64,000 nucleotides of DNA. Source: Streptacidiphilus sp. MAP12-33. GTDB lineage: Bacteria; Actinomycetota; Actinomycetes; Streptomycetales; Streptomycetaceae. Below the pieces are notes generated by a model, which was not told the origin of the DNA, made no database searches, and was given only the letters and a program-made list of their open reading frames with translations. The stretch spans positions 1 through 64,000 of the forward strand of contig NZ_JBGCCA010000031.1 in assembly GCF_041261265.1 (NCBI RefSeq). Direction: 5' to 3'. Position numbers and translations under genes: made by a program. Shown here piece after piece: positions 1-64,000 of the stretch (positions are counted from its first letter, which is position 1; every line of letters starts with the position of its first letter).

Positions 1-91
1 TTCAGGCCGTTCAGGCCGTTCAGGCCGTTCAGGCCGTTCAGGCCGTTCAGGCCGTTCAGGCCGTTCAGGCCGTTCAGGCCGTTCAGGCCGT
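1..91. repeat. Perfect tandem repeat (ttcaggccg)x10, truncated by the window edge
   Basis: Direct reading: a 9-bp unit repeated 10 times with no mismatches. It lies immediately 3' of the stop codon (92-94 on minus) of the large AAA+ gene. Confidence 0.9.
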
Positions 92-3000
92 TCAGCCGGC
101 GTAGCCCGCGCAGAGGGTCCGCCAGCGGGCGGACTCCTGGGCGGTGGCGCGGCCGCGCAACTGGGCCAGTTTGAGCAGGTTGGCCTCGGCGGCGCTGCCG
201 AGCGTGCGGGCCTCGGCCAGGTAGTGGTCGTCCAGCAGCGCCTCGACCTCGGCGTCGCTCTGGACCGGGTCGATCCTGGCCGCCAGCTGCGCCATGGTCC
301 GGTAGGAACCCTGGAGCAGGAATGGTGGCTCGGTACGGGTCCGCTCCTCCTGTGCGGCCGAGGCGATGTAGGCGGTGTTGACCGTGAGCACGGTGCGCTG
401 GACCGCACGCAGCCGGGTGAGCGTGGCGACGGCGCGGTCCAGGTCCGGCACCGGCCGGGAGAGCTGGTCGGCCTGGGCGGCCGGGTCGCCGTCGGCGAGC
501 GCCACCAGCAACCGCAGGTCGGCCGGATCGCCACCCGCGAGCGGCGCGAGCACCGGGTTGGCGGCAAGGGCGTTCTCCAGGAAGGAGAGTGCGAACAGGC
601 CCTGGTGTCCGGTCAGCACCTCGCCGAGGTTCCACACGTCCGCGCGGTTCGCCAGCATGTCGGGGATCTCGAAACGCTGCCCGTTGGCGGTGTAGGGGTT
701 GCCCGCCAGGCAGACGGCGAAGCGGCGCCCGCGCAGGTCGAAGCTGCGCGCCACACCGTCACTGACCGCCTCGACGCGGCGCTGGGTGTCGCACAGCGGG
801 ATGAACTTCTGCAACAGCTCGGCGGAGACGTGCTGGATGTCGTCCACGTGCAGCAGCACGTTGCTACCCGCCTCCAGAGCGAACACGATCTTCTCGACCT
901 CGCGGCGGGCGGCGGCGTCGGGCGCGCGGTCCGGGTCGAGGGAGACCGTGCCGTGGCCGAGCGCCGGTCCGTCGACCCGGACCATGAGCAGGCCGAGCCG
1001 GTCGGCGACGTACTCCAGCAGCGTGGTCTTGCCGTATCCGGGCGGCGAGAGGAGCAGCAGCAGCCCGCTGCGGTCGGTGGTGGCCGTCGCGTCGAGCGTG
1101 CCGAGCTGCTTGGCCAGGTTGTCGCCGACCAGCGGCAGGTACACCTGGTCGATGAGCTGGTTGCGCACGAAGCCGGCGAGCGGCTGCGGCCGGTAGTCGT
1201 CCAACCGCAGCCGCGCCCGCTCGGCCCCCAGCACCTCCGCGCGCTGCCGCTGGAAGGCACGGAAGGCGGGCGCCCGCTCCTCCCGGAACGTCCGGGCGCG
1301 GTCGGGCAGTTCGTCGATCCGCACGGTCAGCCGCCCGTCCTTGATCCGGGGGTGCGCTCCGAGCAGACCGGTCACGGTCTCCTCGACGGCGGCGGTGACG
1401 TCGTAACGCGGCAGTCCCGGCGCGACGAGCTGCGCGACGGCCTCGTCGAGGCCGTCGAGACGCGGGGCGCCGGCGCCGGCGCCGGCCGCGCCGGGTGCGC
1501 CGGAGGCGCCGGAGGCGCCGGGTGCGCCGAGGGCACCACCTGCCGAACCACGGGCGTCGCCCCTGTCGCCCCCGTCGACCGTGCCGGAAGCCGCCGGGTC
1601 GCCGGGCACGGAGCCGTAGGCTCCCGCCGCGCCGGTGGCGCTGCTCGCGGCCTGGGCGCCACCCGCACCCCACGCGTCTCCCGCAAGCTCCGCGCGGGAG
1701 GCCGCGTAGGCGGTGAGCCAGGCGGCGGCGAGTTGGTGGCGGGCCGGGATGTCGGTGCCGAGAGCGCGGAGGTCCGCGGTGAGGGCCGAGGCGGCGTCGG
1801 TGTGGTGGAAGCCGTCGAGCAGGGCGCGGGCGGCCAGGCCGGTGGCGAAGCCCTCGCGGGGGCCGGCGAGCTCGGCGAGCAGGTAGTCGCCCGAGCGGGC
1901 CACCGCGCCCGGAAGGCCGAGCTCGTCGGCGAACCCCGCGACCGCGTCGCCGAGTTCCGCCGCCAGCTCGGCGCGTGCCGAGGCCGTCCCGGCCACCCCG
2001 AAGTGGGCACCGGCCAGGGCGAGCGAGCGCGCCCGCCGCTGCCACGCGGACCGCTGCGTGTCCGTCGCGCCGTGTGCCCAGAACAGCTGCGCCGCGGCAC
2101 GGGACTGCGCCGGGAACGCCAGCAGCCCCGCCCCGGCGGACAACCGCAGCAGCGCGTCGAGGATGAGCGCGGCATCGTGGTCGTGCACGCCGCGCTCGTA
2201 CCCCTCGTCGTACGCGCGCTCGGCGGCACTCCGGACCCGGTCGAGCAGCGGCACGGCGGTGACGTCGGGACCGATGTCTTGCGACGAGCCGACGGCCACC
2301 GCCAGGCCCGCGGCACCGCCCGACAGCAGCGCGGCACCCGTCGGCACCAGCGCCCCACCCGCCACCGGCAGCTCCCCCGCAGCGCCCACGACGTGGGGCG
2401 CGGAGCCGTTCAGCGCAGAGCCGTTCAGCGCGGCGGCGCCACCCGCCGTGAGCGACCCGCCCGTTCCCGGCGCGCTCGCGCCCGCGCCTGCCGCGGCCAC
2501 CTCGGCCAGCAGTGCCGCCGCCAGGTACTCCGAGCGGTAGAGCGCGGGCGACTCGCTGACCAGCGGCTGCGTCCAGAACTCCCGGCCGCCCAGCAGCTCG
2601 GGCACGTGCGCCGCGCGGCGGTAGCCGGTGCCGGTGACGAGGAAGGCGAGGCCGTCGCCGTCCGGCTGGAGGGTGAGTTCGACCGGCTCGCGCCGCACGG
2701 CGAAGCGGTGGCGGCCCAGGCGGACGCTCGCGCCGCCGTCCTCGGAGAGGTCGGCGCGGTCGCGCAGTTCGCGCAGGGCGGTGCGGACCGCGCCGGTGAG
2801 GCCGTCCTCCAACTCCTGGGCGCGGACCTGGTCGTCCAGCCCCCGCAGCTCCCCCGCCGCCGCGCGGACCCGCACCGCCATCGGATCGGCGGCCTCGGCG
2901 GCGTGGATGTCGGCGGCGGAGCCGAGGCCCGCGAGCCGACGCCGCAGGGCGTCGAGCGCGCGCCGCGCGGACGCGGCGACGCGGTCGGCGCGCGCGGCGG

Positions 3001-5383
3001 CCTCGTCCAGCAGTGTCTGCCGCCGCGCGGCGAAGGTCTGCTGGATCTCCTCGCGCCGCAGGGCGAGATCCGCGGCGAGGTCCTCGGCCTCGGCAAAGCG
3101 GGCTTCCAGCCCGTCCACGCGCAGCATCAGCCGTGCGAGTTGGTCATCGCAGGCGGCGGGGCTGTCGGCGGCGGCGAGTGCGGCTGTGGTCGCCTGTGCG
3201 AGCAGCGCGGACTCCGCGGCGTGCGCGGCGCGGTGCTCGGTGTCGAGCAGTGCGCGGCGGCGGTTGGCCAGCACCGCGCGGGCGCGGTTGACCGCCGCGA
3301 GCACCTCGCCGATGGCGAGCAGGACGGCCGTCCCGGCGGCCGGATCCGCGGCGACGGCGCCGGTGACCAGATCGGTGACCGTGGCCAGCGCGTCCGCCTG
3401 CTCGGTGAGCCGGTCGGCGAGATGGGCGGCCTCCGCCGCGCTCGCGACGGCCTCCGCCTCCTCGGCCGCGTGCCGGGCCGCCGCGAGCGGGGCCGCGAAG
3501 GCGTCCGGACCCGCGAAGAAGGCGAAGGCGCGCTCCGTCGCCGCCGTCAGCTCGGCGGCCAGCTCCTCCTCGACACGGCACAGCGCGGCCACGTCGAGCT
3601 GCGGCAGCTCGCGCAGCAGCCGGGTGCGGCCCTGGGCCTGGCGCAGCTCGGCGAGCAGCCGCGTCCAGGCGTCGGCGTCGGTGGGCGGCTCGCCGTGCGA
3701 GCGGCGGAAGAGGGAGGCGGCCTCCTCCCGTGCCTCCTCCAGCGCCCGCGCGGCTCGGGCCGCGAGCCCGCGGACGCGAGCCTGCTCGGCGACGACCTGC
3801 TCGGCGGACTCACGCAGCTCGGCGAGCGGCCGCAGCAGACCGAGGTCGGCGAGCCAGTAGTGGCGGCCCGCCGCCTTGGCACAGGCGTCGAGGATCAACT
3901 GCGGTGCCAGGGAGGCCGCCTGGTTGTCCTGGGCGGCGGCGTTGGCGGTGCGCACCACGTCGAGGCAGTCGGCGATGCCGCGCACCAGATCGGCGTTGCC
4001 GATGCGGGCCAGCGGGCCGTCGCCGACCGGCTGGGCGGCGGCGTGGTCGGCCGACTGGAACGGCGTCTCCCAGCGCTGGAGCTCGTGGGTGCGCACCGGC
4101 TCGCGGTCCGGCTTGACCAGCACCAGCGTGCCGTCGGGCAGCAGCGCGTACGCGGCGCCGTGCAGCGCCGCTCCGGCCTCGCGCCGGACGGTGTTCCACG
4201 GCAGCAGCAGCACCTGGGCGCGGCCGGGCCGGCGCAGGACGTAGAGCAGGTCCTCGCCGTTGGGCGCGGGCAGCACGGCGTCGAAGCGCAGCGCATCCCC
4301 TCCCGCCGCGTCCGCGCCCTCCCCGCCCTCCGTGCCCTCCGCGCCCTCGATGCGGAAGGCACGGTGGGTGCCGTCGGCCAGCTCGTAGCCGCCGGGGAAG
4401 ATCAGGCCCTGCTCGGCCGGCAGCAGCCGCGCGCCGAATCCGAGCGAGTCCTGCCTCCGCACCGAGCCGGTACGGGTGTTGACGACCAGGTAGCGGTCGG
4501 CGGGCTCGTTGTAGGGGCGGATGCGCAGGAGCAGCAGCGGGCCGGTCGCGGCGTAGGCGACGGTGGCGTCGGCGAGGCTCTGCAGCGGCTCGTCGACGGG
4601 CTCCTCGAAGAGCACGCGGTCGCCCGGGACGGCGTGGACGGTGAGGCTGCCGCCGGTGGTGGCGACGGAGACCGCGCGGCCTTCGCCGCCGTCGCTGCCG
4701 CCGGCCTCGATCCGGATCCGCCCGTGCTGGTGGTGCTCGCGCCCGACGACGGTCCACGGCAGCACGTAGACTGGCGACTGCGGCAGGTCGCGCTCCCCGT
4801 GGTTGCCGAGGTACTCGACCCGCCCGTCCGTCAGCTGCCAGCTCAGTACCCGCAGGTCACCGTCGTTCTCGCCGGTACGGAAGACCGCCAGCAGCTTGCC
4901 CGACGGCGTGCGGACCAGGTCGGCGAGGCGGGCGCCGCGGTAGTAGCGCAGCAGCTCCGCGAGTTCGCGGTGGAACCGCTCGTCGTCCAGCAGGCCCGGA
5001 ACGGCTGCCGGGTCGAGCGCCGAGCCGTCGAGCGCGTGCAGCGAGAGCAGGCCCGCGTCGAGGTCCGGCGCCGTCGTGCCCAGCAGCAGCACGTCCGGAC
5101 GGACGGCGACGACACCGCAGACGGTGCCCTCGCCGGCCGTGCGCGGCCGCGCCGAGGCCGCGAGCTCCAGCGCGCGGGAGCCGAACTCCTTCTGCCGCGC
5201 CTCGTTGACCTCCGCCGCCCGCCGCCCCAGCTCGACCGCGCGCTCTCCGAGCCGCGCCCGAAGGATCTGGTAGGTGCCGTCCTCGACGCCCATCGCTGCT
5301 TCCCGTGTCCCTTGCTTGTTCTGCTGCCTGTGCCTGTCCTGCGCTCTGACCGGTTTCTCGTCACTTACCGGCCGTGCCACCAC
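92..5383 (-). CDS. Large (1763 aa) conserved uncharacterised protein with a C-terminal AAA+ ATPase domain, last gene of the flotillin operon
   Basis: Six-frame ORF. It has a Walker A 'LLSPPGYGKTTLLEY' and a Walker-B-like 'VLLHVDDIQ' near the C-terminus, and long Ala/Arg/Glu coiled-coil-like central regions. Low-complexity Gly/Ala/Ser linkers are encoded by (GCGCCG)n-like DNA at about 1480-1700 and 2390-2450. It is co-directional and overlaps the flotillin gene by 23 bp. Confidence 0.8.
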   Translation of the reverse strand: MVARPVSDEKPVRAQDRHRQQNKQGTREAAMGVEDGTYQILRARLGERAVELGRRAAEVNEARQKEFGSRALELAASARPRTAGEGTVCGVVAVRPDVLLLGTTAPDLDAGLLSLHALDGSALDPAAVPGLLDDERFHRELAELLRYYRGARLADLVRTPSGKLLAVFRTGENDGDLRVLSWQLTDGRVEYLGNHGERDLPQSPVYVLPWTVVGREHHQHGRIRIEAGGSDGGEGRAVSVATTGGSLTVHAVPGDRVLFEEPVDEPLQSLADATVAYAATGPLLLLRIRPYNEPADRYLVVNTRTGSVRRQDSLGFGARLLPAEQGLIFPGGYELADGTHRAFRIEGAEGTEGGEGADAAGGDALRFDAVLPAPNGEDLLYVLRRPGRAQVLLLPWNTVRREAGAALHGAAYALLPDGTLVLVKPDREPVRTHELQRWETPFQSADHAAAQPVGDGPLARIGNADLVRGIADCLDVVRTANAAAQDNQAASLAPQLILDACAKAAGRHYWLADLGLLRPLAELRESAEQVVAEQARVRGLAARAARALEEAREEAASLFRRSHGEPPTDADAWTRLLAELRQAQGRTRLLRELPQLDVAALCRVEEELAAELTAATERAFAFFAGPDAFAAPLAAARHAAEEAEAVASAAEAAHLADRLTEQADALATVTDLVTGAVAADPAAGTAVLLAIGEVLAAVNRARAVLANRRRALLDTEHRAAHAAESALLAQATTAALAAADSPAACDDQLARLMLRVDGLEARFAEAEDLAADLALRREEIQQTFAARRQTLLDEAAARADRVAASARRALDALRRRLAGLGSAADIHAAEAADPMAVRVRAAAGELRGLDDQVRAQELEDGLTGAVRTALRELRDRADLSEDGGASVRLGRHRFAVRREPVELTLQPDGDGLAFLVTGTGYRRAAHVPELLGGREFWTQPLVSESPALYRSEYLAAALLAEVAAAGAGASAPGTGGSLTAGGAAALNGSALNGSAPHVVGAAGELPVAGGALVPTGAALLSGGAAGLAVAVGSSQDIGPDVTAVPLLDRVRSAAERAYDEGYERGVHDHDAALILDALLRLSAGAGLLAFPAQSRAAAQLFWAHGATDTQRSAWQRRARSLALAGAHFGVAGTASARAELAAELGDAVAGFADELGLPGAVARSGDYLLAELAGPREGFATGLAARALLDGFHHTDAASALTADLRALGTDIPARHQLAAAWLTAYAASRAELAGDAWGAGGAQAASSATGAAGAYGSVPGDPAASGTVDGGDRGDARGSAGGALGAPGASGASGAPGAAGAGAGAPRLDGLDEAVAQLVAPGLPRYDVTAAVEETVTGLLGAHPRIKDGRLTVRIDELPDRARTFREERAPAFRAFQRQRAEVLGAERARLRLDDYRPQPLAGFVRNQLIDQVYLPLVGDNLAKQLGTLDATATTDRSGLLLLLSPPGYGKTTLLEYVADRLGLLMVRVDGPALGHGTVSLDPDRAPDAAARREVEKIVFALEAGSNVLLHVDDIQHVSAELLQKFIPLCDTQRRVEAVSDGVARSFDLRGRRFAVCLAGNPYTANGQRFEIPDMLANRADVWNLGEVLTGHQGLFALSFLENALAANPVLAPLAGGDPADLRLLVALADGDPAAQADQLSRPVPDLDRAVATLTRLRAVQRTVLTVNTAYIASAAQEERTRTEPPFLLQGSYRTMAQLAARIDPVQSDAEVEALLDDHYLAEARTLGSAAEANLLKLAQLRGRATAQESARWRTLCAGYAG

Positions 5384-7517
5384 CGTTCAGCAACCGGGCC
5401 GGGTCCACCGGCAGGGATCCGTCGGCACCCGTGCCGTTCAGCAGCTTCATCAGCAGGGCCAGGTTCCAGGGCCCGCCGGCCGCGAGGGAGCGCAGCACCT
5501 CGGTGGCGTCGTCACCGAAGCTCCGGTCGCCGTTCAGCCACTCCGCGCCCAGCGCCTTGACGGTCTCCGAGCCCTGCACCGCGCCGTCGATGGACTTGCC
5601 GAAGGACACCGCGCCCACCAGCCGGTCCAGGAAGACGCTGTCGCCACCGACGATGTCGATGTCCGCGCTCTCCAGGCCGGCGGCCAGCACCGAGGCCTGC
5701 GCCTCGGCGACCTTGGCCTGGACCTCCAGCGCCGCGAGCCGCACGTCCTTGTCGGCGGCGAGCCGCAGGCGGAACTCCTCGTGCGCCCGGGAGACCTCGT
5801 CGAGGGCGGCCATCGCCGCGGCCTTCTTCTCCAGACCGGCCGCCTCGCCGAGCAGCTTCTCTCGGATCGCCGCGGCCTCGGCGTTGCCCTTGCTCTCCGC
5901 CACGGCGGCCTCGGCCAGGCCGACCTTCTCGATCGCGACGGCCTTCTCCTTCATACCGGCCGCCTCGGCCTCCAGCCGGGCGCGGACGGCGGCCGCCTCC
6001 GCGTTGGCCTTGCTCTCCGCCACGGCGGCCTCGGCCCGACCGACCTTCTCCATCGCGACGGCCTTCTCCATGAGACCGGCCGCCTCGCCCTCCAGCCGCG
6101 CCCGAACACCGGCCGCGTCGGCCAGCGCCTGGCGCTCCGCCACCTCGGCCTCGGCCAGACCGGCGGCACCGGCCAGCGCCCGCTCGCCCTCGGCGCGGCG
6201 CACGTTGGCAGCGGCCTCCAGCTCGGCGCTCTTCTGCGCGGCCTCGGCCAGCACCAGCCGCTCCTTGGCCCTCAGGTGCGCGGCCTGCTCCGCGGCCTCG
6301 GCCGCCTTGATGTCCTTGACCAGCTGCTCCTGGGCCTCCGCCTCGGCGGCGATGATGACGGACTGCCGGGTGCGCTCGGCCTCCTGGACGACGCGGACCC
6401 GCTTGATCTCCTCCTCCTGCTCCGCGACGGTCCGCTCCACCGCGATCCGCTCACGCAGCACCTCGGCCACGCCGCGGCGCTCGACCTCGACCTCCTTCTC
6501 CATCCCGGCCTTGGCCAGCTGCACCTCGCGGTCCCGGTTGACGACCTCCAGCAGCCGGTCCTTCTCGATCCGCTCGGACTCGACGGCCAGGACGCGCTCG
6601 CGGTTCTTCTCGGCGACGGCGATCTCGCGCTGCTGGTTCTCGCGCTGCACGCCGAGCAGCTCCTCGGTGCGCAGCAGCGCGCTGTGCGCCTTGAGCCGCT
6701 CCTCCTCCTGGACCTGCGCGGTGGCGGCCTCCTCCTGCGCCTTCAGCGTCTCGATGCCCTTGCGCTGCCGGATCTCCGCCTCGGCGCGGCGGCGCTCCAG
6801 CTCCAGCACGGCCTCGCGGGCGTCGACGTCCTGACGGGTGATCTCCATCTGCTCGTTGCGCTGGAAGTCGTTGGTGCGGATGTGCTCCAGTGCGGTCAGC
6901 TCGGTGATCTTCCGGATGCCCTGTGCGTCCAGGATGTTGGTCGGGTCGAGCTCGGCCATCGGGGTCTGCTCGAGGTGGTCGATCGCCGCGTCCTCGAGGT
7001 GGTAGCCGTTGAGGTCGGTGCCGATGGCGGCGATGATCCGGTCGCGGAACTCCTCGCGGTGGGTGTAGAGGTCCGCGAACTCCAGTTGCTTGCCGACGGT
7101 GCGCAGCGCCTCGGCGAACTTGGCGCTGAACAGGTTCTGCATGGTCTCCTGGTGGCTCGCCCGCTCGGTGCCGATGGCCTGGGCGACCTTGATGACGTCC
7201 TCTTCGGTCTTGTTGACGCGGACGAAGAAGGTGATCTGGATGTCGGCCCGGATGTTGTCCTTGCAGATCATCCCCTCGCGGCCCTTGCGGGTGATCTCGA
7301 TGGTCTTCACCGAGATGTCCATGACCTCGGCGCGGTGCAGCATCGGCAGCACCAGGGCGCCGGTGAAGCTCACGTCGACGCTCTTGGGACGGGAGACGAT
7401 CAGGGCCTCACCCTGGACGACCTTGCGGAACAGCCGTCCGAAGAGCAGCAGCGTGCCCAGACCGATGAGCAGCAGGACGGCGACGAGTACGCCGATACCG
7501 ATGGTGACGACAGACAT
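5361..7517 (-). CDS. Flotillin / SPFH (band-7) family protein, YqiK/FloT-like
   Basis: It has an N-terminal TM segment and an SPFH domain ('EALIVSRPKSVDVSFTGALVLPMLHRAEVMDISVKTIEI'), followed by a long Glu/Ala/Arg-rich coiled-coil tail, which is typical of bacterial flotillins. Confidence 0.85.
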   Translation of the reverse strand: MSVVTIGIGVLVAVLLLIGLGTLLLFGRLFRKVVQGEALIVSRPKSVDVSFTGALVLPMLHRAEVMDISVKTIEITRKGREGMICKDNIRADIQITFFVRVNKTEEDVIKVAQAIGTERASHQETMQNLFSAKFAEALRTVGKQLEFADLYTHREEFRDRIIAAIGTDLNGYHLEDAAIDHLEQTPMAELDPTNILDAQGIRKITELTALEHIRTNDFQRNEQMEITRQDVDAREAVLELERRRAEAEIRQRKGIETLKAQEEAATAQVQEEERLKAHSALLRTEELLGVQRENQQREIAVAEKNRERVLAVESERIEKDRLLEVVNRDREVQLAKAGMEKEVEVERRGVAEVLRERIAVERTVAEQEEEIKRVRVVQEAERTRQSVIIAAEAEAQEQLVKDIKAAEAAEQAAHLRAKERLVLAEAAQKSAELEAAANVRRAEGERALAGAAGLAEAEVAERQALADAAGVRARLEGEAAGLMEKAVAMEKVGRAEAAVAESKANAEAAAVRARLEAEAAGMKEKAVAIEKVGLAEAAVAESKGNAEAAAIREKLLGEAAGLEKKAAAMAALDEVSRAHEEFRLRLAADKDVRLAALEVQAKVAEAQASVLAAGLESADIDIVGGDSVFLDRLVGAVSFGKSIDGAVQGSETVKALGAEWLNGDRSFGDDATEVLRSLAAGGPWNLALLMKLLNGTGADGSLPVDPARLLNGGGTAGK
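5881..6120. repeat. Internal 120-bp tandem duplication within the flotillin gene (two near-identical copies; a partial third copy at 5821-5880)
   Basis: Sequence lines 5881-6000 and 6001-6120 align almost base for base. They encode the repeated peptide 'RARLE(G/A)EAAG(L/M)(M/K)EKAVA(M/I)EKVG(R/L)AEAAVAESK(A/G)NAEAAA'. Confidence 0.85.
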
Positions 7518-7601
7518 GGCTGTTCCCTTGGATGGACTTCACTGGTGCTGCGAATGAGATGGATGTGCGTTGTGCGTGCGCTGGACGTGCGCTGGCTGTG
7601 A

Positions 7602-8471
7602 CTAGGCGATCGGCGCCGGCATGACCCAGAAGAACTCGCCGTCGGCGTCGTAGTCGTAGATGAGTGCGGCGGCTCCGGCGCGGAGCGTTCCGCCCTCGCC
7701 CGCCGCGTCGTCGAGGCTCTGCCGGACCTGCACCACGGCGGATGAGCCGTCGGCGGAGCGGACCTCGGCCTGACCGAAGTCGGGCCCCACCCGACCGGTC
7801 CTGATCACGCAGCCGAGCCCCACGAAGTCCCGCCGCGAGGGCGGCGGAGAGGGCTCCGGCATCATCCGTGCCAGCGGCACGGCCAGCAGGCGGGCCCCCA
7901 CCCACCCACCGGCGAGCGCGAGCGGCAGCAGGAACCACCGGCCGCCGCCGAGCCATTCAGTGCAGGCGAGCGCGGTGAACCAGCCGAAGGCGACCACGAG
8001 CGAGACCGCCACCGTGACCGGTACCCCACCCAGCCCCGCCGCCCGCCGCGCGGCGGCGTGCCAGTGGTGGCCCCCGCCGCTCTGCCCGCCGCCACTGTGC
8101 CCGCCACCGTGGGCGGCCCCGGCCTGGCCGGGCGGGGCGTGGTGGCCGGCCTGGCCGGTGTGACCGGCCTGTCCCCCGTGGCCCCCACCATGCGCCCCGC
8201 CGTGTCCGCCATGCCCCCCGCCATGACCGGCCTGGCCGCCATGCCCCCAGGCATGGCCGCCGCCGTGTCCCCCGTGTCCCCCGTGACCGGCGGAGCCCGC
8301 ATGCCCACCCCGGGCTCCGTGCAGGTGCGCTCCCCCGACGAGCACCAGCACCCAGTACGCCACCACCACGACCAGCGCGAAGGTGAACACCACGGTCGGA
8401 TAGGCCGTGACCGCCCCCAAAAAGCCCCGCACCGTGCTCGCCTGCCTCTGAACGTCCCCCGAAGCGGCCAC
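7602..8471 (-). CDS. NfeD-like membrane protein (YqiJ/NfeD family, C-terminal OB-fold) with a His/Gly-rich low-complexity insert
   Basis: It has TM helices, a C-terminal 'GLGCVIRTGRVGPDFGQAEVRSADGSSAVVQVRQ' OB-fold-like segment, and a position immediately upstream of flotillin, the classic NfeD-flotillin pairing. The (GHGG)n tract is encoded at about 8080-8340. Confidence 0.7.
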   Translation of the reverse strand: MAASGDVQRQASTVRGFLGAVTAYPTVVFTFALVVVVAYWVLVLVGGAHLHGARGGHAGSAGHGGHGGHGGGHAWGHGGQAGHGGGHGGHGGAHGGGHGGQAGHTGQAGHHAPPGQAGAAHGGGHSGGGQSGGGHHWHAAARRAAGLGGVPVTVAVSLVVAFGWFTALACTEWLGGGRWFLLPLALAGGWVGARLLAVPLARMMPEPSPPPSRRDFVGLGCVIRTGRVGPDFGQAEVRSADGSSAVVQVRQSLDDAAGEGGTLRAGAAALIYDYDADGEFFWVMPAPIA

Positions 8472-8698
8472 CCGTCGCGGACCCGCACGCGTCAGGGTGG
8501 CAGCGCGAACGGCACCACCGCAGTGCGTGATCCCGGCAGTCTTAGCGCCCTCTTAGCATCCGGGTTCAGCTCACAGCAGCGGTGCCGTCCACGGGACCAC
8601 GGCCGGATGGCTAACCTTGCGCGATGCCCACCCGACCGCGCCCCTCCGCTTCACGAGCGCACCCACCCTCCGCGTTCGTCTGGCTCGTCCCGATCGGC

Positions 8699-9205
8699 AT
8701 GCTGGCGGGTGCCGTCGCGGTGTTCCTCGGCGTAGGCCCGAACCTCGCCGGCTCACTCCGGCTGACCGGCGCCCCGGGCACCCTCGCCGTGCACTCCTGT
8801 TCCACGGTGGGATCCGGCAAACAGGCGCACACCCGCTGCACGGGCACCTTCACCTCCGACGACGGAACCGTCCAGGACCCCTCCGCCACCATCGACGTGC
8901 CCCTCGCCACCGGCGGCACCGTCCCGGTCCAGCGCGCCGCAGACGGCTCCCTCGTCCAGGTCGGCGTCGTTCCGGCGGCCGGCTGGATCGCCGTCCTCTT
9001 CCTCGGGCTCGCGACCGCGGCCCTGGGCTGCCTCTGCGCGGTCCTCCTGATCCGCCGCCCGGCCTCGCTCGACCACCTCGGCGTCCTCCGCCCCGACGCC
9101 CCGGAGCGCCGCCTGGCCAAGTACGCCGGCCTCCTCTGCTGCGCGTCCGTCGCGGCCGCCCTGCTGAGCGGCCTGATCTCGGTCGCGGGCCGCCTGGTCC
9201 AGTAG
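8699..9205 (+). CDS. Hypothetical membrane protein (two TM segments). An alternative upstream start lies at 8624
   Basis: Six-frame ORF with hydrophobic segments 'MLAGAVAVFLGVG' and 'WIAVLFLGLATAALGCLCAVLLI' and high GC3. Confidence 0.45.
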   Translation: MLAGAVAVFLGVGPNLAGSLRLTGAPGTLAVHSCSTVGSGKQAHTRCTGTFTSDDGTVQDPSATIDVPLATGGTVPVQRAADGSLVQVGVVPAAGWIAVLFLGLATAALGCLCAVLLIRRPASLDHLGVLRPDAPERRLAKYAGLLCCASVAAALLSGLISVAGRLVQ

Positions 9206-9342
9206 CGACACCCTCGCATCCCAAGCCCTGCCAGGCCACCGACCGGCCCCTGACGAACAGTTGCCGTCACCTACAACCGCAAGAGGCCCCGGACCTACGA
9301 CGGTCCGGGGCCTTTGCGTTGCGTTCCGGCTGGTGAGCCGCA

Positions 9343-9386
9343 GAGCCCCCTGTCGGGTTCGAACCGACGACCCCCGCTTTACAAGA
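9343..9386. repeat. attL of AICE-1, a 44-bp partial tRNA-Thr copy (T-arm to anticodon loop)
   Basis: 'gagccccctgtcgggttcgaaccgacgacccccgctttacaaga' is identical to 23142-23185. Confidence 0.85.
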
Positions 9387-9523
9387 CTGCGAGTGAGACT
9401 CACGCCCTGAGCAGCGGATACGTGGACCTGATGGCGTGGCCGCTCAACTCCCCGTCAGTCACCGCTCGAACCCATCGGACACCGCTCGTTCTGGCACGGT
9501 AGTGGCACGCCCGGGAGAACAAG

Positions 9524-9814
9524 CTACGAGTGGTCCAGCACCTGGGGACAGGTGAGGTCAATCCAGATCCATGGTTCGTGGTGCCACGTCCGTATCTCGC
9601 CGACGATCACTGAAATGACGCTCCCCACCGGCGGGAGTTCTTGCGCGAGTCGGCGCACCTCAGGCTCGCTGCCACGTCGGATGACGTCCATGGATGCGCC
9701 CACGGGCTCGAACCCGTGGATCTTCGCGGTGACACCCCAAGGCCAGTGGCCTGTGATCGTTGCTTCGACTTGAGCACCCTGCGCGAGCTCGCTCAGTGGG
9801 CGTTCGTCAGACAC
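9524..9814 (-). CDS. Hypothetical protein (96 aa), AICE-1 cargo
   Basis: Six-frame ORF with no recognisable motif. Confidence 0.35.
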   Translation of the reverse strand: MSDERPLSELAQGAQVEATITGHWPWGVTAKIHGFEPVGASMDVIRRGSEPEVRRLAQELPPVGSVISVIVGEIRTWHHEPWIWIDLTCPQVLDHS

Positions 9815-10058
9815 GACACCTCCTCTTGGCGCTCACTATAGGGAGCGGCTTTACAGACCGCTCCGCGATCCGGCGGGTCATCCACCCTGACCTGCGAGGA
9901 GTCGTCTTGCGCCCTACGTATCGGGGCTTCTGGTCCGTGACTGGTCCGGATCTTGAACGCCGGCGGCACTGGGTCCTGCATCACGCTCGACGAGGGAGCT
10001 GATCTCCGATCGTTGAAGTTAGTAGGCTCGCGTGCCAGTTGAGATCTAGGGGTGGGCC

Positions 10059-11249
10059 ATGAGGATCAGAGACCTGACGAGTGCCACTGCGGTGGAAAGG
10101 GCACTCGCTGAGTACAACGACTTGGGTGGGCAGCGTTTCCGCGACAAGCACAAGTTCGGCCCCTCGACGCAGTACTACCTCAGTCACGCTGACCTGCTGT
10201 ACGACGCCAAGGCGATCGCCGGCGTCGCTTACGGCTACCAGCATCGGACCAGCGGTCCGTTGTCAAACGACCAGTTCGATGGTGGCGAGGCGGCCACAAA
10301 CCCCGTACTGCGCGCCATGGGGTTCACGGTCCTCAACAGCCACACGGAGACCGTAGACGCAGAGCGGGAGTGGCGCCTGGCTGTGTGGCGGAATCTGCTC
10401 GGACGGCGGGACAGCTCCGGGCTGGTCACCGCGGACGCCATTCGCTCAGTAGGTGCATACGGCAACTACCGTGGCATCTGGACAGACAAAGCCCGTACCC
10501 AGAAGATCCATCCCGACGGCGTGACGATCGGACTCAAGCACACCGGCCAACACTACCCCGACGACCTGAACGAGAACGGAGCGCTGTACCACTACCCGGT
10601 CACACGGCAGCCAGGCCGTGACCTCGGTGAAGTCAACGCCACGAAGGCGGCCGCCACGCTGCGGCTTCCCCTGTTTGTGATCACCGAGCATGGCGACCTC
10701 CGAGGCGTACACCTTGCATGGGTAGAGGGCTGGGAGGACGAGAGCAGCCTGTTCCTGGTCAACTTCGGCGAGACCCCGCCCGTACAAGTCCTGGACCACG
10801 ACCGCTCAGAGGAGCAGCCGTTCCAGCTCGAAGGCAACAGACGCCGCCGACGGAACGGGACTGTGGTCACACGACCGGACCAGGCCCGATTCAAGCTCGA
10901 AGTGTTCCAGCGGTACGGTCCACACTGCCCCCTCTCGGGGATCGCGATTCCCCAGATGATCGAGGCAGCCCACCTCCGAGGCGACGCTGACGGCGGTACC
11001 TCCGACGCCCGCAACGGCCTGCCAATGAACGCGGCACTTCACAGGGCCTTTGACGCCCACCTCTTCGCCATCAACCCTGACACCCTGACCGCAGAGGCGC
11101 GCCCTGGAGGACCAAGCCTGGGAGCCATGGGCATCGTGCACCCAAAGCTTGCCCTGGACCGCCAGCCGCACCCAGAGGCCCTTCGGTGGCGCTACAACGA
11201 GTGGCTGCGCTGCACCGGCCGAGAAGCGGAAGTACCAGCCGACGAGTAG
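10059..11249 (+). CDS. HNH-family nuclease with N-terminal putative modified-DNA reader domain(s). Candidate type IV (modification-dependent) restriction enzyme
   Basis: The C-terminus 'CPLSGIAIPQMIEAAHLRGDADGGTSDARNGLPMNAALHRAFDAHLFAINPD' matches the HNH_2 / McrA-like nuclease motif (C..C, AAH, NGL, HxxFD). The upstream domains have no catalytic motif. The region has lower GC than the flanks. Confidence 0.7.
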   Translation: MRIRDLTSATAVERALAEYNDLGGQRFRDKHKFGPSTQYYLSHADLLYDAKAIAGVAYGYQHRTSGPLSNDQFDGGEAATNPVLRAMGFTVLNSHTETVDAEREWRLAVWRNLLGRRDSSGLVTADAIRSVGAYGNYRGIWTDKARTQKIHPDGVTIGLKHTGQHYPDDLNENGALYHYPVTRQPGRDLGEVNATKAAATLRLPLFVITEHGDLRGVHLAWVEGWEDESSLFLVNFGETPPVQVLDHDRSEEQPFQLEGNRRRRRNGTVVTRPDQARFKLEVFQRYGPHCPLSGIAIPQMIEAAHLRGDADGGTSDARNGLPMNAALHRAFDAHLFAINPDTLTAEARPGGPSLGAMGIVHPKLALDRQPHPEALRWRYNEWLRCTGREAEVPADE

Positions 11250-11667
11250 GCAGACTGGTTACGCCAGAAGCCCCGCTCCATTCGGCGCGGGGCTTCTGCG
11301 TTGGTTCGCTCGGCAAGGTTCAAACTGCAACCTTTGATCCGCAGCTCTTGCCGGACGAGTCATTCGTGGACAACCGCGCCTGTGGGGCGGCAGACTCCCC
11401 AGGCCATGCAGCAGCAACGTGAGTTGCTGTCCCTCACTGCTGTACGCGACGACTGCCGTCATACAGCGCAGTCCGTGATCTGAAGTCACTCACGTGCTTC
11501 AGCGAGCGACTCCGATGGCAGCAATCGAGACTCATCCTCTACAGCCGCGATGTAGTCGCCCAGGGTCAAGTCCCCGGCCGCAAGCGAGTAAGCCAGCAAG
11601 CTGACTGGCTGCTCAGCCATGCCATTCCCCATCCTTCGGCGTACTCGTCGAGCAAACGCAACGCACG

Positions 11668-12054
11668 CTAGTGGCTGCTGTAGTTGATCGTCAGAATCGC
11701 CACTACCCGGTGTGCGTCCCCGTCGGCCTCAACGCGGTACTCATCATTGAACTGGTAATCGATGCGGGCCGCACCACTTACCTCGTAGTGAGTTGTCCGC
11801 GACCACCCCGGCCCCTGCGGCTTGCCGGCCTTTCCTCGCAGGATGCAGGTCGATGCAACAGGTGCCGGATTGCCAGGATCGTGGGACACGTGATCCCAGA
11901 ACTGTTGAGCCTGCTGCAACCCAACCCGATCCGCCAACTGCTCATACAAGCGCTTGAACCGCCTGTGAACCAAGACGCGATATTTAGGCTGCTCGTCTGG
12001 CTTTCCACCAGGACGCCTGGCCGGCTCATGCGGGTCGTAGGCGCTGCTACTCAT
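11668..12054 (-). CDS. YoeB/Txe-like (RelE/ParE superfamily) toxin
   Basis: 'RGKAGKPQGPGWSRTTHYEVSGAARIDYQF...HRVVAILTINYSSH' resembles the YoeB 'GKGKPEPLKHNLSGFWSRRI...' core. It overlaps the upstream antitoxin ORF by 8 bp. Confidence 0.55.
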   Translation of the reverse strand: MSSSAYDPHEPARRPGGKPDEQPKYRVLVHRRFKRLYEQLADRVGLQQAQQFWDHVSHDPGNPAPVASTCILRGKAGKPQGPGWSRTTHYEVSGAARIDYQFNDEYRVEADGDAHRVVAILTINYSSH

Positions 12055-12511
12055 CTTCGGGCCGAGGCGCGGTCACGAAGTCTGCGGGGTCGTGTTGGCC
12101 GAGCAGGATACTGCGCCGCAGAGGGTCTTCCAGCTGTCGGGCGGTGGTCCGCCAAGCCTGCAGACAGTCCTCTAGGACGCTGACGTGACCGTCTGCATGA
12201 GCTGCCGTGAGGGCCGCCTGGAGCTCCGCAAGGAACTCCCGAAGATCCTCATCGTCGAAGACTCGAAGCCATGCCAGGTCACCGAGAGCACTGACATCTC
12301 TGCCTGCTCCGCGGCTGATGATTGCCTCCAGGCGCACGGCTGCTTGCGACCAATCCGCCAGGGTCTCTAGCAGGTGCAGGCGACTCTCAGGCAACATGAC
12401 CAGGCTAGTGCCATCCTTGTCGCGGACCCTCGCGAGGCCGCTACGCGCCGCTGTCAGGAGCTCAACTCGCTTGGTAGCTAGATCGCTGGCTTGAAAGATG
12501 GTGTCAGTCAT
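12047..12511 (-). CDS. Phd/YefM-family antitoxin (N-terminal domain) with an extended C-terminus
   Basis: The N-terminus 'MTDTIFQASDLATKRVELLTAARSGLARVRDKDGTSLVMLPESR' is a typical YefM/Phd fold signature. It sits immediately upstream of, and overlaps, the toxin gene. Confidence 0.6.
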   Translation of the reverse strand: MTDTIFQASDLATKRVELLTAARSGLARVRDKDGTSLVMLPESRLHLLETLADWSQAAVRLEAIISRGAGRDVSALGDLAWLRVFDDEDLREFLAELQAALTAAHADGHVSVLEDCLQAWRTTARQLEDPLRRSILLGQHDPADFVTAPRPEDE

Positions 12512-12550
12512 AGCTCCTCCTGTTTGCTAGGATCCTACGTACGATCGTGA

Positions 12551-13876
12551 TTGTCAACGTGGCATCCGGGTGACCCGGCCAAGGTCAGGAGGTGGCGCAA
12601 CTTGAGCGGGCCAAGGCCGTTTGACGCGCGCGAGGCACTGATGTGCGAGACCGACAAGAACCCCGGCACCTCATGGCGCACAGTAAGCCTCGTCACTAGC
12701 CTCAGACACCTCCTCGCCCGCAACCAAGAGGCAGACAACACCTCCCAGGAATCTCGGGCAGATGCCCTCCGCGCGATAGCCAGCGAGCTGACACGCCGCG
12801 GCATCGATGCCGACTCCCTGATTCGCTACGGGCTCTGCATTGAGGTTTTCTCCCCACTTCTCGGTGCCGCGATCCTGAAGAACATAATCCCCAAAAAAGA
12901 CCTGGGGAGGATCCTCGGACTTAGCCCCGAAGACCTGGAAGCTTGGCGCGATGTTCTCGACATTCAAGCGTCGGTCGCGCCAGCGCCAGGTGATGATGAC
13001 TTCGCAGGGTTCGTCCAAGTCACCATCGAGTCGTTTGGGCCGCGAGTGATTACATGGATCCTCTACGCCCCCGTAGATGACTTGATCACCTTGCGCCCGC
13101 CGCAGCCGGCAGAGCTAGAAGAGGCTCTGAATTTTGCCGACCCGTCCGCAGAGCTCATAAAAGAGTATCGCTGGGTTGTCGATCGCTTCTCAGAGACATT
13201 CGTGCGGGATTGGTCGGAGCATTCCCTTCGACAGGAGTACCTGTGGATCCAAGGGCGCGCCCTGCCCCCCTGCCCTCCCGCGCTGATGGGGGATCGGCTG
13301 GTCACTCGCAGCGAACTGGAAGCTGAGATAGCGCGCCGCGCCGTCCTGCCGCCCACCGAGCCGTCGCCGTTGGAGTCAGTCGACTCCGGGGGGAGGCTCG
13401 TCATCGAAATGGAGAACCACGCGCGCCTGCTGCTCTCCGAGGGCCGTTATCGCGAGGCAGCTGCCCTCTTTGAGTTTGCCGAGAAACGGCGCCCCGAGGA
13501 CCCTTCGATTCACAACGACATGGGGTTCTGTCTCATTCCAGTAAACTCTCGCGAGGCCCTCAAGCATCTCAATTCTGCCGCAGCACTCGGATACCATCCC
13601 GCAGCAATCAATACATACAACATCATGTGCTGCCAGTTCGACGGGCGGGACTTTCACTCCCTCGTTGGCACGGCCGGAAAATATTGGGATACCCAGCTGG
13701 AGAACCGGGCCACCCCCGGAACTTTGTGGCGCTGGAGCAGCAGGGACTCATGGCAACTGGTGAATACAAAGGACGCCAGAAAGGCGATCGCCACGCTGGC
13801 TCACCAGGTTTGCACCACCGAAGGCTGGAAGGAGCTCGAACAGCTTTGGTTTGATCGGCTTGAAGAATTGGCGTGA
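12551..13876 (+). CDS. Hypothetical protein with a C-terminal TPR-like repeat, lower-GC cargo of unknown function. The start is uncertain (possible TTG at 12602 with an AGGAGG RBS at 12587-12592, or ATG at 12641)
   Basis: Six-frame ORF of 441 aa containing 'EGRYREAAALFEFAEKRRPEDPSIHNDMGFCLI' (TPR-like). GC is about 55-58% against a backbone above 70%. It is divergent from the TA pair. Confidence 0.55.
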   Translation: MSTWHPGDPAKVRRWRNLSGPRPFDAREALMCETDKNPGTSWRTVSLVTSLRHLLARNQEADNTSQESRADALRAIASELTRRGIDADSLIRYGLCIEVFSPLLGAAILKNIIPKKDLGRILGLSPEDLEAWRDVLDIQASVAPAPGDDDFAGFVQVTIESFGPRVITWILYAPVDDLITLRPPQPAELEEALNFADPSAELIKEYRWVVDRFSETFVRDWSEHSLRQEYLWIQGRALPPCPPALMGDRLVTRSELEAEIARRAVLPPTEPSPLESVDSGGRLVIEMENHARLLLSEGRYREAAALFEFAEKRRPEDPSIHNDMGFCLIPVNSREALKHLNSAAALGYHPAAINTYNIMCCQFDGRDFHSLVGTAGKYWDTQLENRATPGTLWRWSSRDSWQLVNTKDARKAIATLAHQVCTTEGWKELEQLWFDRLEELA

Positions 13877-14406
13877 TTGCTCTACCGGGCCGACCAGTCC
13901 CGGAGCCGTGTTTCTGCGCGTCGGTGCATTCCCACCACTCCCCCCCTGACATCCCGTCCGCCGTCGACCCACACGCACGTGGAGCGGGCTTGCCCCCTGG
14001 GGTCCAGATGGAGCGCGCCACTGTACGAACGATCTGGACCCCAGGGGGCAAGTCTGCTCGGCTCTGCCTGGGTCGATGGCGGTCGGGATGGCAGTCCCCT
14101 CCCCAGCCCCTACGGCCTGCACCCTCGGCACGGCCCGGTCATCCCGGTGCCGGCTGATCCCCTGTCGTCCAGACAGTCAGTCCGACTCTTGCCCCTGCCT
14201 CCGCTTGCGGTCCGCCCCGCCGGGCGGCGCGGGGCGAAGACAGGAGCGCGCCCGAGCGGGGGCGGGCCGCGCCGCGCAAGCGGCGTGGTCCCTTGATTCA
14301 GTAGAGAAAGTCATCACCACTCCCCTCTCCACCTCATCTCACCTCGAACGATTCACGTCAACCACGCTGCCGCGCTTGGCGCGCTCGCCCCGTACTGCTC
14401 TTCTCG

Positions 14407-14829
14407 TCAGGCCTCGTCGTCCGCAGAGCGGACCCAAGCCAACTGCGCCTCGCTTAGCGGCGGATCGAACCCTTCGGGGAACATCAGCATCCGTTGGTCC
14501 GGCCAGATGTTCACAGGCCCGTGCCCTTCGCAGTGGTGGGCAATGAGGTGGGGCCCTTCCCCGCATTGCTCGTGTATGTACGGACGTTCGTGGGTCTGAC
14601 AGATGGACCAGTAGAGCGAACACTCGTGGTCATCGGCATCCGGCGGGTCGGCGAACCCAGGGTCGCGGACAATGACCGTCACCCGCTCCTGCTTGTTGAA
14701 GCGCGGGATGGGTCCAGGGTCGCACCACAGCAAACGAGGGGGCAGCACCTCAGCTCGCCTGCTCCTGATCGAGGAGCACTCGCCCGTCGTGAGTTCGGAC
14801 CAGGGGCGCATAGTCATCGCGCAGCGCAT
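14407..14829 (-). CDS. Hypothetical Cys/His-rich protein, overlapping and downstream of the NUDIX gene
   Basis: Six-frame ORF. It is co-directional with the nudix gene and overlaps it by 80 bp, so its start is probably internal. Confidence 0.35.
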   Translation of the reverse strand: MRCAMTMRPWSELTTGECSSIRSRRAEVLPPRLLWCDPGPIPRFNKQERVTVIVRDPGFADPPDADDHECSLYWSICQTHERPYIHEQCGEGPHLIAHHCEGHGPVNIWPDQRMLMFPEGFDPPLSEAQLAWVRSADDEA

Positions 14830-15196
14830 CGTGGATGCGGACGGCGTAGACCTGGCCCATGCTGGCGGTGACTTCCTCCGGGGTCAGCCACTCAACCGCG
14901 GCTGTCTCATCCGAGAGCTGTTCGTGCCCGCTTTCAGGGTGGCAGCGGAAGACCAGAGCGACGACGCCCCTCGCGAGGTTCTTGTAGACGCCGGTCAGAC
15001 GCTCCACGCCGACCTTGATGCCGGTCTCCTCGTAAACCTCTCGGCGAACGCCGTCCTCGATCGTCTCCGTGAGTTCCAGCACCCCGCCCGGCGGCTCCCA
15101 GGTGGCGTTATCGGCGCGCTGAATGGCAAGGATGCGGCCATCCTCACGGACGACGACTCCGGCGACGGACACGGAGTGCTGCGGCGTGGTACTCAT
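14750..15196 (-). CDS. NUDIX hydrolase (MutT-like), a typical AICE gene
   Basis: The Nudix box 'GGVLELTETIEDGVRREVYEETGI' is present. Confidence 0.8.
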   Translation of the reverse strand: MSTTPQHSVSVAGVVVREDGRILAIQRADNATWEPPGGVLELTETIEDGVRREVYEETGIKVGVERLTGVYKNLARGVVALVFRCHPESGHEQLSDETAAVEWLTPEEVTASMGQVYAVRIHDALRDDYAPLVRTHDGRVLLDQEQAS

Positions 15197-15197
15197 G

Positions 15198-15211
15198 TAC
15201 AGGAGACTAGG
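15198..15211. promoter_or_regulatory. Putative KorSA operator 'ctcaTGTACAggag' in the nudix/kor divergent promoter region
   Basis: A near-palindrome centred on TGTACA. Its exact reverse complement occurs at 16097-16110. Confidence 0.5.
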
Positions 15212-15225
15212 GGACGGTAAGGACT

Positions 15226-16008
15226 ATGGGGAACGTAGACGCGGCCTCGGCTTCGGGCGCACCGAAGTACTTGCAGATCGCAGAGGACCTGGCCGCGCAG
15301 ATCCGTTCAGGCGGGCTGGCTCCGGGGGACCCGGTGCCGAGTGAAGCTGAGCTGATGGCCCGGTACAACTCTGCGTCGGGCACCGTGCGAAAGGCCGTGG
15401 CTGAGCTGCGGACTCAGCAGCTCGTGGAAACTCACCACGGGAAGGGCTCGTTCGTGCGCCGGCGTCCGCCGGTTCAGCGGAAGTCCTCGGATCGCTTCCG
15501 GCGTTCACACCGACAGGCGGGCAAGGCTGCCTACATCGCGGAGGTCGAACAGTCGGGCGGAGTCCCCTCGGTGGCGGTCCTCCATGTCGGCGCCGCGCCG
15601 GCTCCAGAGGGCATCGCCGCGCGGCTCGGGGTGGAGCCTGGCACGAAGGTGCTCGCACGTCGCCGGCGCTACTTCTTGGATGGCACCCCGACCGAAGAGG
15701 CCACGTCCTACCTGCCGTGGGATGTGGTCAAGGACATCCCAGAGATGTTCCAGGAGAACCCCGGCGGCGGTGGAATCTATGCCCGACTTGAAGAACACGG
15801 CTACCGGCTCGCCGACTTCACCGAGACTGTGCGGGCACGGCTGGCCACCAAGGCTGAGGTGTCGGCGCTTGCCCTGAGCCCTGGCGCGCCGGTGCTGCAT
15901 CTGATCCGTGATGCCCGCACGGTGGACGGGCGGGTGGTCGAGGTCTGCGACACGCTCATGTCCGCTGACCAGTTCGTTCTTGATTATCGCTTCGCCGCTG
16001 GCGACTGA
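15226..16008 (+). CDS. GntR-family transcriptional regulator, KorSA-like (kil-override) repressor
   Basis: It has an N-terminal winged HTH 'APGDPVPSEAELMARYNSASGTVRKAVAELRTQQLVETHHGKGSFV' and a UTRA-like C-terminus. Palindromic operators flank the gene. Confidence 0.8.
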   Translation: MGNVDAASASGAPKYLQIAEDLAAQIRSGGLAPGDPVPSEAELMARYNSASGTVRKAVAELRTQQLVETHHGKGSFVRRRPPVQRKSSDRFRRSHRQAGKAAYIAEVEQSGGVPSVAVLHVGAAPAPEGIAARLGVEPGTKVLARRRRYFLDGTPTEEATSYLPWDVVKDIPEMFQENPGGGGIYARLEEHGYRLADFTETVRARLATKAEVSALALSPGAPVLHLIRDARTVDGRVVEVCDTLMSADQFVLDYRFAAGD

Positions 16009-16062
16009 CGGAGCCTCAACCTCCGTATCCCGTCCCGAGATTCTTTCCGGGGCGGGTTTACT

Positions 16063-16110
16063 TATGTACAGGAGTAGGGCACTCTCTAATCATCGCTCCT
16101 GTACATGAGT
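16063..16110. promoter_or_regulatory. Inverted pair of the same operator motif (cttatgtacaggag ... ctcctgtacatgag) upstream of the pra-position gene and traSA
   Basis: Two copies in inverted orientation are separated by 20 bp, immediately upstream of the 16145 ATG. Confidence 0.5.
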
Positions 16111-16144
16111 GCAGGAGAAAGCCTCATCTAGAGGAGTCGGCTCA

Positions 16145-16489
16145 ATGCCTGCCTTCAAGATCGACCTTTCGACCGCAGTCGTCTTCGTCGCCGTCGGACC
16201 GGCGCCCAAGCTGAAGAACAAGAAGACCGGTGAGCTCGCCACCGACGCGGTGACCGGCGCCGTGATGCACACCGTGGGTCTGCTGGTCTCGGACGAGGGC
16301 GACGGGAACCTGCTGACCGTGAGCGTCCCGGAGTCGGGCCTGCCGCCCGAGGGCATCGCCGTCGGCACCATGGTCGCGGTGACCGGCCTCAAGGCCCGCG
16401 ACTGGGAGAACGAGTTCAACGGCGAGAAGCGGCACGGGATCGCGTTCCGCGCCATGGCCGTCACCCCGTTCGCGCCGGCGAAGGGCTGA
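16145..16489 (+). CDS. Hypothetical protein in the pra position (possible OB-fold / ssDNA-binding-like)
   Basis: The ORF begins 'MPAFKIDLSTAVVFVAV'. The tail 'WENEFNGEKRHGIAFRAMAVTP' is reminiscent of SSB OB-folds. It lies between kor and tra, as pra does in pSAM2. Confidence 0.4.
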   Translation: MPAFKIDLSTAVVFVAVGPAPKLKNKKTGELATDAVTGAVMHTVGLLVSDEGDGNLLTVSVPESGLPPEGIAVGTMVAVTGLKARDWENEFNGEKRHGIAFRAMAVTPFAPAKG

Positions 16490-16494
16490 TCGCG

Positions 16495-17880
16495 GTGAAC
16501 GACCTCCTCGCTCTCATCGAGACCGGCGCCCCGTTAGCCACCGTCGCGGGCGGTGCCCTGTACACCCGCAGCCACGCCCCGCGCGCGTACTGGTCCGCGG
16601 TCGGCCTGCCGGCCACGCTGGTCCGCATGCGCCGGGACTGGGCGGAGACCATGGACGCCTGCGGGCTCGCCACCGAGCCGCCGCTGTGGCGGATCCTGGC
16701 TACCCAGCGCGGTGACAACGCCGTGCGGCGCCCGGTCCCGCCAAAGGTCCGCATGGTACAGCCCTCGACCATGGGCGTCCGGGTCCGCATCCGGCTCGCC
16801 AAGGGGATGACCACGGAGACCGTGTCCAAGGCGGCTGAGGCTCTGCGGCACGCCTGGCAGGTCCACGCGGTCTACGTGACCGAGGTCCGCCCCGGCGTCG
16901 TCGACCTCCGCATCATGGGCTTCGACGTGCTGGCGAACGTCGTGGTCCCGTCCCGGATCACCGCGAAGAACACCGGCCCCGTTCGGGTTCCGGTCGCCCT
17001 GGCCTCCGACGGCCGGCCGTACGTCCGCGACTACCGCGCGGTTCCGCACGGCCTGACCCTTGGGGCGAACCAGTCGGGCAAGTCCATGTTCGCCCGCAAC
17101 CTGGTCCACGGCCTGGCCTCTCAGCCGGTCGCCCTGTGCGGGATCGACTGCAAGAAGGGCGTCGAACAAGCCCCCTTCGGCCCGCGGCTGTCGGCGCTTG
17201 CGATTGACCCCGACCTTGCCCTTGATCTGCTGCGGGTCCTGGTCAACGTCGAGATGGCCCGCCGCTACGACCTGATCCGCGACCACCTCGGCATCCCCGG
17301 CACAGTCGGCGACGGCGAGATAGCCGCCGACGTGTGGGGCCTGCCCGAGCCTCTGCGCCCCGTGCCGCTGGTGCTGATCGTGGACGAGATCGCCGAACTG
17401 CTGCTGTCGACGAAGAAGAACGACCCCCGCCGAGACGAGACCATCACGCTCCTGGTCCGCTTCGCCCAGCTCGCCCGCGCCGCCGGCATGTACCTGGAAG
17501 TCATGGGCCAGCGCTTCGGTGCCGACCTCGGCCCCGGCGCCACCCTGCTGCGCTCCCAACTCACCAACCGCGTCGTCCACCGCGTTAACGACACCGAATC
17601 CGCCCGCATGGGCCTCGGCGACGTCTCCGATGAGGCGATGCACGCGGCCACCGCGCTCAGCCCCTACCTGCCCGGCTGCGCGATCGTCGGCGACACCTCC
17701 GGGCAGTGGCAGCGCATCCGCACCCCGTACCGCTCCCTGTCGGAGACCGCCAGGCACTGCGCCGCGCACGCGCACCTCGTGCCGGACCTGCCCGCGCTGA
17801 ACCCGTTCCGCCCCGTCCCGCCGGCCGACGCTGTGCCCGAGGACGCGCCGGTGTACATCCCGGCCCCCGCCGCCTCGTAG
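16495..17880 (+). CDS. FtsK/SpoIIIE-family dsDNA translocase, TraSA-like conjugal transfer protein
   Basis: Walker A 'LGANQSGKSMFARN' and Walker B 'LVLIVDEIAELL' are present, in a typical AICE position. Confidence 0.8.
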   Translation: MNDLLALIETGAPLATVAGGALYTRSHAPRAYWSAVGLPATLVRMRRDWAETMDACGLATEPPLWRILATQRGDNAVRRPVPPKVRMVQPSTMGVRVRIRLAKGMTTETVSKAAEALRHAWQVHAVYVTEVRPGVVDLRIMGFDVLANVVVPSRITAKNTGPVRVPVALASDGRPYVRDYRAVPHGLTLGANQSGKSMFARNLVHGLASQPVALCGIDCKKGVEQAPFGPRLSALAIDPDLALDLLRVLVNVEMARRYDLIRDHLGIPGTVGDGEIAADVWGLPEPLRPVPLVLIVDEIAELLLSTKKNDPRRDETITLLVRFAQLARAAGMYLEVMGQRFGADLGPGATLLRSQLTNRVVHRVNDTESARMGLGDVSDEAMHAATALSPYLPGCAIVGDTSGQWQRIRTPYRSLSETARHCAAHAHLVPDLPALNPFRPVPPADAVPEDAPVYIPAPAAS

Positions 17881-17965
17881 CGGTCGAGAACGCCCCTGGT
17901 CGGCGCCCCTGCGCGCCAAGTCCCTACCCGAGCCATGCCCGAAACCACTTCGAAAGGACCCTCCC

Positions 17966-18259
17966 GTGACCGTCCACCTGGGCTTCTACGCCGCCGCCGA
18001 CACCACGGTCAACCTGCACGACTACGGCACCGAGCGGACCCCGATCCTCTCCCTCGGCAACATCGCCGAGCACCTGACCATCAGCGCGCTCGACAGCATC
18101 CCGCTGACCGACCACCTGACTTTCGCCCGGCACCTCGCCGCCGCCGCGGCCGACTACCTCGCCGCGCTGGAGATGTACGCCGCCCAGTCCGCGCCGATCA
18201 AGCCCCGGCGCCGCAACCGCCGTCGCCGTCCGCGCGCCGCCGCGAAGACAACGGCCTGA
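17966..18259 (+). CDS. Spd-like small hypothetical protein
   Basis: ORF in the spread-gene region with an Arg-rich C-terminus. Confidence 0.4.
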   Translation: MTVHLGFYAAADTTVNLHDYGTERTPILSLGNIAEHLTISALDSIPLTDHLTFARHLAAAAADYLAALEMYAAQSAPIKPRRRNRRRRPRAAAKTTA

Positions 18260-18261
18260 CT

Positions 18262-18432
18262 GTGGCGACCCGACGAAAGCCCGCCGCCAAAGCACCACCT
18301 GTGTGCCCCTCCTGCGCCGGTACCGGACAGGTCGCCGTCACCGTCCGGGTCGGCCGCAAGCGCCGCAACGCCGGCCAGCAGGAAGGCATCTGCCTCGGCT
18401 GCTTCGGCTCCGGCACCGCCGACCCCGAGTAG
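18262..18432 (+). CDS. Small CxxCxGxG zinc-ribbon protein (56 aa)
   Basis: GTG start directly after the preceding stop. The sequence is 'CPSCAGTGQVAV...CLGCFGSGTA'. Confidence 0.35.
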   Translation: MATRRKPAAKAPPVCPSCAGTGQVAVTVRVGRKRRNAGQQEGICLGCFGSGTADPE

Positions 18433-18508
18433 TCCGATCGCCGGAGTCGGGCGGCCGGCCAAACGCCCCGCTCGCCTCCGGTCCCAACTGTGAACGGAGA
18501 AAGCTCCG

Positions 18509-19189
18509 ATGAACCGCCGTCTCCTACCCCGCGTGGATGCGGTGCTGGTGCAGGCCGTGATCGCCGCCGCGCTGTCCTTCGCCCACCTCCACGACGTGGC
18601 GATGGCCGCCGGGCAGACCGGCTGGAAGGCATGGGCCTACCCCATCTCGGTGGATCTGCTCTTGGTCGCTGCCTGGCGCCGACTGCGGCAGAACCGCTCC
18701 GCCCGACTGGCCTGGGCCTGGTTCACCATCGCCCTCGCTGCATCCCTCGGTGCCAACGTCGCCACCGCCGGATTCCTCGACATGCACCACGCCCCGGCCT
18801 GGCTGCGGATGCTCGTCGCCGGCTGGCCCGCCGCCGCGTTCCTCGGCGGCACCCTCCTCGCCCACGATCGCGCCCCGCACACCGAACCCCCGACCCCGCC
18901 CGTCGTCCCGGCACCGGCGCCCGTTCTCGACGTCGAGCGCGAAGACCCCCCGGTCTACCTCGACGAACCGGCCCCGGAACTGCCCGAGCCCGAGCCGGCA
19001 CCGGCGCTCCCGCCGGCTCCAGCGATGACCGTCCCGGCCGCGCTGCTCAACCACGCCCGCTCGATCGCTGCCGACCACCAGACCCGGACCGGTGCCCCGA
19101 TCGACCCGGACGCGCTGCGCACCCGGCTCGGTGTCCCGCCCCAGCTCGCTACCGCGATCCTCGCCCAGCTCGAAGGAGTCCCGGCATGA
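18509..19189 (+). CDS. SpdB-like membrane protein (DUF2637-like N-terminus)
   Basis: The N-terminus 'LVQAVIAAALSFAHLHDVAMAAGQTGWKAWAYPISVDLLLVAAW' resembles the 42924 gene of AICE-2. It has a Pro-rich linker. Confidence 0.6.
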   Translation: MNRRLLPRVDAVLVQAVIAAALSFAHLHDVAMAAGQTGWKAWAYPISVDLLLVAAWRRLRQNRSARLAWAWFTIALAASLGANVATAGFLDMHHAPAWLRMLVAGWPAAAFLGGTLLAHDRAPHTEPPTPPVVPAPAPVLDVEREDPPVYLDEPAPELPEPEPAPALPPAPAMTVPAALLNHARSIAADHQTRTGAPIDPDALRTRLGVPPQLATAILAQLEGVPA

Positions 19190-19377
19190 CCATCCAGCTC
19201 CCCCTGGTCGTCGTCCTCGGCCTGATCGTCTGGCTGCTCGTCAAGGTCATGCGCCTGCGGCTGTGGATCGTCGCCGTGGTCCTGCTCTTCGGCTTCTACC
19301 TCGCTCACACCATGTTTGCCCCGGTGATCAACGACACCACCAAGACCGGCGTCGACGTCGTCAACCAGCACCGCTGA
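19186..19377 (+). CDS. Small membrane protein (63 aa), translationally coupled (ATGA overlap)
   Basis: 'MTIQLPLVVVLGLIVWLLVKVMRLRLWIVAVVLLFGFYLAH'. Confidence 0.45.
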   Translation: MTIQLPLVVVLGLIVWLLVKVMRLRLWIVAVVLLFGFYLAHTMFAPVINDTTKTGVDVVNQHR

Positions 19378-19398
19378 CCTGGAAGGAAACGATCCGCC

Positions 19399-19743
19399 AT
19401 GGGAATCCGCCCGACCTTCGCCCCCGGCTCGAACCAGCCCTACGTCATCACGCAAACCCCGCCCCCGGCCCCGCTCCCGGTACCGGTCCAGCAGCCGACG
19501 GCTCCGGCCCCGGCCAACTACCAGCAGCAGCCGGCCACGTACTACGCCCCGCCCGCCCCGGTCATCGTCCGAGCGGCCCGACCCTCGGTCGCCCCGTACG
19601 TCGCCGGCGGCATCGGCGCCGTCGTCGCCGTGATCGTCGCCGGTGCCATCGCGATCGGCATCCTCCTCGCCCTCGCCGTCGCCTCGGTCGCCGTCAAGGG
19701 CCTGGTCAACAGCCTCAAGGAGCACGGCCCCACCCGCGACTAG
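19399..19743 (+). CDS. Pro-rich membrane protein (Spd-like)
   Basis: It has a Pro/Gln-rich N-terminus and a C-terminal TM 'GGIGAVVAVIVAGAIAIGILLALAVASVAV'. Confidence 0.5.
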   Translation: MGIRPTFAPGSNQPYVITQTPPPAPLPVPVQQPTAPAPANYQQQPATYYAPPAPVIVRAARPSVAPYVAGGIGAVVAVIVAGAIAIGILLALAVASVAVKGLVNSLKEHGPTRD

Positions 19744-19837
19744 CTACACCTCGGGGCGACCGATCCCGGCCAAGGAATCACGGTCGCCCCGAGCCCTCCC
19801 AGCCCCGATCAACTCACAGGACAGGAGTCCCACCATC

Positions 19838-20032
19838 ATGCCCGCGAACACCAACTCCGTGCGCATCTGCTCCAACTGCGACGGCTTCCCCGTCGCCCAC
19901 GTCTCCATCGGCTCCCGCCAGCCGGACGGCACGCTGCCCACGCTGCCTGCGGTCTGCCTCCACTGCTCCGGCACCGGCCACGTCCCCGCCACCACGGCCA
20001 AGACCCCGGCCCTCACCCCGGCCGGTCGGTGA
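19838..20032 (+). CDS. Small CxxC...CxxCxGxG zinc-ribbon protein
   Basis: 'CSNCDGFPV...CLHCSGTGHV', a paralogue of the 18262 gene. Confidence 0.4.
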   Translation: MPANTNSVRICSNCDGFPVAHVSIGSRQPDGTLPTLPAVCLHCSGTGHVPATTAKTPALTPAGR

Positions 20033-20036
20033 CGTC

Positions 20037-20207
20037 ATGGGCCTCCTCGACTGGCGCGACTCCAAGCACTGGTCCAACACCCCCGACGACTGCGTGATCT
20101 GCGACAAGCCCACCAACCTGCGCTCCGACCGCGGGAAGCCCGTCCACAAGGTCTGCGCGGAGGACTGGAACGAGCAGCACGCCCGCCCCGAGGGTGAGCG
20201 CTCCTGA
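20037..20207 (+). CDS. Small Cys-containing protein (56 aa)
   Basis: 'CVICDKP...HKVCAEDW'. Its stop overlaps the rep start (TGATG). Confidence 0.35.
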   Translation: MGLLDWRDSKHWSNTPDDCVICDKPTNLRSDRGKPVHKVCAEDWNEQHARPEGERS

Positions 20208-21673
20208 TGGCGTTGACGCTGAACCCGTTCACGGACCCCACACTCGCCGGTGGGGCCCGTGGCCGGCACTTCGACGACGTGACGGACGACCTCGCGCGCC
20301 TGTCCGCCCGCGGTGACCTGCCCCGACTGGTTGAGCAGATCCGCCGCACTGGTGGCTGCGCGAACCCGATCAACCTGTGGGGCTCCAAGACCATCCGCCA
20401 CCTGCCCACCGGCCTCGCGCTCAGCGAGTACAGCACCGCCGACGAACCGGGCGGACGCCTCAAGGTCGCCTGCGGCAACCGCCGGGCCACCCGGTGCCCC
20501 ACCTGCTCGGCCACCTACGCCGCAGACACCTACCACCTCATCCGCGCCGGCCTTGTCGGCGACCACACCAAGGACGTCCCCGCCACGGTCCGAGACTGCC
20601 CGCGGGTCTTCGCCACCCTCACGGCCCCATCGTTCGGCCCCGTCCACAACCGCCCCGACACCGGACGCTGCCGCTGCGGCCGACAGCACGCCAAGACCGA
20701 CCCCATGTTGGGCTCGCCGCTCGACCCCGAGCGATACGACTACGCGCACGCGGTCCTGTGGAACAACTGGGCTTCCGAGCTGTGGCGCCGCTTCACCATC
20801 TACCTGCGCCGCGAGCTCGCGAAGGCGTCCGGCCTCACCCGCCGCGAGTTCGACGACACGGTCAAGCTCGCCTTCGGAAAGGTCGCCGAGTACCAACGCC
20901 GCGGCGCCGTGCACTTCCACGCCGTCATCCGCCTCGACGGCGCCGGCCCGCCCGGAGCCACCCCGCCCGCCTGGGCCACGGTCTCACTGCTCCACCGCGC
21001 GATCCGGTCCGCCGCCCGGTCGGTCACAGTTCCGCTCGATGCCGCCGACCCCCACCCCGCCCGAGTCCTGCGCTGGGGCGATCAAATCGACGTCCGCCCC
21101 ATCCGGGCCTTCGGCGACGGCTCCCAGATCACCGAACAGGCCGTGGCCTCCTACGTCGCCAAGTACGCCACGAAGGCCGCCGAGGTCACCGACAGCGTCG
21201 ATCGCCGACTCCACTCCCTCGGCGCCCTGGCCGACTACGACTTGCCCGACCACACCCGGCGTCTGATCGAGACCTGCTGGGAACTCAACGACGCCTACCC
21301 GGAACGGCTGCTCGCGCACTGGTCCCACATGCTCGGCTTCCGCGGGCACTTCTCGTCCAAGTCCCCCCGCTACTCCACCACCCTCGGCGCCTTACGCCAG
21401 GCACGCGCCGACTACCGCGCCCAACAGACCCACGAGGAACTGCGCGAACGGCTCCTCGCCGCCGGCCTGCCCGACCTGGACGACATGGAACACGACGGCG
21501 AAACCCTCGTCCTCGCCCACTGGATCTACGCCGGCCAAGGCCACACCCCCGGCGAATCCCTGCTCGCCGCCACCATCGCCGAACAGATCGAACACAACCG
21601 CACCGCCGCCAGAGAGGAGCGCCAATCGCTGCTCCCGAGCCGAGAGGAGGGACAGGCATGGACCGCCTGCTGA
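20207..21673 (+). CDS. RepSA-like replication initiator protein (rolling-circle type, pSAM2 family)
   Basis: The N-terminus 'CANPINLWGSKTIRHLPTGLALSEY...CGNRRATRCPTCSATYAADTYHLIRAGLVG' is typical of AICE RepSA. Confidence 0.7.
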   Translation: MALTLNPFTDPTLAGGARGRHFDDVTDDLARLSARGDLPRLVEQIRRTGGCANPINLWGSKTIRHLPTGLALSEYSTADEPGGRLKVACGNRRATRCPTCSATYAADTYHLIRAGLVGDHTKDVPATVRDCPRVFATLTAPSFGPVHNRPDTGRCRCGRQHAKTDPMLGSPLDPERYDYAHAVLWNNWASELWRRFTIYLRRELAKASGLTRREFDDTVKLAFGKVAEYQRRGAVHFHAVIRLDGAGPPGATPPAWATVSLLHRAIRSAARSVTVPLDAADPHPARVLRWGDQIDVRPIRAFGDGSQITEQAVASYVAKYATKAAEVTDSVDRRLHSLGALADYDLPDHTRRLIETCWELNDAYPERLLAHWSHMLGFRGHFSSKSPRYSTTLGALRQARADYRAQQTHEELRERLLAAGLPDLDDMEHDGETLVLAHWIYAGQGHTPGESLLAATIAEQIEHNRTAAREERQSLLPSREEGQAWTAC

Positions 21674-21879
21674 CAGTGCGTGAGGTGGCCGAACGACTCG
21701 GCACCTGGGAAACGAGCAAGGAGCGCTTTCCCCGCCGGCTGATCGAGGAACGCCGCATCGAGTTCGTCCACGTGGGCCGCCACGTCCGGATCAAGGAAAG
21801 CGTCCTGGCTGCCTACGTCGAGGCCAACACCGTGCGCCCCGTGGTTCGTCGGCGTCGGTTCGGGGCGGTGGCTGCCTGA
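21658..21879 (+). CDS. xis: Excisionase (Xis), helix-turn-helix
   Basis: 'MDRLLTVREVAERLGTWETSKERFPRRLIEERRIEFVHVGRHVRIKESVL'. It overlaps the rep end and is coupled to the int start. Confidence 0.75.
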   Translation: MDRLLTVREVAERLGTWETSKERFPRRLIEERRIEFVHVGRHVRIKESVLAAYVEANTVRPVVRRRRFGAVAA

Positions 21880-23045
21880 TGGCCAACAGCAAAGGCGCAC
21901 GCCGCCGGTTCGGCTCGGTCCGGCAGCTCCCGTCTGGCCGGTGGCAGATCCGCTACCCCGATCCCCTCACGGGGCTCCTGCGGACTGGTGAGCAGACCTA
22001 CGCGACCAAGACCGATGCTGAGATCGCGCTGACACTGATCGAGGCCGACATCACTCGGAATCAGTGGGTTGACCCGGACTCCGGAAAGACCAACTTCGCC
22101 GTCTTCGCGGACGCCTGGTTCCGGGACCGCAAGCTGGAGGAGAGGACGCGGGAGAGGTACGAGGGTGTCATCCGTCTGCACATCCGGCCGCAGCTCGGTG
22201 GGTTGACGCTCTCCGAGATCACTCCCGCACGTGTGCGCTCCTGGCGGACGGTGCTCCTTGCTGAGGGCGTTGGTGAGCCGACCGTGGTCAAGGCATATCA
22301 GCTTCTTCGCGCCATCATGAACACCGCTGTGGATGACGAGTTGATCCAGCGCAATCCGTGTCGGATCAAGGGGGCTGACCGCTACGACGTGCCCGAGCGT
22401 CCGACCCTGACGATCCAGGAGGTGTACGCGGTGGCGGGGGCGATCCAACCGCAGTGGCGCGCGCTGATCCTGCTGGCGGCCTTCACCACGCTGCGCTTCG
22501 GGGAGTTCGCCGCGCTCCGCCGGCGGGATGTGGATCTGGAAGCGCGCGTCTTGTGGGTCCGACGCAATCAGGCTGAGCTGAGCAGCGGAAAGCTGATCGA
22601 GAAGGCACCCAAGAGTCGCGCCGGCTTCCGCCCGGTCGCGTTCCCCGTCGACATCGTCCCGGACCTTGAGCACCACCTCACGATGCACGCGAGCAAGAAG
22701 GACGACGGGCCATTCTTCGTCGGTCCGCGGGGTGGCCGGCTGCGGCGGAGCAACTTCGGAGACGACTGGGCTGATGCCTGTAAGGCCGCCAAGGTCACCG
22801 TGGACGCTCACTTCCACGATCTCCGCCACACCGGGAACACCCTAGCGTCGCAGAACGGGGCGAGCACCCGAGAGCTCATGATCCGCATGGGTCACAGCAC
22901 CCCGCGCGCGGCGTTGATCTACCAGCACATGACCAGTGACCGCGATCGTGTGATCGCCGACCGGATGGGCGAAGCGGTCCGCAAGGCGCTCGGCAAGGAG
23001 GACCCTCCGGAGCCTTCTGGCACGCCAGTGGCACGGCCCGAGTAG
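21879..23045 (+). CDS. int: Tyrosine recombinase / integrase (Int) of AICE-1
   Basis: It has an N-terminal arm-binding-like 'RFGSVRQLPSGRWQIRYPDPLTG', a catalytic region 'HDLRHTGNTLASQNGASTRELMIRMGHSTPRAALIYQH' (R...HxxR...Y), and sits adjacent to the tRNA att site. Confidence 0.9.
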   Translation: MANSKGARRRFGSVRQLPSGRWQIRYPDPLTGLLRTGEQTYATKTDAEIALTLIEADITRNQWVDPDSGKTNFAVFADAWFRDRKLEERTRERYEGVIRLHIRPQLGGLTLSEITPARVRSWRTVLLAEGVGEPTVVKAYQLLRAIMNTAVDDELIQRNPCRIKGADRYDVPERPTLTIQEVYAVAGAIQPQWRALILLAAFTTLRFGEFAALRRRDVDLEARVLWVRRNQAELSSGKLIEKAPKSRAGFRPVAFPVDIVPDLEHHLTMHASKKDDGPFFVGPRGGRLRRSNFGDDWADACKAAKVTVDAHFHDLRHTGNTLASQNGASTRELMIRMGHSTPRAALIYQHMTSDRDRVIADRMGEAVRKALGKEDPPEPSGTPVARPE

Positions 23046-23139
23046 CGGCCTCCACCGGTCGAACACCGACGAAGGGCCAGTCCGAGAGGCTTACCGCCTC
23101 CGAGCTGGCCCTTCTCACGTTCTCGCGATCTCTCGCGGA

Positions 23140-23216
23140 TGGAGCCCCCTGTCGGGTTCGAACCGACGACCCCCGCTTTACAAGAGCGGTGCTCTGGCCA
23201 GCTGAGCTAAGGAGGC
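23140..23216 (-). tRNA. tRNA-Thr (anticodon UGU), 77 nt with an encoded CCA
   Basis: The manual fold 'GCCTCCT TA GCTC AGCTGGCCA GAGC A CCGCT CTTGTAA AGCGG GGGTC GTCGG TTCGAAC CCGAC AGGGGGC T CCA' has all stems paired. Confidence 0.85.
23142..23185. repeat. attR of AICE-1, a 44-bp core inside the intact tRNA-Thr gene
   Basis: Identical to 9343-9386. Confidence 0.85.
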
Positions 23217-23479
23217 GCGGTTGGCAGTGTACCGGGCGGGCGGAGTGGATGGCGGGTGCATTTTGTGCCGAGGGAGGGCTGACAAGCACACCATCGGACA
23301 GGTAACGTCACCCGGAGTTCACTTCGCTGGTGGACTAGACCTCATCGTGGACCGTGCCGCTCCGGCGGGTTGGTACGGGGTGCGGGAGGGCGACAGAAGC
23401 GACAAGTTCATACGGACACACCCCCCTTTACATCGGATCGTCCGGCACGTTCCTGCCGGTGAAGGAGAGCAGAAGCACT

Positions 23480-24580
<1,101 letters not shown>

Positions 24581-24635
24581 CCGAGCGACGGACCGACCGG
24601 ACCGACCGGACCAGGACAACCGGTTCGCGTCATCG

Positions 24636-24690
24636 GCAAAAAGCGCGGAAGCCGCCCGGGTTCGCCCGGGCGGCTTCCGGCTTTTCGGGA
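24636..24690. terminator. Bidirectional intrinsic terminator hairpin (A-tract / GC stem / T-tract)
   Basis: 'aaaaagcgcggaagccgcccgggttcgcccgggcggcttccggcttttc'. Confidence 0.7.
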
Positions 24691-24765
24691 GAATTCCGAC
24701 ACCAGACTCACTCGTTGGAGTGACGCAATGTCGCCGAATCATCACGCCTCGCTAGCATCGCCGCT

Positions 24766-25194
24766 GTGAAGCAGCTAGCTCGCCGCATCGGCCGATCTCT
24801 CGCCTTCGTACTGCCGCTCGTCCTCGTGACGACCGGCACCCTCGCCGTCGCCAAGGTCTCCTGGGCACCGCCGGCCACCGCCGACGTCCAGTCGCTGACG
24901 GCCGCGGCCGACGCGCAGGCCCCGGCGCAGCCCGCCCCCGTCGCCCCCGACGCCGCCCTCCGGGCGCGCCTGCTCCGGGAGTTGACGGTCAAGAGCCCCG
25001 CCGTCGCGCTGAACGACCTGGAGCGCACCATGGACCGTGAACCGTCGCTGCGCCAGTACTGCTCCTCGCTGGCGCGCGAGCTCGGCCAGGCCGCCGTCCG
25101 GAAGTACCACGGCGACGTGCACAAGGCGCTCTCCTACGCCCGCCCCGTGTGCGACGCGTCCTTCGCGGCGGGTTCCCTCAGCCCGGCGAATTGA
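24766..25194 (+). CDS. Secreted hypothetical protein (signal peptide)
   Basis: The N-terminus is 'MKQLARRIGRSLAFVLPLVLVTTGTLAVA'. Confidence 0.5.
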   Translation: MKQLARRIGRSLAFVLPLVLVTTGTLAVAKVSWAPPATADVQSLTAAADAQAPAQPAPVAPDAALRARLLRELTVKSPAVALNDLERTMDREPSLRQYCSSLARELGQAAVRKYHGDVHKALSYARPVCDASFAAGSLSPAN

Positions 25195-25263
25195 TGCACT
25201 GGTTCAGGTGACCATCGGGTGACGTCGGGCCTCGCTCACACTTCTGCCCACTAGGGTGAGGCC

Positions 25264-26037
25264 ATGACCGCAGAGCACCTCATCCCCTCCGCCGGGGGGT
25301 CGCCGCTGGCCAAGCCGACGGTGACGCAGGCCGTGATCCTGGCCGGCGGCCAGGGCTCCCGTCTCCGCCCGTACACCGACGACCGTCCCAAGCCGATGAT
25401 CGAGATCCCCGGCACCGGCGTTCCGATCATCGGCCACCAGCTCCAGTGGCTGGCCGAGGAGGGCGTCACCGACGTCGTCGTCTCCTGCGGTTACCTCGCC
25501 GACGTGCTTCAGGACTACCTGAAGACCGCCGACCTGGGGCTGAACGTCAGCACCGTGGTCGAGACCGAGCCGCTGGGCCGCGGCGGCGGCCTGAAGTTCG
25601 CAGCCTCCTCGCTGCCGCGCCAGAACGAGCCCTGGTACGCCACCAACGGCGACATCTGGACCCGTTTCTCGCTGCGCGACATGTCCGGCTTCCACGCGGC
25701 CCGTGACGCCCACGCGACGCTCGCCCTGGCCCGTCCGCGCCTGCCCTGGGGCACGGTGGACGTCGACCAGTTCGGCAACATCCTGGACTTCATCGAGTCC
25801 CCGCCGTCGCCGTACCTCATCAACGCCGGCGTGTACGTCTTCTCGGCCCAGTTCGCCTCCATGCTGCCGGACCTGGGCGACCACGAGCGCTCCACGTTCC
25901 CGCGTCTGGCCCGCGAGCGTCGCCTCTCCGGCTACGAGCTGCCGCAGGGCGTCTACTGGCGCGCGATCGACACCGCCAAGGACCTCAGCGAGGCCGCCAA
26001 GGAGCTCGCCGCCGTCCGCGCTGCCGCCGAGGCCTGA
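25264..26037 (+). CDS. Sugar-phosphate nucleotidyltransferase (NTP_transferase family)
   Basis: 'AVILAGGQGSRLRPYTDDRPKPMIEIPG' is the G-x-G-T/S-R motif. Confidence 0.75.
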   Translation: MTAEHLIPSAGGSPLAKPTVTQAVILAGGQGSRLRPYTDDRPKPMIEIPGTGVPIIGHQLQWLAEEGVTDVVVSCGYLADVLQDYLKTADLGLNVSTVVETEPLGRGGGLKFAASSLPRQNEPWYATNGDIWTRFSLRDMSGFHAARDAHATLALARPRLPWGTVDVDQFGNILDFIESPPSPYLINAGVYVFSAQFASMLPDLGDHERSTFPRLARERRLSGYELPQGVYWRAIDTAKDLSEAAKELAAVRAAAEA

Positions 26038-26165
26038 GCCCGACCCAAGTGGTGACCCCGTGGCCTGGCCCAAGTGGTCTGAACCCCATGGTTTGAACCC
26101 TGTGGCCTGACGCGGAGGGCTGACCCCGTGGCCTGACCCGTGCTGACCCGCGGCCTGAGCAACCG
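26034..26165. repeat. Degenerate short tandem repeats (variants of ccccgtggcctgac)
   Basis: About six imperfect copies lie in the intergenic region. Confidence 0.5.
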
Positions 26166-26185
26166 GCCGTGAACCCGAGACAGAA

Positions 26186-26222
26186 AGAAGGACCCCCGGC
26201 CCAGGGCCGGGGGTCTTTCTCG
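26186..26222. terminator. Intrinsic terminator hairpin shared by convergent genes
   Basis: 'gaaggacccccggcccagggccgggggtctttctc'. Confidence 0.65.
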
Positions 26223-26238
26223 TCGTGCGGCCGGCGGC

Positions 26239-27735
26239 TCAGCCACCACCGCCCAGCAGGCCGCCGATCACGCCGCTGCCACTCGACGGGGTCGGCGCGG
26301 GCGCCGGGTTGTGGGAGCGGGTCGGCGGAGCGCCGGCACCGCCGGTGCCACCGGCCGTGCTGCCGGTGCCCGTGGCGCCGCTGTGGCCCGTCGTGGTGCC
26401 GCGGTGGTGCTTCGCGGACGCCGAGGGCGAGGGCTTGGCAGCCGCCGGGGAGGTGGCGCCGGACTTCGGCGTCACGCCCACCGGGACCGGCACCTCGCCG
26501 GTCGGCCAGGCACCGACCGGCAGGACCTGCGTCGGCGCCTCGGACGGCTGCTGCTGCTCGGCCGGGACCGTCGTGGTCTGCGTGACGTGCGAGGCCCGCA
26601 CCGCCGCGCCGAGCGCGGAGCCGAGCAGCAGCGTCACCCCCACCACGACGGTGGTCAACACGACGCCCCGCCGCATCACCCGGCGCCGCAGCTGCGCGAC
26701 GCGCGCCTGCTCGCCGAGCCGATGCCAGGCCTCCAGGTGCAGCCAGCCGTCCAGCGAGAACATCGGCGCGCCGGCCAACAGCAGCGGGCTCCAGGCGGCC
26801 AGGTAGATGATCTCCGGGGTGTCGTAGACCGGGACCGTCCGCCAACTCACCGTCACCAGCAGCGCGAAGGAGAGCGTCATCGCCACGGCGGCGGTGAAGC
26901 GCTGCCACAGACCCAGCACCGCCAGCACGCCGACGTTGATCTGGACGAAGGCCACCGCCAGCCCCGCGCCCACCGGGTGGGCCAGCGCCAGCTGCATCAG
27001 CGGCTGCGCGACGCTCCACGGGTGCAGCGCCTGCATCCAGTGCACCATCGAGCCGCGTGCGCCGCCGTCGAAGAAGACGGGGTCGCACAGCTTGCTGAAG
27101 CCGGCGTAGATGGAGAACAGGCCGAGGAAGACGCGCAGCGGCAGCAGGACCAGGCCGAGGTCGACGCGCTTGTTCGACTGCCAGGTCTCGTGCTGGGACG
27201 CGCCGGTGCTCTCGCCCGTGTCCGGGAGCGGAGGCCTGCGCGCGGCCGGCTCGAAGACCTGGACGTCGGTCAGGTCGTCGCCGTAGCCGTCGAGGTCGGC
27301 GAGGCTGAGCGGCTGGGTCGTCTCCAGCTCCTGGGTGCGCGGCCCCGGGGACTGCGGCGGCACGCCGAGGATGCCCGGCTGCACGCCCGGCGTGACGCCG
27401 GGGACCACCAGGTCCAGCTGCCCCGTCCAGGTGATCGGCGTCACCCGTCCGCGGCGGCGCGGCATCGCCGCGACCCCGCGGACGCCCGCGGCGGCGCCGA
27501 CGGCGCCCGCGCCGACGAGCATGGACTCACGTCTGCCCACGTCGACGCCGACCAGGCCCGCGTCGACCAGCGAGCCCGCGGGCGGGGTGAAGCGGACTCG
27601 GAAGCTCGCGGTGGTGGTGTTGAGCCGCGAGGGGTCCGACGGCACCTTGACCATGTTGAGCATGGGCTCGCCGCCGTCTATCCCACCGGCGTTCGCCGCC
27701 GTGGGACGAGGACGGGTACGTGTTCTGGTGTCCAC
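26239..27735 (-). CDS. DoxX-family membrane protein with a long disordered S/T/G/P-rich C-terminal tail (the start may lie downstream)
   Basis: The DoxX core is 'LLPLRVFLGLFSIYAGFSKL...'. The C-terminus is low-complexity. Confidence 0.6.
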   Translation of the reverse strand: MDTRTRTRPRPTAANAGGIDGGEPMLNMVKVPSDPSRLNTTTASFRVRFTPPAGSLVDAGLVGVDVGRRESMLVGAGAVGAAAGVRGVAAMPRRRGRVTPITWTGQLDLVVPGVTPGVQPGILGVPPQSPGPRTQELETTQPLSLADLDGYGDDLTDVQVFEPAARRPPLPDTGESTGASQHETWQSNKRVDLGLVLLPLRVFLGLFSIYAGFSKLCDPVFFDGGARGSMVHWMQALHPWSVAQPLMQLALAHPVGAGLAVAFVQINVGVLAVLGLWQRFTAAVAMTLSFALLVTVSWRTVPVYDTPEIIYLAAWSPLLLAGAPMFSLDGWLHLEAWHRLGEQARVAQLRRRVMRRGVVLTTVVVGVTLLLGSALGAAVRASHVTQTTTVPAEQQQPSEAPTQVLPVGAWPTGEVPVPVGVTPKSGATSPAAAKPSPSASAKHHRGTTTGHSGATGTGSTAGGTGGAGAPPTRSHNPAPAPTPSSGSGVIGGLLGGGG

Positions 27736-27870
27736 ATCCCACTAACCGGCCGAGGGGCCGGAAGGACACTCCCGGTTGACAGCCGACCGGGCGAGCCGTA
27801 ATACGAACCACTCGGTCGGGTTCGGGCCGGGGGAACGTCGCGAACGTCAGGGGCGCGGGGCTCTGCTTGA

Positions 27871-28011
27871 TCAACTGCGTGCGCGACAAGCCACCGACGT
27901 GCGGATGGTCCCCGCTGAACAGGGCCATCCGCACAGGGTGGTTGCTCGCGCCCGTAGTTGATCGAGCAGAACAGGTGGTTGCTCGCGCCCGCAGTTGATC
28001 AAGCAGGGCCC
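27871..28011. repeat. Cluster of three about 33-bp REP-like units (one inverted, two direct) 'ggtgg(t/c)tg(c/t)tcgcgc(c/a)cg(c/t)agttgatc(g/a)agcag'
   Basis: Direct reading. A related copy lies at 57148-57190. Confidence 0.7.
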
Positions 28012-28044
28012 CGCGCCCCCGGACGGTGCAACCGGAGGTGGTGC

Positions 28045-29058
28045 CTACTTCTTCGGCTTCGCGCGCAGGCGGGCGGCCTCGTAGAGGACGATGCCGGCGG
28101 CCACGCCCGCGTTGAGGGACTCGGCCTGGCCCGGCATCGGGATACGGACCGTCAGGTCGCAGGTCTCGGCGACCAGGCGGGACATGCCCTTGCCCTCCGA
28201 GCCCATGACGACCACGACGGGGCCCGTCAGCGCGTCGAGGTCGACGAGGTCGTGCTCGCCGTCCGCGGCCATGCCGACGACGAAGAGGCCGGCCTTCTTG
28301 TAGGCCTCCAGCGCACGCGTCAGGTTGCTGGCCCGGGCGACCGGGACCCGCGCCGCCGCGCCGGAGGAGGTCTTCCACGCGCCGGCCGTCATGCCGGCCG
28401 AGCGGCGCTCGGGGACGACGACGCCGTGGCCGTCGAACGCCGCGACGGAGCGGACGACCGCGCCGAGGTTGCGGGAGTCGGTGATGCCGTCGAGCGCGAC
28501 GATCAGCGGGGCGTCACGGTTGACGCCGGCCGCCGCCACGAGGTCGTCCGGGTGGGCGTACTCGTACGGCGGGACCTGGAGGATCAGGCCCTGGTGGTTG
28601 TGGCCCTCGGCGAGGTTGTCCAGTTGCTGGCGCGGGGCCTCCATCAGCGGGACGCCGCGCTCGGTGGCCAGCGACAGCGCGTCGCGGACGCGGTCGTCGT
28701 TGTCGATGAACTGCTGGACGTACAGCGCGGACGCGGGAACGTCACCCTGCAGCGCCTCCAGCACGGAGTTGCGGCCGTAGACCAGCTCCGCGCCGGACTT
28801 GCCGGTGCGGCCGTGGACGCCGCCGCGGCGCGCGCCGCGCGCCTTGTTGTCGGCGGCACGCTTGGCGGCGGCATTCGCGGCGCGCTGCTTCGGGTGGCCC
28901 TTGCGCGCCTCACCGGGCGGCGTCGGGCCCTTGCCCTCGAGCGCCCGACGGCTGTGGCCACCCGTGCCGACCGACGCGCCCTTCTTCGATCCGGGGTTGC
29001 GGCGGTTCCTGCGCTGGCTGTTGCCGGCCATGGGTGCTGTCCTGCTTCCTGCTGACAC
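28045..29058 (-). CDS. rlmB: 23S rRNA (guanosine-2'-O)-methyltransferase RlmB (SpoU/TrmH family) with an Arg/Gly-rich N-terminal extension
   Basis: The SpoU motifs 'LIVALDGITDSRNLGAVVRS', 'VVVVMGSEGKG' and 'IPMPGQAESLNAGVAAGIVLYE' are present. The start may be the ATG at 29031. Confidence 0.85.
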   Translation of the reverse strand: MSAGSRTAPMAGNSQRRNRRNPGSKKGASVGTGGHSRRALEGKGPTPPGEARKGHPKQRAANAAAKRAADNKARGARRGGVHGRTGKSGAELVYGRNSVLEALQGDVPASALYVQQFIDNDDRVRDALSLATERGVPLMEAPRQQLDNLAEGHNHQGLILQVPPYEYAHPDDLVAAAGVNRDAPLIVALDGITDSRNLGAVVRSVAAFDGHGVVVPERRSAGMTAGAWKTSSGAAARVPVARASNLTRALEAYKKAGLFVVGMAADGEHDLVDLDALTGPVVVVMGSEGKGMSRLVAETCDLTVRIPMPGQAESLNAGVAAGIVLYEAARLRAKPKK

Positions 29059-29082
29059 TGCTACTACGGGCTTAAGAAAAGG

Positions 29083-30504
29083 TCACTTGTTGAGGGTCCA
29101 GCGCGAGCCGTCCGCGCGGTCCTCGATGTTGAGCCCGGCCTGGACCAGGCGGTCACGGATGGCGTCGGAGGTGGCCCAGTCCTTGCGCTCGCGGGCAGCC
29201 TGACGCTGCTCCAGGACGAGCCGGACCAGCGAGTCCACCACGCCGTGGAGGTCCTCGCCCGAGCCCGGGCCGGCCCAGAACGGGTCGAGCGGGTCCATGC
29301 CCAGCACACCGAGCATCGCACGGACCTCCGACATACGCGCGACCGCGCTCTCCTTGTCGTCGGCGGCGAGTGCGGCGTTGCCCTGCCGGACGGCGGTGTG
29401 GACGATCGCCATGGCGCCGGGGACGCCGAAGTCCTCGTCCATCGACTCGGCAAAGGCGGGCGGCACGTCGGCGGCGGGCTCGACCGCGCCGTGCAGCTCG
29501 ACCACCCGCTGAAGGAAGGACTCGATGCGGTTGAAGCCGGTCTCGGCCTCGCGCAGCGCGTCCTCGCTGTACTCGATGGTGGAGCGGTAGTGCGGCGTGC
29601 CGAGGTAGTAGCGCAGCACGACGGGCCGCCAGTTCACGACCATCTCGGAGACCAGCACCGAGTTGCCGAGCGACTTGCTCATCTTCTCGCCGCTGAGGGT
29701 CACCCAGGCGTTGTGCAGCCAGTAGGTGGCGAAGTCGTCGCCGAAGGCCTTGGACTGGGCGATCTCGTTCTCGTGGTGCGGGAAGATCAGGTCCCGCCCG
29801 CCGCCGTGGATGTCGAAGCCGCGGCCCAGGTACTTGTGCGCCATGGCGGAGCACTCCAGGTGCCAGCCGGGGCGCCCGCGGCCCCACGGGGTGGGCCAGC
29901 TGGGCTCGCCGGGCTTGGCGGCCTTCCACATGGCGAAGTCGCGCGGGTCGCGCTTGCCCGTCTCGCCCTCGCTCTCGGGCTGGCGCAGGTTGTCCAACTC
30001 CTGGTGCGACAGCGCGAGGTAGTCGGCGTAGGAGGTGACGGAGAAGTAGACGTTGCCCTCGGGCGTCGCGTAGGCGTGACCGCGCTCGATGAGCGCCTGC
30101 ATCATCTCGATCATCTCGGTGATGTGCCCGGTCGCGCGCGGCTCGCCGGTCGGCGGGAGGCAGCCGAGCGCGGTGTAGCCGTCGTTGAAGGCGCGCTCGT
30201 TGGCGTAGGCGATCTGCCACCAGGGCAGGCCGAACTCACGCGACTTGGCGATGATCTTGTCATCGATGTCGGTGACGTTCCGGACGAAGGTGACGTCGTA
30301 GCCGCGGTGGGCGAACCACCGGCGGATGATGTCGAAGTTCAGGCCGGAGCGGATGTGACCGATGTGCGGCGCGGCCTGGACGGTCGCTCCGCACAGGTAG
30401 ATCGACACGCAGCCCGGCGTGCTCGGGACGAAGTCGCGGACCTGGCCGGAGGCGGTGTCGTGCAGGCGAATGCTCACCCCACCAGGGTAGTGGGCGGCGG
30501 GCAC
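29083..30504 (-). CDS. cysS: Cysteine--tRNA ligase
   Basis: It has the HIGH motif 'APHIGHIRS', 'KMSKSLGN' and the Cys-binding 'HLECSAM'. An alternative GTG start lies at 30467. Confidence 0.9.
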
Positions 30505-30652
30505 TGCACTACGCCCATCGGGGGACGGGCCACACTGCTTTATCGCCGTTGTTGCACTGCCGTCAGCTTTGCGGGTGACGGCAGTGCGACGGAGAGGACC
30601 GGGACCGGGTCGGCGACTCAGTAGCGACGACTCGGACGACTCAGTGGAGACG

Positions 30653-31164
30653 TCAGTAGACGAGCGCGGTCGCGACGGCGGTCAGGCCCTCCGCGCGGCC
30701 GGGGAAGCCGAGGCCGTCCGTGGTCGCCCCGGAGACGGAGACGGGCGCTCCGACCGTGGCCGAGAGCAGTTCCTGCGCCTCCGCCCGCCGCATGCCGATC
30801 TTCGGGAACGGTCCGACGACCTGCACGGCGACGTTGCCGATCTCGAATCCGGCCTCGCGGACGATGCGGGCCGCCTCGGCCAGCAGCTTCACGCCGGGGG
30901 CGCCGGCCCACTCGGGGCGGTCGGTGCCGAAGTGGGCGCCGAGGTCGCCGAGGCCGGCGGCGGAGAAGAGGGCGTTGCAGGCTGCGTGGGCGACGACGTC
31001 GGCGTCGGAGTGGCCGTCCAGGCCGACCTCGTAGCCGTCCCACCGCAGTCCGGCGACCCAGAGCTCACGGCCGGCGGCGAAGGCGTGGGTGTCGGTGCCG
31101 ATGCCGGTGCGCGGCAGCCGGTACCCGGGGGCACCGGCTGCCGCGGTGGCGGGCTCAGTACTCA
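30653..31164 (-). CDS. ispF: 2-C-methyl-D-erythritol 2,4-cyclodiphosphate synthase
   Basis: '[25 protein letters not shown]...[14 protein letters not shown]'. The start is at the ATG 31164, within the longer six-frame ORF. Confidence 0.85.
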
Positions 31165-31919
31165 TCGCGGGACCTCCGGCGGGCCAGGACGGCCTCGGCG
31201 AGGACCAGGTCGAGCGGGCGGGTGACCTTGAAGGCCTCCTCGTGACCGGGCACGACCACGACGCGGCCGCCGAAGCGCTCGACGAGCCCGGCGTCGTCGG
31301 TCGCGTCGACACCCTCCTCGACGGCCTTGGCGTGGACGCGGTCGAGCACGTCACGGCGGAAGCCCTGCGGCGTCTGCACGGCGCGCAGGGTGGCGCGGTC
31401 GGGGGTGCCGACGACGGGCTCGGGCAGGCCGGCGGCGCGGGCCGGGGTGACCTGCTTGACGGTGTCGGCGAGCGGGACGGCCGGCACGACGGCCTCGGCG
31501 CCGTCGGCGACGGCGCGCGCGACGGCGTCGACCACGTCGACGGGGACGAGCGGGCGTGCGGCATCGTGCACGAGGACGACGTCGATGTCGGCCGGGAGCG
31601 CGGCGAGGCCGGCCCGGACCGACTCCTGGCGGGTCTCGCCGCCGGGCACCACGACGAGAGCGGCGCTCTCGCGTTCGCCGATCGCGTCCGCGAGCAGTGC
31701 TCTCACTTCGGCGACGCCGTCCTTGGGCGCCACCACCACGACCGTGCCGACGGCGCGCGAACGCGCCAGCACCCGGACCGCGTGGACGAGGATGGGCACC
31801 CCGCCGAGCTCGCGCAGCGCCTTCGGGGCACCGGGCCCCAGTCGCTCACCGCGTCCCGCTGCGGGCACCACTGCTGCGGCGTTCAGGTTTGGTCCCTTCG
31901 GGGATGTGGGTACGGTCAA
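31155..31919 (-). CDS. ispD: 2-C-methyl-D-erythritol 4-phosphate cytidylyltransferase
   Basis: '[26 protein letters not shown]...[10 protein letters not shown]'. It overlaps ispF by 10 bp. Confidence 0.85.
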
Positions 31920-32130
31920 GGCGTGCCGGGCTCAGCGCCCTTCCGTGAAGCGCACCTTGACGCTTGCGCCCGGCAGCGGACCACCACACGGTGGACCACC
32001 AGGCACCGCACCATGTTCGGCGTACGCCTCAGCGCCCGGCGATGCAACCGCCAGGCGCTGGGACGAACGAGAAGAACCGCATGGGCACACGTCTGCGCGC
32101 GGGCAGGGCGCGCAACCGTGTGTCTGCGTA

Positions 32131-32613
32131 CTACGAGGCGAGCACCTCGTCGAGCAGCGTCTCCGCCTTGTCCTCGTTGGTGTTCTCCGCGAGCGCGAGC
32201 TCGCTCACCAGGATCTGGCGCGCCTTGGCGAGCATCCGCTTCTCACCAGCGGACAGCCCGCGCTCGCGCTCGCGACGCCAAAGGTCGCGCACAACCTCGG
32301 CGACCTTGATAACGTCACCCGAGGCGAGCTTCTCCAGGTTCGCCTTGTAGCGGCGGGACCAGTTGGTCGGCTCTTCGGTGTACGGTGCTCGCAGCACCTC
32401 GAAGACCCGGTCCAGACCGTCCTGGCCGACCACGTCGCGCACGCCGACGAACTCGGCGTTCTCTGCAGGAACGCGCAGCGTCAGGTCGCCCTGCTGCACC
32501 TTGAGCACCAGATAGGTCTTGTCCACACCTTTGATCTGGCGAATTTCGATGGCCTCGATCAGCGCGGCCCCGTGATGGGGGTAGACCACGGTGTCGCCAA
32601 CCTTGAACGTCAT
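32131..32613 (-). CDS. carD: CarD-family transcriptional regulator (RNAP-binding)
   Basis: '[39 protein letters not shown]'. Confidence 0.85.
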
Positions 32614-32988
32614 GTGACAGGTACCCCTTCCGTGGCTTTCCAGAGTAACACGCTCCGGGCCGTATCAGAAGGGCGTTTCCGCAGGTCAGAGCTGGTTCGC
32701 AGGCTTGACAACGGCCCCGGTTCCGTGCTGCGACCCCTGTTCGAGAACCCCTTCTCGCAGGTCGGAGCGGTTGTCCACGAACCTGCGCGAAGGCCGTCAC
32801 CCTGCAATGATCTTGCGTTCAGGGCGTTATCCAACCGTGATCTGATCTTCGTCCAGGCGGGTCCACCGACCTGTTCGGACCGGCTCGTGGGTGCGACACG
32901 GGCTACCCCGTGTGGAGCGGATAAAGGCCCTCGGTAATCTGAACGCGGACCAGAACCTTCAAACCGTTCAACAAGGAGCACCCTCCCC

Positions 32989-33621
32989 GTGAGCCGCAGT
33001 CTTCGTCGCGGCGCGGTCGCCGCCGTCATCGCCGTCGCGATCGCCCCCGTCCTCGCCGCCTGCTCTGCGGGGTCCAGCGCGGCGACCCTTCAGGTCAAGC
33101 CGAACGCAGCCGCCACCGCCATCAGCAATGGCCAGCTCAAGCTGAACGGCGTGGCCGTCGTCACCGACGCCCAGGGCAACGCGCCGGCCAGCGTCATCGC
33201 GAGCATCGCCAACAACGAGACGCAGGCCGAGAACCTCGTCTCGGTCACCGTCGGCACCACCGCCGCCACCCTGACGGGCACCACGGCCATCCCGAGCGGC
33301 TCCGCACTGAGCCTGGGCACCCCGGGCGCCAACGCCACGCTGGCGACCGTGCCGACCCTGGACCAGCCCGCGGGCGCCAACATCCCGGTGACCTTCGTCT
33401 TCGCCAACGGCGGCTCGGTCACGCTGAACGCCCAGATCCAGACCGGCACCGGCGAGTACGCCCCGTACGCCCCGGCCACGCCGACGCCGACCCTGACCGC
33501 GGTGCTGCCCTCGGCCAGCGGCACCGGCCTGCCGGCCGCGTCCGGCTCGGCCGCCGCGCACGAGACCAAGAAGGCCGGCGAGCCCAAGAAGACCTCGCCG
33601 TCGCCCAGCTCCACGCACTGA
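32989..33621 (+). CDS. Putative lipoprotein (lipobox 'LAACSAG'), Ala/Thr-rich
   Basis: It has a signal peptide and a lipobox, and is low-complexity. Confidence 0.55.
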   Translation: MSRSLRRGAVAAVIAVAIAPVLAACSAGSSAATLQVKPNAAATAISNGQLKLNGVAVVTDAQGNAPASVIASIANNETQAENLVSVTVGTTAATLTGTTAIPSGSALSLGTPGANATLATVPTLDQPAGANIPVTFVFANGGSVTLNAQIQTGTGEYAPYAPATPTPTLTAVLPSASGTGLPAASGSAAAHETKKAGEPKKTSPSPSSTH

Positions 33622-33639
33622 CGCGTCACCTCGCACGTC

Positions 33640-33688
33640 ACATCACAAGAGGCCGGGGCGGCACCGAATGTTCGGTGCCGCCCCGGCC
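33640..33688. terminator. Bidirectional intrinsic terminator
   Basis: 'gaggccggggcggcaccgaatgttcggtgccgccccggcctctttcg'. Confidence 0.7.
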
Positions 33689-33721
33689 TCTTTCGAGTGA
33701 ACCTCGTCCTGCTCGGGCCGA

Positions 33722-34408
33722 TCAGGGCTCGAACTTGTAGCCCAGGCCGCGCACGGTGACCAGGTAGCGCGGGGCGCCCGGGTCCGGCTCGATCTTCGCG
33801 CGCAGGCGCTTGACGTGGACGTCGAGGGTCTTGGTGTCGCCGACGTAGTCGGCGCCCCAGACCCGGTCGATCAGCTGCATACGGGTGAGCACCCGGCCCG
33901 CGTTGCGCAGCAGCATCTCCAGCAGGTCGAACTCCTTGAGCGGCAGGTCGACCTTGGCGCCGTCGACGGTCACCACGTGACGGTCCACGTCCATGCGGAC
34001 CGGGCCGGCCTCCAGCGCGCCGGGGCCACCACTGGTCTCCTCGGTCTCGCCGCGGCGGCGCAGCACCGCGCGGATCCGGGCGACGAGCTCACGGGTCGAG
34101 TAGGGCTTGGTGACGTAGTCGTCCGCCCCTATCTCCAGCCCGACGACCTTGTCGATCTCACTGTCCTTGGCGGTGACCATGATCACCGGTACGGAGGACT
34201 TGGCACGCAACTGGCGGCAGACCTCGGTACCCGGCAGGCCGGGCAGCATCAGGTCGAGCAGCACCAGGTCCGCGCCGTTGCGCTCGAACTGGTCCAGCGC
34301 GTCGGGGCCGGTGGCGGCGATGGCCACCTCGAAGCCCTCCTTGCGCAGCATGTAGGAGAGGGCGTCGCTGAAGGACTCCTCGTCCTCGACGACAAGCACA
34401 CGGGTCAC
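33722..34408 (-). CDS. phoP: OmpR-family response regulator PhoP
   Basis: It has a receiver 'VLVVEDEESFSDAL...DLVLLDLMLPG' and a winged-helix C-terminus. Its GTG start overlaps the phoR stop (GTGA). Confidence 0.85.
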   Translation of the reverse strand: MTRVLVVEDEESFSDALSYMLRKEGFEVAIAATGPDALDQFERNGADLVLLDLMLPGLPGTEVCRQLRAKSSVPVIMVTAKDSEIDKVVGLEIGADDYVTKPYSTRELVARIRAVLRRRGETEETSGGPGALEAGPVRMDVDRHVVTVDGAKVDLPLKEFDLLEMLLRNAGRVLTRMQLIDRVWGADYVGDTKTLDVHVKRLRAKIEPDPGAPRYLVTVRGLGYKFEP

Positions 34409-35721
34409 GGCATGGCCTCCGGGGCGGCAGGGGTGGTGGTGGGAGCAGGGGGGTGGGCGTCGGGGCCGGCGGGCAGGTCGCCGGCTCCGTCGTGGTCGGC
34501 GGGGTCGTCGAGGACGGCTGGGCCGTCGAAGTCGGGGTGGCCGACGGCGTTGAGTCCGGTGGCGTTCTCGGTGCCCTTCACGGTGGGCAGGCGCAGGGTG
34601 AACGTCGAGCCCTGGCCCTCGACACTCCACACTGCCACGCTGCCGCCGTGGGACGCGGCGACGTGCTTGACGATGGAAAGGCCGAGGCCGGTGCCCCCGG
34701 TGGCGCGGGAGCGGGCCGGGTCGACCCGGTAGAAGCGCTCGAAGATCCGGTCGCGGTCCTTCTCGGAGATGCCCACACCCTGGTCGGTGACGGATATCTC
34801 CACCAGGTCCTGCTTGCCGCCGGGGAGCTTGCGGGCCGCGATGGCCACCCGGGTACGGGCGGGGCTGTAGTTGACGGCGTTCTCCACGAGGTTGCCCAGC
34901 GCCGCGGCGAGCTGGCCGCGGTTGCCGTAGAGCTGGAGGCCCGCGATGCCACCGGCGGCCATGGTGATCTGCTTGGCCGCGGCCTGGTGGCGGCAGCGGT
35001 CCATCGCCTCGGCGACCAGCTCGTCGATCGGCACCATCTCGGCGTCGACCAGACGGACGTCGTCCTGGACCCGGGAGAGCTCGATGATCTCCTGCACCAG
35101 GTTGGTCAGCCGGGCGGACTCGATCAGCATGCGGCCGGCGAAGCGGCGCACCGCCTCGGGGTCGTCGCTGGCGTCCTGGACCGCCTCGGAGAGCAGCGAG
35201 AGGGCGCCGACGGGCGTCTTCAGCTCGTGCGAGACGTTGGCGACGAAGTCGCGGCGCACCGCCTCGATCCGCCGGGCCTCGGTCAGGTCCTCGACCAGCA
35301 CCAGCACCAGCCGGGACCCCAGCGGCGCGACGCGGACGGAGACCGCGAGCAGCTCACCCCCGCCGCTCGCGCGTCTGGGGATGTCGAGGTCGGCCTGCCG
35401 TATCTCGCCGTCACGCCGGGTGAGCCGGCCCATGGCGAGGATCGCGTCGACGGCGATCGCCCCTCCCCGCACCAGCCCGAGGGCGTAGGCGGCGGAGCTC
35501 GCCTTGATCACCTGATCGCTCTCGTCCAGCACGACGGCGCAGGAGCGCAACACCGACAGCACGGTGTCCACACCCGGCGGCAGAGCCGGTTCCTCCTGCT
35601 GGTCGGTGCGCTTGGAGGGCAGGTGCTCCTTCTCGCTCCAGCGGAAGGCGAGCGCGGCGGTAAGGCCGACTCCGAGCCCGACGAGCGCGCTGACGGAGGC
35701 GGCGGCCACGTTCACATCCAT
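34405..35721 (-). CDS. phoR: Sensor histidine kinase PhoR
   Basis: It has an N-terminal TM, the H-box 'VSHELKTP' and HATPase 'GGTGLGLSIVKH'. Confidence 0.8.
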   Translation of the reverse strand: MDVNVAAASVSALVGLGVGLTAALAFRWSEKEHLPSKRTDQQEEPALPPGVDTVLSVLRSCAVVLDESDQVIKASSAAYALGLVRGGAIAVDAILAMGRLTRRDGEIRQADLDIPRRASGGGELLAVSVRVAPLGSRLVLVLVEDLTEARRIEAVRRDFVANVSHELKTPVGALSLLSEAVQDASDDPEAVRRFAGRMLIESARLTNLVQEIIELSRVQDDVRLVDAEMVPIDELVAEAMDRCRHQAAAKQITMAAGGIAGLQLYGNRGQLAAALGNLVENAVNYSPARTRVAIAARKLPGGKQDLVEISVTDQGVGISEKDRDRIFERFYRVDPARSRATGGTGLGLSIVKHVAASHGGSVAVWSVEGQGSTFTLRLPTVKGTENATGLNAVGHPDFDGPAVLDDPADHDGAGDLPAGPDAHPPAPTTTPAAPEAMP

Positions 35722-35900
35722 GCCAATCAGCGTAAGCGCACGTCGGTGACCTGCCGTAACCCTCGGACAATGCGCTCAGCCGCCGGATGCCGAGAATTCA
35801 CCTTCACGTCTCCGGTGGTTCACTCCTGCTGAGGACGTGGGTCGTCCGGGCGGCGCACAGTAGTCTGCGAACACCCGTCCAGGAGGGATGAGAGCTAAGC

Positions 35901-36578
35901 ATGCGCGACGCGTACCACGAGGAACTCGACTCGATCAGCGACGGCCTGGTGGAGTTGGCCCGCCTGGCCGGCTCCGCGATGGGCCGGGCGACCACGGCGC
36001 TGCTCGACGCCGACCTGGAGCTGGCGGAGTCCGTGATCGCCGCGGACGAGAAGCTGGACCAGCTGCACCATGACCTGGAGAACCGCGCCATCGCGCTGCT
36101 GGCCCGCCAGCAGCCGGTCGCGACCGACCTGCGCATCGTGGTCACCTCCCTGCGCATGAGCGCGGACCTGGAGCGCAGCGGCGACCTGGCCCGCCACGTG
36201 GCCAAGCTGGCCCGGCTGCGCTACCCGGAGTCCGCGGTCCCGCAGGACCTGCACCCGATCATCCTGGAGATGGGCCAGCTCGCCCAGCGCCTGATCGCCA
36301 AGGCCGGTCAGGTGATCGCGACCAAGGACGTCGACGAGGCGCTGGAGCTGGAGCGCGACGACGACCGGATGGACGAGCTGCACAAGCTGCTCTTCGCCCA
36401 CCTGCTCGACGACCGCTGGCACCACGGTGTGGAGACGGCGGTCGACGTCACGCTCTGCGGCCGCTACTACGAGCGCTTCGCCGACCACGCGGTCTCGGTG
36501 GCCAAGCGCGTGGTCTTCCTGGTCACCGGCGAGCACGCGGACGACTTCGTCCCCGAGGCCGGCCCCGGCCAGGAGTAA
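35901..36578 (+). CDS. phoU: Phosphate signalling complex protein PhoU
   Basis: It has two PhoU repeats ('DLRIVVTSLRMSADLERSGD', 'DVTLCGRYYERFADHAV') and is divergent from phoRP, as in Streptomyces. Confidence 0.85.
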   Translation: MRDAYHEELDSISDGLVELARLAGSAMGRATTALLDADLELAESVIAADEKLDQLHHDLENRAIALLARQQPVATDLRIVVTSLRMSADLERSGDLARHVAKLARLRYPESAVPQDLHPIILEMGQLAQRLIAKAGQVIATKDVDEALELERDDDRMDELHKLLFAHLLDDRWHHGVETAVDVTLCGRYYERFADHAVSVAKRVVFLVTGEHADDFVPEAGPGQE

Positions 36579-36718
36579 CCCTTGCGTGGGGGCGCTCAAA
36601 CGGGCGTACGGGTGAGCCCGTACGCCCGTTGACGCTGCGTACACGGGCCATTTCACTGGGGGACAGACGGGCCCGCCGATCGCACGGGCCCGGCAGCCAC
36701 GAGGAGGACCTGTCTCCA

Positions 36719-36892
36719 TGGCCCGTATCACGCAAAGCCTGACTCCGACTCCCCCGTCCCCGACCCCACCGGCGTCGAACGCACCCACCCGGCTCCCCTT
36801 GCTGGGCGCCTGCGGCTGCGGCTCGGGCTGCGGCTGCGGCTGCCAGTCCGGCGGCACCTGCCAGTGCGGTGGGGGCTGCTGCTCGCACTGAG
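36719..36892 (+). CDS. Small Cys-rich (metallothionein-like) peptide, 57 aa, not in the ORF track
   Basis: Manual translation gives 'MARITQSLTPTPPSPTPPASNAPTRLPLLGACGCGSGCGCGCQSGGTCQCGGGCCSH*' with 13 Cys in the C-terminal 27 residues. Confidence 0.5.
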
Positions 36893-36960
36893 CAACCAAG
36901 GCACCAAGCGCCGAGGAACCAAGCGCTGAGGAACCGAGCGCCGAGGAACCGAGCACGAGG
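36893..36960. repeat. About 16-bp tandem repeat (gaggaacc[a/g]agcgc[c/t]) of roughly four copies directly after the metallothionein-like ORF
   Basis: Direct reading. Confidence 0.6.
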
Positions 36961-37037
36961 CGGCGACGCGGCGCGTCACCGGGAAGCCGTGGGGTCCGCT
37001 CGCCCCACGGCTTCGCCAGGCGGCGCCGACCTGCCGG

Positions 37038-37256
37038 CTACCAGCCCTGCTCCAAGGTGGGCCTGCGCTCCGCGCCCTTCAGCATGTCGACGGACCTGGC
37101 GTGCTCGTCCCCGACCCGGTCCCGTACCTGGACGCCGAGGGCGTCGACCAGGGTCATCGCCGAGGGCGTGAACCACGCCAGCAGGTAGCTCTGCTGGGCG
37201 GCGAGCGGAGCTCCGTCCGCCCCCCCTCCAGCCGAGCCTCCCCTACCCGCGCCGAC
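37038..37256 (-). CDS. Possible small ORF or 3' gene fragment ending '...AMTLVDALGVQVRDRVGDEHARSVDMLKGAERRPTLEQGW'
   Basis: High GC3 in this frame. The N-terminal limit is unclear, and the upstream part of the listed ORF is antisense to 37313-37687. Confidence 0.25.
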   Translation of the reverse strand, partial: VGAGRGGSAGGGADGAPLAAQQSYLLAWFTPSAMTLVDALGVQVRDRVGDEHARSVDMLKGAERRPTLEQGW

Positions 37257-37312
37257 GGGAACCAAATGCTTCCCCGACGGGTCTTCGAGGTCGGACGTCG
37301 AGGGGAGCAGGG

Positions 37313-37687
37313 GTGGGCGCGCGGATCGGGGCACGCGGAGCGGTCGTGGGCGTGGTGGCACTCGCCCTGGCGCTCGCGAGCGGATGGTGGCTGCACTACC
37401 GGATGACCTACAAGACCTTCGCGTGGTGGTCGGCGCCGCAGAAGCTGTACTACTGCGGCCGGGACTACGACCCGTCCGGCACGGTCGCTGCACTGCCGAA
37501 GGGCGACGGCCGGCTCACCGAGGTGTACCGCTTCGGGTTCGGCTCCTGGCCGGTCTACAAGCAGACATGGACGCCGCAGGCTGCCGGGCCTCACTGCTCG
37601 CCCTCCGGGTCGGGGACGGCGGTCGTGCTCTACCTTGTCCGCGGGACCCACGCGGTCGACCAGTACAACCTCTCCGGTGGCCCGTGA
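37313..37687 (+). CDS. Hypothetical secreted/membrane protein
   Basis: It has a signal-like N-terminus 'GAVVGVVALALALASGWW' and is followed by a strong hairpin. Confidence 0.45.
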   Translation: MGARIGARGAVVGVVALALALASGWWLHYRMTYKTFAWWSAPQKLYYCGRDYDPSGTVAALPKGDGRLTEVYRFGFGSWPVYKQTWTPQAAGPHCSPSGSGTAVVLYLVRGTHAVDQYNLSGGP

Positions 37688-37744
37688 CCGACCGGCCGAC
37701 GACGGCCCGGAAGAGGCTGGGAAGAGAAGAGGGCCCCTCAGCCG

Positions 37745-37783
37745 CGCCGTGTGCGCGGGTGAGGGGCCCGGTGGTGCGGGTCG
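37745..37783. terminator. GC-rich hairpin terminator
   Basis: 'gggcccctcagccgcgccgtgtgcgcgggtgaggggccc'. Confidence 0.6.
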
Positions 37784-38000
37784 TTACTTCTTGCCCTGGG
37801 TCTGGGGGGCCCTATTTTCGACCCTGGTCAGCGGGCTGAGCACCTCAGCTGACCTCCTATTGGGCAGTCGTTGTACGTCGTCATTGGTCGTCCTAGGGCG
37901 ACCCCGGAGGGCCCAGAGAGGGCCCAGCGGTGGACCCCTGACCGATGAAGAGGAGCAGCCCGCGCCCGGCTTGCGGTCGACCCCGGACGGATACTCCCGG

Positions 38001-38912
38001 TCAGCCGGTCGTCCGCTTCATCTCGTCCGCCGCCCCTCCGGATCTTTGCTCCGCGCCACCTTTGCGGAGGTGCTCCAGAGCCTCTCCGACCGCGAGCGAC
38101 TGATCTTTGTCCGCCTCCCAGCGGGCCATCACCTCGGCGGCGGCAAGGGCTTGTTCCGCGGGCAGTCCCTTCGCGCGAAGCGCATCCGCGACCTCAAGCA
38201 TCTCGGGCCCCCACCGCCAAGCACGAGCCGCAATCTTGGGGATGTAGTCGACCTCGGACAGGTAGCTGCCACCTCGCCCTGCCGCGATGTCCAGCAGCTC
38301 ATCCCCTACGCCGTGGGCTTCTGCGAGTCCGTACGCCACCGCAGCAAGCGCCCGGCTCGCCTTCTGGTAGGCGCTGTAGGACAGCTTGAGAGCCGACGCT
38401 TGGCCGTAGTGGTCTGCCGAGAGCGCCTTGACGTGGACGCCCGTGCCCGCGAACAGGCCCTCAATGATCCGAACCGCTCGCATTGGGCCAGCAAGGTAGA
38501 GCCGCGCGGTCTTGGAGCCTCTGGGCGGCGAGCCCACCACCGCGCCATCAATGACCGCCTTGGCCGTGCCGTTCAAGCCCAAGCGCGCGGCGATCCGCGT
38601 CACGCGAACGGGCGAGATCGCGTTGCACTCCACGAAGATCCCTGCGAATCGGAGACTCGCCACGGCTTCGGCCACATCCTCGGCGTGGGCCGGCGGGCAG
38701 ATGCTCAGAACTACGCCGGAGCGCTCCACTAGCTCGCCCAGCGTCCGCACCTCCGTAAGACCTGCGGCGCGCGCCCTGGCCCTGCTGGCTTCGCTCCGCC
38801 CTGCGCTGCACCAAAGCACGGTCGCGCCAGCATCCGCCGCCTGCGCGGCGATGGCCGCGCCCATGCTGCCCGGGTGGAGCACCCCGACCACTGGCTTTAG
38901 AGCGCCGGTCAT
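38001..38912 (-). CDS. NAD(P)-binding dehydrogenase (6-phosphogluconate-dehydrogenase-like Rossmann N-terminus; DUF1932-like)
   Basis: 'MTGALKPVVGVLHPGSMGAAIAAQAADAGATVLW' is a GxGxxG/A Rossmann motif. GC is about 62%. Confidence 0.6.
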   Translation of the reverse strand: MTGALKPVVGVLHPGSMGAAIAAQAADAGATVLWCSAGRSEASRARARAAGLTEVRTLGELVERSGVVLSICPPAHAEDVAEAVASLRFAGIFVECNAISPVRVTRIAARLGLNGTAKAVIDGAVVGSPPRGSKTARLYLAGPMRAVRIIEGLFAGTGVHVKALSADHYGQASALKLSYSAYQKASRALAAVAYGLAEAHGVGDELLDIAAGRGGSYLSEVDYIPKIAARAWRWGPEMLEVADALRAKGLPAEQALAAAEVMARWEADKDQSLAVGEALEHLRKGGAEQRSGGAADEMKRTTG

Positions 38913-39499
38913 GGCAACCACTCGTCCAACAGCGGCACCGATCGCATGGCCTCTGACGAAACGGCATCGTGGATCAGCTCTGCGCTCGCCTGTGGGCTGG
39001 CCTGCTCCGTGTCGATGACGAGGGCCCACCCCGGTTCTCTGTGGTGCTCAAGGAGGTCAAGGCGAGTCTCATCCCACACCTCCAACCGCGCAGGCACGTC
39101 CTGATCCCCCCGACGCTCGCACCGACTCGCCGTCGCCGTTCGCGAGCACCACAGCAAGACCCTGACCCATCCGGCGGGATACTTCTCGACCGCCACGGCT
39201 CCGGCAATCTGTCCCATGTGCAGGATCGGGACGGTGCCGGCGTCGAACATCTCCGTCAGCCCTGCCCGATCGATCCCGTATCGGGCGCCATAACGCTCGT
39301 TGCTGTAGAGCAGCCCGCCGCTGGCGTCCAGCTCCGCCAGATGGTCGGCAGTGGTGAGCCGGTATCCCGTCGTTCTGCCCGGTCCCGCCTTGAGCCGCTG
39401 GAAGAGTCGATAGGCGCTGCTGAGCGAGGACAGTTCGGCGGTAACTGTGTCCTTCCCAGCCCCCGGAGGGCCGTAGAGAATGACGCCCTTGGGCTTCAC
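38909..39499 (-). CDS. P-loop kinase, guanylate-kinase / PhnN (ribose-1,5-bisphosphokinase)-like
   Basis: 'VILYGPPGAGKDTVTAEL' and 'YSNERYGARYGIDRAGLTEMFDAGTVPILHMG' parallel the recalled PhnN/GK pattern 'GPSGSGKDSLLAEL...[29 protein letters not shown]'. Confidence 0.55.
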   Translation of the reverse strand: MKPKGVILYGPPGAGKDTVTAELSSLSSAYRLFQRLKAGPGRTTGYRLTTADHLAELDASGGLLYSNERYGARYGIDRAGLTEMFDAGTVPILHMGQIAGAVAVEKYPAGWVRVLLWCSRTATASRCERRGDQDVPARLEVWDETRLDLLEHHREPGWALVIDTEQASPQASAELIHDAVSSEAMRSVPLLDEWLP

Positions 39500-40500
39500 A
39501 GTCCGCCTCCGCTCAACATGTCGCGTGCCTGGTCGGCAGCAGCGATGGCTGCCCCCAAGCGGTTGTCAACGATGAAGTGGGGCCCCTGCGGGCGTAGTTC
39601 GAGATTGAGTGACGCGAGGTACTCGTCCCACGCTTCCATCTTCCACACGTCGCGTGCAGCGCCTCGGAATTCGATGTACTCGCGCATCGAGTCGGGATCG
39701 CACTCGACCCAGATGCTGGCCACTGCCACGCGCTTGGACTTGCAGCGGTTGTAGAAACGCTGCATCCAGTCCGACTGGGAAAATTCAAGGATGAACGGGG
39801 CGTCCAGGATGGTGGAGATTCCGCAGTCAAGATTGTCCCACGCCGCCTCCATGAGGCACCGATATTCGAGCGGGCGCACTTTTTCCCTGTATAGATCGGA
39901 GCTGCGGTCGTTTGCCTCTCCACCGAGCGCCACCAATAGCTGGTCAACGAGAGGGCGAGTGAGCGAATCCTTGTCCAGGATCGGCCAACCGGTAAGACCA
40001 CCGAGGAACTTCGCATACTCCGACTTGCCGCTACCCGCGAAGCCCCCCACCAGTAGGACCGTGGGGCCGCTAGTCACGTCTCCGCTCGTACGCCTCTGCC
40101 AAGCATCAATAACCCGCTCACGTAGGGCCGACCCATCGACCCCATCTGATCCCTCTTGGATGCTGCCAAGCGCCTCGCGGATGATCTGCGACTGATCGGG
40201 AAGCACATCCGCCGTACGCATGGTCTGCACTGGGGCACCCTCTCCGGGGAGCGCGCGGCGGAAACCAAGCTCAGACTCACTCAGACGGTAAAGCAGGCTG
40301 TAAGCGCGTCGATAGTGCGGGCCGGGGAAAGATGTTCCCTTTTCGTGCGCCCATATCGTTTGGAAATTGGCGGCAACGTTCAGACTGTGCCGCTCACCAA
40401 TCTCGCGAAGCAGTTCCCCGGATTCCTCCAGGGTCAGCCCGTGCTTTTCGCGCGCCTTGCGCAACGTCTCCGGTGTCCAATCTGGATGCTGCCGCGACAT
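39496..40500 (-). CDS. HTH (XRE-like) domain fused to a P-loop NTPase/kinase (AAA_33 / zeta-toxin-like fold)
   Basis: An RBS 'aggagggg' precedes the ATG at 40500. It has an N-terminal 'TPETLRKAREKHGLTLEESGELL' and a Walker A 'LLVGGFAGSGKSEYAKFLG'. GC is about 55%. Confidence 0.55.
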   Translation of the reverse strand: MSRQHPDWTPETLRKAREKHGLTLEESGELLREIGERHSLNVAANFQTIWAHEKGTSFPGPHYRRAYSLLYRLSESELGFRRALPGEGAPVQTMRTADVLPDQSQIIREALGSIQEGSDGVDGSALRERVIDAWQRRTSGDVTSGPTVLLVGGFAGSGKSEYAKFLGGLTGWPILDKDSLTRPLVDQLLVALGGEANDRSSDLYREKVRPLEYRCLMEAAWDNLDCGISTILDAPFILEFSQSDWMQRFYNRCKSKRVAVASIWVECDPDSMREYIEFRGAARDVWKMEAWDEYLASLNLELRPQGPHFIVDNRLGAAIAAADQARDMLSGGGL

Positions 40501-40708
40501 TTCCCCTCCTAGGAAACAGCTCGCTGCGGCGAGTGTAGCCACTCGCCGCAGCGCTGAAAAGTCGTGATAAAGCTCGTGATACTAGACGTGTAAAAGCGGG
40601 CCCCGAAACCTGGATAAGGGACCGTGATACCGACTTTGCCGAATCGGGTGTGAAGTGGAGCACAGCCGAAGGAGGGCAGACAGATGCAGGAGTCAGGGCA
40701 CAAGACAG

Positions 40709-40750
40709 AGGGGTGGCGACGACATGTCGTTGTCGTCGCCACCCCTCTGC
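40709..40750. terminator. Perfect hairpin 'agaggggtggcgacgacatgtcgttgtcgtcgccacccctct' downstream of the GntR gene
   Basis: A 19-bp perfect inverted repeat. Confidence 0.6.
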
Positions 40751-40761
40751 CCCCAAGCGGA

Positions 40762-41112
40762 TCACCGGCCTTCAAGCTCCGCGACCCGCGCCCGGAGATC
40801 CTGCACCTCGGTGCGCAGGGCAGCCACTTCCCCCCGCAGTTGGTCGAGATCGGCCGGCGGCAGGGACTTGGCCGCAATGGCTGCGGCATCGGGAACCAGG
40901 AACGCCGCCTTCCCCTGATGGCTCTTCACGAGGCCAGCTTCACGAAGCTGAGCCACAGCAGAGCGAATCACGGTCACTGAGACGTCGTAGCGCTGCTCAA
41001 GCTGCGACAGCGAGGGAATTCGACCGGCGGCATCGAACTCGCCGGCCGCGATCCTCGCCCGAAGGTCTTCGGACACCTGCTGATAGGCGGGCTTTCCGGA
41101 CCAATCGACCAT
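40762..41112 (-). CDS. GntR-family regulator (HTH only plus a C-terminal coiled coil), Kor-like repressor of AICE-2
   Basis: 'MVDWSGKPAYQQVSEDLRARIAAGEFDAAGRIPSLSQLEQRYDVSVTVIRSAVAQLREAGLVKSHQGKAAF'. Confidence 0.7.
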   Translation of the reverse strand: MVDWSGKPAYQQVSEDLRARIAAGEFDAAGRIPSLSQLEQRYDVSVTVIRSAVAQLREAGLVKSHQGKAAFLVPDAAAIAAKSLPPADLDQLRGEVAALRTEVQDLRARVAELEGR

Positions 41113-41202
41113 CAAGGCTCCACATCTCGAATGCTTCTCTGCCCCATAGTGCCCCATCCGAGACGCGGAGGAACACACTCCGATTCTCGCTCGGCTAGGG
41201 GA

Positions 41203-41250
41203 CTTGCCAACTCTGTCTCTCTGCCCCACAGTAACTGTGAGACAGAGAGA
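41203..41250. promoter_or_regulatory. Long imperfect palindrome 'ctctgtctctctgccccacagtAactgtgagacagagagacagag' upstream of the GntR gene, a putative operator
   Basis: The 22-bp arms have 18/22 complementarity (a 3-nt bulge plus one mismatch, at ccc/c versus tc/c). Confidence 0.5.
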
Positions 41251-41447
41251 CAGAGTCTCGCCCGGAGGCCCCGTGAGACGGGCTGAAGGAAGCACTTGTT
41301 CCTTGAGAACTCAACAGTGGATGAGATTCTGGGGCGTCCCGCCTCCCCAACGCCGAGCCCATAGAGAGGGCTGCCGGCCAAGGCGGGCCGCGCGGCATCA
41401 AGGCCGCGCACGTAACCGGCCGCAGGACCCGCGAGGGTCTTGCCTCC

Positions 41448-41592
41448 GGTTCTACAGGTGCCGCCTTGCGCGGCGCCTCTCTTGCTTCGGACGACGGCGA
41501 CTGGTCTCCCGCCAAGGTTCACAGCCGCCCGCGTCCGCTTTCATCGCCCTGAGCGCAGGGCGGCTGGTCTCCCGCCAAGGTTCACAGCCGCC
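41448..41592. repeat. Iteron-like direct repeats: two exact 29-bp copies 'ctggtctcccgccaaggttcacagccgcc' plus a degenerate third
   Basis: Copies lie at about 41503 and about 41562, with a relative at about 41438. They sit upstream of the 41631 gene. Confidence 0.7.
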
Positions 41593-41630
41593 CCGCTCGG
41601 GCCTTCTACCGCTTCAAGGAGAGAAGACCC

Positions 41631-41918
41631 GTGAAGACCATGGTTGCAGGCCACGAGGCCACCTCCGCGGAGGACTTCGTGGCGCTCGCGCTCGGCATCG
41701 ACCGCGAGCTGTTCACCGGCACTCCCGACGAGACGCCGATGGACCGCGAGGCGCGCATGGACGTCGCCTCCGCGATCCTCGCCGAGCTCTACGAGAACGA
41801 CCGGGCCGCGTGGCGCTACGCCCGCGAGCTGCTGCGCACCGCGCCGGTCCCCCTGCGGCGCCGCCCGGCGCCCCGCCCCCGCACCCGTGCCCGCGTCGTT
41901 CGATCGGCGGTGGCGTGA
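41631..41918 (+). CDS. Hypothetical small protein (95 aa)
   Basis: An RBS 'aaggagag' precedes the GTG start. It is translationally coupled (TGATG) to the downstream wbl. Confidence 0.45.
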   Translation: MKTMVAGHEATSAEDFVALALGIDRELFTGTPDETPMDREARMDVASAILAELYENDRAAWRYARELLRTAPVPLRRRPAPRPRTRARVVRSAVA

Positions 41919-42727
41919 TGCCCAAGCGCCGCACGCACCTGCGCCTCGCGACGGTGGCCACCCCGGCCGCGCCGCAGCGTGGGACCTACATCACCTTGAG
42001 CGTCCCCGAGGACACGCGCCTGTCCGGCGCGGTGTGCCGCGAGGTCGCCCCTGACGTGTTCTTCCCCGAGCCCGACGACACCGAGGGCGCGGCGGAGGCC
42101 AAGCGGCTGTGCGCCGCCTGCGCGATCCGGCCGCTGTGCCTGGCGGGCGCGATCGAGCGCGACGAGCGCTACGGCATCTTCGGCGGGCTGAACACCGCCG
42201 AGCGCGACGCCCTGTCCGGCCGCCCCGGCTGCGGGACGCGCAGCGGCTACCGCCGTCACCTCATGGGCGGCGAGCCCGCCTGCGCCGCGTGCCGCGCGGC
42301 CAACACCGCCGCGAGCGCGGCCGACCGGGCCCAGCGCAACGCCAAGCGGCAGCCCTCGCCCGGCTGCGGCACCCGCACCGGCTACCAGCAGCACCGCGCC
42401 GCGGGCGAGCGCGTCTGCGCCGCCTGCCTGGTGGCGAACACCGAGTACGTCTGGGCCCAGACCGGGGCCCGGCGCGAGGACCGTACCCGCACCCAGGCCG
42501 CCCACCGTGAGGCCGCCCGGCAGCGCCGCGCGACCGAAACCGCACAGCAGGAGATGGGCCGGTGCTGCGGCACCCGCCACGGCTACCGCCTGCACCGCCT
42601 CGCGGGTGAGCCCGCCTGCGATGCCTGCCTGGAGGCGAACACCGCCTACAGCCGCGCCTACCGCAAGGCCCACCGCACCACCCCCGCCGCCGCGATCGGC
42701 GCCGACCGGATCGGAGAGGCCGCATGA
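41918..42727 (+). CDS. WhiB-like (Wbl) Fe-S transcription factor with three tandem C-terminal Cys-repeat modules
   Basis: The Wbl core is 'CREVAPDVFFPE...AKRLCAACAIRPLCLAGAIERDERYGIFGG'. It is followed by three repeats of 'CGTRxGYxxHxxxGExxCxACxxAN'. Confidence 0.7.
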   Translation: MPKRRTHLRLATVATPAAPQRGTYITLSVPEDTRLSGAVCREVAPDVFFPEPDDTEGAAEAKRLCAACAIRPLCLAGAIERDERYGIFGGLNTAERDALSGRPGCGTRSGYRRHLMGGEPACAACRAANTAASAADRAQRNAKRQPSPGCGTRTGYQQHRAAGERVCAACLVANTEYVWAQTGARREDRTRTQAAHREAARQRRATETAQQEMGRCCGTRHGYRLHRLAGEPACDACLEANTAYSRAYRKAHRTTPAAAIGADRIGEAA

Positions 42728-42927
42728 GGAACCGTCAGCCCTTCTACGGGCCGCAGCAGCAGACCTCCGGCGGGGACCGGCCGGTGGCCCAGCTCGCCGC
42801 CTGGGGCGCCGCCGCCGGGATGGTCTGGGAGTTCCACCACTACGGCATCCCGGCTCTCGCCGGCGCCGCGGGCGCGTACCTGGTGGTCCTGATCGTGCTC
42901 AAGGCGTGGCTCGGGGGTGCTCGATGA
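42724..42927 (+). CDS. Small membrane protein (67 aa)
   Basis: ATGA-coupled at both ends. It has the TM 'AYLVVLIVLKAWL'. Confidence 0.4.
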   Translation: MRNRQPFYGPQQQTSGGDRPVAQLAAWGAAAGMVWEFHHYGIPALAGAAGAYLVVLIVLKAWLGGAR

Positions 42928-44009
42928 GCCGCGCCCGCGCCGCCGGTTGGGGTCTGGCCGTGCCCGGCCTGCTGGCCCTGGCGATGTCTGCCACGACGTC
43001 GTACGCCTACCTCGGGCAGCGTCTCGGGATCACGTGGACCGTGGAGCGTGGGTTCCTGGCGGTCACCGGGGAGTCCGCGATCCTGGCCCTGTCGGTCTAC
43101 GCGTGGGCCACCCGCACGCGGGGACCGGCCCGCCTCGCGCTGGGCGCGGTGCTGATTCAGGCGCTCCCTGCCTACGCGCTGTCCGGCGGTACGGGCGGTA
43201 CGGTCCGGGTGATCCTCGGGCCGGTGCTGCTGGCCGTGGTGCTCCACCTGCTGCTCGGGCTGGAGGTCCGGGCCCGTGGCGAGCACGCGGCCGGCCTGCT
43301 CGGGCAGGCGCTGCGCGAGGCGCGCGAGCGCCTGACTGCCTGGCTGGGCATCGGCCGCCGCGGGAGCGACTCCGCGGCGATTGCCCGCAGCCGCGCCGCT
43401 GACCGCGCGGTGGCCCTCGCCGATGCCCTTGCGGGCGCCAACGAGGGCGGCTGGAAGGCCCGGAGGCTGTCCGCTCGGCTGGCCGCGGCGATCGACGCTG
43501 CCCAACACGGGCTGCCCGCGGATGAGGCGGCAGCCGCCGAACAGCACGTCGTGGCCCGCGTGGTGCGCCGCCGCTCGGTCAAGGGCTTGGCCCGTATCGA
43601 GCAGCAGCACACCTGGTCCCTCGCCGCCGCACCCCGCGTGGCGCCGGAGGAGCCCGAGCTGCCGGTGTACGTCACGCCCGACCCCGCGCCTCTCCTCCCC
43701 ACGCAGCCGTCTGTAGCGGCACCAGCCACCCGGCCGCGCCGTGCGACGGGGAAGGTCCCGAACGCGGCGCGCACCAACCCGCCGAAGCGCACGGACGCGG
43801 AGGTGCTGGACGAGGCCCGCGCGCTGACCGCGGACTGGCCGGACGAGAAGCTGACCGCGGCCGGCATCCGCAAGGCGGTGCACGTCGCCCAGGACCGGGC
43901 GCGCGAGCTGCGCGAGCAGCTCAAGGCGGAACGCGCCGCCCGCCCCTCTCTCCATTCCGTTCCGGCCCCCGACGAGACGGACGGCATCACGGACGAGGGC
44001 GCGGCCTGA
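42924..44009 (+). CDS. SpdB-like membrane protein (DUF2637-like)
   Basis: It has N-terminal TM helices similar in architecture to the 18509 gene. Confidence 0.55.
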   Translation: MSRARAAGWGLAVPGLLALAMSATTSYAYLGQRLGITWTVERGFLAVTGESAILALSVYAWATRTRGPARLALGAVLIQALPAYALSGGTGGTVRVILGPVLLAVVLHLLLGLEVRARGEHAAGLLGQALREARERLTAWLGIGRRGSDSAAIARSRAADRAVALADALAGANEGGWKARRLSARLAAAIDAAQHGLPADEAAAAEQHVVARVVRRRSVKGLARIEQQHTWSLAAAPRVAPEEPELPVYVTPDPAPLLPTQPSVAAPATRPRRATGKVPNAARTNPPKRTDAEVLDEARALTADWPDEKLTAAGIRKAVHVAQDRARELREQLKAERAARPSLHSVPAPDETDGITDEGAA

Positions 44010-44074
44010 CCGCCGTCCCACTCCGCACAGCAGGGCTTCCCTTTCCTGCTCTGCCTTCCAAGGAGGCATCTGCC

Positions 44075-44302
44075 ATGTCGTGGCACACGAACTCCCACCG
44101 CGACAACAGCCGCCCGGTCGTCCAGCACACCAGCGACGTGTCCGGCGACATCACCACCGTCGTGATCAGCGACAGCACCGGCCCGGTCGTCGCCGGAAGC
44201 GGCTCCGTCACCATCACCTGCGCCTCCGGCACCACCCTGCAGTTCAGCGGCGACGGCTTCACCTTCAGCGCCGGCGACGGCACGTCGAAGCGGGCCCAGT
44301 GA
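44075..44302 (+). CDS. Hypothetical small protein
   Basis: ORF. Confidence 0.35.
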   Translation: MSWHTNSHRDNSRPVVQHTSDVSGDITTVVISDSTGPVVAGSGSVTITCASGTTLQFSGDGFTFSAGDGTSKRAQ

Positions 44303-44667
44303 GGTTCTACGACCCCACCGGCCAACGCTTCGGTATCCCCACCTACCCGTTCCGCCTCGCCCCGGACGGCTACGCCACGCGCCGCCAACTGCGCGCGGAC
44401 GGGCTTCGTCCCGGAGGCCAAGAGGTCGCCGCACAGATCCTGTGGCGCTCGCGCAAGACCCGGGGCGGAGTGCGGGTCGCCTACCTGTACCGGCGCGACC
44501 TCGCCAAGCCCGTCCGGCCGATGACTCCGGGCAAGACCGCCGCCCTCGCCGCGGCGATGCTCGCCCGCCGGACCTGCCCCGTGTGCCGGCACGACGTCGG
44601 CTACGTGGTGCAGAGGTCCGTTGGGGCGTGCGTCCCGTGCCAGGACACCGCCGCGCTCGCGGCCTGA
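44299..44667 (+). CDS. Hypothetical protein with a C-terminal CxxC...CxxC
   Basis: It has a GTG start coupled to the previous stop, and contains 'CPVCRHD...CVPC'. Confidence 0.35.
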   Translation: MRFYDPTGQRFGIPTYPFRLAPDGYATRRQLRADGLRPGGQEVAAQILWRSRKTRGGVRVAYLYRRDLAKPVRPMTPGKTAALAAAMLARRTCPVCRHDVGYVVQRSVGACVPCQDTAALAA

Positions 44668-44714
44668 GGACCAGCGCAACCACCGCTGCCATCGCTTGAG
44701 TTGGAGAACCGACC

Positions 44715-44945
44715 TTGACCGGCAAGAACAACAGCAAGTCCGAGCCCGTGATGCGATTCCAGGGCCTGATGGGCGCCATCGTGACCGTGGGCGTCACCGA
44801 CACGGGCGAGTACGGCGTCTGGTACTGGCACTGCAACGGCTGCATCGACTCCCACGACGACACCAACATGGACCGCCTCCGCGACAGCGCGAACGAGCAC
44901 GCCGCCACCTGCCGCGCTCTGCCGCCCGAGCACGCCGCCGCGTAG
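44715..44945 (+). CDS. Hypothetical small protein
   Basis: ORF. Confidence 0.3.
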   Translation: MTGKNNSKSEPVMRFQGLMGAIVTVGVTDTGEYGVWYWHCNGCIDSHDDTNMDRLRDSANEHAATCRALPPEHAAA

Positions 44946-44990
44946 CGCCCGCACCGGTCCCCTTGCACAGACCGCTACCAGCCGGGGCGC

Positions 44991-47285
44991 GTGACGCCTG
45001 CCAGCAGAGACGCGCCCCGGCCGCCCTTCACCCATCGCTATGAGGAAGGTCCCTCAGTGAACCACGACCCGCTCAACGAGCCCGTGGAGCCCGACGACCT
45101 GCCGGTGTACCTGCCGACCGACACCAGCGGCGGCGAGGTGCTGCCGTTCCCCGACCGCTTCCCCAGGCCCCCGACCGACACCCCCACCACCGGGCCGACC
45201 GACACCCCGCCCCTCGCCCCGACCACGGCCCCGACCGCGCCGGCGGATGAGGACGACGAGGACGACGAGGAGTCGGCGCCCAAGCCCACCGTTCCGGCCG
45301 ACCCGCCGAACCTTGCCCCGCCGGGGATAACCGAGGTCAACCGGCGACCGATCGTGCCGGAGTGGATGCAGAACAAGCCCGACTTCCTCTCCGCGACCGG
45401 CCGGGCGCTTGGGCACTTCGGGTACGCGTTCGCGTTCCACGCGATCCGCTGCCCGTACTACACCCTCCGACTGCTCACCACCGCCCCGCGCGGGACGGTC
45501 CGGTTCATCTCTGCGACCAACCGTTGGGTGTGGGACAGCGAGGCGGCCCCGCTACGCGCCCACGCCGTCCTGACGGAGGACGCGGGCCAGTACATGACTC
45601 TCGTCCGCTCGCGTGACCGCAAGGTCCGACTCAGGGTCGCCCTCATGCTCGTGGCGTCCGTGTTCGGGACCGTGTTCGCCCTCACGACCTACGTCATGGC
45701 GCCGGCCGCCCTGTGGGCCCTGGCGAGCTCCGCGCTGATGGTGCTGGGGTGGCGCGGCCGACCCGAGGACAAGCCCATCATCGGCCCCGCGGTCATCAAG
45801 TCGGAGTTGGAGAAGCTCACCACCTCCATCGTGCTGCGGGCGCTGGGTGCGATCGGGAACGACCGGATCAACCGGGCGCTGCTCAAGGGCGGCGAGGGCG
45901 TCAAGTTCACCTCGGAGATCACCCGCGACGGGCCCGGCTACCGCGCGGACATCGACCTGCCCTACGGCGTGACGCCCGAGGACATCATGGAGAAGCGCAA
46001 GGCCCTGGCCTCGGGGCTTCGGCGCAAGCTCGGGTGCGTGTGGCCGGGCCCCAACCCGGACTCCCACGAGGGCGCGTTGATCCTGTGGGTGGGCGACAAG
46101 CCCATGAACGAGACGAAGAAGCCCGCGTGGCCGCTGCTCAAGGCCGGTGTGGTGGACCTGTTCAAGCCGGTCGTGTTCGGCAACGACCAGCGCATGCGCG
46201 AGGTCTGCGTGTCGCTGATGTTCGCCGCCGTGTGCGTCGGCTCCATCCCGCGCATGGGCAAGACGTTCCTGATGCGGCTTCTGCTGCTGATCTGCGCACT
46301 GGACCCGCGGGCGCAGATCTACGCGTTCGACTTCAAGGGCACCGGCGACTTCTCCCCGCTGGAGCCGGTCTGCCACGCCTACCGCGCCGGCGACGACGAG
46401 GACGACATCGCCTACGTCGTGGCCTGCCTCAAGGAACTGCGCGAGGAGATGCGGCGCCGCACCAAGGTGATCCGCTCCCTGCCCAAGAGCGTGTGCCCGG
46501 AGTCCAAGGTCACCCCGGAACTCGCCAACCGCAAGGAACTGGGGCTGCACCCGATCGGGGTGGCGCTGGACGAGTGCCAGATCGCGTTCGAGCACCCCAC
46601 CTACGGCGCGGAGATTGAGGCCATCTGCACCGACCTGACCAAGCGCGGGCCGGCGCTGGGCATCATCCCGATGTTCGGCACGCAGCGCCCCGACGCCAAG
46701 TCGCTGCCCACCGGCATCAGCTCGAACCTGGTGCTCAAGTTCTGCCTCAAGGTCCTCGGTCAGCCCGCCAACGACATGGTGCTGGGCACGTCGATGTACA
46801 AGGCGGGCATCCGCGCCACCATGTTCTCCCGCTCCGACAAGGGCATCGCGTGGATGGCCGGCGAGGGCGACGACCCGCAGATCGTCTGCTCCGCCTATGT
46901 GGACGCCCTTGCCGCCGAGCAGGTCGTGATCCGCGCCCACAAGATGCGCGAGCAGTACGGCAACATCACCGGCTACGCCGCCGGTGTGGAGCCGGAGACG
47001 CTCGTGGCGCCGACGTACGACCTGCTCTCCGACGTCCTCGCCGTTGTGCCGGTGGACGAGGAGAAGGTGTGGAACGAGAAGGTTGCCGGCCGCCTCGCCG
47101 AGCTGCGCCCGGAGGTCTACGGCGGCTGGAAGGGCGAGACGGTCACCACGAACCTCAAGCCGCACGGCGTGCCGGTGCAGGACGTCTGGGGCACCCCGAC
47201 CGGTGGCGGCAAGGGCACCACCCGCCGCGGCATCGCCCGAGCCGACGTCCTCAAGGCACACACGGAGCGTGACCGCAGCGCGTAG
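44991..47285 (+). CDS. FtsK/SpoIIIE-family conjugal DNA translocase (TraB-like)
   Basis: It has a Walker A 'GSIPRMGKTFLMR', a Walker B 'GVALDECQ' and N-terminal TM segments. A possible GTG start lies at 45057. Confidence 0.8.
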   Translation: MTPASRDAPRPPFTHRYEEGPSVNHDPLNEPVEPDDLPVYLPTDTSGGEVLPFPDRFPRPPTDTPTTGPTDTPPLAPTTAPTAPADEDDEDDEESAPKPTVPADPPNLAPPGITEVNRRPIVPEWMQNKPDFLSATGRALGHFGYAFAFHAIRCPYYTLRLLTTAPRGTVRFISATNRWVWDSEAAPLRAHAVLTEDAGQYMTLVRSRDRKVRLRVALMLVASVFGTVFALTTYVMAPAALWALASSALMVLGWRGRPEDKPIIGPAVIKSELEKLTTSIVLRALGAIGNDRINRALLKGGEGVKFTSEITRDGPGYRADIDLPYGVTPEDIMEKRKALASGLRRKLGCVWPGPNPDSHEGALILWVGDKPMNETKKPAWPLLKAGVVDLFKPVVFGNDQRMREVCVSLMFAAVCVGSIPRMGKTFLMRLLLLICALDPRAQIYAFDFKGTGDFSPLEPVCHAYRAGDDEDDIAYVVACLKELREEMRRRTKVIRSLPKSVCPESKVTPELANRKELGLHPIGVALDECQIAFEHPTYGAEIEAICTDLTKRGPALGIIPMFGTQRPDAKSLPTGISSNLVLKFCLKVLGQPANDMVLGTSMYKAGIRATMFSRSDKGIAWMAGEGDDPQIVCSAYVDALAAEQVVIRAHKMREQYGNITGYAAGVEPETLVAPTYDLLSDVLAVVPVDEEKVWNEKVAGRLAELRPEVYGGWKGETVTTNLKPHGVPVQDVWGTPTGGGKGTTRRGIARADVLKAHTERDRSA

Positions 47286-47443
47286 CGGACACCGCTCGCA
47301 CCGGTGCTAGACCTAGCGGCCCGCGCTGCTAGGTCTAGCACCCCTACTAGCACTTCATTTGGGCTCTGGCCAGGGACCTCGTAGCTAGCAGCCCACCTGC
47401 GAAAACACCCCGAACCCCGGTTTCGAGCCCCTGGGAGACCCCC

Positions 47444-47686
47444 GTGCTCACCGCTATAGCCTGCCTACTCATCGTTACGCTCGGTTACGGCATCGTGTGT
47501 GCGGCGCAGCCGTTCGGGCGCTGCCGCCGGTGCCGCGGCTTCGGCTTCCACTTCAAGACCGACCGCCGCGGCCGGATGCGCCGCGGCAAGGACTGTCGCC
47601 GCTGCAAGGCCACCGGCTACCGCATCCGCACCGGCCGCCACCTGTACAACCTCGCCCTGCGCCTCTACCGCGAGGGCACCCGATGA
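47444..47686 (+). CDS. Small Cys/Arg-rich membrane protein
   Basis: ORF with 'CRRCRGFGFHF...CRRCKATGY'. Confidence 0.4.
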   Translation: MLTAIACLLIVTLGYGIVCAAQPFGRCRRCRGFGFHFKTDRRGRMRRGKDCRRCKATGYRIRTGRHLYNLALRLYREGTR

Positions 47687-47937
47687 CCGTCCGGGCCGCC
47701 CGCGCCGCAACGCTCGCCCTCACCGCCGCGCTGGCCGGCGCGTGCGCCGCGCCAGAAGCCGACGTCTCCGGGACCGTCATCGACCGCTACCCGTGGCACA
47801 ACCCCGCCACCCACAGCGAAGAACTGCGGCTCACGATCCGCCTCGCCGACGGCAGCACCATGTCGTTCCGGGTCTACGACCCCACCTACGGCAAGTGCTT
47901 CCGCGGCTCCCACTACCCCGCCTGCAAGAACCGCTGA
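47683..47937 (+). CDS. Small putative lipoprotein
   Basis: ATGA-coupled. Contains 'LAGACAAPEAD'. Confidence 0.4.
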   Translation: MTVRAARAATLALTAALAGACAAPEADVSGTVIDRYPWHNPATHSEELRLTIRLADGSTMSFRVYDPTYGKCFRGSHYPACKNR

Positions 47938-47954
47938 GCGACAGGAGAGCCATC

Positions 47955-48149
47955 GTGTTCGTCACCATCTCGCTCGTCGTCCTGTTCGGCGCCGCCGCCC
48001 TGTTCATGATCCGCAACCGGGCGCTGGCGATCAGCGGCGGGCTCGTCGCCGCCCTCTTCGGCTTCTACCTCGCCCGCACCGGCGCCGCCCCGACCATCGG
48101 CCACGCCGTGACCGCGGTCATCCACTACCTCAACAACGTCGCCCACTAG
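47955..48149 (+). CDS. Small membrane protein
   Basis: An RBS 'acaggagag' precedes the GTG start. It has two TM segments. Confidence 0.4.
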   Translation: MFVTISLVVLFGAAALFMIRNRALAISGGLVAALFGFYLARTGAAPTIGHAVTAVIHYLNNVAH

Positions 48150-48169
48150 CCCCGGAAGGAACCCCCGCC

Positions 48170-48679
48170 GTGGACATCAGCCCGAACGCGCCGGACCTCC
48201 GGCCCGCCCCGCTCGTCCTCCCGGCCGCGCCGATGGAGCCCACCCGCTACTCGCCGGTGCTCCCCGCCGACCTCATCGACCGCACCCCGGTCCTCGCCCA
48301 CCAGCTCGCCATGTTGATGGCTGCCCAGCAGTACGCCGCCGCCCCCGCCCCGCCGCCCGCACCGCCGGTCGAGACGCGGGTGTCGGGGCGGGCCAAGGGC
48401 GCCGCCCTCGTCGCGGTGGCCGGCGGGACCGGCGTCGGCGCCGCGGCAACCGGCGTCGGCTACGCCGCCGGACTGATCGCATCCGCAGGGAGTGGACTCA
48501 TGACCGCAGCCATCGCGCTGGCCATCGCCACCGGCTCCATCTTCGCCCTGACCCTGCTGCTCCGCGGCACCCTCGCCCCCCGCGGCGGCAGGGACAGCGG
48601 CACCACCTACGTCACGCAGAACGTCACCGCGACCGGCCTGTTCGGCCGCGCCCACGGCACCGTCAACAACTACCGCTGA
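48170..48679 (+). CDS. Spd-like membrane protein
   Basis: It has a Pro-rich N-terminus and C-terminal TMs. Confidence 0.45.
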   Translation: MDISPNAPDLRPAPLVLPAAPMEPTRYSPVLPADLIDRTPVLAHQLAMLMAAQQYAAAPAPPPAPPVETRVSGRAKGAALVAVAGGTGVGAAATGVGYAAGLIASAGSGLMTAAIALAIATGSIFALTLLLRGTLAPRGGRDSGTTYVTQNVTATGLFGRAHGTVNNYR

Positions 48680-48695
48680 ACAGGGGGAAGGCCGC

Positions 48696-48944
48696 ATGAG
48701 CTGGGCGAGCAAGGACAACCCCGGCATCTACGTGTTCGCGCCGTCCCCCGAGAGCTACCCGTGGTCGATGCGTGCGCCCTCCCCGACGCCGAGGGCGCAC
48801 TACGTGTGCCGCTGCGGCCAAACCAACGCCGCCGTGGGCGAGGACGCCGTCAAGGCGCTGATCAGTGAGTACCTCACCCACATGAAGGCGACGCACCCGG
48901 ACCTGCCCGAGGTCCCCGGCGGGCAGGCCAAGCGCGCCGCCTGA
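48696..48944 (+). CDS. Small hypothetical protein
   Basis: ORF. Confidence 0.35.
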   Translation: MSWASKDNPGIYVFAPSPESYPWSMRAPSPTPRAHYVCRCGQTNAAVGEDAVKALISEYLTHMKATHPDLPEVPGGQAKRAA

Positions 48945-49048
48945 TTCACATCTGCATCAACTCCAGTACACAGCAGCCAAATTGAAGATCCGTGCTGCGC
49001 GCCGAAGCCCAGAAAGGCCCCTTTGAGGGCCTGAGAGGACTCTGCGGG

Positions 49049-49897
49049 ATGGAATCCACCTTCGACCTGATGAACGTCGCTCTGGCGGTCGCACAACGCG
49101 GTCGCCCGGTCCTTCCGCTCGCCGTGGGCAAGCTTCCCTTCGGAAACTGCGGCGCCTGCCAGAAGAGCCGCTGCGGGGACCGTCCGAACATGCTCAAGCC
49201 CGGCCCGTGTCGGTGTCCGCGCCCATGCCATGGGTGGGCCGCGGCCACCACCGACCCGCGCGTCATCACCTCGCCCCACTGGGCTGCGGCCTGGCGGCGC
49301 GCGGAGGCCCTGGCCTACCACCCCGGGGGCGCCGGGCTGACCGTGCTGGACCTCGACAACGCCGACGCGGTCGCGTGGGCCAGGGAGCATCTACCGGCCA
49401 CGCTGACCGTGGCCACGACCCGCGGCGAGCACTGGCTCTACCGCGGGGCGATGCGCTCCCGCAACAGCGTGCGGCCCGGCATAGACATCAAGTCCACGAT
49501 GGCCTACGCCCGCTGGCTCGGTCCCGGCATCGGTGCCATAGCGGCGCTCCCCGACGCGGTGCGTGCGTTGGCCGCGAAGGAGCCCGCCCCGGTCCGGCCG
49601 GCGGCTCAGGTCAACGTCGTGCCCCCGGGCGCCGCTGGCAGGCAGTGCCGTCACCGCACGCCCGCCTATCTTGACCGTGGCATCGACATGGCGGAGCAGC
49701 GCATCACCGAGGCCCGCGAAGCGATCCACAACACCGTGTACCGGACGTTCCTCGCCGTGTTGTCGGCCCACGGCCGGTGCGGCTGCCTCACCGACGCCCA
49801 CGTCGCGCGCCTATTCACCGCCGCGCAGGCCAAGGGCGAATCGCCGCGGCATTGCACCGACGCATGGGCCAACGCCCGCAGCAAGTTGGGACTGTAG
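49049..49897 (+). CDS. Bifunctional DNA primase/polymerase (prim-pol) N-terminal-domain protein, the replication initiator of AICE-2
   Basis: 'LAVAQRGRPVLPLAVGKLPFGNCGACQ...GAGLTVLDLDN' is the prim-pol fold signature. Confidence 0.6.
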   Translation: MESTFDLMNVALAVAQRGRPVLPLAVGKLPFGNCGACQKSRCGDRPNMLKPGPCRCPRPCHGWAAATTDPRVITSPHWAAAWRRAEALAYHPGGAGLTVLDLDNADAVAWAREHLPATLTVATTRGEHWLYRGAMRSRNSVRPGIDIKSTMAYARWLGPGIGAIAALPDAVRALAAKEPAPVRPAAQVNVVPPGAAGRQCRHRTPAYLDRGIDMAEQRITEAREAIHNTVYRTFLAVLSAHGRCGCLTDAHVARLFTAAQAKGESPRHCTDAWANARSKLGL

Positions 49898-49899
49898 CC

Positions 49900-51375
49900 A
49901 TGTCCGACGACGACAAGACCCCGGCCCGCGAGATCATCGCCGACTACGCGCGGCAGCACTTCCGGTACTTCCGCACCGCCGACGGGACCGTGTACGCGCA
50001 ACAGAACGGCCACCCCGTGGCCCGCCCGATCCGCTCGCAGGGCACCTCGGGCAGCCACCGGCAGGAGCTCATGGTGGGCCTGTTCAACGACGGGCACGGG
50101 GTGTTCAACGGCACCGCGCTCAAGGAAGCGCTGGACCTCATTGAGGCCCTCGCGCTGATCCAAGACGTCCAACCCGTGCACATCCGTGTCGCGCCGGGAT
50201 TCGACGGTGCAACGTGGCTGGACCTGGGCCGCAACGACGGGCAGTCCATCCGGATCCACCCCACCGGCTGGGACACCCTCACCCCCAACCCGCAGGAGGT
50301 GTGCTGGCGACGTACCCAGCTCACCGGCGAACTCCCCCTACCCGCCCGGGACACGAACGGCAAGGGCATCGACCTCCTCCTGGGCCTGTGCAACTTCGCC
50401 AGTGCGGAGACCGAGACCCTCGCCCTCGCCTGGCTGATCGGCTGCCTCGGACCGTCCGTGCCGGTCCCCGCACCCTTCCTCACCGGCCCCCAAGGCGCGG
50501 GCAAGTCCACCGGGGGACGGATGCTCGTCAGGGTCATCGAAGGCATGAGCGGCGACCTGCGCCGGGCACCGAAGGACGAAGAGAACCTGATCGCGGCCGT
50601 GGCTGCCGGGTGGGTCACCGCCCTGGACAACCTCTCCCACCTGGCCCCCGACCTGTCTGACCTGATGTGCTGCATCGTCACCGGCGCCGAAACCATCAAA
50701 CGCGCCCTCTACACCGACGGGGATGTCGTCCGCGCCCGCTACCGCCGGCCCCTGCTGCTGACCGGCATCGACGTCGGCGTGATCCGCCCCGACCTCGCCG
50801 AACGCCTCCTCCCGCTACGTCTGGAACGCCCCCGCACCCGGCGCACCGAAGCCGAGCTGTGGACGGAGTTCGAAGAGGCCCTACCCGTCATCCTCGGGTC
50901 TCTCCTCGACCTCACGGTCAAGGTCCGCGCAGCCGAGGCCGACATCCCCACCGATCTGCGCATGGCCGACTTCGCCCACCTGTGCGCACAACTCGACGTC
51001 GCCACCGGCCTCACCTCGCTGGGCGCTTACCGGACCAGCCTGGACGACCTCAACGACGACGTCATCGAAGGCGACCTCCTCGCACAGACCGTCCTCCAGC
51101 ACGCCGCCGGCCTCGACGCGGGAGCAGAGGAACGCAAGACGTCCGCCGAGTGGCTCCAGGTGCTGACCCACCTCTACACCGGCGACGGCTTCCGCCCCCT
51201 GCCCAAGGGCTGGCCCACCACGGGCAAGGTCCTCTCCGACCGCCTCAAGCGGCTCCAGCCCACCCTCACCGCCCGCGGCGTCCTGATCGACTGGGGCCGC
51301 AACAAAGCAGCCCGCTACATCGAGATGGCCCGCCCACCGGCACCGCCGCCGAACGCGCAGGAACAGGCGTTCTGA
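49900..51375 (+). CDS. Phage/plasmid primase C-terminal (P4/D5-type) SF3 helicase-like ATPase
   Basis: It has a Walker A 'LTGPQGAGKSTGGRM', follows prim-pol and is coupled to it. Confidence 0.6.
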   Translation: MSDDDKTPAREIIADYARQHFRYFRTADGTVYAQQNGHPVARPIRSQGTSGSHRQELMVGLFNDGHGVFNGTALKEALDLIEALALIQDVQPVHIRVAPGFDGATWLDLGRNDGQSIRIHPTGWDTLTPNPQEVCWRRTQLTGELPLPARDTNGKGIDLLLGLCNFASAETETLALAWLIGCLGPSVPVPAPFLTGPQGAGKSTGGRMLVRVIEGMSGDLRRAPKDEENLIAAVAAGWVTALDNLSHLAPDLSDLMCCIVTGAETIKRALYTDGDVVRARYRRPLLLTGIDVGVIRPDLAERLLPLRLERPRTRRTEAELWTEFEEALPVILGSLLDLTVKVRAAEADIPTDLRMADFAHLCAQLDVATGLTSLGAYRTSLDDLNDDVIEGDLLAQTVLQHAAGLDAGAEERKTSAEWLQVLTHLYTGDGFRPLPKGWPTTGKVLSDRLKRLQPTLTARGVLIDWGRNKAARYIEMARPPAPPPNAQEQAF

Positions 51376-51534
51376 CCTGCAACTGAACGCCCCGAAAGGC
51401 AAGAGGAGCACCACCGCGCCCCGGGGTGCTCCTCTTGCTATTCGGCGCAGCGCGCCGCCCGTGGTCGCGCCGCGAAGCGGCTCCTTCTTCTCGTTCTGAC
51501 GCGCACCACACCACAACGACAACCCCATCTCTTG

Positions 51535-51790
51535 TCCTAAGAGAAGAGATCCTGCGTCACCCGCGTCACCCGAGGTCGAAAAGGGCGCCTGAGCTGCCAC
51601 TACAGCGGTGACGCAGCCGCCGACGGCTGCGTCATCCTGCGTCACCTGCGTCACCACCGGGTGACGCAGACCCGTGCCGGTGACGCACCCCCGAAACCTC
51701 TGCGTCACCCAAAGCCGCAGGCCAGAAGCACGGATGACGCGGATGACGCGGTGACGCAGAACGCGGCACCTCGGACAGACATGGCGTCGA
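51535..51790. repeat. Dense array of about 12 copies of the GTGACGCAG / CTGCGTCAC motif in both orientations
   Basis: Direct reading, between the rep genes and xis. Confidence 0.8.
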
Positions 51791-51812
51791 GAACCCAGAA
51801 ACCGAGGACTCA

Positions 51813-52058
51813 ATGAGCCGAATACGTTCCGCTCAATCCGACCAGGACACCGCGCTCCACAGCGTCCTGCCCGATAGGTACCTCACGACCGACGACATCG
51901 CCGAAATCTTCGACGTACCCATCGAAACGGTCTACCAGTGGCGCAGAAAACGCACGGGTCCCCCCGGCTTCCGCATCGGCAAGCACGTGCGTTACGACCC
52001 CGCTGAAGTGAGGGCCTACGTCGCTCAGCTCAAGAACGTCGACCGCGCCGCGGCTTGA
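51813..52058 (+). CDS. xis: Excisionase / AlpA-like HTH DNA-binding protein
   Basis: 'LTTDDIAEIFDVPIETVYQWRRKRTGPPGFRIGKHVRYDPAEVRAYV'. Confidence 0.7.
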   Translation: MSRIRSAQSDQDTALHSVLPDRYLTTDDIAEIFDVPIETVYQWRRKRTGPPGFRIGKHVRYDPAEVRAYVAQLKNVDRAAA

Positions 52059-52134
52059 CGCAGCCTCTCGCACCACCAGGGGTGGCCGTCGGACGGCCAC
52101 CCCTTCTCAACACTGAGAAGGGACTCCGCCTCCA

Positions 52135-53370
52135 TTGGCAGGGAGCATCCAAGACCGTTGGTACAAGACCATCACCGACGCCGAGGGGAAGACGGTTCGC
52201 CTCAAGACCGACCGCTACGGGAAGGGCATGCGCTACCGGGCCCGCTACTTCACGCCCGATGGAGAGCGAAAGACCAAGTCCTTCCCTGACGGGCAGAAAC
52301 GCCTCGCCGAGCAGTGGCTGAGCAACGTCACTGCGGATGTTGCTCGTGGCGACTTCATCGACCCCAACGCATCCCGCGTGACGTTCCAGGCGTTCGCTGA
52401 GAAATGGCTCGAAACCCAAAGCGGCGACCCGAACACCAGGGCATCCATGGTGTCGCAACTCACACTGCATGCCTTTCCTCGCATCGGCCCGCGTCCGCTT
52501 GGGTCGTTCCAGCCAAGTCACATTCGCGAGTTTGTGACGCAACTCGAAGCGTCCGGCATGTCCGGCTCGTACGCCCGCGTCATCTTCTCCAACGTTCGCG
52601 CTGTGCTCTCAGCGGCCGTGGAGGATGGGTGCCTTCGGCGGAATCCCTGCAACTCGCGGACGGTCACCCTGCCGGCCATGGGCATGCGGCGAGTCGTGCC
52701 ATGGGAGCCTGACCGCGTCTTCACGGTGCGTGCCGCCATGGTCGAACGCTTCCGGCCCATGGTCGACGTGGGTGCCGGATGCGGCCTGCGGCAAGGCGAG
52801 ATTCTTGGCCTTTCCGTCGATGACATCGACTTCGACAGCGGCACCTTGCACGTCGTACAACAGCTGAAGCTGAGCCTGAGCAAGCCCGTGTTCGCGCCCC
52901 CGAAGGGAGGAAAGCTCCGCGACGTACCGTTGCCCGACCCCGTGGCGGAGTCGCTGCGCGCGCACATCGAGCGGTTCCCGCCCGTAGAGATCAAGCTCCC
53001 GTGGATGCGGGCGAACGGCCAGCCGGTGACCCGTCGGCTCATCTTTACAGGCCCCAACGGCGGGCACGTCTGGCGGACGTCGTTGAACGAAGACCATTGG
53101 AAGCCCGCACTCGCGCAGGCGGGCGTCATCCCGAAGGCCAAGAGTCGCGAGCACGCTGCCGCCCGCGAGCACGGCATGCACGCGCTGCGGCACTTCTATG
53201 CCTCGGTGCTGCTGGACGCGGGGGAGAGCATCAAGGCCCTCGCCGAGTACCTCGGCCACTCCGACCCGGGGCTGACGCTGAAGGTGTACGCACACCTCAT
53301 GCCGAGCAGCCGGGACCGCGCCCGCAAGGCCCTCGAACGCGTCCTCCAGCCCCAGGGGTCGGAGGACTGA
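52135..53370 (+). CDS. int: Tyrosine integrase of AICE-2
   Basis: It has an N-terminal arm-binding 'RLKTDRYGKGMRYRARYFTPDGE' and a catalytic 'HALRHFYASVLLDAGESIKALAEYLGHSDPGLTLKVYAHL' (R..HxxR..Y). Confidence 0.9.
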   Translation: MAGSIQDRWYKTITDAEGKTVRLKTDRYGKGMRYRARYFTPDGERKTKSFPDGQKRLAEQWLSNVTADVARGDFIDPNASRVTFQAFAEKWLETQSGDPNTRASMVSQLTLHAFPRIGPRPLGSFQPSHIREFVTQLEASGMSGSYARVIFSNVRAVLSAAVEDGCLRRNPCNSRTVTLPAMGMRRVVPWEPDRVFTVRAAMVERFRPMVDVGAGCGLRQGEILGLSVDDIDFDSGTLHVVQQLKLSLSKPVFAPPKGGKLRDVPLPDPVAESLRAHIERFPPVEIKLPWMRANGQPVTRRLIFTGPNGGHVWRTSLNEDHWKPALAQAGVIPKAKSREHAAAREHGMHALRHFYASVLLDAGESIKALAEYLGHSDPGLTLKVYAHLMPSSRDRARKALERVLQPQGSED

Positions 53371-53394
53371 GGGCCCAGAGTGGTCCCCGATCAC

Positions 53395-53437
53395 AAAAAA
53401 GCCTCCCACCCGCGCCATTCGCGCAGGTGGGAGGCAT
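53395..53437. terminator. Intrinsic terminator of gpmA (minus strand)
   Basis: 'aaaaaagcctcccacccgcgccattcgcgcaggtgggaggc'. Confidence 0.65.
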
Positions 53438-53448
53438 GATCATGTTTT

Positions 53449-54210
53449 CTACTTCTTCTTGCCCTGGTTCTTGACCGCCTCGATCGCGGCGGCGGCGGCC
53501 TCCGGGTCGAGGTAGCGGCCGCCCTTGGTGAGGGGCTTGAAGTCGGCGTCGAGCTCGTAGACGAGCGGGATGCCGGTGGGGATGTTGAGCCCGGCGATGG
53601 CCTCGTCGGAGATGTCGTCGAGGTGCTTGACCAGCGCGCGCAGCGAGTTGCCGTGGGCGGTGACCAGGACCGTGCGGCCGGCGGCCAGATCCGGGACGAT
53701 CGCGTCGTACCAGTACGGCAGCATGCGGTCGACGACGTCCTTGAGGCACTCGGTCTGCGGGCGGATGTCGCCCGGCAGCTCGGCGTAGCGGAGGTCGTGG
53801 GCCTGCGAGTACTCGGCGTCGTCGGCGAGCGCGGGCGGCGGGGTGTCGTAGGACCGGCGCCAGAGCATGAACTGCTCCTCGCCGAACTCGGCGAGGGTCT
53901 GCGCCTTGTCCTTGCCCTGGAGCGCGCCGTAGTGGCGCTCGTTCAGGCGCCAGCTGCGGTGGACCGGGATCCAGTGGCGGTCCGCGCGGTCCAGCGCGAT
54001 CTGTGCGGTGCGGATGGCGCGGCGCAGCAGGGAGGTGTGCAGCACGTCGGGCAGCAGGCCCTCGGCGGCGAGCAGCTCGCCGCCGCGTACGGCCTCCTTC
54101 TCGCCCTTGGCGTTCAGGTCGACGTCGACCCAGCCGGTGAACAGGTTCTTCTCGTTCCACTGGCTCTCGCCGTGGCGGAGCAGCACAAGACGGTAGGGAG
54201 CATCAGCCAT
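53449..54210 (-). CDS. gpmA: 2,3-bisphosphoglycerate-dependent phosphoglycerate mutase
   Basis: '[26 protein letters not shown]' and 'HGNSLRAL' are present. The start is at the ATG 54210. Confidence 0.9.
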
Positions 54211-54315
54211 GGCCCCGAGCCTAGTCCAGGTCGTAATCCGCTGGCGCCGCCGTCTCAGCGGCGAGTAATGTCCCCGATGCTGATCTGACACTTACCTGCC
54301 GAGGTCGGAGCACCA

Positions 54316-55743
54316 ATGGCCACCCCTGCCCCTGCCCCACTCCCCCGTCTCCGCACCGCCGTCCGGGAATCCGTCGGCGGTCTGCCCCGCACCTTCTGGT
54401 GGCTGTGGACCAGCACGCTGGTCAACCGCCTGGGCAGTTTCGTCGTCACCTTCCTCACCCTCTACCTGACCACCACCCGCGGTTTCTCCCCGGCCGTGGC
54501 GGGTCTGGTCGTCTCCGCCTTCGGGCTCGGCGGCGTGTTCGGGGCGATCGGCGGCGGTGTGCTGGCCGACCGCCTGGGCCGGCGGCCCACCCTGCTCGCG
54601 GCCCAGTCGCTCGCAGCGCTGACCACCGTGCTGCTCGGCTACACCACCCAGCCCGAGCTGATCGCGCTGGTCGCCGCTCTGCTCGGGCTCACCAGCAACG
54701 CCGCCCGCCCGGCCATCTCGGCGATCATGGCCGATCTGGTGCCCGGCGCCGACCGGGTCCGCGCCTTCTCGCTGAACTACTGGGCGGTCAACATCGGCTT
54801 CGCCGTGTCCGCCTCGGTGGCGGGTGCGCTCTCCGCCCACGGCTACCTGCTCCTCTTCTACGGCGACGCGATCACCACGCTGCTCTGCGCCGTCGTGGTC
54901 TTCCTCCGCATCCCCGAGACCCGGCCCGAGCGAGCCGTCCCGCAGGAGACCGCCGCGGAGCCGGGGGTCGGCCTCGGGACGGTCTTCCGCGACGGGCCGT
55001 TCATCTCCCTGGTGGGCCTGACCTTCCTGCTGTCGATGGTGATCGGCCTGGGCCAGATCGCCCTGCCCGTCGTGATGGGGCGCCAGGGCTATTCGGCGAG
55101 CCAGTTCGGCCTGGTCGTCGCGGTCAACGGCGCGCTGATCGTGCTCGTCCAGATCCCGGCCACCCGGATGATCAAGGGACGCAGCCGCACCGGAGTGCTG
55201 GTCGCCGCCTCGCTGCTGTTCGGCCTCGGCATGGCCCTGTGCGGCCTCGCCGGCAGCATGGCCTTCTACGCCCTGACCGTCGGGGTGTGGACACTCGGCG
55301 AGATCATCTGGACGCCCGTCAACCAGGCGCTGGTGGCCGAGCTCTCCCCGGTCCACGGGCGCGGACGCTACCAGGGCGTCTTCTCCCTGGCCTGGCAGGT
55401 GTCCGCGTTCCTGGCGCCGCTCGCCGCCGGTGCGATGCTCGCCGGATGGGGCGCCGGCTCGGTCTGGACCACCTGCGCGCTCCTCGGCCTGCTCGCCGCG
55501 GGCGGCTACGTCGCGCTGACGCGCGGCCGCTCCGGCCGCCACCTCGCGGCGGCCCGCGCCGCCCAGGCGGCGCCCGCCGCCCAGCTCGCTCAGACCGCGC
55601 AGGCCGTACAGGCCGTACAGGCCGACCGGGCCGCCCCGCCCGGCGCGTCGGTGACCGGCGCGTCGGTGACCGGCACGTCGGCGACCGGCGCCACGGAGTC
55701 CCGCGCGGACAATTCGGATGCCACCGCCCCGGCCTGCTCCTAG
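54316..55743 (+). CDS. MFS transporter
   Basis: 12 TM-like hydrophobic segments and 'ADRLGRRPTLL'. Confidence 0.75.
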   Translation: MATPAPAPLPRLRTAVRESVGGLPRTFWWLWTSTLVNRLGSFVVTFLTLYLTTTRGFSPAVAGLVVSAFGLGGVFGAIGGGVLADRLGRRPTLLAAQSLAALTTVLLGYTTQPELIALVAALLGLTSNAARPAISAIMADLVPGADRVRAFSLNYWAVNIGFAVSASVAGALSAHGYLLLFYGDAITTLLCAVVVFLRIPETRPERAVPQETAAEPGVGLGTVFRDGPFISLVGLTFLLSMVIGLGQIALPVVMGRQGYSASQFGLVVAVNGALIVLVQIPATRMIKGRSRTGVLVAASLLFGLGMALCGLAGSMAFYALTVGVWTLGEIIWTPVNQALVAELSPVHGRGRYQGVFSLAWQVSAFLAPLAAGAMLAGWGAGSVWTTCALLGLLAAGGYVALTRGRSGRHLAAARAAQAAPAAQLAQTAQAVQAVQADRAAPPGASVTGASVTGTSATGATESRADNSDATAPACS

Positions 55744-55753
55744 AGTGCCGGGC

Positions 55754-57040
55754 ATGGGACACAGCACGAACGCGAACGCGAACGAGATCGTGATCCGCCT
55801 CATCGGCGACGAGGACCTGAGCGCCTGGGGCCAGGCCCTCAACGCCGGGTTCATGCGGCCGAAGGGCGACGGCTCACCCGAGTTCTCCCGTCAGCGGTTC
55901 GAACTCGGCCGTGCCCTGGGCGCGTTCGACGGCGCCCGGTGCGTGGGCACCTTCCGCAGCTTCGCCAAGGAGCTGACCGTGCCCGGCGGCGCCACGCTCG
56001 TCGCCGACGCGGTGACCAACGTGACCGTCTCCGCGACGCATCGCCGCCGCGGCCTGCTCAACCGGATGATGCGCCAGGACCTCGACGCGGCCGTCGCCCG
56101 CGGCGAGGCCTTCGCCATGCTGATCGCCGCCGAGTTCGGCATCTACGGCCGCTACGGCTTCGGCCCGGCCACCGCCCAGCGCGGCAGCCTCATCGACAAG
56201 CACCGCGCGGGCGGCATCCGCGTCCCGGCCGCGTCCGACGAGGGCAGCATCGAACTGATCACCATGGCCGAGTACGGCAAGATCGGCCCGGAGCTCCACG
56301 ACCGCTTCCGCCGCACCCGACCCGGCGCGGTCTCCCGCGAGGACTTCGTCTGGCGCAACAAGACCGGCGAGATCGTCGACCCCGGCGACACCTTCAAGGA
56401 GCCGCTGGTCGCCCTCTACCGCGACGCGGCGGGTGTCCCCGCGGGCCTGCTGGCCTACCGGATCTCCGACGGCGGGTGGCGCAACTGGGTGCCGCAGCAG
56501 ACCACGCTCAAGGTCGAGGACTACTTCGCCGTCGACTGGGCGGCGGAGGCCGCGCTGTGGCGCTACGCCCTCCAGGTCGACTGGATCCAGCGCGTCGAGG
56601 TCTGGGACCTGGCCCCGGACTCGCCGCTGCCGCTGGCCCTGCACGACCAGCGCGCGTGCGTCGACAACAACGACAGCACCGGGGACTTCCTCTGGGTCCG
56701 CATCCTCGACGTGGCGCAGGCCTTCTCCGCCCGCACCTACGACGCGCCGGGGCGCGTCGTGTTCGACGTCTCCGACACCATGGGCTACACCGCCGGCCGC
56801 TTCGTCCTCGACGCGGCCGAGGACGGCACCGGCCGCTGTCTCGCGTCGGGTTCGACGGACGACGCGGTCGTCGACTTCGCCCTCGACGTCAGCCAGTTGG
56901 CGGCCGTGTACTTCGGCCACAGCACGCTCGGCCGGCTGGCGGAGGCGGGCTTGCTGGAGCCGCGTCGCGAGGGCGGCCTCCGGGCCGCGCAGCGGGTGCT
57001 CCGCACCGACCGCGCACCGTGGTGCCCGGACGTGTTCTGA
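55754..57040 (+). CDS. GNAT acetyltransferase, Eis-like (GNAT plus a sterol-carrier-like C-terminus)
   Basis: 'VTVSATHRRRGLLNRMMRQDLDAAVARGEAFAML'. The length and architecture are Eis-like. Confidence 0.65.
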   Translation: MGHSTNANANEIVIRLIGDEDLSAWGQALNAGFMRPKGDGSPEFSRQRFELGRALGAFDGARCVGTFRSFAKELTVPGGATLVADAVTNVTVSATHRRRGLLNRMMRQDLDAAVARGEAFAMLIAAEFGIYGRYGFGPATAQRGSLIDKHRAGGIRVPAASDEGSIELITMAEYGKIGPELHDRFRRTRPGAVSREDFVWRNKTGEIVDPGDTFKEPLVALYRDAAGVPAGLLAYRISDGGWRNWVPQQTTLKVEDYFAVDWAAEAALWRYALQVDWIQRVEVWDLAPDSPLPLALHDQRACVDNNDSTGDFLWVRILDVAQAFSARTYDAPGRVVFDVSDTMGYTAGRFVLDAAEDGTGRCLASGSTDDAVVDFALDVSQLAAVYFGHSTLGRLAEAGLLEPRREGGLRAAQRVLRTDRAPWCPDVF

Positions 57041-57130
57041 GGCTCCCGCTCCCGCAGGGAGCCGCTCCCGACCCAGCGGCGCGAGGCTCCGCTCCCGCGG
57101 GGAGCCGCACCCGACCCAGGGGCGCGAGGC
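57036..57130. repeat. About 2.3 tandem copies of a 43-bp hairpin unit 'gaggctcccgctcccgcagggagccgctcccgacccagcggcgc'
   Basis: Direct reading. Confidence 0.7.
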
Positions 57131-57147
57131 TCCGCCGCGTGGCCGCG

Positions 57148-57190
57148 ACAGGTCCGGGGCACTCAGGGCCATCCGCACCCCGTTGGTTGC
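57148..57190. repeat. Dispersed REP-like element related to 27871-28011 ('ggccatccgcac...ggttgctcgcgccc')
   Basis: A shared about 30-bp core. Confidence 0.6.
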
Positions 57191-57273
57191 TCGCGCCCAC
57201 GCAGGGGGCACCTCCGGGGCACCTCCCGGCCGAAGGCTGGGGAGGAGCCGCACATCAGCAGAGCCCCGCGCCC

Positions 57274-58176
57274 TTACGGGGCTTCGCCCCGCAGGAGCTT
57301 GAGGGTCACCACGTCCTCGGCGTGGCCGAAGCCCGGGGCGGCGCTGCGGTCCGGGGTCTCCAGGATCAGCGGGACGCCCGCCGTCGCCGGGTGGCGGAAC
57401 AGCTCGGCGAAGGGCTCCGCCCCGATGCGGCCGTCACCGATGTTCGCGTGACGGTCCTTGCGCGCGCCGACGACGTCCTTGGAGTCGTTGGCGTGGATCA
57501 GCTTCAGCCGGCCCGGGCCGAACGACCGCTCCAGCAGGTCCAGCGCCCGGGCCACCCCGCCCGCCACGGCGAGGTCGTGGCCGGCCGCGAAGACGTGGCA
57601 GGTGTCGAGGCAGACACCGAGCGCGGGATGGAAGTCCAGCGCGTCCGCGTACTCGGCGAGGTCCTCGATCCGCGAGCAGAGCGACTCGCCCTGCCCCGCC
57701 GTCGGCTCCAGCAGCAGCGGGGGCAGACCGTCCGCCTCCACCTGGTCCAGCAGCGGCAGGACGTCCGCCCTGACCTGCCCCATCGCCTCCGCCCTGCGGC
57801 CCGCGCCTACCGCCGAGCCGGTGTGGACGACCACGCCGCGCGCCCCGATCGCGCGCCCGCGCACGAGCGAGTGCCGCAAGGACTCCGCAGAGCGTTCGCG
57901 GGTCGCGGCCGAGTCGGAGCCAAAGTTGATCAGGTAGGGGGCGTGGACATAGGCGGGCAGGTCCCGCCGCGCGCACTCCTCACGGAAGGCGCGGTCGTGG
58001 GCCGGGTTGCCGACGGGCGTGGCCCAGCCACGCGGGTTGGCGACGAAGACCTGGACGGCCTCGGCGCCGATCCGCTCCGCATAGGCGAGCCCGGTGCCCA
58101 CGAGCCCGCGGGCGGCGACGGGCACGTGGGCCCCGATCGGGTTGCGGCGGCGAAGCGGGTCTTGCTGGTCGTTCAC
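57274..58176 (-). CDS. nfo: Endonuclease IV (AP endonuclease family 2)
   Basis: 'HAPYLINFGS', 'VVHTGS' and 'LCLDTCHVFAAGHD'. Confidence 0.85.
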   Translation of the reverse strand: MNDQQDPLRRRNPIGAHVPVAARGLVGTGLAYAERIGAEAVQVFVANPRGWATPVGNPAHDRAFREECARRDLPAYVHAPYLINFGSDSAATRERSAESLRHSLVRGRAIGARGVVVHTGSAVGAGRRAEAMGQVRADVLPLLDQVEADGLPPLLLEPTAGQGESLCSRIEDLAEYADALDFHPALGVCLDTCHVFAAGHDLAVAGGVARALDLLERSFGPGRLKLIHANDSKDVVGARKDRHANIGDGRIGAEPFAELFRHPATAGVPLILETPDRSAAPGFGHAEDVVTLKLLRGEAP

Positions 58177-58221
58177 CCGTGCAGCATGCCACGCCCCGTC
58201 GGGGCGACCTCCCGCGACCTC

Positions 58222-58815
58222 TCAGGCCTCCGGCTCGACAGCGACCCGCAGCCCGGCGAGCGCCGCGGTCCCGGCCGGATCGGCACCGGCCTTCGGCGCC
58301 GCGATGCCGACCGCGTCCAGCGGGCGCAACGGACCTGCGCCGTCCACGCCGCGCCGGCTCTCGTGCTGGTGCGGTGTGCAGAGGTAGACGGCGCGCAGAC
58401 CGCCGCCCTCCCGCGCGGGTGCCGCCACCACGCGGTCCATGCGGGCCGGGCCCGCACAGACCGGGCAGTCCTGCGTCCCCCGCCGCGCCTGCCGGCTCGG
58501 GTGCGGTTCCCTGGCCGCGACGAGGTGGATCGGGTAGACGAGGAAGACCGGCACGACCAGCAGTCGCCCGGCGACGGACGCGAACAGCACGAGGGTCAGC
58601 ACACCGGCGAACACGGCCACCGCGAGGCGGTAGGACATCCGCGGCCAGAGCGTCGCGAGACCGTGGAGGCCCATCAGCACCGGAACCTGGACAGCCGCCG
58701 TCAGCAGGCCGAGCGCCAGCGCGAACGGCAGGAGCGGCCACAGGCCGAAGGCCAGTGGGAGACCGAAGGTGACCAGCATCCAGACCAAGGCGAATCTGCC
58801 CACCTCCCGGCTCAC
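58222..58815 (-). CDS. Membrane protein with a C-terminal CxxC zinc-ribbon (paralogue of the next gene)
   Basis: It has a GTG start coupled to the upstream stop, TM helices and 'CPVCAGP...CTPHQH'. Confidence 0.4.
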   Translation of the reverse strand: MSREVGRFALVWMLVTFGLPLAFGLWPLLPFALALGLLTAAVQVPVLMGLHGLATLWPRMSYRLAVAVFAGVLTLVLFASVAGRLLVVPVFLVYPIHLVAAREPHPSRQARRGTQDCPVCAGPARMDRVVAAPAREGGGLRAVYLCTPHQHESRRGVDGAGPLRPLDAVGIAAPKAGADPAGTAALAGLRVAVEPEA

Positions 58816-59297
58816 CGGTCGGCCCGCCCTGGTGCCGTCCGGGTCGGCGAACCTGGTGCGTTCACTCGGGCCTCTTCTCGGGGCTCTTCTCGGGACGAAG
58901 CTCCTTCGGCGCGCAGTGGCCCGCCTTCGTCCGCCCAGCGCCAGCTGCGGTGCTCCACCACGGCGCACGTGTACACCGCGCGCAGCCGCAGTTCGCCGGA
59001 GTCGTCGATGCGAGCGGCCTCGATGACAGCGGCGGACAGGACCCCACCGCACTCGGGACACCACTCAGCCGCACGTGTCCGTTGCGACCATGTCGACAGG
59101 GCCGCGATCGCAGCGAAAAGCGCCCCGAGGGGGATGAGCAGCGAGAAAGGACCGACGAAGAAGGTCGCGAGCGCGGTGATCGTCAGCACGAGCAGCAATC
59201 CCCCTACCGCAACGAACAGTGCGACACCGATCGTCGCGGCACGCCACAGCAGGCCGTCTCGCTGGCGCACGCAGGCCACGCCCTCGGTCGCGTTCAT
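58812..59297 (-). CDS. Membrane protein with a C-terminal CxxC zinc-ribbon
   Basis: 'MNATEGVACVRQ...' with TMs and 'CPECGGV...CAVVEH'. Confidence 0.4.
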   Translation of the reverse strand: MNATEGVACVRQRDGLLWRAATIGVALFVAVGGLLLVLTITALATFFVGPFSLLIPLGALFAAIAALSTWSQRTRAAEWCPECGGVLSAAVIEAARIDDSGELRLRAVYTCAVVEHRSWRWADEGGPLRAEGASSREEPREEARVNAPGSPTRTAPGRADR

Positions 59298-59449
59298 CGC
59301 GTCCCTCCGAGCCGCTCCGGCCAGTGGGCCGTCACTGCTGCGGCGATCAGACCGAGGCCCAGTCCCACGCCGGACAGGCCAAGCGCCAGGCCGAGGAGCA
59401 GGGAGAGCGTGAAGCCCTCGCCGAGGCCGCGCCACGGAAGGCGCGCCAT
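59294..59449 (-). CDS. Small membrane protein
   Basis: 'MARLPWRGLGEGFTLSLLLGLALGLSGVGLGLGLIAAAV'. Confidence 0.3.
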   Translation of the reverse strand: MARLPWRGLGEGFTLSLLLGLALGLSGVGLGLGLIAAAVTAHWPERLGGTR

Positions 59450-59580
59450 GTCGTCGACGGCGGCGGTGGCGGTGGCGGTGGCGGTGGCCGACGGTGGCCA
59501 CGCATCCCCACTGATCACTCTGCCGCTCACCCTGGTCTCCCCTCCTGCGGCCGCGCCGGAGGGACCGAGCCGGGCTCGGG

Positions 59581-60450
59581 TCAGTCCTTGGCGCGCCGCC
59601 TGCGCTTGGTGCCGCCCTCGGCCCCTGCCTTCGCGGCAGCCGGACGGACGACGGTCGCCTTGCCGATCGACGTGTGGCCGATGGTCGGCAGGACGAATTC
59701 CTTGATCATGTCCACCGCGTCGCGAACCAGCGGGCGGAAGACCCGGTAGCGCGACAGGGTGACGAGCTTGGCGACGAACGGGGCGCAGCGCTTGACGAAG
59801 GCCCGGCTGCGTTCGGTGTCGTCGGTGCGGTCGAAGACCCAGTACAGGACGACGACCATGAGGTGCAGCCAGAGCAGGTCGGGCAGCAGCTCGTCCAGCT
59901 CCGGGTCGATCTTCGGGCCGAGGTCGGAGCCGTCCAGAACCTCACGGAAGAGCTGGACGGCCGTCTCGCGGGCCGGGTGGGACTCGTTGGAGAAGGGGCT
60001 CAGCGCGCTGTCCGGATCCGCCGCGGTCCGGAAGAACTGCGCGGCGAACTCGTGGTACGGCGCGGCGCAGTCGATCCACGACTCCAGGGCGATGGTGAGC
60101 CGGTCCGAGAAGTCGGTCCGGCCCTCCATCCGGGCGCGGGCGTCGACCAGGTGCTCGTAGGTCATCCGGTCGTAGAACCCCTGGATCAGGAATTCCTTGC
60201 CCTGGTAGTAGTAGTAGGCGTTCCCGACCGAGACGCCCGCCTCCGCGGCGATCGCGCGCATCGTGGTCTTCTCGTAGCCCCGCTCCTGGAACAGGCGCAT
60301 GGCCGTCTCCAGGATCAGCGCGCGGGTTCGCTCGCTCTTCGCCGTCTTCGCGTTCTCCGCGCCTTCCGGATGCTCCGAGCTCTCCGGCTGCTCCGCGTGC
60401 GCGGTGGCGGCCGGGGTCTCGGTGGACGGGGCTGGCAGTTCGTCGGTCAC
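59581..60450 (-). CDS. TetR-family transcriptional regulator
   Basis: 'RTRALILETAMRLFQERGYEKTTMRAIAAEAGVSVGNAYYYY'. Confidence 0.85.
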   Translation of the reverse strand: MTDELPAPSTETPAATAHAEQPESSEHPEGAENAKTAKSERTRALILETAMRLFQERGYEKTTMRAIAAEAGVSVGNAYYYYQGKEFLIQGFYDRMTYEHLVDARARMEGRTDFSDRLTIALESWIDCAAPYHEFAAQFFRTAADPDSALSPFSNESHPARETAVQLFREVLDGSDLGPKIDPELDELLPDLLWLHLMVVVLYWVFDRTDDTERSRAFVKRCAPFVAKLVTLSRYRVFRPLVRDAVDMIKEFVLPTIGHTSIGKATVVRPAAAKAGAEGGTKRRRRAKD

Positions 60451-60459
60451 GGATCGAGG

Positions 60460-61008
60460 CTATCCGGACCATGCCCGGCAGTCGGCGCCGCAGGAGGGAT
60501 CGTCGTCCCCTGGGCCGGTCGCGGCTGCGGCGGCCGCCCCCCGCGCGGTCGCCGCAGCCGTTCCCGTCCCCCCTCCCCCGTCGCGGCGGGTCAGGAGCTT
60601 GCGCCCCGTCGCCGCCGCGACCACCGCCGCCCGGGCGAGCGGAAGCCCGGCCGGCGTGCTGAGCCGGTGCGCAATGGTCCGGTGGCCGGCCAGCGCCCAC
60701 AGGCAGACGATCCAGGCCGCCTGGCCCTCGTAGACCTGGCCCGCGTCGCCGACCACGGTGATCTCGGCCTGCGCCCGCACCTGGTCCAGCTGCGGGAACC
60801 TGGCCCTGGCCTCCGCCGAGCCCACGTCGACGAAGTACAGCGGCACGAGCTGCCGCTGCCGCTCCAGCCAGCGGCGCAGGAAGCTGCACAGAGGGCAGTC
60901 CGGATCGGACAGCACCGTCAGCCAGTGGACCGGAGCGTCGCCGGCTCCCCGGTCCGTGGCCGGCTGCGACTGCCGCGACCGCCGCACCGGCGGCTGCGCG
61001 TGGGACAT
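60460..61008 (-). CDS. DCC-family thiol-disulfide oxidoreductase (DUF393)
   Basis: 'LTVLSDPDCPLCSFLRRWLERQ'. Confidence 0.6.
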   Translation of the reverse strand: MSHAQPPVRRSRQSQPATDRGAGDAPVHWLTVLSDPDCPLCSFLRRWLERQRQLVPLYFVDVGSAEARARFPQLDQVRAQAEITVVGDAGQVYEGQAAWIVCLWALAGHRTIAHRLSTPAGLPLARAAVVAAATGRKLLTRRDGGGGTGTAAATARGAAAAAATGPGDDDPSCGADCRAWSG

Positions 61009-61011
61009 CGC

Positions 61012-61437
61012 TCAGACCTGCGGAGCGACGGGCGGCGCGGTGGGCAGGGTCCAGCCGGTCGGCGGGACCGGCGGCCTGGGCTCGTTGCGCGTCCGGGCGC
61101 TGACCCGGAAGCGGTTGAGCACGTAGACGTTGAGCAGGTGCATCACACCCAGGACCAGCAGCACCGTGCCGACCTTGTAGGACAGGGCGCGGAACACCCC
61201 GGGCACGTCCTGCACGTCGTTGTCGCCGACGCGCAGCCACAGTGCGACGAAACCCAGGTTGACCAGGTAGAAGCCGACCACCAGCAGGTGGTTCACGGCC
61301 TCGGCCAGCTTCTCGTTCCCGTGGAAGACGTCCGCCAGGAACACGCGGCCCGCCCGGCTCAGCGTCCGGCCGACCCAGACCGTGAGCGACAGGCTCAACG
61401 CCAGGTAGACCACGTAGGTGACGACGGTGGAGTTCAT
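61012..61437 (-). CDS. Membrane protein (DUF), the first gene of a membrane-DCC-TetR operon
   Basis: The start 'MNSTVVTYVVYLALSLSL' is at 61437. The upstream part of the six-frame ORF is a translation of the palindromic operators. Confidence 0.5.
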   Translation of the reverse strand: MNSTVVTYVVYLALSLSLTVWVGRTLSRAGRVFLADVFHGNEKLAEAVNHLLVVGFYLVNLGFVALWLRVGDNDVQDVPGVFRALSYKVGTVLLVLGVMHLLNVYVLNRFRVSARTRNEPRPPVPPTGWTLPTAPPVAPQV

Positions 61438-61471
61438 CTCGGCAGCCCTTCGACCTTCGATCAAGCGATTC

Positions 61472-61530
61472 TTGAACGCGTTCAAATCCTGCGCTCGAGA
61501 GGAGCGTAGCAGCTTTTTGAACGCGTTCAA
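61472..61530. promoter_or_regulatory. Two perfect 14-bp palindromes TTGAACGCGTTCAA (61472-61485 and 61517-61530), a putative TetR operator pair
   Basis: Direct reading, immediately upstream of the 61437 start codon. Confidence 0.6.
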
Positions 61531-61636
61531 GATGCCGGGCGAGACCGGAACCTCAGATCTGGATCAGATGTGTTGTGGGCCCGGACCGGGCTGGGCACAG
61601 TGACCTCGAAAGCCCGAGGCGAAGGGGGAGCAGGAG

Positions 61637-61981
61637 ATGCTGATCGGGTTGTTGATCGTCGTCGCTGTCGTCGCGGTCCTGGTACCGGTGGCCGTGGACC
61701 GTGCGCAGAAGAGGCGCCAGGCGGGCGGACACCCGCAACGCCCCGTCCCGTTCCCACCGCGGGACGGGCTGTCCTACCTGCCGGACTCCGACCCGACGCG
61801 GATGCCGTGGACCGACCCCGGCCTCCCTGGCGCCACGCAGCACCACGGGGGCCACCACCACGGCGGTCACCAGGGCGTCGACAGTCACCACAGCCAGCAC
61901 CACGGCCACCACGACAGCGGCTCGTCCTGGTCCGGCTCCTCCGGTTCCTCCGACTTCGGCGGCGGCCACCACCACGGCTGA
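61637..61981 (+). CDS. Small membrane-anchored His-rich protein
   Basis: It has an N-terminal TM and a C-terminal 'HHGGHHHGGHQGVDSHHSQHHGHHD...GGGHHHG'. Confidence 0.45.
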   Translation: MLIGLLIVVAVVAVLVPVAVDRAQKRRQAGGHPQRPVPFPPRDGLSYLPDSDPTRMPWTDPGLPGATQHHGGHHHGGHQGVDSHHSQHHGHHDSGSSWSGSSGSSDFGGGHHHG

Positions 61982-62046
61982 CGGCACACACGACGAGGGG
62001 CCGGGCGGCTCACGCCACCCGGCCCCTCGTCGTCGTCCCTGAGGGC

Positions 62047-63063
62047 TCAGCCCACCCCGAGCCTGCTCGTCTCCCACAGCACCAGTGCTGTCAGCACCGC
62101 GAACACCAGCACCACCGCACCGGCCTGCGCCCACGGCCGCACCTTGCCGCGCGGCGCGAAGGCGAATCCCGCCCCGACCGCCAGGCCGGCGAGCAGACCG
62201 CCGAGGTGGCCCTGCCAGGAGTCGATCCCGGCCGAGACGACCATCCACAGCACGAACATGGCCAGCAGGCCGTTGCCGCCCAGCGGGTCGTTGCGCAGCC
62301 GGCGGCTCATCACCCAGTACCCGCCGACCAGCCCGAAGATCGCACCGGAGGCACCGAGCGTGGGGGTGTCCGGCGCCAGCAGGTAGACAGCGGTCGACCC
62401 GCCCAGCGCGGCGACCAGGTAGAGCGCCACGTAGCGGGCCCGGCCGAGCTGGGCCTCCATCACCGGACCGAGGCGCCACAGCCAGATCATGTTGAACAGG
62501 ATGTGGAAGATCCCGATGCCGCCCGCCGGCAACGCGTGCAGGAACGCCGAGGTCAGCAGGCGGTAGTACTCGCCGTGCGCGACGCCGACGGCCGTCGCCC
62601 CGTCCGGCAGCACGCCCGGCCAGATGAAGATCGGCTGCCCGGGAGAGGTGTAGCCCCGGCCCAGCAGGTCGAAGCGGTCGACCACCGTGGTGTCACGCAG
62701 CTCGCCGACGTAGGCGAGCAGGTTGAGCAGGATCAGCGTGATCGTCGCGATCGGCGGCCCGCCGGCGATCCGCCCGCCGAAGACCGTCCGCGCCCGGCGC
62801 TGCGACTTCACGCCCTCGCGCAGGCATTCGGGGCAGTGGAAGCCGACGGAGGCGGCCCGCATGCAGTCCGGACAGATGACGCGCTCGCACCGGGTGCAGC
62901 GCACGTAGCACTCGCGGTCCGGGTGGCGATAGCAGGTCGACACCGCGGGCGGCGCGTCGACGGGCGCGTCGACCGGCGCGGCCTGGGAGGGGATCCCCGC
63001 CGCGGACGGACCCGCGTGCGGCGCCCCTGCGGAGGTTGGCTGCGCGTTCTCCTGGTGCTCCAT
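62047..63063 (-). CDS. Rhomboid-family intramembrane serine protease with an N-terminal zinc-ribbon
   Basis: 'GASGAIFGLVG' (the catalytic Ser) and 'FLHALPAGGIGIFHILFNM' (the catalytic His). The N-terminus has CxxC..CxxC. Confidence 0.8.
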   Translation of the reverse strand: MEHQENAQPTSAGAPHAGPSAAGIPSQAAPVDAPVDAPPAVSTCYRHPDRECYVRCTRCERVICPDCMRAASVGFHCPECLREGVKSQRRARTVFGGRIAGGPPIATITLILLNLLAYVGELRDTTVVDRFDLLGRGYTSPGQPIFIWPGVLPDGATAVGVAHGEYYRLLTSAFLHALPAGGIGIFHILFNMIWLWRLGPVMEAQLGRARYVALYLVAALGGSTAVYLLAPDTPTLGASGAIFGLVGGYWVMSRRLRNDPLGGNGLLAMFVLWMVVSAGIDSWQGHLGGLLAGLAVGAGFAFAPRGKVRPWAQAGAVVLVFAVLTALVLWETSRLGVG

Positions 63064-63239
63064 GCGGCCTGCGGCTCCACTCGGTGCGACAGTGCGAGGC
63101 GGCCGCGCCGAACGGCAGCCGATCGCGGGGCGGTCTCGGGACGATCGATGTGGAGGCTAGCGAAGCCCCGGCGGCACCGAAAGGCGCGGGCCCCGGCACG
63201 ACGTCCGCCCGTGGCTCCGGCACCGGCCGGGCCGGTGCC

Positions 63240-63992
63240 CTACCGCACCCGGTACTCGTAGGGCGTCGTCGTGGCGAGCTGCGCGAAGCCGAGCCGGGCC
63301 AGGATCGGGCGGCTCTGGTCGGAGGCGTCGACGAAGAGGTAGCGGTAGCCGCGCTCGACGGCCACCCGGGCCCGGTGGGCCACCAGCGCCCGGTAGATGC
63401 CGCGGCCGCGCCACTCGGCGACGGTGCCGCCGCCCCACAGACCGGCGAAGTCGGTGCCCTCGTTGAAGTCCATCCGCGCCGCGCAGACCGGCCGGTCCCC
63501 GGCCATGGCCAGCAGCACCTGCAGGCTCTCCGGGGCGACCTCCAGCTGGGCGAGCAGGCGCGCCTTGATCCGCGGGCCCGTGCCGACGGCGAAGGCCTCG
63601 TCGTGCACGGCGGCCACCAGGTCCACGCCGGCGGCGTCGGCCACCGTCACCAGTTCGACGCCGTCCGGCAGCGGCGCCGCGATCCGGGCGACGACCGCGG
63701 CCTCGGCGACCATCAGCGCCTCCGTGTCCTCGGCGGCGAACCCGGCCGCCGTCAGCCGCACCCCGAGGTCGGCGGGCTGGTCATGGCTGTACAGCTTCCA
63801 CTCGAAGCTCTCGACGTCCGGCCGCGCGCCGTACTCGGCCACCTGCCGCGCGATCGCCTCGTCCGCCCCGGCCGCGTCCAGCCCCGACCAGAGCACCCCG
63901 TTCCACAGCTCCCCCGGCCCCACCTGCCGCACCACGTCCCCGACCCGCTCGACGCGCGCCAGCGCGTGATCGGGGCGGGCCTCCCGGCGCAT
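63240..63992 (-). CDS. GNAT-family N-acetyltransferase
   Basis: 'AARMDFNEGTDFAGLWGGGTVAEWRGRGIYRALV' is the GNAT motif A. Confidence 0.7.
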   Translation of the reverse strand: MRREARPDHALARVERVGDVVRQVGPGELWNGVLWSGLDAAGADEAIARQVAEYGARPDVESFEWKLYSHDQPADLGVRLTAAGFAAEDTEALMVAEAAVVARIAAPLPDGVELVTVADAAGVDLVAAVHDEAFAVGTGPRIKARLLAQLEVAPESLQVLLAMAGDRPVCAARMDFNEGTDFAGLWGGGTVAEWRGRGIYRALVAHRARVAVERGYRYLFVDASDQSRPILARLGFAQLATTTPYEYRVR

Positions 63993-64000
63993 CTGTCGGT

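Follow-up and report, generated by a model that had tools for sequence, protein, structure and literature searches.

A probable integrative and conjugative element at the 3' end of the phosphoglycerate mutase gene of Streptacidiphilus sp. MAP12-33

The window considered here, a stretch of 64,000 nucleotides from Streptacidiphilus sp. MAP12-33 (GCF_041261265.1, NZ_JBGCCA010000031.1:1-64000), contains a tyrosine integrase gene that runs convergently toward gpmA. A sequence-only reading had placed int and xis against the gpmA stop and terminator, and all of these are indeed present, with 78 nt between the stop codons of int and gpmA. The locus raises the question of what has entered the chromosome at this site, where it begins and ends, and how gpmA has retained a complete reading frame. 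The reading that we favor, with a probability of roughly 0.85, is that 37787–53467 is a ∼15.7-kb actinomycete integrative and conjugative element (AICE) that entered a Streptacidiphilus-like chromosome by site-specific recombination.

The attachment core and the flanking chromosome

The interval is bounded at both ends by a 13-bp core, CTTCTTGCCCTGG, that corresponds to the last codons of gpmA; coordinates of this and all other features are collected in Table 1. The two copies are identical and are the only places in the 64 kb at which the 13-mer is found with up to one mismatch, as compared to 0.06 expected from shuffles. Read in the sense of gpmA the core is CCAGGGCAAGAAG, encoding the final residues QGKK of phosphoglycerate mutase. 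Comparison of 37787–37803 with 53455–53471 gives 17 nt with one mismatch, 13 nt of which match exactly, and the 3-bp indel between the two ends amounts to one extra AAG Lys codon. An AICE at a non-tRNA site beside the gpmA 3' end is what the sequence-only reading had proposed, and the core lies in the last gpmA codons while ARAGORN finds no tRNA near the element, the sole tRNA of the window being tRNA-Thr at 23140–23216. That reading had also reported no long perfect repeat and left the att core undefined; a short perfect repeat does exist and defines it. Of the ∼18/22 nt identity and 3-bp indel described at the same place the indel stands, the identity being replaced by the values given above.

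The closest genomes found are those of Streptacidiphilus jiangxiensis, S. anmyonensis and Streptacidiphilus sp. EB129, with gpmA products of 98, 95 and 92% amino acid identity. Alignment of the three (loci L001–L003) to the window extends as far as gpmA and resumes from ∼36.9 kb; they lack 36922–53371 and have phoU 0.4–1.7 kb after their gpmA. Alignment of element-free relatives downstream of gpmA had been recommended as a check, and it gives the expected result: the interval is absent, gpmA ends in KK-TAA and in no relative are the genes at 38–40 kb seen without int/xis. Flanking direct repeats and absence from related genomes, both characteristic of AICEs, are thus provided by the 13-bp repeat and by L001–L003, and the site-specific recombinase adjoins att at one end of the element, with Int ending 84 nt before the proximal core.

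L001 and L003, used here as 'empty' sites, carry arm-repeat relics after gpmA, so that the site is not pristine even in its ancestral state.

Table 1. Features of the element and its junctions, in window coordinates
Feature	Position	Strand	Basis or remark
GC hairpin, terminator-like, putatively displaced native; B' side of distal junction	37731–37769	-	RNA fold -37.3 kcal/mol, z -6.0
Stop TAA, putatively displaced native gpmA stop, right after ...QGKK	37784–37786	-	Same as KK-TAA end in L001–L003
att core, distal copy, CTTCTTGCCCTGG	37787–37799		Similarity runs to 37803 with one mismatch
Integrase-distal arm of attP (P' arm)	37800–37908		Position and sequence conserved in L023, L072, L024, L014, L069, L076
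P' arm-type repeats, putatively integrase-binding: GGGCCCA (37909–15), GGGCCCA (37920–26), GGACCCC (37932–38)	37909–37938		Fixed distance, class co-variation
Three cargo genes, lower-GC stretch (0.62–0.69)	38001–40542	-	Pfam, NCBIfam, GC profile; inside att boundaries
GntR-family HTH regulator, KorSA-like by position	40762–41295	-	Pfam GntR E 7e-14; NCBIfam; start codon uncertain
Two 35-nt direct repeats, 97% identical, 63 nt apart	41496–41593		Repeat search; between GntR gene and transfer operon
Operon of small and membrane proteins	41631–44945	+	GC3 frame plot, Pfam WhiB, PHROGs WhiB-like, tblastn to NZ_CP107792.1
WhiB-like protein, internal Cys-rich repeats	about 41903–42727	+	Pfam WhiB, PHROGs WhiB-like
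DUF2637/SpdB-like protein	about 42927–44009	+	In 41631–44945 operon
Zinc-binding RRQRL-like protein	about 44290–44667	+	In 41631–44945 operon
Tra, FtsK/SpoIIIE-like DNA translocase, 764 aa	44991–47285	+	PHROG 1358 E 1.3e-23; weak Pfam FtsK_SpoIIIE match
Small ORFs between tra and rep: 47444–47686, 47499–48149, 48170–48679, 48696–48944	47444–48944	+	GC3-based ORF calls
Prim-Pol, bifunctional primase/polymerase replication protein	48992–49897	+	Pfam PF09250 E 2.5e-10
P-loop protein in RepPP position, 493 aa, Walker A GPQGAGKST	49894–51375	+	Translation; putative role; start codon uncertain
Xis, HTH_17 excisionase-type protein	51813–52058	+	Pfam PF12728 E 1.3e-11; conserved beside int in relatives
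Int, tyrosine integrase, 411 aa, TTG start, N-terminal motif AGSIQDRW...RYRARY	52135–53370	+	Pfam Phage_integrase (PF00589), Phage_int_M, SAM-like
P arm (integrase-proximal) arm-type repeats: GGGCCCA (53371–77), GGTCCCC (53382–88)	53371–53388		Begin right after int stop
Intrinsic terminator for gpmA, putatively element-supplied, 15-bp stem and U6	53401–53435	-	RNA fold; compensatory changes
Stop codon TAG (53449–51) and extra Lys codon (53452–54), putatively element-supplied	53449–53454	-	Sequence, translation, comparison of loci
att core, proximal copy, CTTCTTGCCCTGG	53455–53467		Repeat search in window
gpmA, phosphoglycerate mutase, 253 aa, target gene	53449–54210	-	Pfam His_Phos_1; 98% identical to S. 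jiangxiensis gpmA; convergent with int; stop codon 53449–51, not 53452–54

Two ends for one gene

gpmA is intact and full-length, and it is the last codons and the stop that are now element-derived: the gene currently ends in ...QGKKK-TAG followed by a U-tailed hairpin (-41 kcal/mol, z -7.3), which also sits between gpmA and the convergent int. This end, AAGAAGAAG-TAG plus 'TGATCATGCCTCCCACCTGCGC...', is the integrase-proximal arm of Streptomyces elements of the same integrase lineage, and TAG in combination with KKK is a signature of two of the integrase classes described below (SIQ and HIF). The proximal tail is 72–84% identical to the tails of Streptomyces loci with this lineage, the median for all loci being 62%, and the hairpin stem is conserved through compensatory changes in 6/13 pairs (17 elements). 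The match of both KKK-TAG and the U-tailed hairpin to Streptomyces elements with the same integrase supports the view that the element supplies the gene end and the terminator of gpmA. Together with the integrase relatives, every one of which is from Streptomyces (identity of up to 89% to full-length 411-aa integrases), the KKK-TAG signature also indicates that the element came from a Streptomyces-type lineage.

At the far end the minus strand reads ...QTQGKK* and then the hairpin, as the sequence-only reading had described. The copy at 37784–37803, ...QGKK-TAA, is exactly the gpmA end of the closest relatives, L001–L003 also having TAA as their stop, and 3/3 Streptacidiphilus and 16/16 Kitasatospora-labelled loci end in ...CCAGGGCAAGAAG-stop (KK*, third AAG absent). 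The distal tail fits Streptacidiphilus and Kitasatospora loci slightly better, and in L003 the end of gpmA and its terminator can be aligned to the distal hairpin. Similarity of the relatives' terminators to this hairpin is modest (68%, and 64% to the proximal hairpin), so that KK-TAA, position and the logic of the junction are the main grounds for assigning a native end. With KKK-TAG on gpmA and KK-TAA displaced, attP carries a substitute gene end that keeps the target ORF intact, and the proposal that the far-end copy is the displaced native end of gpmA, replaced by one of element type, is supported.

It is somewhat unlikely, although credible, that the distal 'gene end' was instead left by an element that had occupied the site before (tandem accretion), in which case integration would have been into a relic att and not into virgin gpmA. 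The gpmA site does accumulate relics and tandem arrays (two elements in L023, an element and a relic in each of L069 and L072), degenerate arm-like repeats lie right beyond the distal hairpin (37688–37710) and an 865-bp stretch with a 124-aa ORF, 36922–37786, is missing from L001–L003. Against this, KK-TAA is the exact native end of L001–L003, and with a relic att, too, the present element would have the same mechanism and boundaries.

For an AICE integrated at the gpmA end, the crossover mediated by the integrase would have occurred inside the core CCAGGGCAAGAAG. Its attP would mimic a gene end, with ...QTQGKKK-TAG, a strong U-tailed hairpin and a 7-mer repeat pair abutting the int stop on one side, and ∼110 bp of conserved arm followed by three more arm-type repeats on the other. 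Upon integration gpmA would stay intact, gaining from the element one Lys, a TAG stop and a terminator that would shield the convergent int from gpmA read-through as well, and the native KK-TAA end and its hairpin would be stranded 15.7 kb away. The excised circle would join 53371–53467 to 37800–37940, and the restored site would read ...AAGAACCAGGGCAAGAAGTAACGACC....

Judging from the loci compared, the gpmA end is a common landing site (hotspot) across Streptomyces relatives and the Streptomycetaceae. In 17/80 Streptomycetaceae species gpmA is followed directly by the same integrase or by pieces of it (homologues of 64–90% identity in 11, fragments in 6 more), relics of the att-site P arm follow gpmA in 15 more of the 80 (15/63 integrase-free loci) and all of the integrase homologues looked up independently (6/6) are 78–80 nt from a convergent gpmA.

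Arms of the attachment site

In the P' arm a conserved CCCGCTGACCAGGG.CGAAAA stretch adjoins the core, followed by a palindrome at 37826–37854 and by GTCGTT/GTCGTC (AACGAC-type) repeats at ∼37867–37894 that are candidate sites for Xis or a host factor. Six other genomes have a distal junction with this core and a homologous arm before it, both core copies of L023 differing by one base (G) and the core of the L024 remnant having one mismatch; the same core is present at the distal junctions of L014, L056, L069, L072 and L076.

Lambda-type heterobivalent integrases have an N-terminal arm-binding domain and use repeats on both attP arms, distant from the core. Repeats are found on both arms here also, those of the P' arm lying, like their counterparts in other elements, -127/-116 from the core, and those of the P arm at a position (79–84 nt from the core start) that is shared by 23/80 gpmA loci, as compared to 0.6% of random 150-nt windows; their recognition by Int is predicted from the fixed distances and from a match of classes. 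The first P-arm repeat is degenerate, GGGGACC and not TGGGCCC. Tandem 7-mers on both arms fall into three sequence classes, TGGGCCC, TGGGCCG and TGGAACC, that correspond, in this order, to the Int N-terminal motif classes SIQ/RYRARY, H[IV]Q/RYRARY and HIF/RYQARY. The two agree in 17/17 elements checked, 6/17 having been predicted before the DNA was read.

In contrast to lambda-type integrases, a single core specificity goes here with arm sites of three classes, which vary in step with the N-terminal motif. We suggest tentatively that elements sharing the 13-bp gpmA core split into at least three arm-site/N-terminal-domain classes, possibly making co-residents orthogonal. Were this so, each Int/Xis pair would assemble solely on its own arms, giving stable tandem arrays at one att site; in three arrays (L023, L069, L072), as at the distal flank of the element in the window, neighboring elements differ in class. 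As a corollary, the gpmA stop codon and terminator of many 'empty' Streptomycetaceae genomes would themselves be element relics.

Gene content, mobility and known counterparts

The full conjugative and replicative gene set that the sequence-only reading had claimed is recovered as regards Int, Xis, Prim-Pol, Tra and the GntR regulator. Int has the catalytic R...HxxR...H...Y (RHRY) residues, in GLRQGE, HALRHFYAS, LGHSD and KVYAHL, and a single FtsK/SpoIIIE-like Tra takes the place of a type IV secretion system, as in AICEs, with no such secretion families among the ORFs scanned. HMM and PDB searches with the P-loop protein gave no match, so that its Rep-like role is a putative one; homologues of 34–35% identity adjoin xis/int in L042 and L050. 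The cargo genes, for which PADLOC gave no match, encode a DUF1932/NAD-binding dehydrogenase-like protein, an AAA_18 kinase-like protein and an AAA_33 P-loop protein, and the 35-nt repeats are a candidate operator. From gene content and established AICE biology, Xis and Int would excise the element, Prim-Pol and the P-loop protein would replicate the circle, Tra would move double-stranded DNA into the recipient hypha with small membrane proteins spreading the element, and the GntR protein would repress the transfer operon.

That the element, integrated as described, has since lost its activity and become a fixed island is unlikely. Neither a circular form nor a conspecific empty site was found, the exact element proteins are not on record elsewhere and PLSDB has no free plasmid with the element's attP. 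The degenerate first P-arm repeat, the absence of a detectable Pif/Nudix gene in the element, a GntR ORF of uncertain start that overlaps another ORF and the reported commonness of AICE decay (PMC9513070) point in the same direction. However, Int, Xis, Tra and Prim-Pol are full-length relative to homologues, the two core copies are identical and the same degenerate repeat occurs beside a full-length integrase in S. albogriseolus (L084), as well as beside an integrase fragment in L052.

A prophage or non-conjugative integrative mobilisable element is counted out as highly improbable because, although the integrase family is named 'phage integrase' and some homologues are labelled phiRv2-like, capsid, terminase and tail families gave no match in the ORFs scanned and the FtsK-like Tra, Prim-Pol, DUF2637-like protein and GntR regulator are in AICE order. 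Equally improbable is a shorter element ending near 40.6 kb, with the genes at 38.0–40.5 kb chromosomal or a separate insertion: GC does drop to 0.62–0.63 at 39–41 kb, where three genes are on the opposite strand, but no core-like sequence lies near 40.6 kb and different boundaries are not defined by any other repeat; immediately inward of the distal core are, like those of other elements, the conserved P' arm and the arm-type repeats (37800–37938), and L001–L003 lack all of 36922–53371.

The AICE at gpmA is of an ordinary kind, at a target gene that we have not found reported, our literature search having returned no paper that names gpmA as a target. With pSAM2, SLP1 and pMEA300 it shares a size of 11–17 kb, Int and Xis at one end beside att, a single FtsK-like Tra, a Rep module, a GntR-type regulator, spread genes and an attP that replaces the target 3' end, whereas the targets of these three are tRNA genes, with identity segments ∼45–60 bp long, in place of a protein-coding gene and a 13-bp core, and they have RepSA where Prim-Pol and a P-loop protein are found here (PMC2440964). 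The pSLS element of Streptomyces laurentii, likened by description only, has the same module set (Tra, Prim-pol, RepPP, Int-Tyr) and a non-tRNA site; its integrase subfamily is the only tyrosine-integrase AICE subfamily reported outside tRNA genes, its target gene is not named, and Sav3980 and other 'no tRNA' AICEs of Table S1 are further candidates (Ghinet et al. 2011, PMC3218068). AICE06 and AICE12, from a Streptomyces soil population in which accretion and decay occur at hotspots, share a tyrosine integrase, PrimPol and RepPP and protein-coding targets, but differ in those targets (a glycosyltransferase gene and rlmN) and in repeats of 34 and 66 nt; neither gpmA nor the core sequence occurs in the text or tables of that study (Choufa et al. 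2022, PMC9513070, Table S5).

Plasmid NZ_CP107792.1 of Streptomyces sp. NBC_00562 (18.45 kb, circular) has a syntenic backbone, with identities of 51% for Tra (over 759 aa, to an annotated FtsK), 53% for Prim-Pol (to an annotated primase/polymerase), 55% for Xis, 55% for Int and 70% for ORF 47444–47686 (to a hypothetical gene), several small ORFs also matching. It differs in an attP that lacks the gpmA-like core and in carrying a Nudix gene and a YfjI-type Rep, neither of which was found in the element. The backbone type therefore exists as a free replicon.

Phage 21 and e14, at icd in E. coli, and the Streptococcus thermophilus elements ICESt1 and ICESt3, at the fda 3' end, are likewise tyrosine-recombinase elements found at the 3' terminus of a gene of central metabolism, and each brings a substitute gene end with which the target remains functional. 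Hosts, integrases and transfer machinery are unrelated to those of the gpmA element, in which only ∼4 codons, the stop and the terminator are replaced.

Insertion at the end of gpmA

The window is high-GC, actinomycete DNA in which gpmA converges, with a stop-to-stop distance of 78 nt, on an ORF encoding a tyrosine integrase (411 aa; catalytic Arg, His-x-x-Arg, His and Tyr motifs readable), accompanied by an excisionase-type HTH_17 ORF. The spacer between int and gpmA holds a hairpin with a 15-bp stem and, on the gpmA strand, a U6 tail (-41 kcal/mol, z -7.3), and at the distal end of the element ...QTQGKK* is encoded on the minus strand, ahead of a second hairpin (-37 kcal/mol, z -6.0). These features, described earlier in a sequence-only reading, are real, and the lack of a tRNA at the element that it noted is borne out, the sole tRNA of the window being a tRNA-Thr (see the table). 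The same reading found no long perfect repeat and left the att core open; a short perfect core does exist, as the two ends are alike over 17 nt with one mismatch, 13 nt of which (CTTCTTGCCCTGG, 37787-37799 and 53455-53467) are exact. Allowing up to one mismatch the core matches only twice in 64 kb, as compared to 0.06 matches expected, and chance similarity of the two ends is thereby rejected.

Scanning the gpmA protein against one genome per species gave 80 Streptomycetaceae loci (L numbers), the best matches being those of Streptacidiphilus jiangxiensis (L001), S. anmyonensis (L002) and Streptacidiphilus sp. EB129 (L003), with 98%, 95% and 92% amino-acid identity, respectively. These three loci can be aligned with the window through gpmA and then again from ∼36.9 kb leftwards, through phoU, phoR and beyond, while 36922-53371 is without counterpart in any of them; the distance from gpmA to the start of phoU is 0.4-1.7 kb in the relatives versus 16.9 kb in the window. 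The element is an insertion. Exact-sequence look-up returned no record for the window's PhoU and Int proteins, and a conspecific empty site was not obtained. In Streptomyces loci L029, L035, L045, L046, L053, L054, L056, L057, L063 and L079 phoU-phoR lies upstream of the MFS transporter gene and not downstream of gpmA, implying that the gpmA-phoU linkage is rearranged in part of Streptomyces.

None of the 80 gpmA loci contains the genes at 38-40 kb. A boundary at about 40.6 kb had been put forward as an alternative. A search of the loci for a second core copy located distal junctions in L014, L023, L024 (a remnant), L056, L069, L072 and L076, with a homologous arm preceding each distal core (CCCGCTGACCAGGGTCGAAAATAGGGCCCCCCAGAC next to the core in the window, CCCGCTGACCAGGGCCGAAAAACGGGCCCGCCAGAC in L023). 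These junctions fix the element end at 37787-37803, so that the 40.6-kb boundary is rejected and the three low-GC minus-strand genes that lie between become cargo.

Features of the window (empty cells, nothing recorded)
Feature	Position	Strand	Remark
HNH endonuclease gene, first AICE	10059-11249		in low-GC cargo stretch
FtsK-like Tra, first AICE	16495-17880
RepSA, first AICE	20207-21673
Integrase, first AICE	21879-23045
tRNA-Thr	23140-23216
phoR	34405-35721	-	chromosomal context
phoU	35901-36578	+	chromosomal context
Distal hairpin	37731-37769		after ...QTQGKK*
Cargo: DUF1932/NAD-binding, AAA_18 and AAA_33 proteins	38001-40542	-	no defence-system match
GntR regulator	40762-41295	-
Two 35-nt direct repeats	41496-41593		97% identical, 63 nt apart; divergent intergenic region between GntR gene and transfer operon
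Operon incl. WhiB-like repeat protein, DUF2637-like protein, zinc-binding protein	41631-44945	+
Tra, FtsK/SpoIIIE-like	44991-47285	+	764 aa; PHROG E 1e-23
Small ORFs	47444-48944	+
Prim-Pol	48992-49897	+
P-loop protein, RepPP position	~49894-51375	+	Walker A GPQGAGKST
Xis then Int	51813-53370	+	xis 51813-52058, int 52135-53370
int-gpmA hairpin	53401-53435
gpmA	53449-54210	-	stop 53449-51; chromosomal context, other side of element
MFS transporter gene	54316-55743	+	beyond gpmA

Exchange of the gene end and organization of the att site

In gpmA orientation the proximal junction is AAGAA-CCAGGGCAAGAAG-AAGTAG, then 'AAAACATGATCATGCCTCCCACCTGCGCG...', and the distal junction CAGAC-CCAGGGCAAGAAG-TAACGACC.... 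A gpmA end of the form AAGAA-CCAGGGCAAGAAG-stop (protein ...QGKK*) is found in 3/3 Streptacidiphilus and 16/16 Kitasatospora-labelled loci, with TAA as the stop in L001-L003 and likewise in the distal copy; a third AAG is present in most Streptomyces loci. The proximal tail shows 72-84% identity to the tails of Streptomyces L052, L072, L023, L053, L065, L055, L024 and L050, which carry the window's integrase lineage or fragments thereof, against an all-locus median of 62%, and the Kitasatospora and Streptacidiphilus tails match the distal tail slightly better than the proximal one. A single reciprocal crossover within the 13-bp core accounts for all four flanks: the Lys codon, TAG stop and terminator of the present gpmA come from the element, the native KK-TAA end with its hairpin is displaced to the distal side, and the site restored by excision would read ...GTCAAGAACCAGGGCAAGAAGTAACGACCCGC.... 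The earlier proposal of a displaced original gene end and a replacement 3' end is upheld by the distal KK-TAA, as in L001-L003, and by the Streptomyces-element-like proximal tail.

The P arm of every element has a pair of 7-mers with 11 bp spacing that begins immediately behind the int stop, at a distance of 79-84 nt to the core; 0.6% of random 150-nt windows show this pattern. The other arm has a second pair or triplet 116-127 nt from the core. The 7-mer is common to both arms within one element and is TGGGCCC, TGGGCCG or TGGAACC between elements. Among 120 integrase homologues the N-terminal domain carries AGSIQDRW + RYRARY (SIQ), AGH[IV]QDRW + RYRARY (HIQ) or AGHIFDRW + RYQARY (HIF), and this class gave the correct 7-mer in 17/17 elements, six of which were looked up after the prediction. 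Such co-variation is good comparative evidence that the 7-mers are putative arm-type integrase-binding sites. Repeats of the AACGAC type, in the stretch that separates the core from the distal arm repeats, are kept across all classes and are candidate sites for Xis or a host factor. In the hairpin that lies between the P-arm repeats and the core, 6 of 13 pairs show compensatory changes over 17 elements, which fits a selected terminator that would both end gpmA and insulate int. With three arm-site/integrase classes and one core, the site offers a natural experiment on arm-specificity change in heterobivalent integrases, and orthogonal integration vectors for Streptomyces engineering could come from the three classes.

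gpmA as an insertion site in Streptomycetaceae

Integrase homologues of 64-90% identity directly follow gpmA in 11 of the 80 species loci (9 full-length, 2 frameshifted), 6 more loci have short integrase fragments there, and 15 further ones hold P-arm relics, defined by an arm-repeat pair or the 'GATCAYGCC' hairpin lead, without any integrase. In total 32/80 loci, or ∼40% of the sampled species, have a gpmA site that is used or scarred. The 'empty' relatives L001 and L003 are among the P-arm-relic loci; in each (10757-10839 and 10757-10850, respectively) gpmA is followed at the usual spacing by a hairpin and a GGGCCG...TGGGCCG pair but by no integrase, hairpin and pair being remnants of an arm from a TGGGCCG-class element. 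A protein search independent of gpmA returned six integrase homologues, all of which have a convergent His_Phos_1 gene (253 aa) at a distance of 78-80 nt, with an MFS or other gene beyond it.

The integrase module is found on different backbones: in L032, L047, L056, L063 and L085 it goes with RepSA and a short Tra, in L042 and L050 with a RepPP-like protein. In Streptomyces benahoarensis (L023, 865-10877) two complete elements stand in tandem at gpmA, their integrases differing in class (87%, SIQ/TGGGCCC; 68%, HIQ/TGGGCCG), and both core copies seen show the variant CCAGGGGAAGAAG. The best relatives of the window's integrase are all from Streptomyces (up to 89% identical), and in that genus the SIQ and HIF classes are characterized by a KKK-TAG end together with the 'TGATCATGCC' hairpin. 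Taken together these comparisons point to movement of the element from a Streptomyces-type lineage into a Streptacidiphilus-like host, of which the one-codon change from KK to KKK would be a natural scar.

Gene content, known elements and flanks

The element is a well-preserved AICE of known kind. No virion genes were seen in it and a prophage reading is rejected. The paired 35-nt repeats are a possible operator. Within the WhiB-like ORF a 113-nt repeat is present three times (42228-42676) and encodes Cys-rich motifs; up to four segments of the ORF match WhiB-like models of PHROGs. Searches of NCBIfam, PHROGs, PADLOC and PDB yielded nothing on any of the cargo genes, on the Rep-like protein or on a 124-aa ORF in the flank. 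The free circular Streptomyces plasmid NZ_CP107792.1 (18.45 kb) has a syntenic backbone (Tra 51%, Prim-Pol 53%, Xis 55% and Int 55% identical), but its attP, unlike that of the element, is without the gpmA core; its 55% is also the best plasmid-borne integrase match. No free plasmid with the reconstructed attP was found in PLSDB, where the sole partial match (P arm and core, 73% identity) is NZ_CP030074.1 181565-181670, on a 970-kb replicon of Streptomyces cadmiisoli.

AICEs with tyrosine integrases reside in tRNA 3' ends, with the exception of the pSLS subfamily, whose target is unnamed (Ghinet et al. 2011, PMC3218068); likened by module order, pSLS has the same succession of Tra, Prim-pol, RepPP and Int as the element. 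Choufa et al. (2022, PMC9513070) described accretion and decay of AICEs and reported protein-coding genes, such as rlmN and a glycosyltransferase gene, as the target of 14 of 51 insertions; gpmA and the core are absent from their tables. Literature searches combining Streptomyces AICEs or conjugative elements with gpmA or phosphoglycerate mutase found no linking paper, and one on SAV3979-81 nothing relevant. The gpmA gene is an AICE target not named in the literature searched, and its att site is now fully mapped: the AICE repertoire gains a defined non-tRNA site, the last four gpmA codons, with core, both arms, arm-type repeats and substitute terminator. The hotspot and its three classes of arm site are of some additional value, but the finding will be no great surprise to the specialist; AICE knowledge is not overturned.

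Between phoU and the displaced gpmA terminator lie 865 bp (36922-37786) that are missing from L001-L003. They include the 124-aa ORF (37313-37687), which has a hydrophobic N-terminal stretch and no family match and is rejected as an integrase remnant (no Pfam match, no tblastn match in the 80 loci); degenerate arm-like repeats (37688-37710) abut its stop. The stretch may be what an older element left behind. Downstream of phoU, 36899-36954 has at least three tandem 15-nt units resembling AGGAACCAAGCGCCG. The 3' part of tRNA-Thr(TGT) forms a perfect 44-bp direct repeat (9343-9386 and 23142-23185) that delimits the first AICE of the window (9343-23185).

Follow-up and report, generated by a model that had tools for sequence, protein, structure and literature searches.

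Gene organization and carrier element

Three genes, here called g1, g2 and g3, lie together on the minus strand of the window, the whole 64-kb stretch of DNA from Streptacidiphilus sp. MAP12-33 that was analyzed. They encode proteins of 334 aa (g1, 39496-40500, starting at ATG 40500), 196 aa (g2, 38909-39499, GTG start) and 303 aa (g3, 38001-38912, starting at ATG 38912). A previous sequence-only reading of the window had described three co-directional, overlapping genes at 38001-40542. Three minus-strand ORFs are indeed present there, but the span is 38001-40500, as homolog alignments and a strong RBS ahead of g1 (AGGAGGGG, 40503-40510) favored ATG 40500 over GTG 40542. An upstream GTG at 39029 was likewise rejected as the start of g3. 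Both the g1/g2 and g2/g3 junctions have an operon-like 4-nt overlap; the ATGA coupling previously assigned to all three genes is found at g2/g3 only, the g1/g2 overlap being GTGA.

GC content was 61.2% in g1, 65.8% in g2, 69.1% in g3 and 65.2% over the interval 38001-40542, compared to 70.7% in the whole window and 70.8% in the backbone of the carrier element (41500-53400). The range of 55-62% given earlier for the genes fits g1 only and is too low for g2 and g3. GC3 was 71-79% in the cassette and 98% in the adjoining host phoU gene, and the low-GC patch extends over the upstream GntR gene (66%).

A 15.7-kb actinomycete integrative and conjugative element (AICE; here AICE-2) carries the cassette at its far end. 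The direct upstream neighbor of the cassette is a gene for a short KorSA-like GntR regulator (40762-41112, minus strand; Pfam GntR, 2.7e-14). The assignment of the cassette to a second AICE in the window was confirmed by genes for an integrase, Xis (51813-52058; HTH_17, 1.3e-11), Prim-Pol, an FtsK-like Tra (a weak FtsK_SpoIIIE match, 17.8 bits), WhiB and GntR, and by an att repeat. The tyrosine integrase gene (52135-53370, plus strand; Pfam Phage_integrase, 1.2e-15) marks the other end of the element. A candidate attL core, CTTCTTGCCCTGGGTCT (37787-37803), was found approximately 200 bp past the g3 stop codon, and a candidate attR core, CTTCTTGCCCTGGTTCT (53455-53471), approximately 85 bp after the integrase gene, at the 3′ end of a host His_Phos_1 gene (53449-54291, minus strand). 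The two agree at 16 of 17 positions, with a local alignment score of 29 against a mean of 19.9 for 200 shuffles (sd 2.6, maximum 27). Given that the repeat is only 16/17 nt, with a z of about 3.5, the exact ends of AICE-2 are tentative.

The HTH-kinase encoded by g1

In the g1 protein, a helical linker joins a Cro/C1 (XRE)-type HTH domain (approximately residues 1-80) to an AAA_33 P-loop kinase domain (approximately residues 145-330). The N-terminus has the five-helix Cro/C1 fold, and the fusion of an XRE-like HTH to an AAA_33 kinase recognized in the sequence-only reading holds. The Walker A motif, catalytic Asp and lid Arg residues are kept among homologs and, judged from its sequence, the kinase domain is intact. 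The Zeta_toxin model scored 14 bits (cut-off 22.3), and only over the P-loop portion. An assignment as zeta toxin was rejected on this score and on the neighboring genes, which are GntR and g2 and include no small epsilon-type antitoxin ORF. Within the AAA_33/zeta-toxin/CPT/polynucleotide-kinase group no single member stands out; the best match, 2RHM, is uncharacterized, and gluconokinases appear among the structural neighbors. Unlike g1, the AAA_33, zeta and CPT families have neither an HTH fusion nor a fixed GK-fold kinase partner.

Sequence comparison revealed that the kinase domain of g1 has repeatedly become joined to DNA-binding domains of different kinds. Of 51 long kinase-family representatives, 19 contained HTH_31, 13 HTH_3 and 4 GntR, and others contained MarR, Crp, IclR or LexA; the GntR, MarR/Crp-type and LexA-type fusions are found in other lineages. 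A GntR-HTH is joined to a g1-type kinase domain on an Amycolatopsis plasmid (47% identity) and on a Rhodococcus plasmid (39% identity), in the latter case followed by a g2 homolog (45%). Because at least four classes of DNA-binding domain are fused to this kinase, and because an operator-like array described below is private to the cassette, a plain kinase is a poorer description of g1 than an enzyme that binds DNA and also regulates.

Enzymes that carry a DNA-binding domain include NadR (HTH, NMNAT and P-loop ribosylnicotinamide kinase), PutA and ROK repressors. Like them, g1 combines such a domain with an enzyme domain whose catalytic motifs are intact and which is predicted to act on a small molecule, and its gene heads an operon presumably under its own control. 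NadR in particular has an N-terminal HTH paired with a P-loop nucleoside kinase; it was neither a sequence nor a structural match in the top PDB hits of g1. These proteins serve a core metabolic regulon, whereas g1 belongs to a mobile element and the HTH class is interchangeable within its family.

The guanylate-kinase-fold protein g2 and the oxidoreductase g3

The AF2 model of g2 (pLDDT 90) retrieved guanylate kinases as all top 50 Foldseek matches in PDB, with TM of 0.63-0.77 (approximately 0.72), E of about 1e-12 and 16-24% identity. The fold, the GxxGxGK(D/S)T P-loop and the lid arginines are shared with Gmk and PhnN, so the GK/PhnN-like description given earlier is correct with respect to fold; it does not extend to any of the named families. 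The Gmk equivalog models scored 26.4 bits (NF011325, cut-off 263) and 21.5 bits (TIGR03263, cut-off 160), and canonical Gmk was rejected despite the GK fold with its P-loop. PhnN ribose-1,5-bisphosphokinase was rejected on a TIGR02322 score of 15.2 bits (cut-off 156) and on context, as no phn genes were found near the cassette; CPT was rejected on its family threshold.

The P-loop and a set of basic residues (R35, K37, R42, R47 and R69) are conserved in the g2 family, the latter invariantly. We take S37, T40, R41, R44, Y53, E72, Y81, T83 and D101 to be the GMP-recognition positions of mouse GMPK. In an HMMER alignment of g2 with 1LVG, whose identity is low and whose columns are uncertain, only the Tyr positions are kept, and the TTRxPR motif, E72, T83 and D101 are replaced. 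In contrast to Gmk and PhnN, an invariant RLKAGPGRTTGYR takes the place of the guanine/phosphate-recognition motif in g2, which is also MGE-borne and always paired with g1.

Judged by its domains, g3 is an NAD(P)-dependent oxidoreductase of the 6PGDH-like/beta-hydroxyacid dehydrogenase superfamily with a DUF1932 C-terminal domain. Pfam matches were DUF1932 (2.7e-13), NAD_binding_2 (1.1e-05; 26 bits, cut-off 21) and F420_oxidored (6.3e-06), the latter two above their cut-offs. The NAD_binding_2 match bears out the 6PGDH-type Rossmann N-terminus noted before. The catalytic lysine of the helical domain, K176 in an ASALK motif, is invariant across 17 homologs, and GxLHPGxMG and GRS are further invariants of the family. 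A true 6PGDH was rejected, since DUF1932 stands in place of the 6PGDH C-terminal domain. The sole PDB sequence relative was MTH1747 (1I36, E = 1.5e-10); the alignment runs over 237 residues and takes in the ASA(L/I)K lysine as well as the Rossmann domain. Since MTH1747 comes from structural genomics and has no known function, the match gives the fold of g3 but not its chemistry.

A conserved operator-like leader

Approximately 170 nt upstream of g1 are conserved between species, whereas the flanking DNA is not. In the window, this operator-like promoter region (40501-40640, minus strand) contains TATCACG-type repeats whose 5′ ends fall at 40629, 40593 (TTACACGT), 40581 and 40569; from 40593 on, the spacing is exactly 12 nt. 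It also contains a CTACACTCGC core at 40538 within a 13+13-nt palindrome (40523-40552). TATCAC, TTACAC and CTACAC motifs are invariant amid the otherwise variable 170-nt leader and partly retained in a plasmid clade of 54% identity. Within the 64-kb window these motifs are unique to the g1 promoter, TATCACG having no other occurrence on the cassette strand, and the tra, rep and int promoters of AICE-2 are devoid of the array. This confinement to the cassette promoter suggests that g1 is not obviously a direct controller of the transfer genes.

The leader had no Rfam match and no consensus RNA structure (RNAalifold, -2.9 kcal/mol). A GC-rich hairpin, GGGGTGGCGACGAC...GTCGTCGCCACCCC (40703-40752, minus strand), is present directly past the GntR stop codon; an Rfam-type search there returned spurious sub-threshold miRNA models only. 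Its sequence and position suggest that it probably terminates the GntR transcript, in which case the cassette would have its own promoter.

Composition, distribution and mobility

Relatives of g1 are encoded in at least 553 species genomes, and hundreds of species have kept the cassette together as a unit. The gene-neighborhood search suggested by the sequence-only reading confirmed co-occurrence of the trio in other species: among the best 80 g1 loci, g2 adjoins g1 in 79 and g3 is within 2.6 kb in 78. However, the cassette is usually not a three-gene unit. Of the 76 loci covered by sufficient sequence, 66 have a gene for a YjjG-like HAD phosphatase, which was not visible in the earlier reading because it is missing from the MAP12-33 copy. 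Noncanonical pyrimidine nucleotidases are the named models nearest to this HAD (YjjG, 85 bits). The usual make-up is therefore the g1 HTH-AAA_33 kinase, the g2 GK-fold kinase, the g3 NADP-type DUF1932 oxidoreductase and the YjjG-like HAD phosphatase.

The cassette genes occur in three different orders and orientations, an observation that speaks for selection on the gene content and not simply for retained synteny. Across loci, g1 is 71-77% identical while the adjoining GntR (26-66%) and Tra (26-71%) diverge. The cassette moves between unrelated element backbones along with its own promoter region. It was found on 70 Streptomyces plasmids, including pSV2, always with transfer genes (WhiB, DUF2637, TraA-like) alongside. 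In 60 of the 80 loci, a gene for a GntR-type wHTH protein lies on the cassette strand no more than 2.6 kb upstream. No phage record spanned more than approximately half of g1; two phage matches, about 30% identical, were limited to the kinase domain.

The earlier statement that the arrangement matches no named resistance, toxin or defense system was supported. PADLOC-DB v2 gave no matches for g1, g2 or g3 at E ≤ 0.1, and the Zeta_toxin, CPT, Gmk and PhnN models remained far below their cut-offs. PHROGs gave no match for the three proteins, although the HAD partner on pSV2 matches phrog_8468. A known chloramphenicol or aminoglycoside phosphotransferase-type module was also not found: neither g1 nor g2 of the window matched CPT (Pfam PF07931/NCBIfam NF033114), and no APH domain (PF01636) was detected in the three proteins at E ≤ 0.1, all cassette kinases being of the P-loop type.

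Comparison with Nudix modules and a proposed function

We know of no solved mechanism for Pif, the Nudix protein of pSAM2. In Pif/KorSA of pSAM2 and in the Mdp(HD)-Nudix-Xre clusters of the pMEA100/pSE211 type, the GntR or XRE regulator gene of the AICE has an accessory enzyme of nucleotide type next to it. The cassette resembles these modules in this respect; like it, they are common among AICEs. Pif conjugal immunity and the Mdp-Nud-Xre cluster have been described (PMC2440964, PMC3218068), and of the 20 AICEs covered by the te Poele review, 13 have a Nudix box (PMC2440964). The same window contains both versions in an equivalent place, as AICE-1 has a NUDIX gene beside its GntR gene and AICE-2 has the kinase cassette. 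No Nudix box was detected in AICE-2 or the cassette; a regex search found one within 10 kb in only 5 of 84 cassette loci, a comparison in which backbone type, the 10-kb limit of the flanks and the regex itself are confounders. Pif-type immunity blocks redundant transfer on the recipient side and depends on the Nudix box. Membership in the Pif type was rejected on the missing box, and we suggest, by analogy, only that the cassette may work like it. Pif/Mdp modules contain Nudix or HD domains, neither of which occurs in the cassette, and the cassette has regulator and enzyme on one polypeptide (g1). Its kinases, oxidoreductase and HAD imply that phosphate esters are made or removed, as opposed to the cleavage of pyrophosphate bonds in Nudix modules.

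Our preferred but tentative reading, held at somewhat less than even confidence, is an autoregulated cassette in which g1 acts as enzyme and regulator on a nucleotide-like metabolite, replacing the Nudix (Pif-type) modules. That a nucleotide-like small molecule is processed is probable: the GK fold of g2 and the YjjG-like HAD models point to nucleotides. The nucleotidase-like HAD partner also fits the previous suggestion of phosphorylation followed by oxidation of a nucleotide or sugar-phosphate-like molecule, which is plausible. In such a short pathway of small-molecule phosphotransfer and redox chemistry, accessory to AICEs and Streptomyces plasmids, g1 would phosphorylate a hydroxyl of a nucleoside-like or sugar-acid-like metabolite, and g2, with its strongly basic pocket, might add a further phosphate to the already phosphorylated g1 product. 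A hydroxyl or keto group would be oxidized or reduced by g3, and the HAD, where present, would take off phosphate, so that the cassette would control how much of a nucleotide-derived compound is present. Like NadR, PutA and ROK proteins, g1 would also regulate transcription, presumably by binding the TATCACG repeats, spaced by 12 nt, of its own promoter, with the kinase domain tying DNA binding to substrate level. The slot beside a Kor/TraR-type GntR repressor suggests a role in control of, or immunity to, conjugal transfer. This element-centered role, based on position and analogy with Pif, is the weakest step.

The upstream GntR gene is missing in 20 of the 80 loci, and the cassette behaves as portable cargo, which fits defense or resistance equally well. 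Anti-phage or anti-plasmid defense, in which the enzymes would deplete, modify or produce a nucleotide-like molecule upon infection, was counted as the main rival, and we consider it unlikely. In one variant, kinase, phosphatase and reductase would yield a deoxygenated chain-terminating nucleoside. In the defense reading as a whole, the g1 HTH would repress the system until a trigger is received. The lower GC than in the host, the patchy distribution on AICEs and plasmids, the cassette's own regulator and a private operator array suggestive of a self-contained unit are all consistent with defense, as are the reverse-transcriptase gene adjoining the Rhodococcus homolog and the Abi gene 7 kb from the cassette on pSV2. 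Moreover, recently validated Streptomyces defense systems are made of metabolic enzymes (bioRxiv 10.1101/2025.01.08.631966). However, g1, g2 and g3 match neither PADLOC nor PHROGs, the phrog_8468 match of the pSV2 HAD being the only one, and the anti-phage defense literature examined does not mention kinase-based systems of such make-up. The neighbors are conjugation and regulation genes rather than defense islands, and the cassette lacks an obvious effector such as a nuclease, an NADase or a pore. A novel type of element-encoded immunity to, or exclusion of, incoming conjugative DNA or phage through a small molecule is rather improbable in our view; g1 would sense and phosphorylate a nucleoside-like compound, and g2, g3 and HAD would make or destroy a signaling or chain-terminating nucleotide. 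Such chemistry would resemble the cordycepin route, which involves a kinase, a phosphohydrolase and a reductase.

In a further reading, phosphorylation of the CPT, Gar or TmrB kind would confer inducible resistance to a soil antibiotic or an antimetabolite, or detoxify it, and g1 would be a drug sensor and kinase whose product is processed by the other enzymes. Some g2 homologs match CPT weakly, an extra kinase on pSV2 weakly matches the Gar gentamicin-resistance model and AICE cargo includes resistance genes (PMC9513070). Nevertheless, the CPT and Gar scores are far under the cut-offs (e.g., 16.8 versus 250 bits), a HAD phosphatase within the unit would reverse an inactivating phosphorylation, and a drug-specific resistance would not usually be conserved so widely and uniformly on transfer backbones; together with the missing APH-type and CPT matches, this makes resistance quite doubtful. 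An addiction or toxin-antitoxin-like stabilization module, with g1 as a toxic, zeta-like kinase carrying its own HTH autoregulator and with partner enzymes that reverse or buffer its product, is in our view very unlikely. The location on plasmids and AICEs, a HAD that could counter the kinase, and the weak P-loop similarity to Zeta_toxin (E < 0.001 on that model for 15 of 51 family members) agree with it, as does the ILDKDSLTR motif of g1, which we take to resemble the catalytic motif of zeta/PezT. Against it stand the sub-threshold score and missing epsilon-like gene noted above, and four enzymes are atypical of TA systems; in addition, the MAP12-33 copy and eight others are without the would-be antagonist HAD, yet their g1 is still intact. 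Ordinary metabolic cargo, comprising a spare guanylate kinase and a 6-phosphogluconate/gluconate-type kinase/dehydrogenase pair with no element-specific role, is highly improbable. It agrees with the NCBI labels ("guanylate kinase" for g2, "6-phosphogluconate dehydrogenase" for some g3 homologs) and with gluconokinases being near g1 in structure, but not with the Gmk equivalog score of g2 (26 vs 263 bits) and the replacement of its presumed GMP-recognition positions (S37/T40-R41/R44, E72, T83, D101), with the matches of g3, limited to DUF1932 and MTH1747, or with genes that occur only on mobile elements and include a fusion to a DNA-binding domain.

Significance

The cassette is a widely conserved, uncharacterized set of genes carried by conjugative elements of Streptomyces relatives. 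The database names "guanylate kinase" and "6-phosphogluconate dehydrogenase" are misleading for these proteins and are corrected here. The g1 family is predicted to represent transcription factors with a P-loop kinase as effector domain, and the leader array provides a precise operator candidate. Should the preferred, element-centered role prove wrong, the cassette would be a candidate for a new mechanism of defense or resistance that draws on metabolic enzymes. In Streptomyces, gene flow relies chiefly on AICEs and TraB-type plasmids and, to our knowledge, what triggers or blocks their transfer is not known. A four-enzyme cassette located near a transfer repressor in hundreds of species would offer a concrete, testable handle on transfer control.

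Identification of the three-gene cassette

As the sequence-only reading had proposed, three co-directional genes were present on the minus strand of AICE-2, one of two integrative and conjugative elements of actinomycetes (AICEs) in the window. They encode a Cro/C1 (XRE)-type HTH domain joined to an AAA_33 P-loop kinase (g1, 39496-40500), a guanylate kinase (GK)-fold kinase (g2, 38909-39499) and an oxidoreductase (g3, 38001-38912). That reading had placed the g1 start at GTG 40542; however, this position lies 5′ of the conserved N-terminus, and homologue alignments and the sequence itself place the start at ATG 40500, with AGGAGGGG before it. ATGA coupling had been claimed throughout the operon. 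It holds for g2 and g3, with the g3 start (the same Met that begins its homologues) overlapping the g2 stop codon, whereas g1 and g2 meet in a GTGA, in which the GTG start of g2 shares bases with the g1 stop codon. GC content was 61.2% in g1, 65.8% in g2 and 69.1% in g3, compared with 70.7% in the window and 70.8% in the AICE-2 backbone, and GC3 of the cassette was 71-79% versus 98% in the adjoining host phoU. Based on these values, the GC dip is real but shallower than the 55-62% estimated previously, and it extends over the upstream GntR gene as well. Database names for the three proteins are generic or misleading ("AAA family ATPase", "guanylate kinase" and "DUF1932").

Occurrence of the cassette and its partner genes

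When each species was represented by a single genome, at least 553 of the genomes scanned encoded a relative of g1. The trio, previously suggested to act in sequence, does co-occur elsewhere: in the best 80 loci, g2 was adjacent in 79 and g3 lay within 2.6 kb in 78. A fourth partner, a HAD-IA hydrolase (HAD), was the neighbour of g3 at 66 of 76 loci for which enough sequence was available; its nearest named models are YjjG-type noncanonical pyrimidine nucleotidases (85 bits, below their cut-off), and it was absent from the window and from 8 other loci. Three gene orders were observed: g1, g2 and g3 in one direction with HAD convergent; g1 and g2 convergent with g3 and HAD, HAD being outermost; and g1, g2, HAD and g3 all in one direction. 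The core of the cassette consists of the two kinases, since a Streptosporangium AICE retains g1 and g2 alone.

No further conserved gene was found past HAD in related loci; ORFs adjoining HAD in loci L087 and L088, considered as a fifth cassette gene, were not conserved in other loci, and LigT and HTH genes upstream in locus L081 were restricted to that locus. Among related AICE backbones, 18 (L087, 8152-8799; L088, 6858-7523; 16 others) encode a ~215-aa GGDEF protein within the operon that runs divergently to the GntR gene, which hints at cyclic-dinucleotide signalling on these backbones. It was placed outside the cassette because the window has no GGDEF gene.

In 60 of the 80 loci, the cassette is closely preceded on its own strand by a GntR-type wHTH gene. 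Among loci, g1 identity stayed at 71-77% while the adjacent GntR and Tra proteins diverged (26-66% and 26-71%, respectively), which shows that the cassette moves between element backbones. Seventy Streptomyces plasmids also carry the cassette, among them pSV2, in which it is situated between transfer and replication regions. In some plasmid copies, namely pSV2 (L084, NC_004934, 7064-7774) and locus L072, an extra standalone AAA_33/zeta-like kinase lies between the GntR gene and g1; the pSV2 protein (236 aa) matched Zeta_toxin with E = 4.5e-09, above that model's cut-off. A phage origin was rejected: no full-length g1 match was present in 50,697 phage records, two phage matches (~30% identity) were confined to the kinase domain and covered at most about half of g1, and g1, g2 and g3 had no PHROGs family, the only match being that of the pSV2 HAD partner (phrog_8468).

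The carrier element

A short KorSA-like GntR gene (40762-41112, minus strand), followed by a strong hairpin, lies upstream of the cassette. Divergent from it are genes for a WhiB-domain protein, an FtsK-like Tra, a Prim-Pol, Xis (HTH_17) and a tyrosine integrase (52135-53370). The repeat finder gave no long att repeats for AICE-2; the best att candidate, from local alignment, was the pair 37787-37803 and 53455-53471 (16 of 17 nt identical, with a modest z of ~3.5), which would delimit an element 15.7 kb long, the cassette occupying the end distant from int. The second att-like copy falls within a host His_Phos_1 gene (53449-54291, minus strand), at the 3′ end; AICE-2 appears to be inserted there and not in a tRNA gene. 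A His_Phos_1 gene is also found near the element at the unrelated cassette locus L081.

The AICE-2 WhiB-domain protein (41900-42727, plus strand) carries, after the WhiB domain, three ~27-aa cysteine motifs (CGTRxGYxxHxxxGExxCxACxxANTxY) that look like a repeated zinc-ribbon-like module; the DNA beneath them was detected by the repeat finder as 113-nt repeats (42228-42676). Outside AICE-2, three tandem 15-nt repeats (AGGAACCRAGCGCYG-like, 36899-36954) were observed in GC-rich DNA between phoU and a small ORF with a secreted-looking product (37313-37687).

Properties of g2 and g3

The predicted model of g2 (pLDDT 90) retrieved only guanylate kinases among the top 50 PDB matches in Foldseek (TM ~0.72, identity 16-24%). 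Its scores were far below the cut-offs for Gmk (26 versus 263 bits) and PhnN (15 versus 156 bits), and an invariant, strongly basic RLKAGPGRTTGYR stands in place of the GMP-recognition motif; together, these features argue for a GK-fold kinase with a substrate other than GMP, which is probably already phosphorylated. The Rossmann domain of g3 matched NAD_binding_2 and F420_oxidored, and DUF1932 was found in addition. The sole sequence relative of g3 with a solved structure is MTH1747 (1I36), itself a protein without known function. GxLHPGxMG, GRS and an ASALK lysine are kept across the g3 family, and a GRS motif is typical of NADP binding.

DNA-binding domains of g1 and an upstream motif array

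An exhaustive HMMER search with the g1 kinase domain yielded 894 representatives, and 51 long ones were scanned against Pfam. HTH_31 was present in 19, HTH_3 in 13 and GntR in 4 of these, with MarR, Crp, IclR or LexA DNA-binding domains in others. On plasmids of Amycolatopsis (NZ_CP091379; L085, 6743-8508) and Rhodococcus (NZ_CP023721; L086, 6761-8121), the kinase domain (47% and 39% identity, respectively) is joined to a GntR HTH and not to an XRE HTH. Downstream of the Rhodococcus fusion gene come a g2 homologue (45% identity) and, after it, a reverse transcriptase. The Amycolatopsis fusion is 5 kb away from a NUDIX gene; the NAD(P) oxidoreductase after that fusion is unrelated to g3 and was left out of the g3 count. 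NadR, PutA and ROK proteins are regulators that are also enzymes, and g1, as a putative enzyme-regulator, is alike in kind.

Conservation at the DNA level across species extends over ~170 nt upstream of g1. This leader contains invariant TATCAC/TTACAC/CTACAC motifs with 12-nt spacing and variable spacers between them, and its core TTTTCAACATCCGCTTACACA is retained even in the plasmid clade at 54% identity. On the cassette strand, TATCACG is restricted to the g1 leader within the 64-kb window. A riboswitch or leader RNA was rejected, as Rfam gave only spurious sub-threshold miRNA matches, RNAalifold gave no consensus structure (-2.9 kcal/mol), and invariant short motifs in variable spacers fit protein-binding DNA. 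We infer that the motifs form an operator array to which the g1 HTH binds, in which case the cassette would be self-contained and autoregulated. Just upstream of the g1 RBS is a perfect 13+13-nt palindrome (40523-40552, minus strand; GCTGCGGCGAGTG gcta CACTCGCCGCAGC) around an invariant CTACACTCGC core, kept in other species with changed arms (e.g., CTAGTCG...CGACTAG versus CTACTCG...TGAGTAG); it could be a pair of operator half-sites or a leader hairpin.

Discussion

The catalytic motifs of the cassette enzymes are intact, and a possible order of reactions can be proposed. Acting as enzyme and regulator in one, g1 would phosphorylate a hydroxyl on a metabolite resembling a nucleoside or a sugar acid; g2 would add a phosphate onto the already phosphorylated product, g3 would carry out an NADP-linked redox step, and HAD, where present, would take a phosphate off.

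We favour an element-centred role in transfer control or immunity, although this is the least secure step of our interpretation. Such a role is suggested by the slot beside Kor/TraR-type GntR genes, which is kept across unrelated backbones, and by comparison with Nudix modules. In AICE-1, an AICE-like element whose integrase ORF (21879-23045) adjoins tRNA-Thr (23140-23216), a GntR/UTRA regulator (15226-16008, plus strand) and a NUDIX gene (14750-15196, minus strand) are divergently oriented side by side, whereas AICE-2 and most cassette loci have no Nudix gene. In pSAM2, the Nudix protein Pif and the GntR-type repressor KorSA mediate conjugal immunity, and an Mdp-Nudix-Xre cluster is present in other AICEs (PMC2440964; PMC3218068). 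The cassette is alike in kind to both of these accessory nucleotide-enzyme modules of AICEs. On the other hand, the TATCACG-type operator motif is missing from the AICE-2 tra, rep and int promoters, and the GntR neighbour is missing in a quarter of loci.

The strongest rival to the element-centred role is anti-phage defence by the cassette; PADLOC gave no match for g1, g2 or g3. Inducible phosphorylation of a drug and a zeta-like addiction module are less likely, as is plain metabolism. The three proteins belong to known superfamilies and none scored above the curated Gmk, PhnN, CPT or Zeta toxin threshold, in agreement with the initial reading, which recognised no named resistance, toxin or defence system in the arrangement. 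A search of literature on DUF1932, pSV2, AAA_33 with HTH, AICE cargo and Actinobacteria defence also found no description of the cassette. There is an appreciable chance that the cassette represents a small-molecule-based immunity or exclusion mechanism of a new type.

Follow-up and report, generated by a model that had tools for sequence, protein, structure and literature searches.

The array of short repeats between the replication genes and the xis-int genes of the element described here most probably represents the iterons of its vegetative replication origin, making the cassette a Prim-Pol/SF3-helicase replicon. This proposal draws on the linkage of the array to the two replication genes, its co-variation with the helicase, the predicted fold of that helicase, and the layout of the locus. 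Which protein binds the repeats, where the DNA melts and the firing of the origin itself are points that we infer.

Results

The element joins a replication cassette to xis-int

The window, the whole 64 kb stretch of DNA that was analyzed, carries an integrative conjugative element (AICE) in which a replication cassette is joined to xis-int. The genes considered here are as follows.

40762-41295, minus strand: GntR regulator (Pfam)
44991-47285: FtsK/TraB, a weak Pfam match (E 0.0023; 17.8 bits against a gathering score of 24)
48992-49897, plus strand: Prim-Pol (bifunctional primase/polymerase), first gene of the replication cassette (Pfam PF09250, E 2.5e-10)
49900-51375, plus strand: 491-aa initiator-helicase (SF3, D5/SaPI-Rep-like by predicted fold) with a winged-helix-like C-terminus, the proposed iteron binder
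51813-52058, plus strand: xis, HTH_17 excisionase (Pfam PF12728, E 1.3e-11), an adjacent exchangeable module outside the origin
52135-53370, plus strand: tyrosine integrase (Pfam PF00589 and PF22022), adjacent exchangeable module

A chromosomal histidine-phosphatase gene follows int directly. An exact-repeat search for the att sites found no repeat of 16 bp or longer, and a gapped comparison gave one tentative imperfect repeat only. A WhiB-containing ORF was also detected with Pfam in the neighborhood of the element. The region near tRNA-Thr (23-36.6 kb) contains housekeeping genes and is no element.

The array contains twelve sites on both strands

The first-pass annotation had described about 12 copies of a repeat between the replication genes and xis-int, and its coordinates, copy number and neighboring genes (Prim-Pol, the HTH_17 Xis and the tyrosine integrase) all proved right. 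Twelve TGACGC cores in both orientations lie within 51552-51759.

51552-51561, minus strand: iteron 1, CTGCGTCACC, core conservation 1.00
51561-51570, minus strand: iteron 2, CCGCGTCACC, core conservation 0.98
51607-51616, plus strand: iteron 3, GGTGACGCAG, core conservation 1.00
51627-51636, minus strand: iteron 4, CTGCGTCATC, core conservation 0.99
51637-51646, minus strand: iteron 5, CTGCGTCACC, core conservation 0.99
51646-51655, minus strand: iteron 6, CTGCGTCACC, core conservation 0.99
51660-51669, plus strand: iteron 7, GGTGACGCAG, in the variable middle of the array, core conservation only 0.39
51679-51688, plus strand: iteron 8, GGTGACGCAC, core conservation 0.95
51700-51709, minus strand: iteron 9, CTGCGTCACC, core conservation 0.98
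51733-51742, plus strand: iteron 10, GATGACGCGG, core conservation 0.95
51742-51751, plus strand: iteron 11, GATGACGCGG, core conservation 0.98
51750-51759, plus strand: iteron 12, GGTGACGCAG, core conservation 1.00

The sites share the 10-mer consensus G-R-TGACGC-A-G, six on each strand. Start-to-start spacing ranges from 8 to 46 bp, with tandem sites 8-10 bp apart. Minus-strand sites predominate in the left half and plus-strand sites in the right, and the inverted site pairs (I2-I25) combine into a long discontinuous inverted repeat with the motif on both strands. As single-stranded DNA the array folds back with a predicted energy of -76 kcal/mol (z = -8.8). It starts 177 bp past the helicase stop codon (51375), the last site lies 384 bp past that stop, and 53 bp separate the end of the array from the xis ATG (51813).

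Such clustering is far from what chance would give. The 12 cores between 51554 and 51757 are among 59 in the window, and the rate set by the remaining 47 predicts 0.15 cores per 208 bp (Poisson P ~3e-19). Perfect copies of the 9-mer GTGACGCAG/CTGCGTCAC occur seven times inside 51552-51759 and only once more in the 64 kb window, at 25321; shuffled controls averaged 1.39 copies and reached eight or more in 0 of 100 cases.

The array lies in a conserved non-coding block

We aligned 81 sequences, the window and 80 related loci, across the region between the helicase gene and xis. Many columns are at least 95% identical, and they delimit a block with the following features.

51376-51778, no strand assigned: conserved non-coding block, putatively the complete cis-acting origin region, with a sharp module boundary at its end
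51397-51437, plus strand: hairpin after the helicase stop (inverted repeat I1) with 13-bp stems CAAGAGGAGCACC / GGTGCTCCTCTTG and a variable loop
51463-51492, plus strand: second, G+C-rich hairpin followed by a T-rich run, a terminator-like match, conserved
51531-51540, plus strand: left flanking element TTGTCCTAAG, within the A+T-richest 20-mer (51532-51551, 60% A+T)
51770-51778, plus strand: right flanking element CCTCGGACA, the last conserved bases ahead of the xis-int cassette

Mean identity to the window is 0.70 over 51376-51551, 0.93 in the iteron cores and 0.63 in the spacers, and it falls to 0.25 beyond 51778. The drop is abrupt, coming right after CCTCGGACA and 34 bp ahead of the xis ATG. 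In the first hairpin the stems are at least 95% conserved while the loop varies, and in two plasmids (L081 and L082) the equivalent position is taken by a hairpin with another sequence. The window's hairpin is probably a terminator or a structural element. The left flanking element is a candidate unwinding or host-factor site, and GTCCTAAG likewise stands directly ahead of the arrays in L081 and L082. On the right, the reverse complement of CCTCGGACA, TGTCCGAGG, is an imperfect inverted copy of the left element TGTCCTAAG, with CTTAAGACA at the equivalent place in the plasmids. Rfam returned matches far below threshold only.

The array is linked to the Prim-Pol and helicase genes

Relatives of the helicase are common: a scan of one genome per species recovered at least 546, from Streptomyces, Streptacidiphilus, Kitasatospora-like genera and Actinomadura. 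For comparison we used 80 loci coding for helicases 83-93% identical to that of the window, each with 6 kb of flanking sequence. All 80 have 5-17 TGACGC cores within 450-600 bp past the helicase stop, and the 911 sites together give the same consensus, G-R-TGACGC-A-G. The layout is syntenic. Counted from the helicase stop, two minus-strand sites lie at about +180/189, one plus-strand site at about +236, three minus-strand sites at about +257/267/276, then a variable middle, one minus-strand site at about +330 and three plus-strand sites at about +363/372/380. Around iteron 7, in the middle of the array, both copy number and orientation differ among loci. Array copy number varies in tandem 9-bp steps, seven of them consecutively at locus L012; such steps are typical for iterons.

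Only two genes are always present beside the array, those for the helicase and a Prim-Pol (64-75% identity), in 80 of 80 loci. More than half of the loci have a downstream xis/int without detectable homology to that of the window. Replacement cassettes that we inspected encode AlpA-like and other HTH_17 excisionases, and the integrases paired with them, 380-530 aa long, fall into several subfamilies. Motif and layout are unchanged beside these unrelated Xis/Int subfamilies, and the xis-int cassettes are all joined 30-35 bp past the final conserved base of the block (51778). The array is thus part of the replication cassette, with xis-int an exchangeable module attached at a fixed junction. The comparison shows a swapping of replication and integration modules at one precise junction.

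The behavior of TraB across the same loci bears on whether the array could instead be clt, the recognition sequences of TraB. Streptomyces clt loci are known to be arrays of 8-bp repeats read by a winged-helix domain (Vogelmann 2011, cited in PMC3583192), and we found no second repeat cluster (five or more copies) in the element that might serve as a separate clt, which leaves this reading some small residual weight. The motif nevertheless stays constant across loci in which TraB is undetectable within 6 kb (33 of 80) or only 22-68% identical, and it follows the helicase lineage. In the window the replication genes separate the array from traB (44991-47285), which lies 4.3 kb upstream of it, and the iteron and clt loci of pWTY27 are separate (PMC3583192). 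We regard a clt function as very unlikely.

Plasmids without xis-int carry the array, and its motif varies with the helicase

A tblastn search of a plasmid collection with the helicase gave 29 records. Six are small Streptomyces plasmids (22-46 kb) with helicases 60-69% identical, and in all four that were inspected the array lies between the helicase gene and parA. The circular autonomous plasmids CP109214.1 and CP109021.1 (helicase 69%) have 11-15 copies of GGTGACGCAG there, in the order GntR, Prim-Pol, helicase, array, parA; xis/int genes are absent from this position. pFP12 and a S. alfalfae plasmid (helicase 61-62%) have 13-14 copies of GGGGGACGCAG in the same position. Further away, a linear Actinacidiphila (A. 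glaucinigra) plasmid (helicase 42%) has 12 GGTGACGCAC sites arranged as a perfect 6+6 mirror, and pFP11, pSTS2 and an NBC_01238 plasmid (helicase 35%) have 11-12 copies of (A)GGGACGCAC, the motif of pFP11 being AGGGACGCAC. The pFP11 homologue (35% identity, E 7e-48) is encoded beside a Prim-Pol gene. At L087, where the helicase is 41% identical, we saw no obvious array downstream of the helicase gene.

GACGCA is the core common to all clades, and the bases flanking it shift with the helicase clade, as expected of an initiator and its iterons. As far as sequence comparison reaches, the array is linked to and co-varies with the helicase/Prim-Pol pair and is independent of xis/int and TraB.

The position of the plasmid arrays upstream of parA would also suit a partition centromere made of parS/parC-like repeats. 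Since the 80 integrative elements keep the array without an adjacent parA, we dropped this reading; moreover, parA lies ~300 bp from the array on the plasmids and is immediately preceded by a second, different repeat set. A centromere seems to us barely credible.

The plasmids inform a further alternative, that the array is primarily a transcriptional operator and no origin, acting at a xis-int promoter or in rep autoregulation and bound by Rep or by the GntR protein (Kor-type). With xis-int fused 30-35 bp past the block, a promoter or read-through must originate here, and on the plasmids the GntR gene stands directly ahead of Prim-Pol. The RepAM sites that precede xis in pMEA300 have been suggested to be regulatory (PMC2440964). 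Twelve non-palindromic sites in both orientations over 200 bp are, however, unlike GntR operators, the window's own GntR gene is 10 kb away, and a promoter scan of 51300-52200 found no sigma-70-like promoter. The array is also retained on plasmids where parA and not xis lies ~300 bp downstream. An operator as the primary function is therefore unlikely in our judgment. Operator activity is compatible with an origin, and a secondary regulatory role is plausible.

The array is missing where a RepSA replicase accompanies the same Xis/Int family

The first-pass annotation had offered two readings of the repeats, an origin of replication or sites for the recombination directionality factor (RDF) and integrase. 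The origin is strongly favored by the 80 loci, the non-integrative plasmids and the co-variation with the helicase. The alternative is that the repeats are excisionase and/or integrase arm-type sites of attP. It has the position of the array directly upstream of xis-int in its favor. The Xis of pSAM2 reportedly binds a similar 9-mer, GTCACGCAG, in attP; a full-text literature search for GTCACGCAG returned primer sequences only. L091, which encodes a related Xis, has GGTGACAG repeats upstream of xis.

We therefore examined integrases 68-89% identical to that of the window in their own contigs. All of them are encoded beside the same His_Phos gene, whatever the replicase of the element. Two belong to RepSA (pSAM2-type) elements. 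Their Int is 68-70% identical to that of the window; their Xis is 67-68% identical, with an almost identical helix-turn-helix. TGACGC occurs 0 times in the 700 bp upstream of xis in these two elements, and no cluster of it was found anywhere in them. One DUF2742/DUF3987 element has another array, with CTGACACC about 10 times plus triplets of GGTGACAG and CTGTCACC, and one small element has GCGTCAC direct repeats within the ORF preceding xis. The repeats upstream of xis thus follow the replicase and not the excisionase.

The RDF or arm-site reading thus faces the same motif and layout beside unrelated Xis/Int and on parA plasmids without xis/int, its absence from RepSA elements with the same Xis/Int family and His_Phos site, and conservation that ends before xis. 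The array also lies ~1.6 kb before the int stop (53370) and the int-proximal element end next to His_Phos, not within a few hundred bp of a crossover core. On this comparative evidence the reading appears largely refuted, and we hold it to be highly improbable.

The helicase resembles SF3 initiators at the level of fold

The 491-aa protein matches one of Streptacidiphilus sp. MAP12-33 at 100% identity and is 83-93% identical to entries named 'ATP-binding protein' in very many Streptomyces genomes. Searches against Pfam, NCBIfam and PDB sequences found only the P-loop/Walker A motif. The structure model is confidently that of an SF3 helicase, and its best match among solved structures is SaPI5 PriRep, at ~10% identity in structural alignments and with no detectable sequence similarity. 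Vaccinia/mpox D5/E5, ASFV C962R, SCCmec Cch, SaPI1 PriRep1 and NrS-1 are further names listed with the fold comparison. The model confirms, at the fold level, this unannotated 'ATP-binding protein' as a predicted SF3 self-loading initiator-helicase. The label 'P4-type helicase' given to it earlier has no sequence-family support and holds only in the sense of an SF3 helicase fold.

The C-terminus is suggestive of a winged helix, on the basis of its topology and the full-length match. In the model the last ~100 residues have the DSSP order H-S-H-H-S-S (helix-strand-helix-helix-strand-strand), which fits a winged helix. With this domain alone, the best Foldseek match is sub-significant (E 0.2), and winged-helix DNA binders make up most of the matches; one of these weak matches is 1ka8, the origin-binding domain of phage P4 (E 0.67, not significant).

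Profile searches gave no match of the helicase to DUF3631, the RepAM family. Some homologues of the pFP11 protein are fused to Prim-Pol, DUF3854 or Toprim domains. When the helicases are compared domain by domain, identity does not separate plasmids with the same motif from those with a different motif. Because domain identity is uninformative on motif specificity, Prim-Pol could be the binder instead. A wing insertion in the GGGGGACGCAG group and an altered WPTTGK...RLKR helix in the ...GCAC groups are suggestive only.

Discussion

Comparison with known replicons

The closest match by fold, the SaPI pri-rep-ori system, also offers a close parallel in layout. The SaPI origin lies immediately downstream of rep and has 6-12 iterons in opposing directions, which the C-terminal winged-helix domain of Rep binds without ATP; Rep is self-loading (PMC9371898). 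Here too the order is primase, SF3 initiator-helicase and a putative origin directly downstream: an SF3 rep gene, a primase gene upstream of it and 12 sites in opposed groups right after it. Both systems are on integrated mobile elements that replicate after excision. The iterons are 9-10 bp here versus 5-6 bp in SaPI, the primase here is a Prim-Pol (AEP), and a conjugative element of a high-G+C actinomycete host stands against phage-mobilized SaPI. A central A+T-rich spacer of the SaPI type was not found in the array; the 20-mer with the highest A+T content (60%), 51532-51551, lies in the left flank.

In the P4 alpha protein, primase and SF3 helicase are united with a C-terminal winged-helix origin-binding domain, and repeated octamers in direct and inverted orientation are recognized. 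Phage P4 and the present cassette are alike in bringing together primase, SF3 helicase and repeated sites (ori/crr type I iterons). P4 differs in having the three functions in one polypeptide and two separate cis sites, ori and crr.

Among Streptomyces plasmids, pWTY27 has a minimal replicon made up of repB (Prim-Pol), repA (522 aa) and, next to them, a non-coding iteron region of 300 bp. Both strands of this region carry an 8-bp motif, RepA footprints on its long inverted repeat, and replication is bidirectional (PMC3583192). The RepA proteins of pFP11 and pFP1 bind their own iterons, as cited in that paper (PMC3583192). Compared by layout, pWTY27 and the window share a Prim-Pol, a second rep gene of ~500 aa and an adjacent repeat region in the same order, and the strong single-stranded fold-back of the array resembles that described for IR2 of pWTY27. 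The pWTY27 iteron is different, GTGGGAAC. pFP11 is similar in coding for the 35%-identical helicase beside Prim-Pol and in having ~12 AGGGACGCAC repeats with the shared GACGCA core; its array differs in being ~540 bp away from the helicase gene, with a small reverse ORF in between. Both of these replicons are plasmids; the cassette of the window is part of an integrating element, where it adjoins xis-int.

Initiator repeats just upstream of xis have a precedent in an AICE of Amycolatopsis. RepAM of pMEA300 binds multiple identical 8-bp repeats there, which are hairpin-capable and lie within the 3' end of repAM; the paper suggests a connection with xis expression and proposes a rolling-circle-like nick site (PMC2440964). 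RepAM is of the DUF3631 family and its repeats are intragenic, unlike the SF3 helicase and intergenic repeats of the window.

SLP1 and 16 other AICEs encode a Prim-Pol and an adjacent putative replication gene (RepPP) directly upstream of xis, a class for which both mechanism and origin were given as unknown (PMC2440964; PMC3218068). Neither paper describes an iteron array, and the word 'iteron' occurs 0 times in PMC3218068. By its published description, the SLP1-type module is like the present one in having Prim-Pol and a second gene directly upstream of xis. Origins and iterons likewise go unmentioned in a population study of Streptomyces AICEs from 2022. The kind of origin that we propose is familiar; its assignment to this widespread cassette appears to be new.

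A proposed mechanism

Following excision, the helicase would recognize the GRTGACGCAG sites through its C-terminal winged-helix-like domain and assemble on the oppositely oriented clusters, the 8-10 bp between tandem sites being roughly one helical turn. It would then melt nearby DNA, possibly at the A+T-richest flank (51532-51551), and self-load, after which Prim-Pol would make primers for theta-type replication of the circular form.

More tentatively, the origin may double as an excision control region, an idea we consider possible and on the whole doubtful. Since unrelated xis-int cassettes are always spliced 30-35 bp past 51778, their expression may need read-through or a promoter lying inside the array. 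In that case Xis/Int synthesis would be gated directly by the initiator as it loads on the iterons, which would couple replication to excision or integration. A related option of similarly low probability comes from the 6+6 mirror in the distant relative: the array may serve as the template for a double hexamer assembled head to head. If so, it would be a simple bacterial model of double-hexamer loading.

Transfer of AICEs requires replication. The proposal gives a cassette with at least 546 helicase relatives a concrete ~400-bp origin whose iterons are defined, a result that is useful for the field and unsurprising. The cassette would be a ready minimal replicon for vector design, and the iteron variants across helicase clades form a natural series for studies of specificity.

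The junction between replication and integration modules

The initiator-helicase family (window 49900-51375) is abundant, being encoded in at least hundreds of genomes. No Pfam or NCBIfam model matched the family, and its sole annotation is 'ATP-binding protein'. Among related elements, identity is far higher for the initiator-helicase (83-93%) than for the Prim-Pol encoded with it (64-75%). A sharp recombination junction lies at window 51778/51779 and at the equivalent point in the fetched loci encoding a related helicase (L001-L080). In all 80 of these the shared sequence reaches ...CCTCGGACA, with complete divergence beyond into different xis-int cassettes, which begin about 35 bp past the junction. 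Judged from the sequences, this one fixed point appears to be the site where replication and integration modules are exchanged. One further near-copy of the array motif, TTGACGCAGCC, lies across the stop codon of xis (window 52055-52065), just 5' of int.

An imperfect inverted pair, TTGTCCTAAG (51531-51540) and CCTCGGACA (51770-51778; reverse complement TGTCCGAGG), brackets the array. Two autonomous Streptomyces plasmids with an array followed by parA (L081 and L082) carry GTGTCCTAAG and CTTAAGACA at the matching positions. The TGTCC core of the pair resembles the Streptomyces DnaA box, TTGTCCACA, with 7/9 matches. Two conserved hairpins are found between the helicase stop codon and the iterons:

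51397-51437, first conserved hairpin
51463-51492, second conserved hairpin

The first has a variable loop and stems at least 95% conserved; at its place the plasmids have a hairpin of another sequence. These hairpins may act in termination or as a primase/single-strand initiation signal.

Arrays on plasmids and in elements with related integrases

The linear Actinacidiphila plasmid NZ_CP109145.1 codes for a 42%-identical helicase followed 3' by twelve GGTGACGCAC sites (4465-4782). These sites have exact 6+6 mirror symmetry (spacings 19, 11, 12, 67, 8, 75, 8, 67, 12, 11, 19), suggesting two hexamers are loaded head to head. In the Streptomyces plasmid CP109214.1 (L081) there is a second, different repeat set, TGACGTCATGGCGTCATGGCCTCGTGGCGTCAC, at 6080-6115 directly 5' of parA, which is probably a partition site or operator.

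Two elements have an integrase related to that of the window. The Kitasatospora element (L091) encodes the same Int/Xis family with a DUF2742/DUF3987 replication module. A differing array precedes its xis (3860-4300), comprising about 10 copies of CTGACACC and then CTGTCACC repeats facing three GGTGACAG. The second, a small element (L090), encodes an integrase 89% identical to the window's. Within the 279-aa ORF preceding its xis, direct GCGTCAC/CGTCAC repeats occur four to six times at intervals of 9-12 bp (4400-4460), reminiscent of the RepAM sites of pMEA300.

Element ends and insertion site

The only tRNA in the window is a tRNA-Thr (23140-23216). It is followed by housekeeping genes for an ABC transporter ATPase, CysS, IspD, and a PhoR-like kinase with PhoU, and no integrase was found in this region (23140-36578). 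The 3' end of a His_Phos gene appears to be attB, as integrase homologues adjoin a His_Phos gene in four other genomes too. A tentative imperfect direct repeat at this 3' end (37740-37805 and 53408-53473), with a 13-bp exact core, CTTCTTGCCCTGG, could represent attL and attR, in which case the element would be about 15.7 kb.
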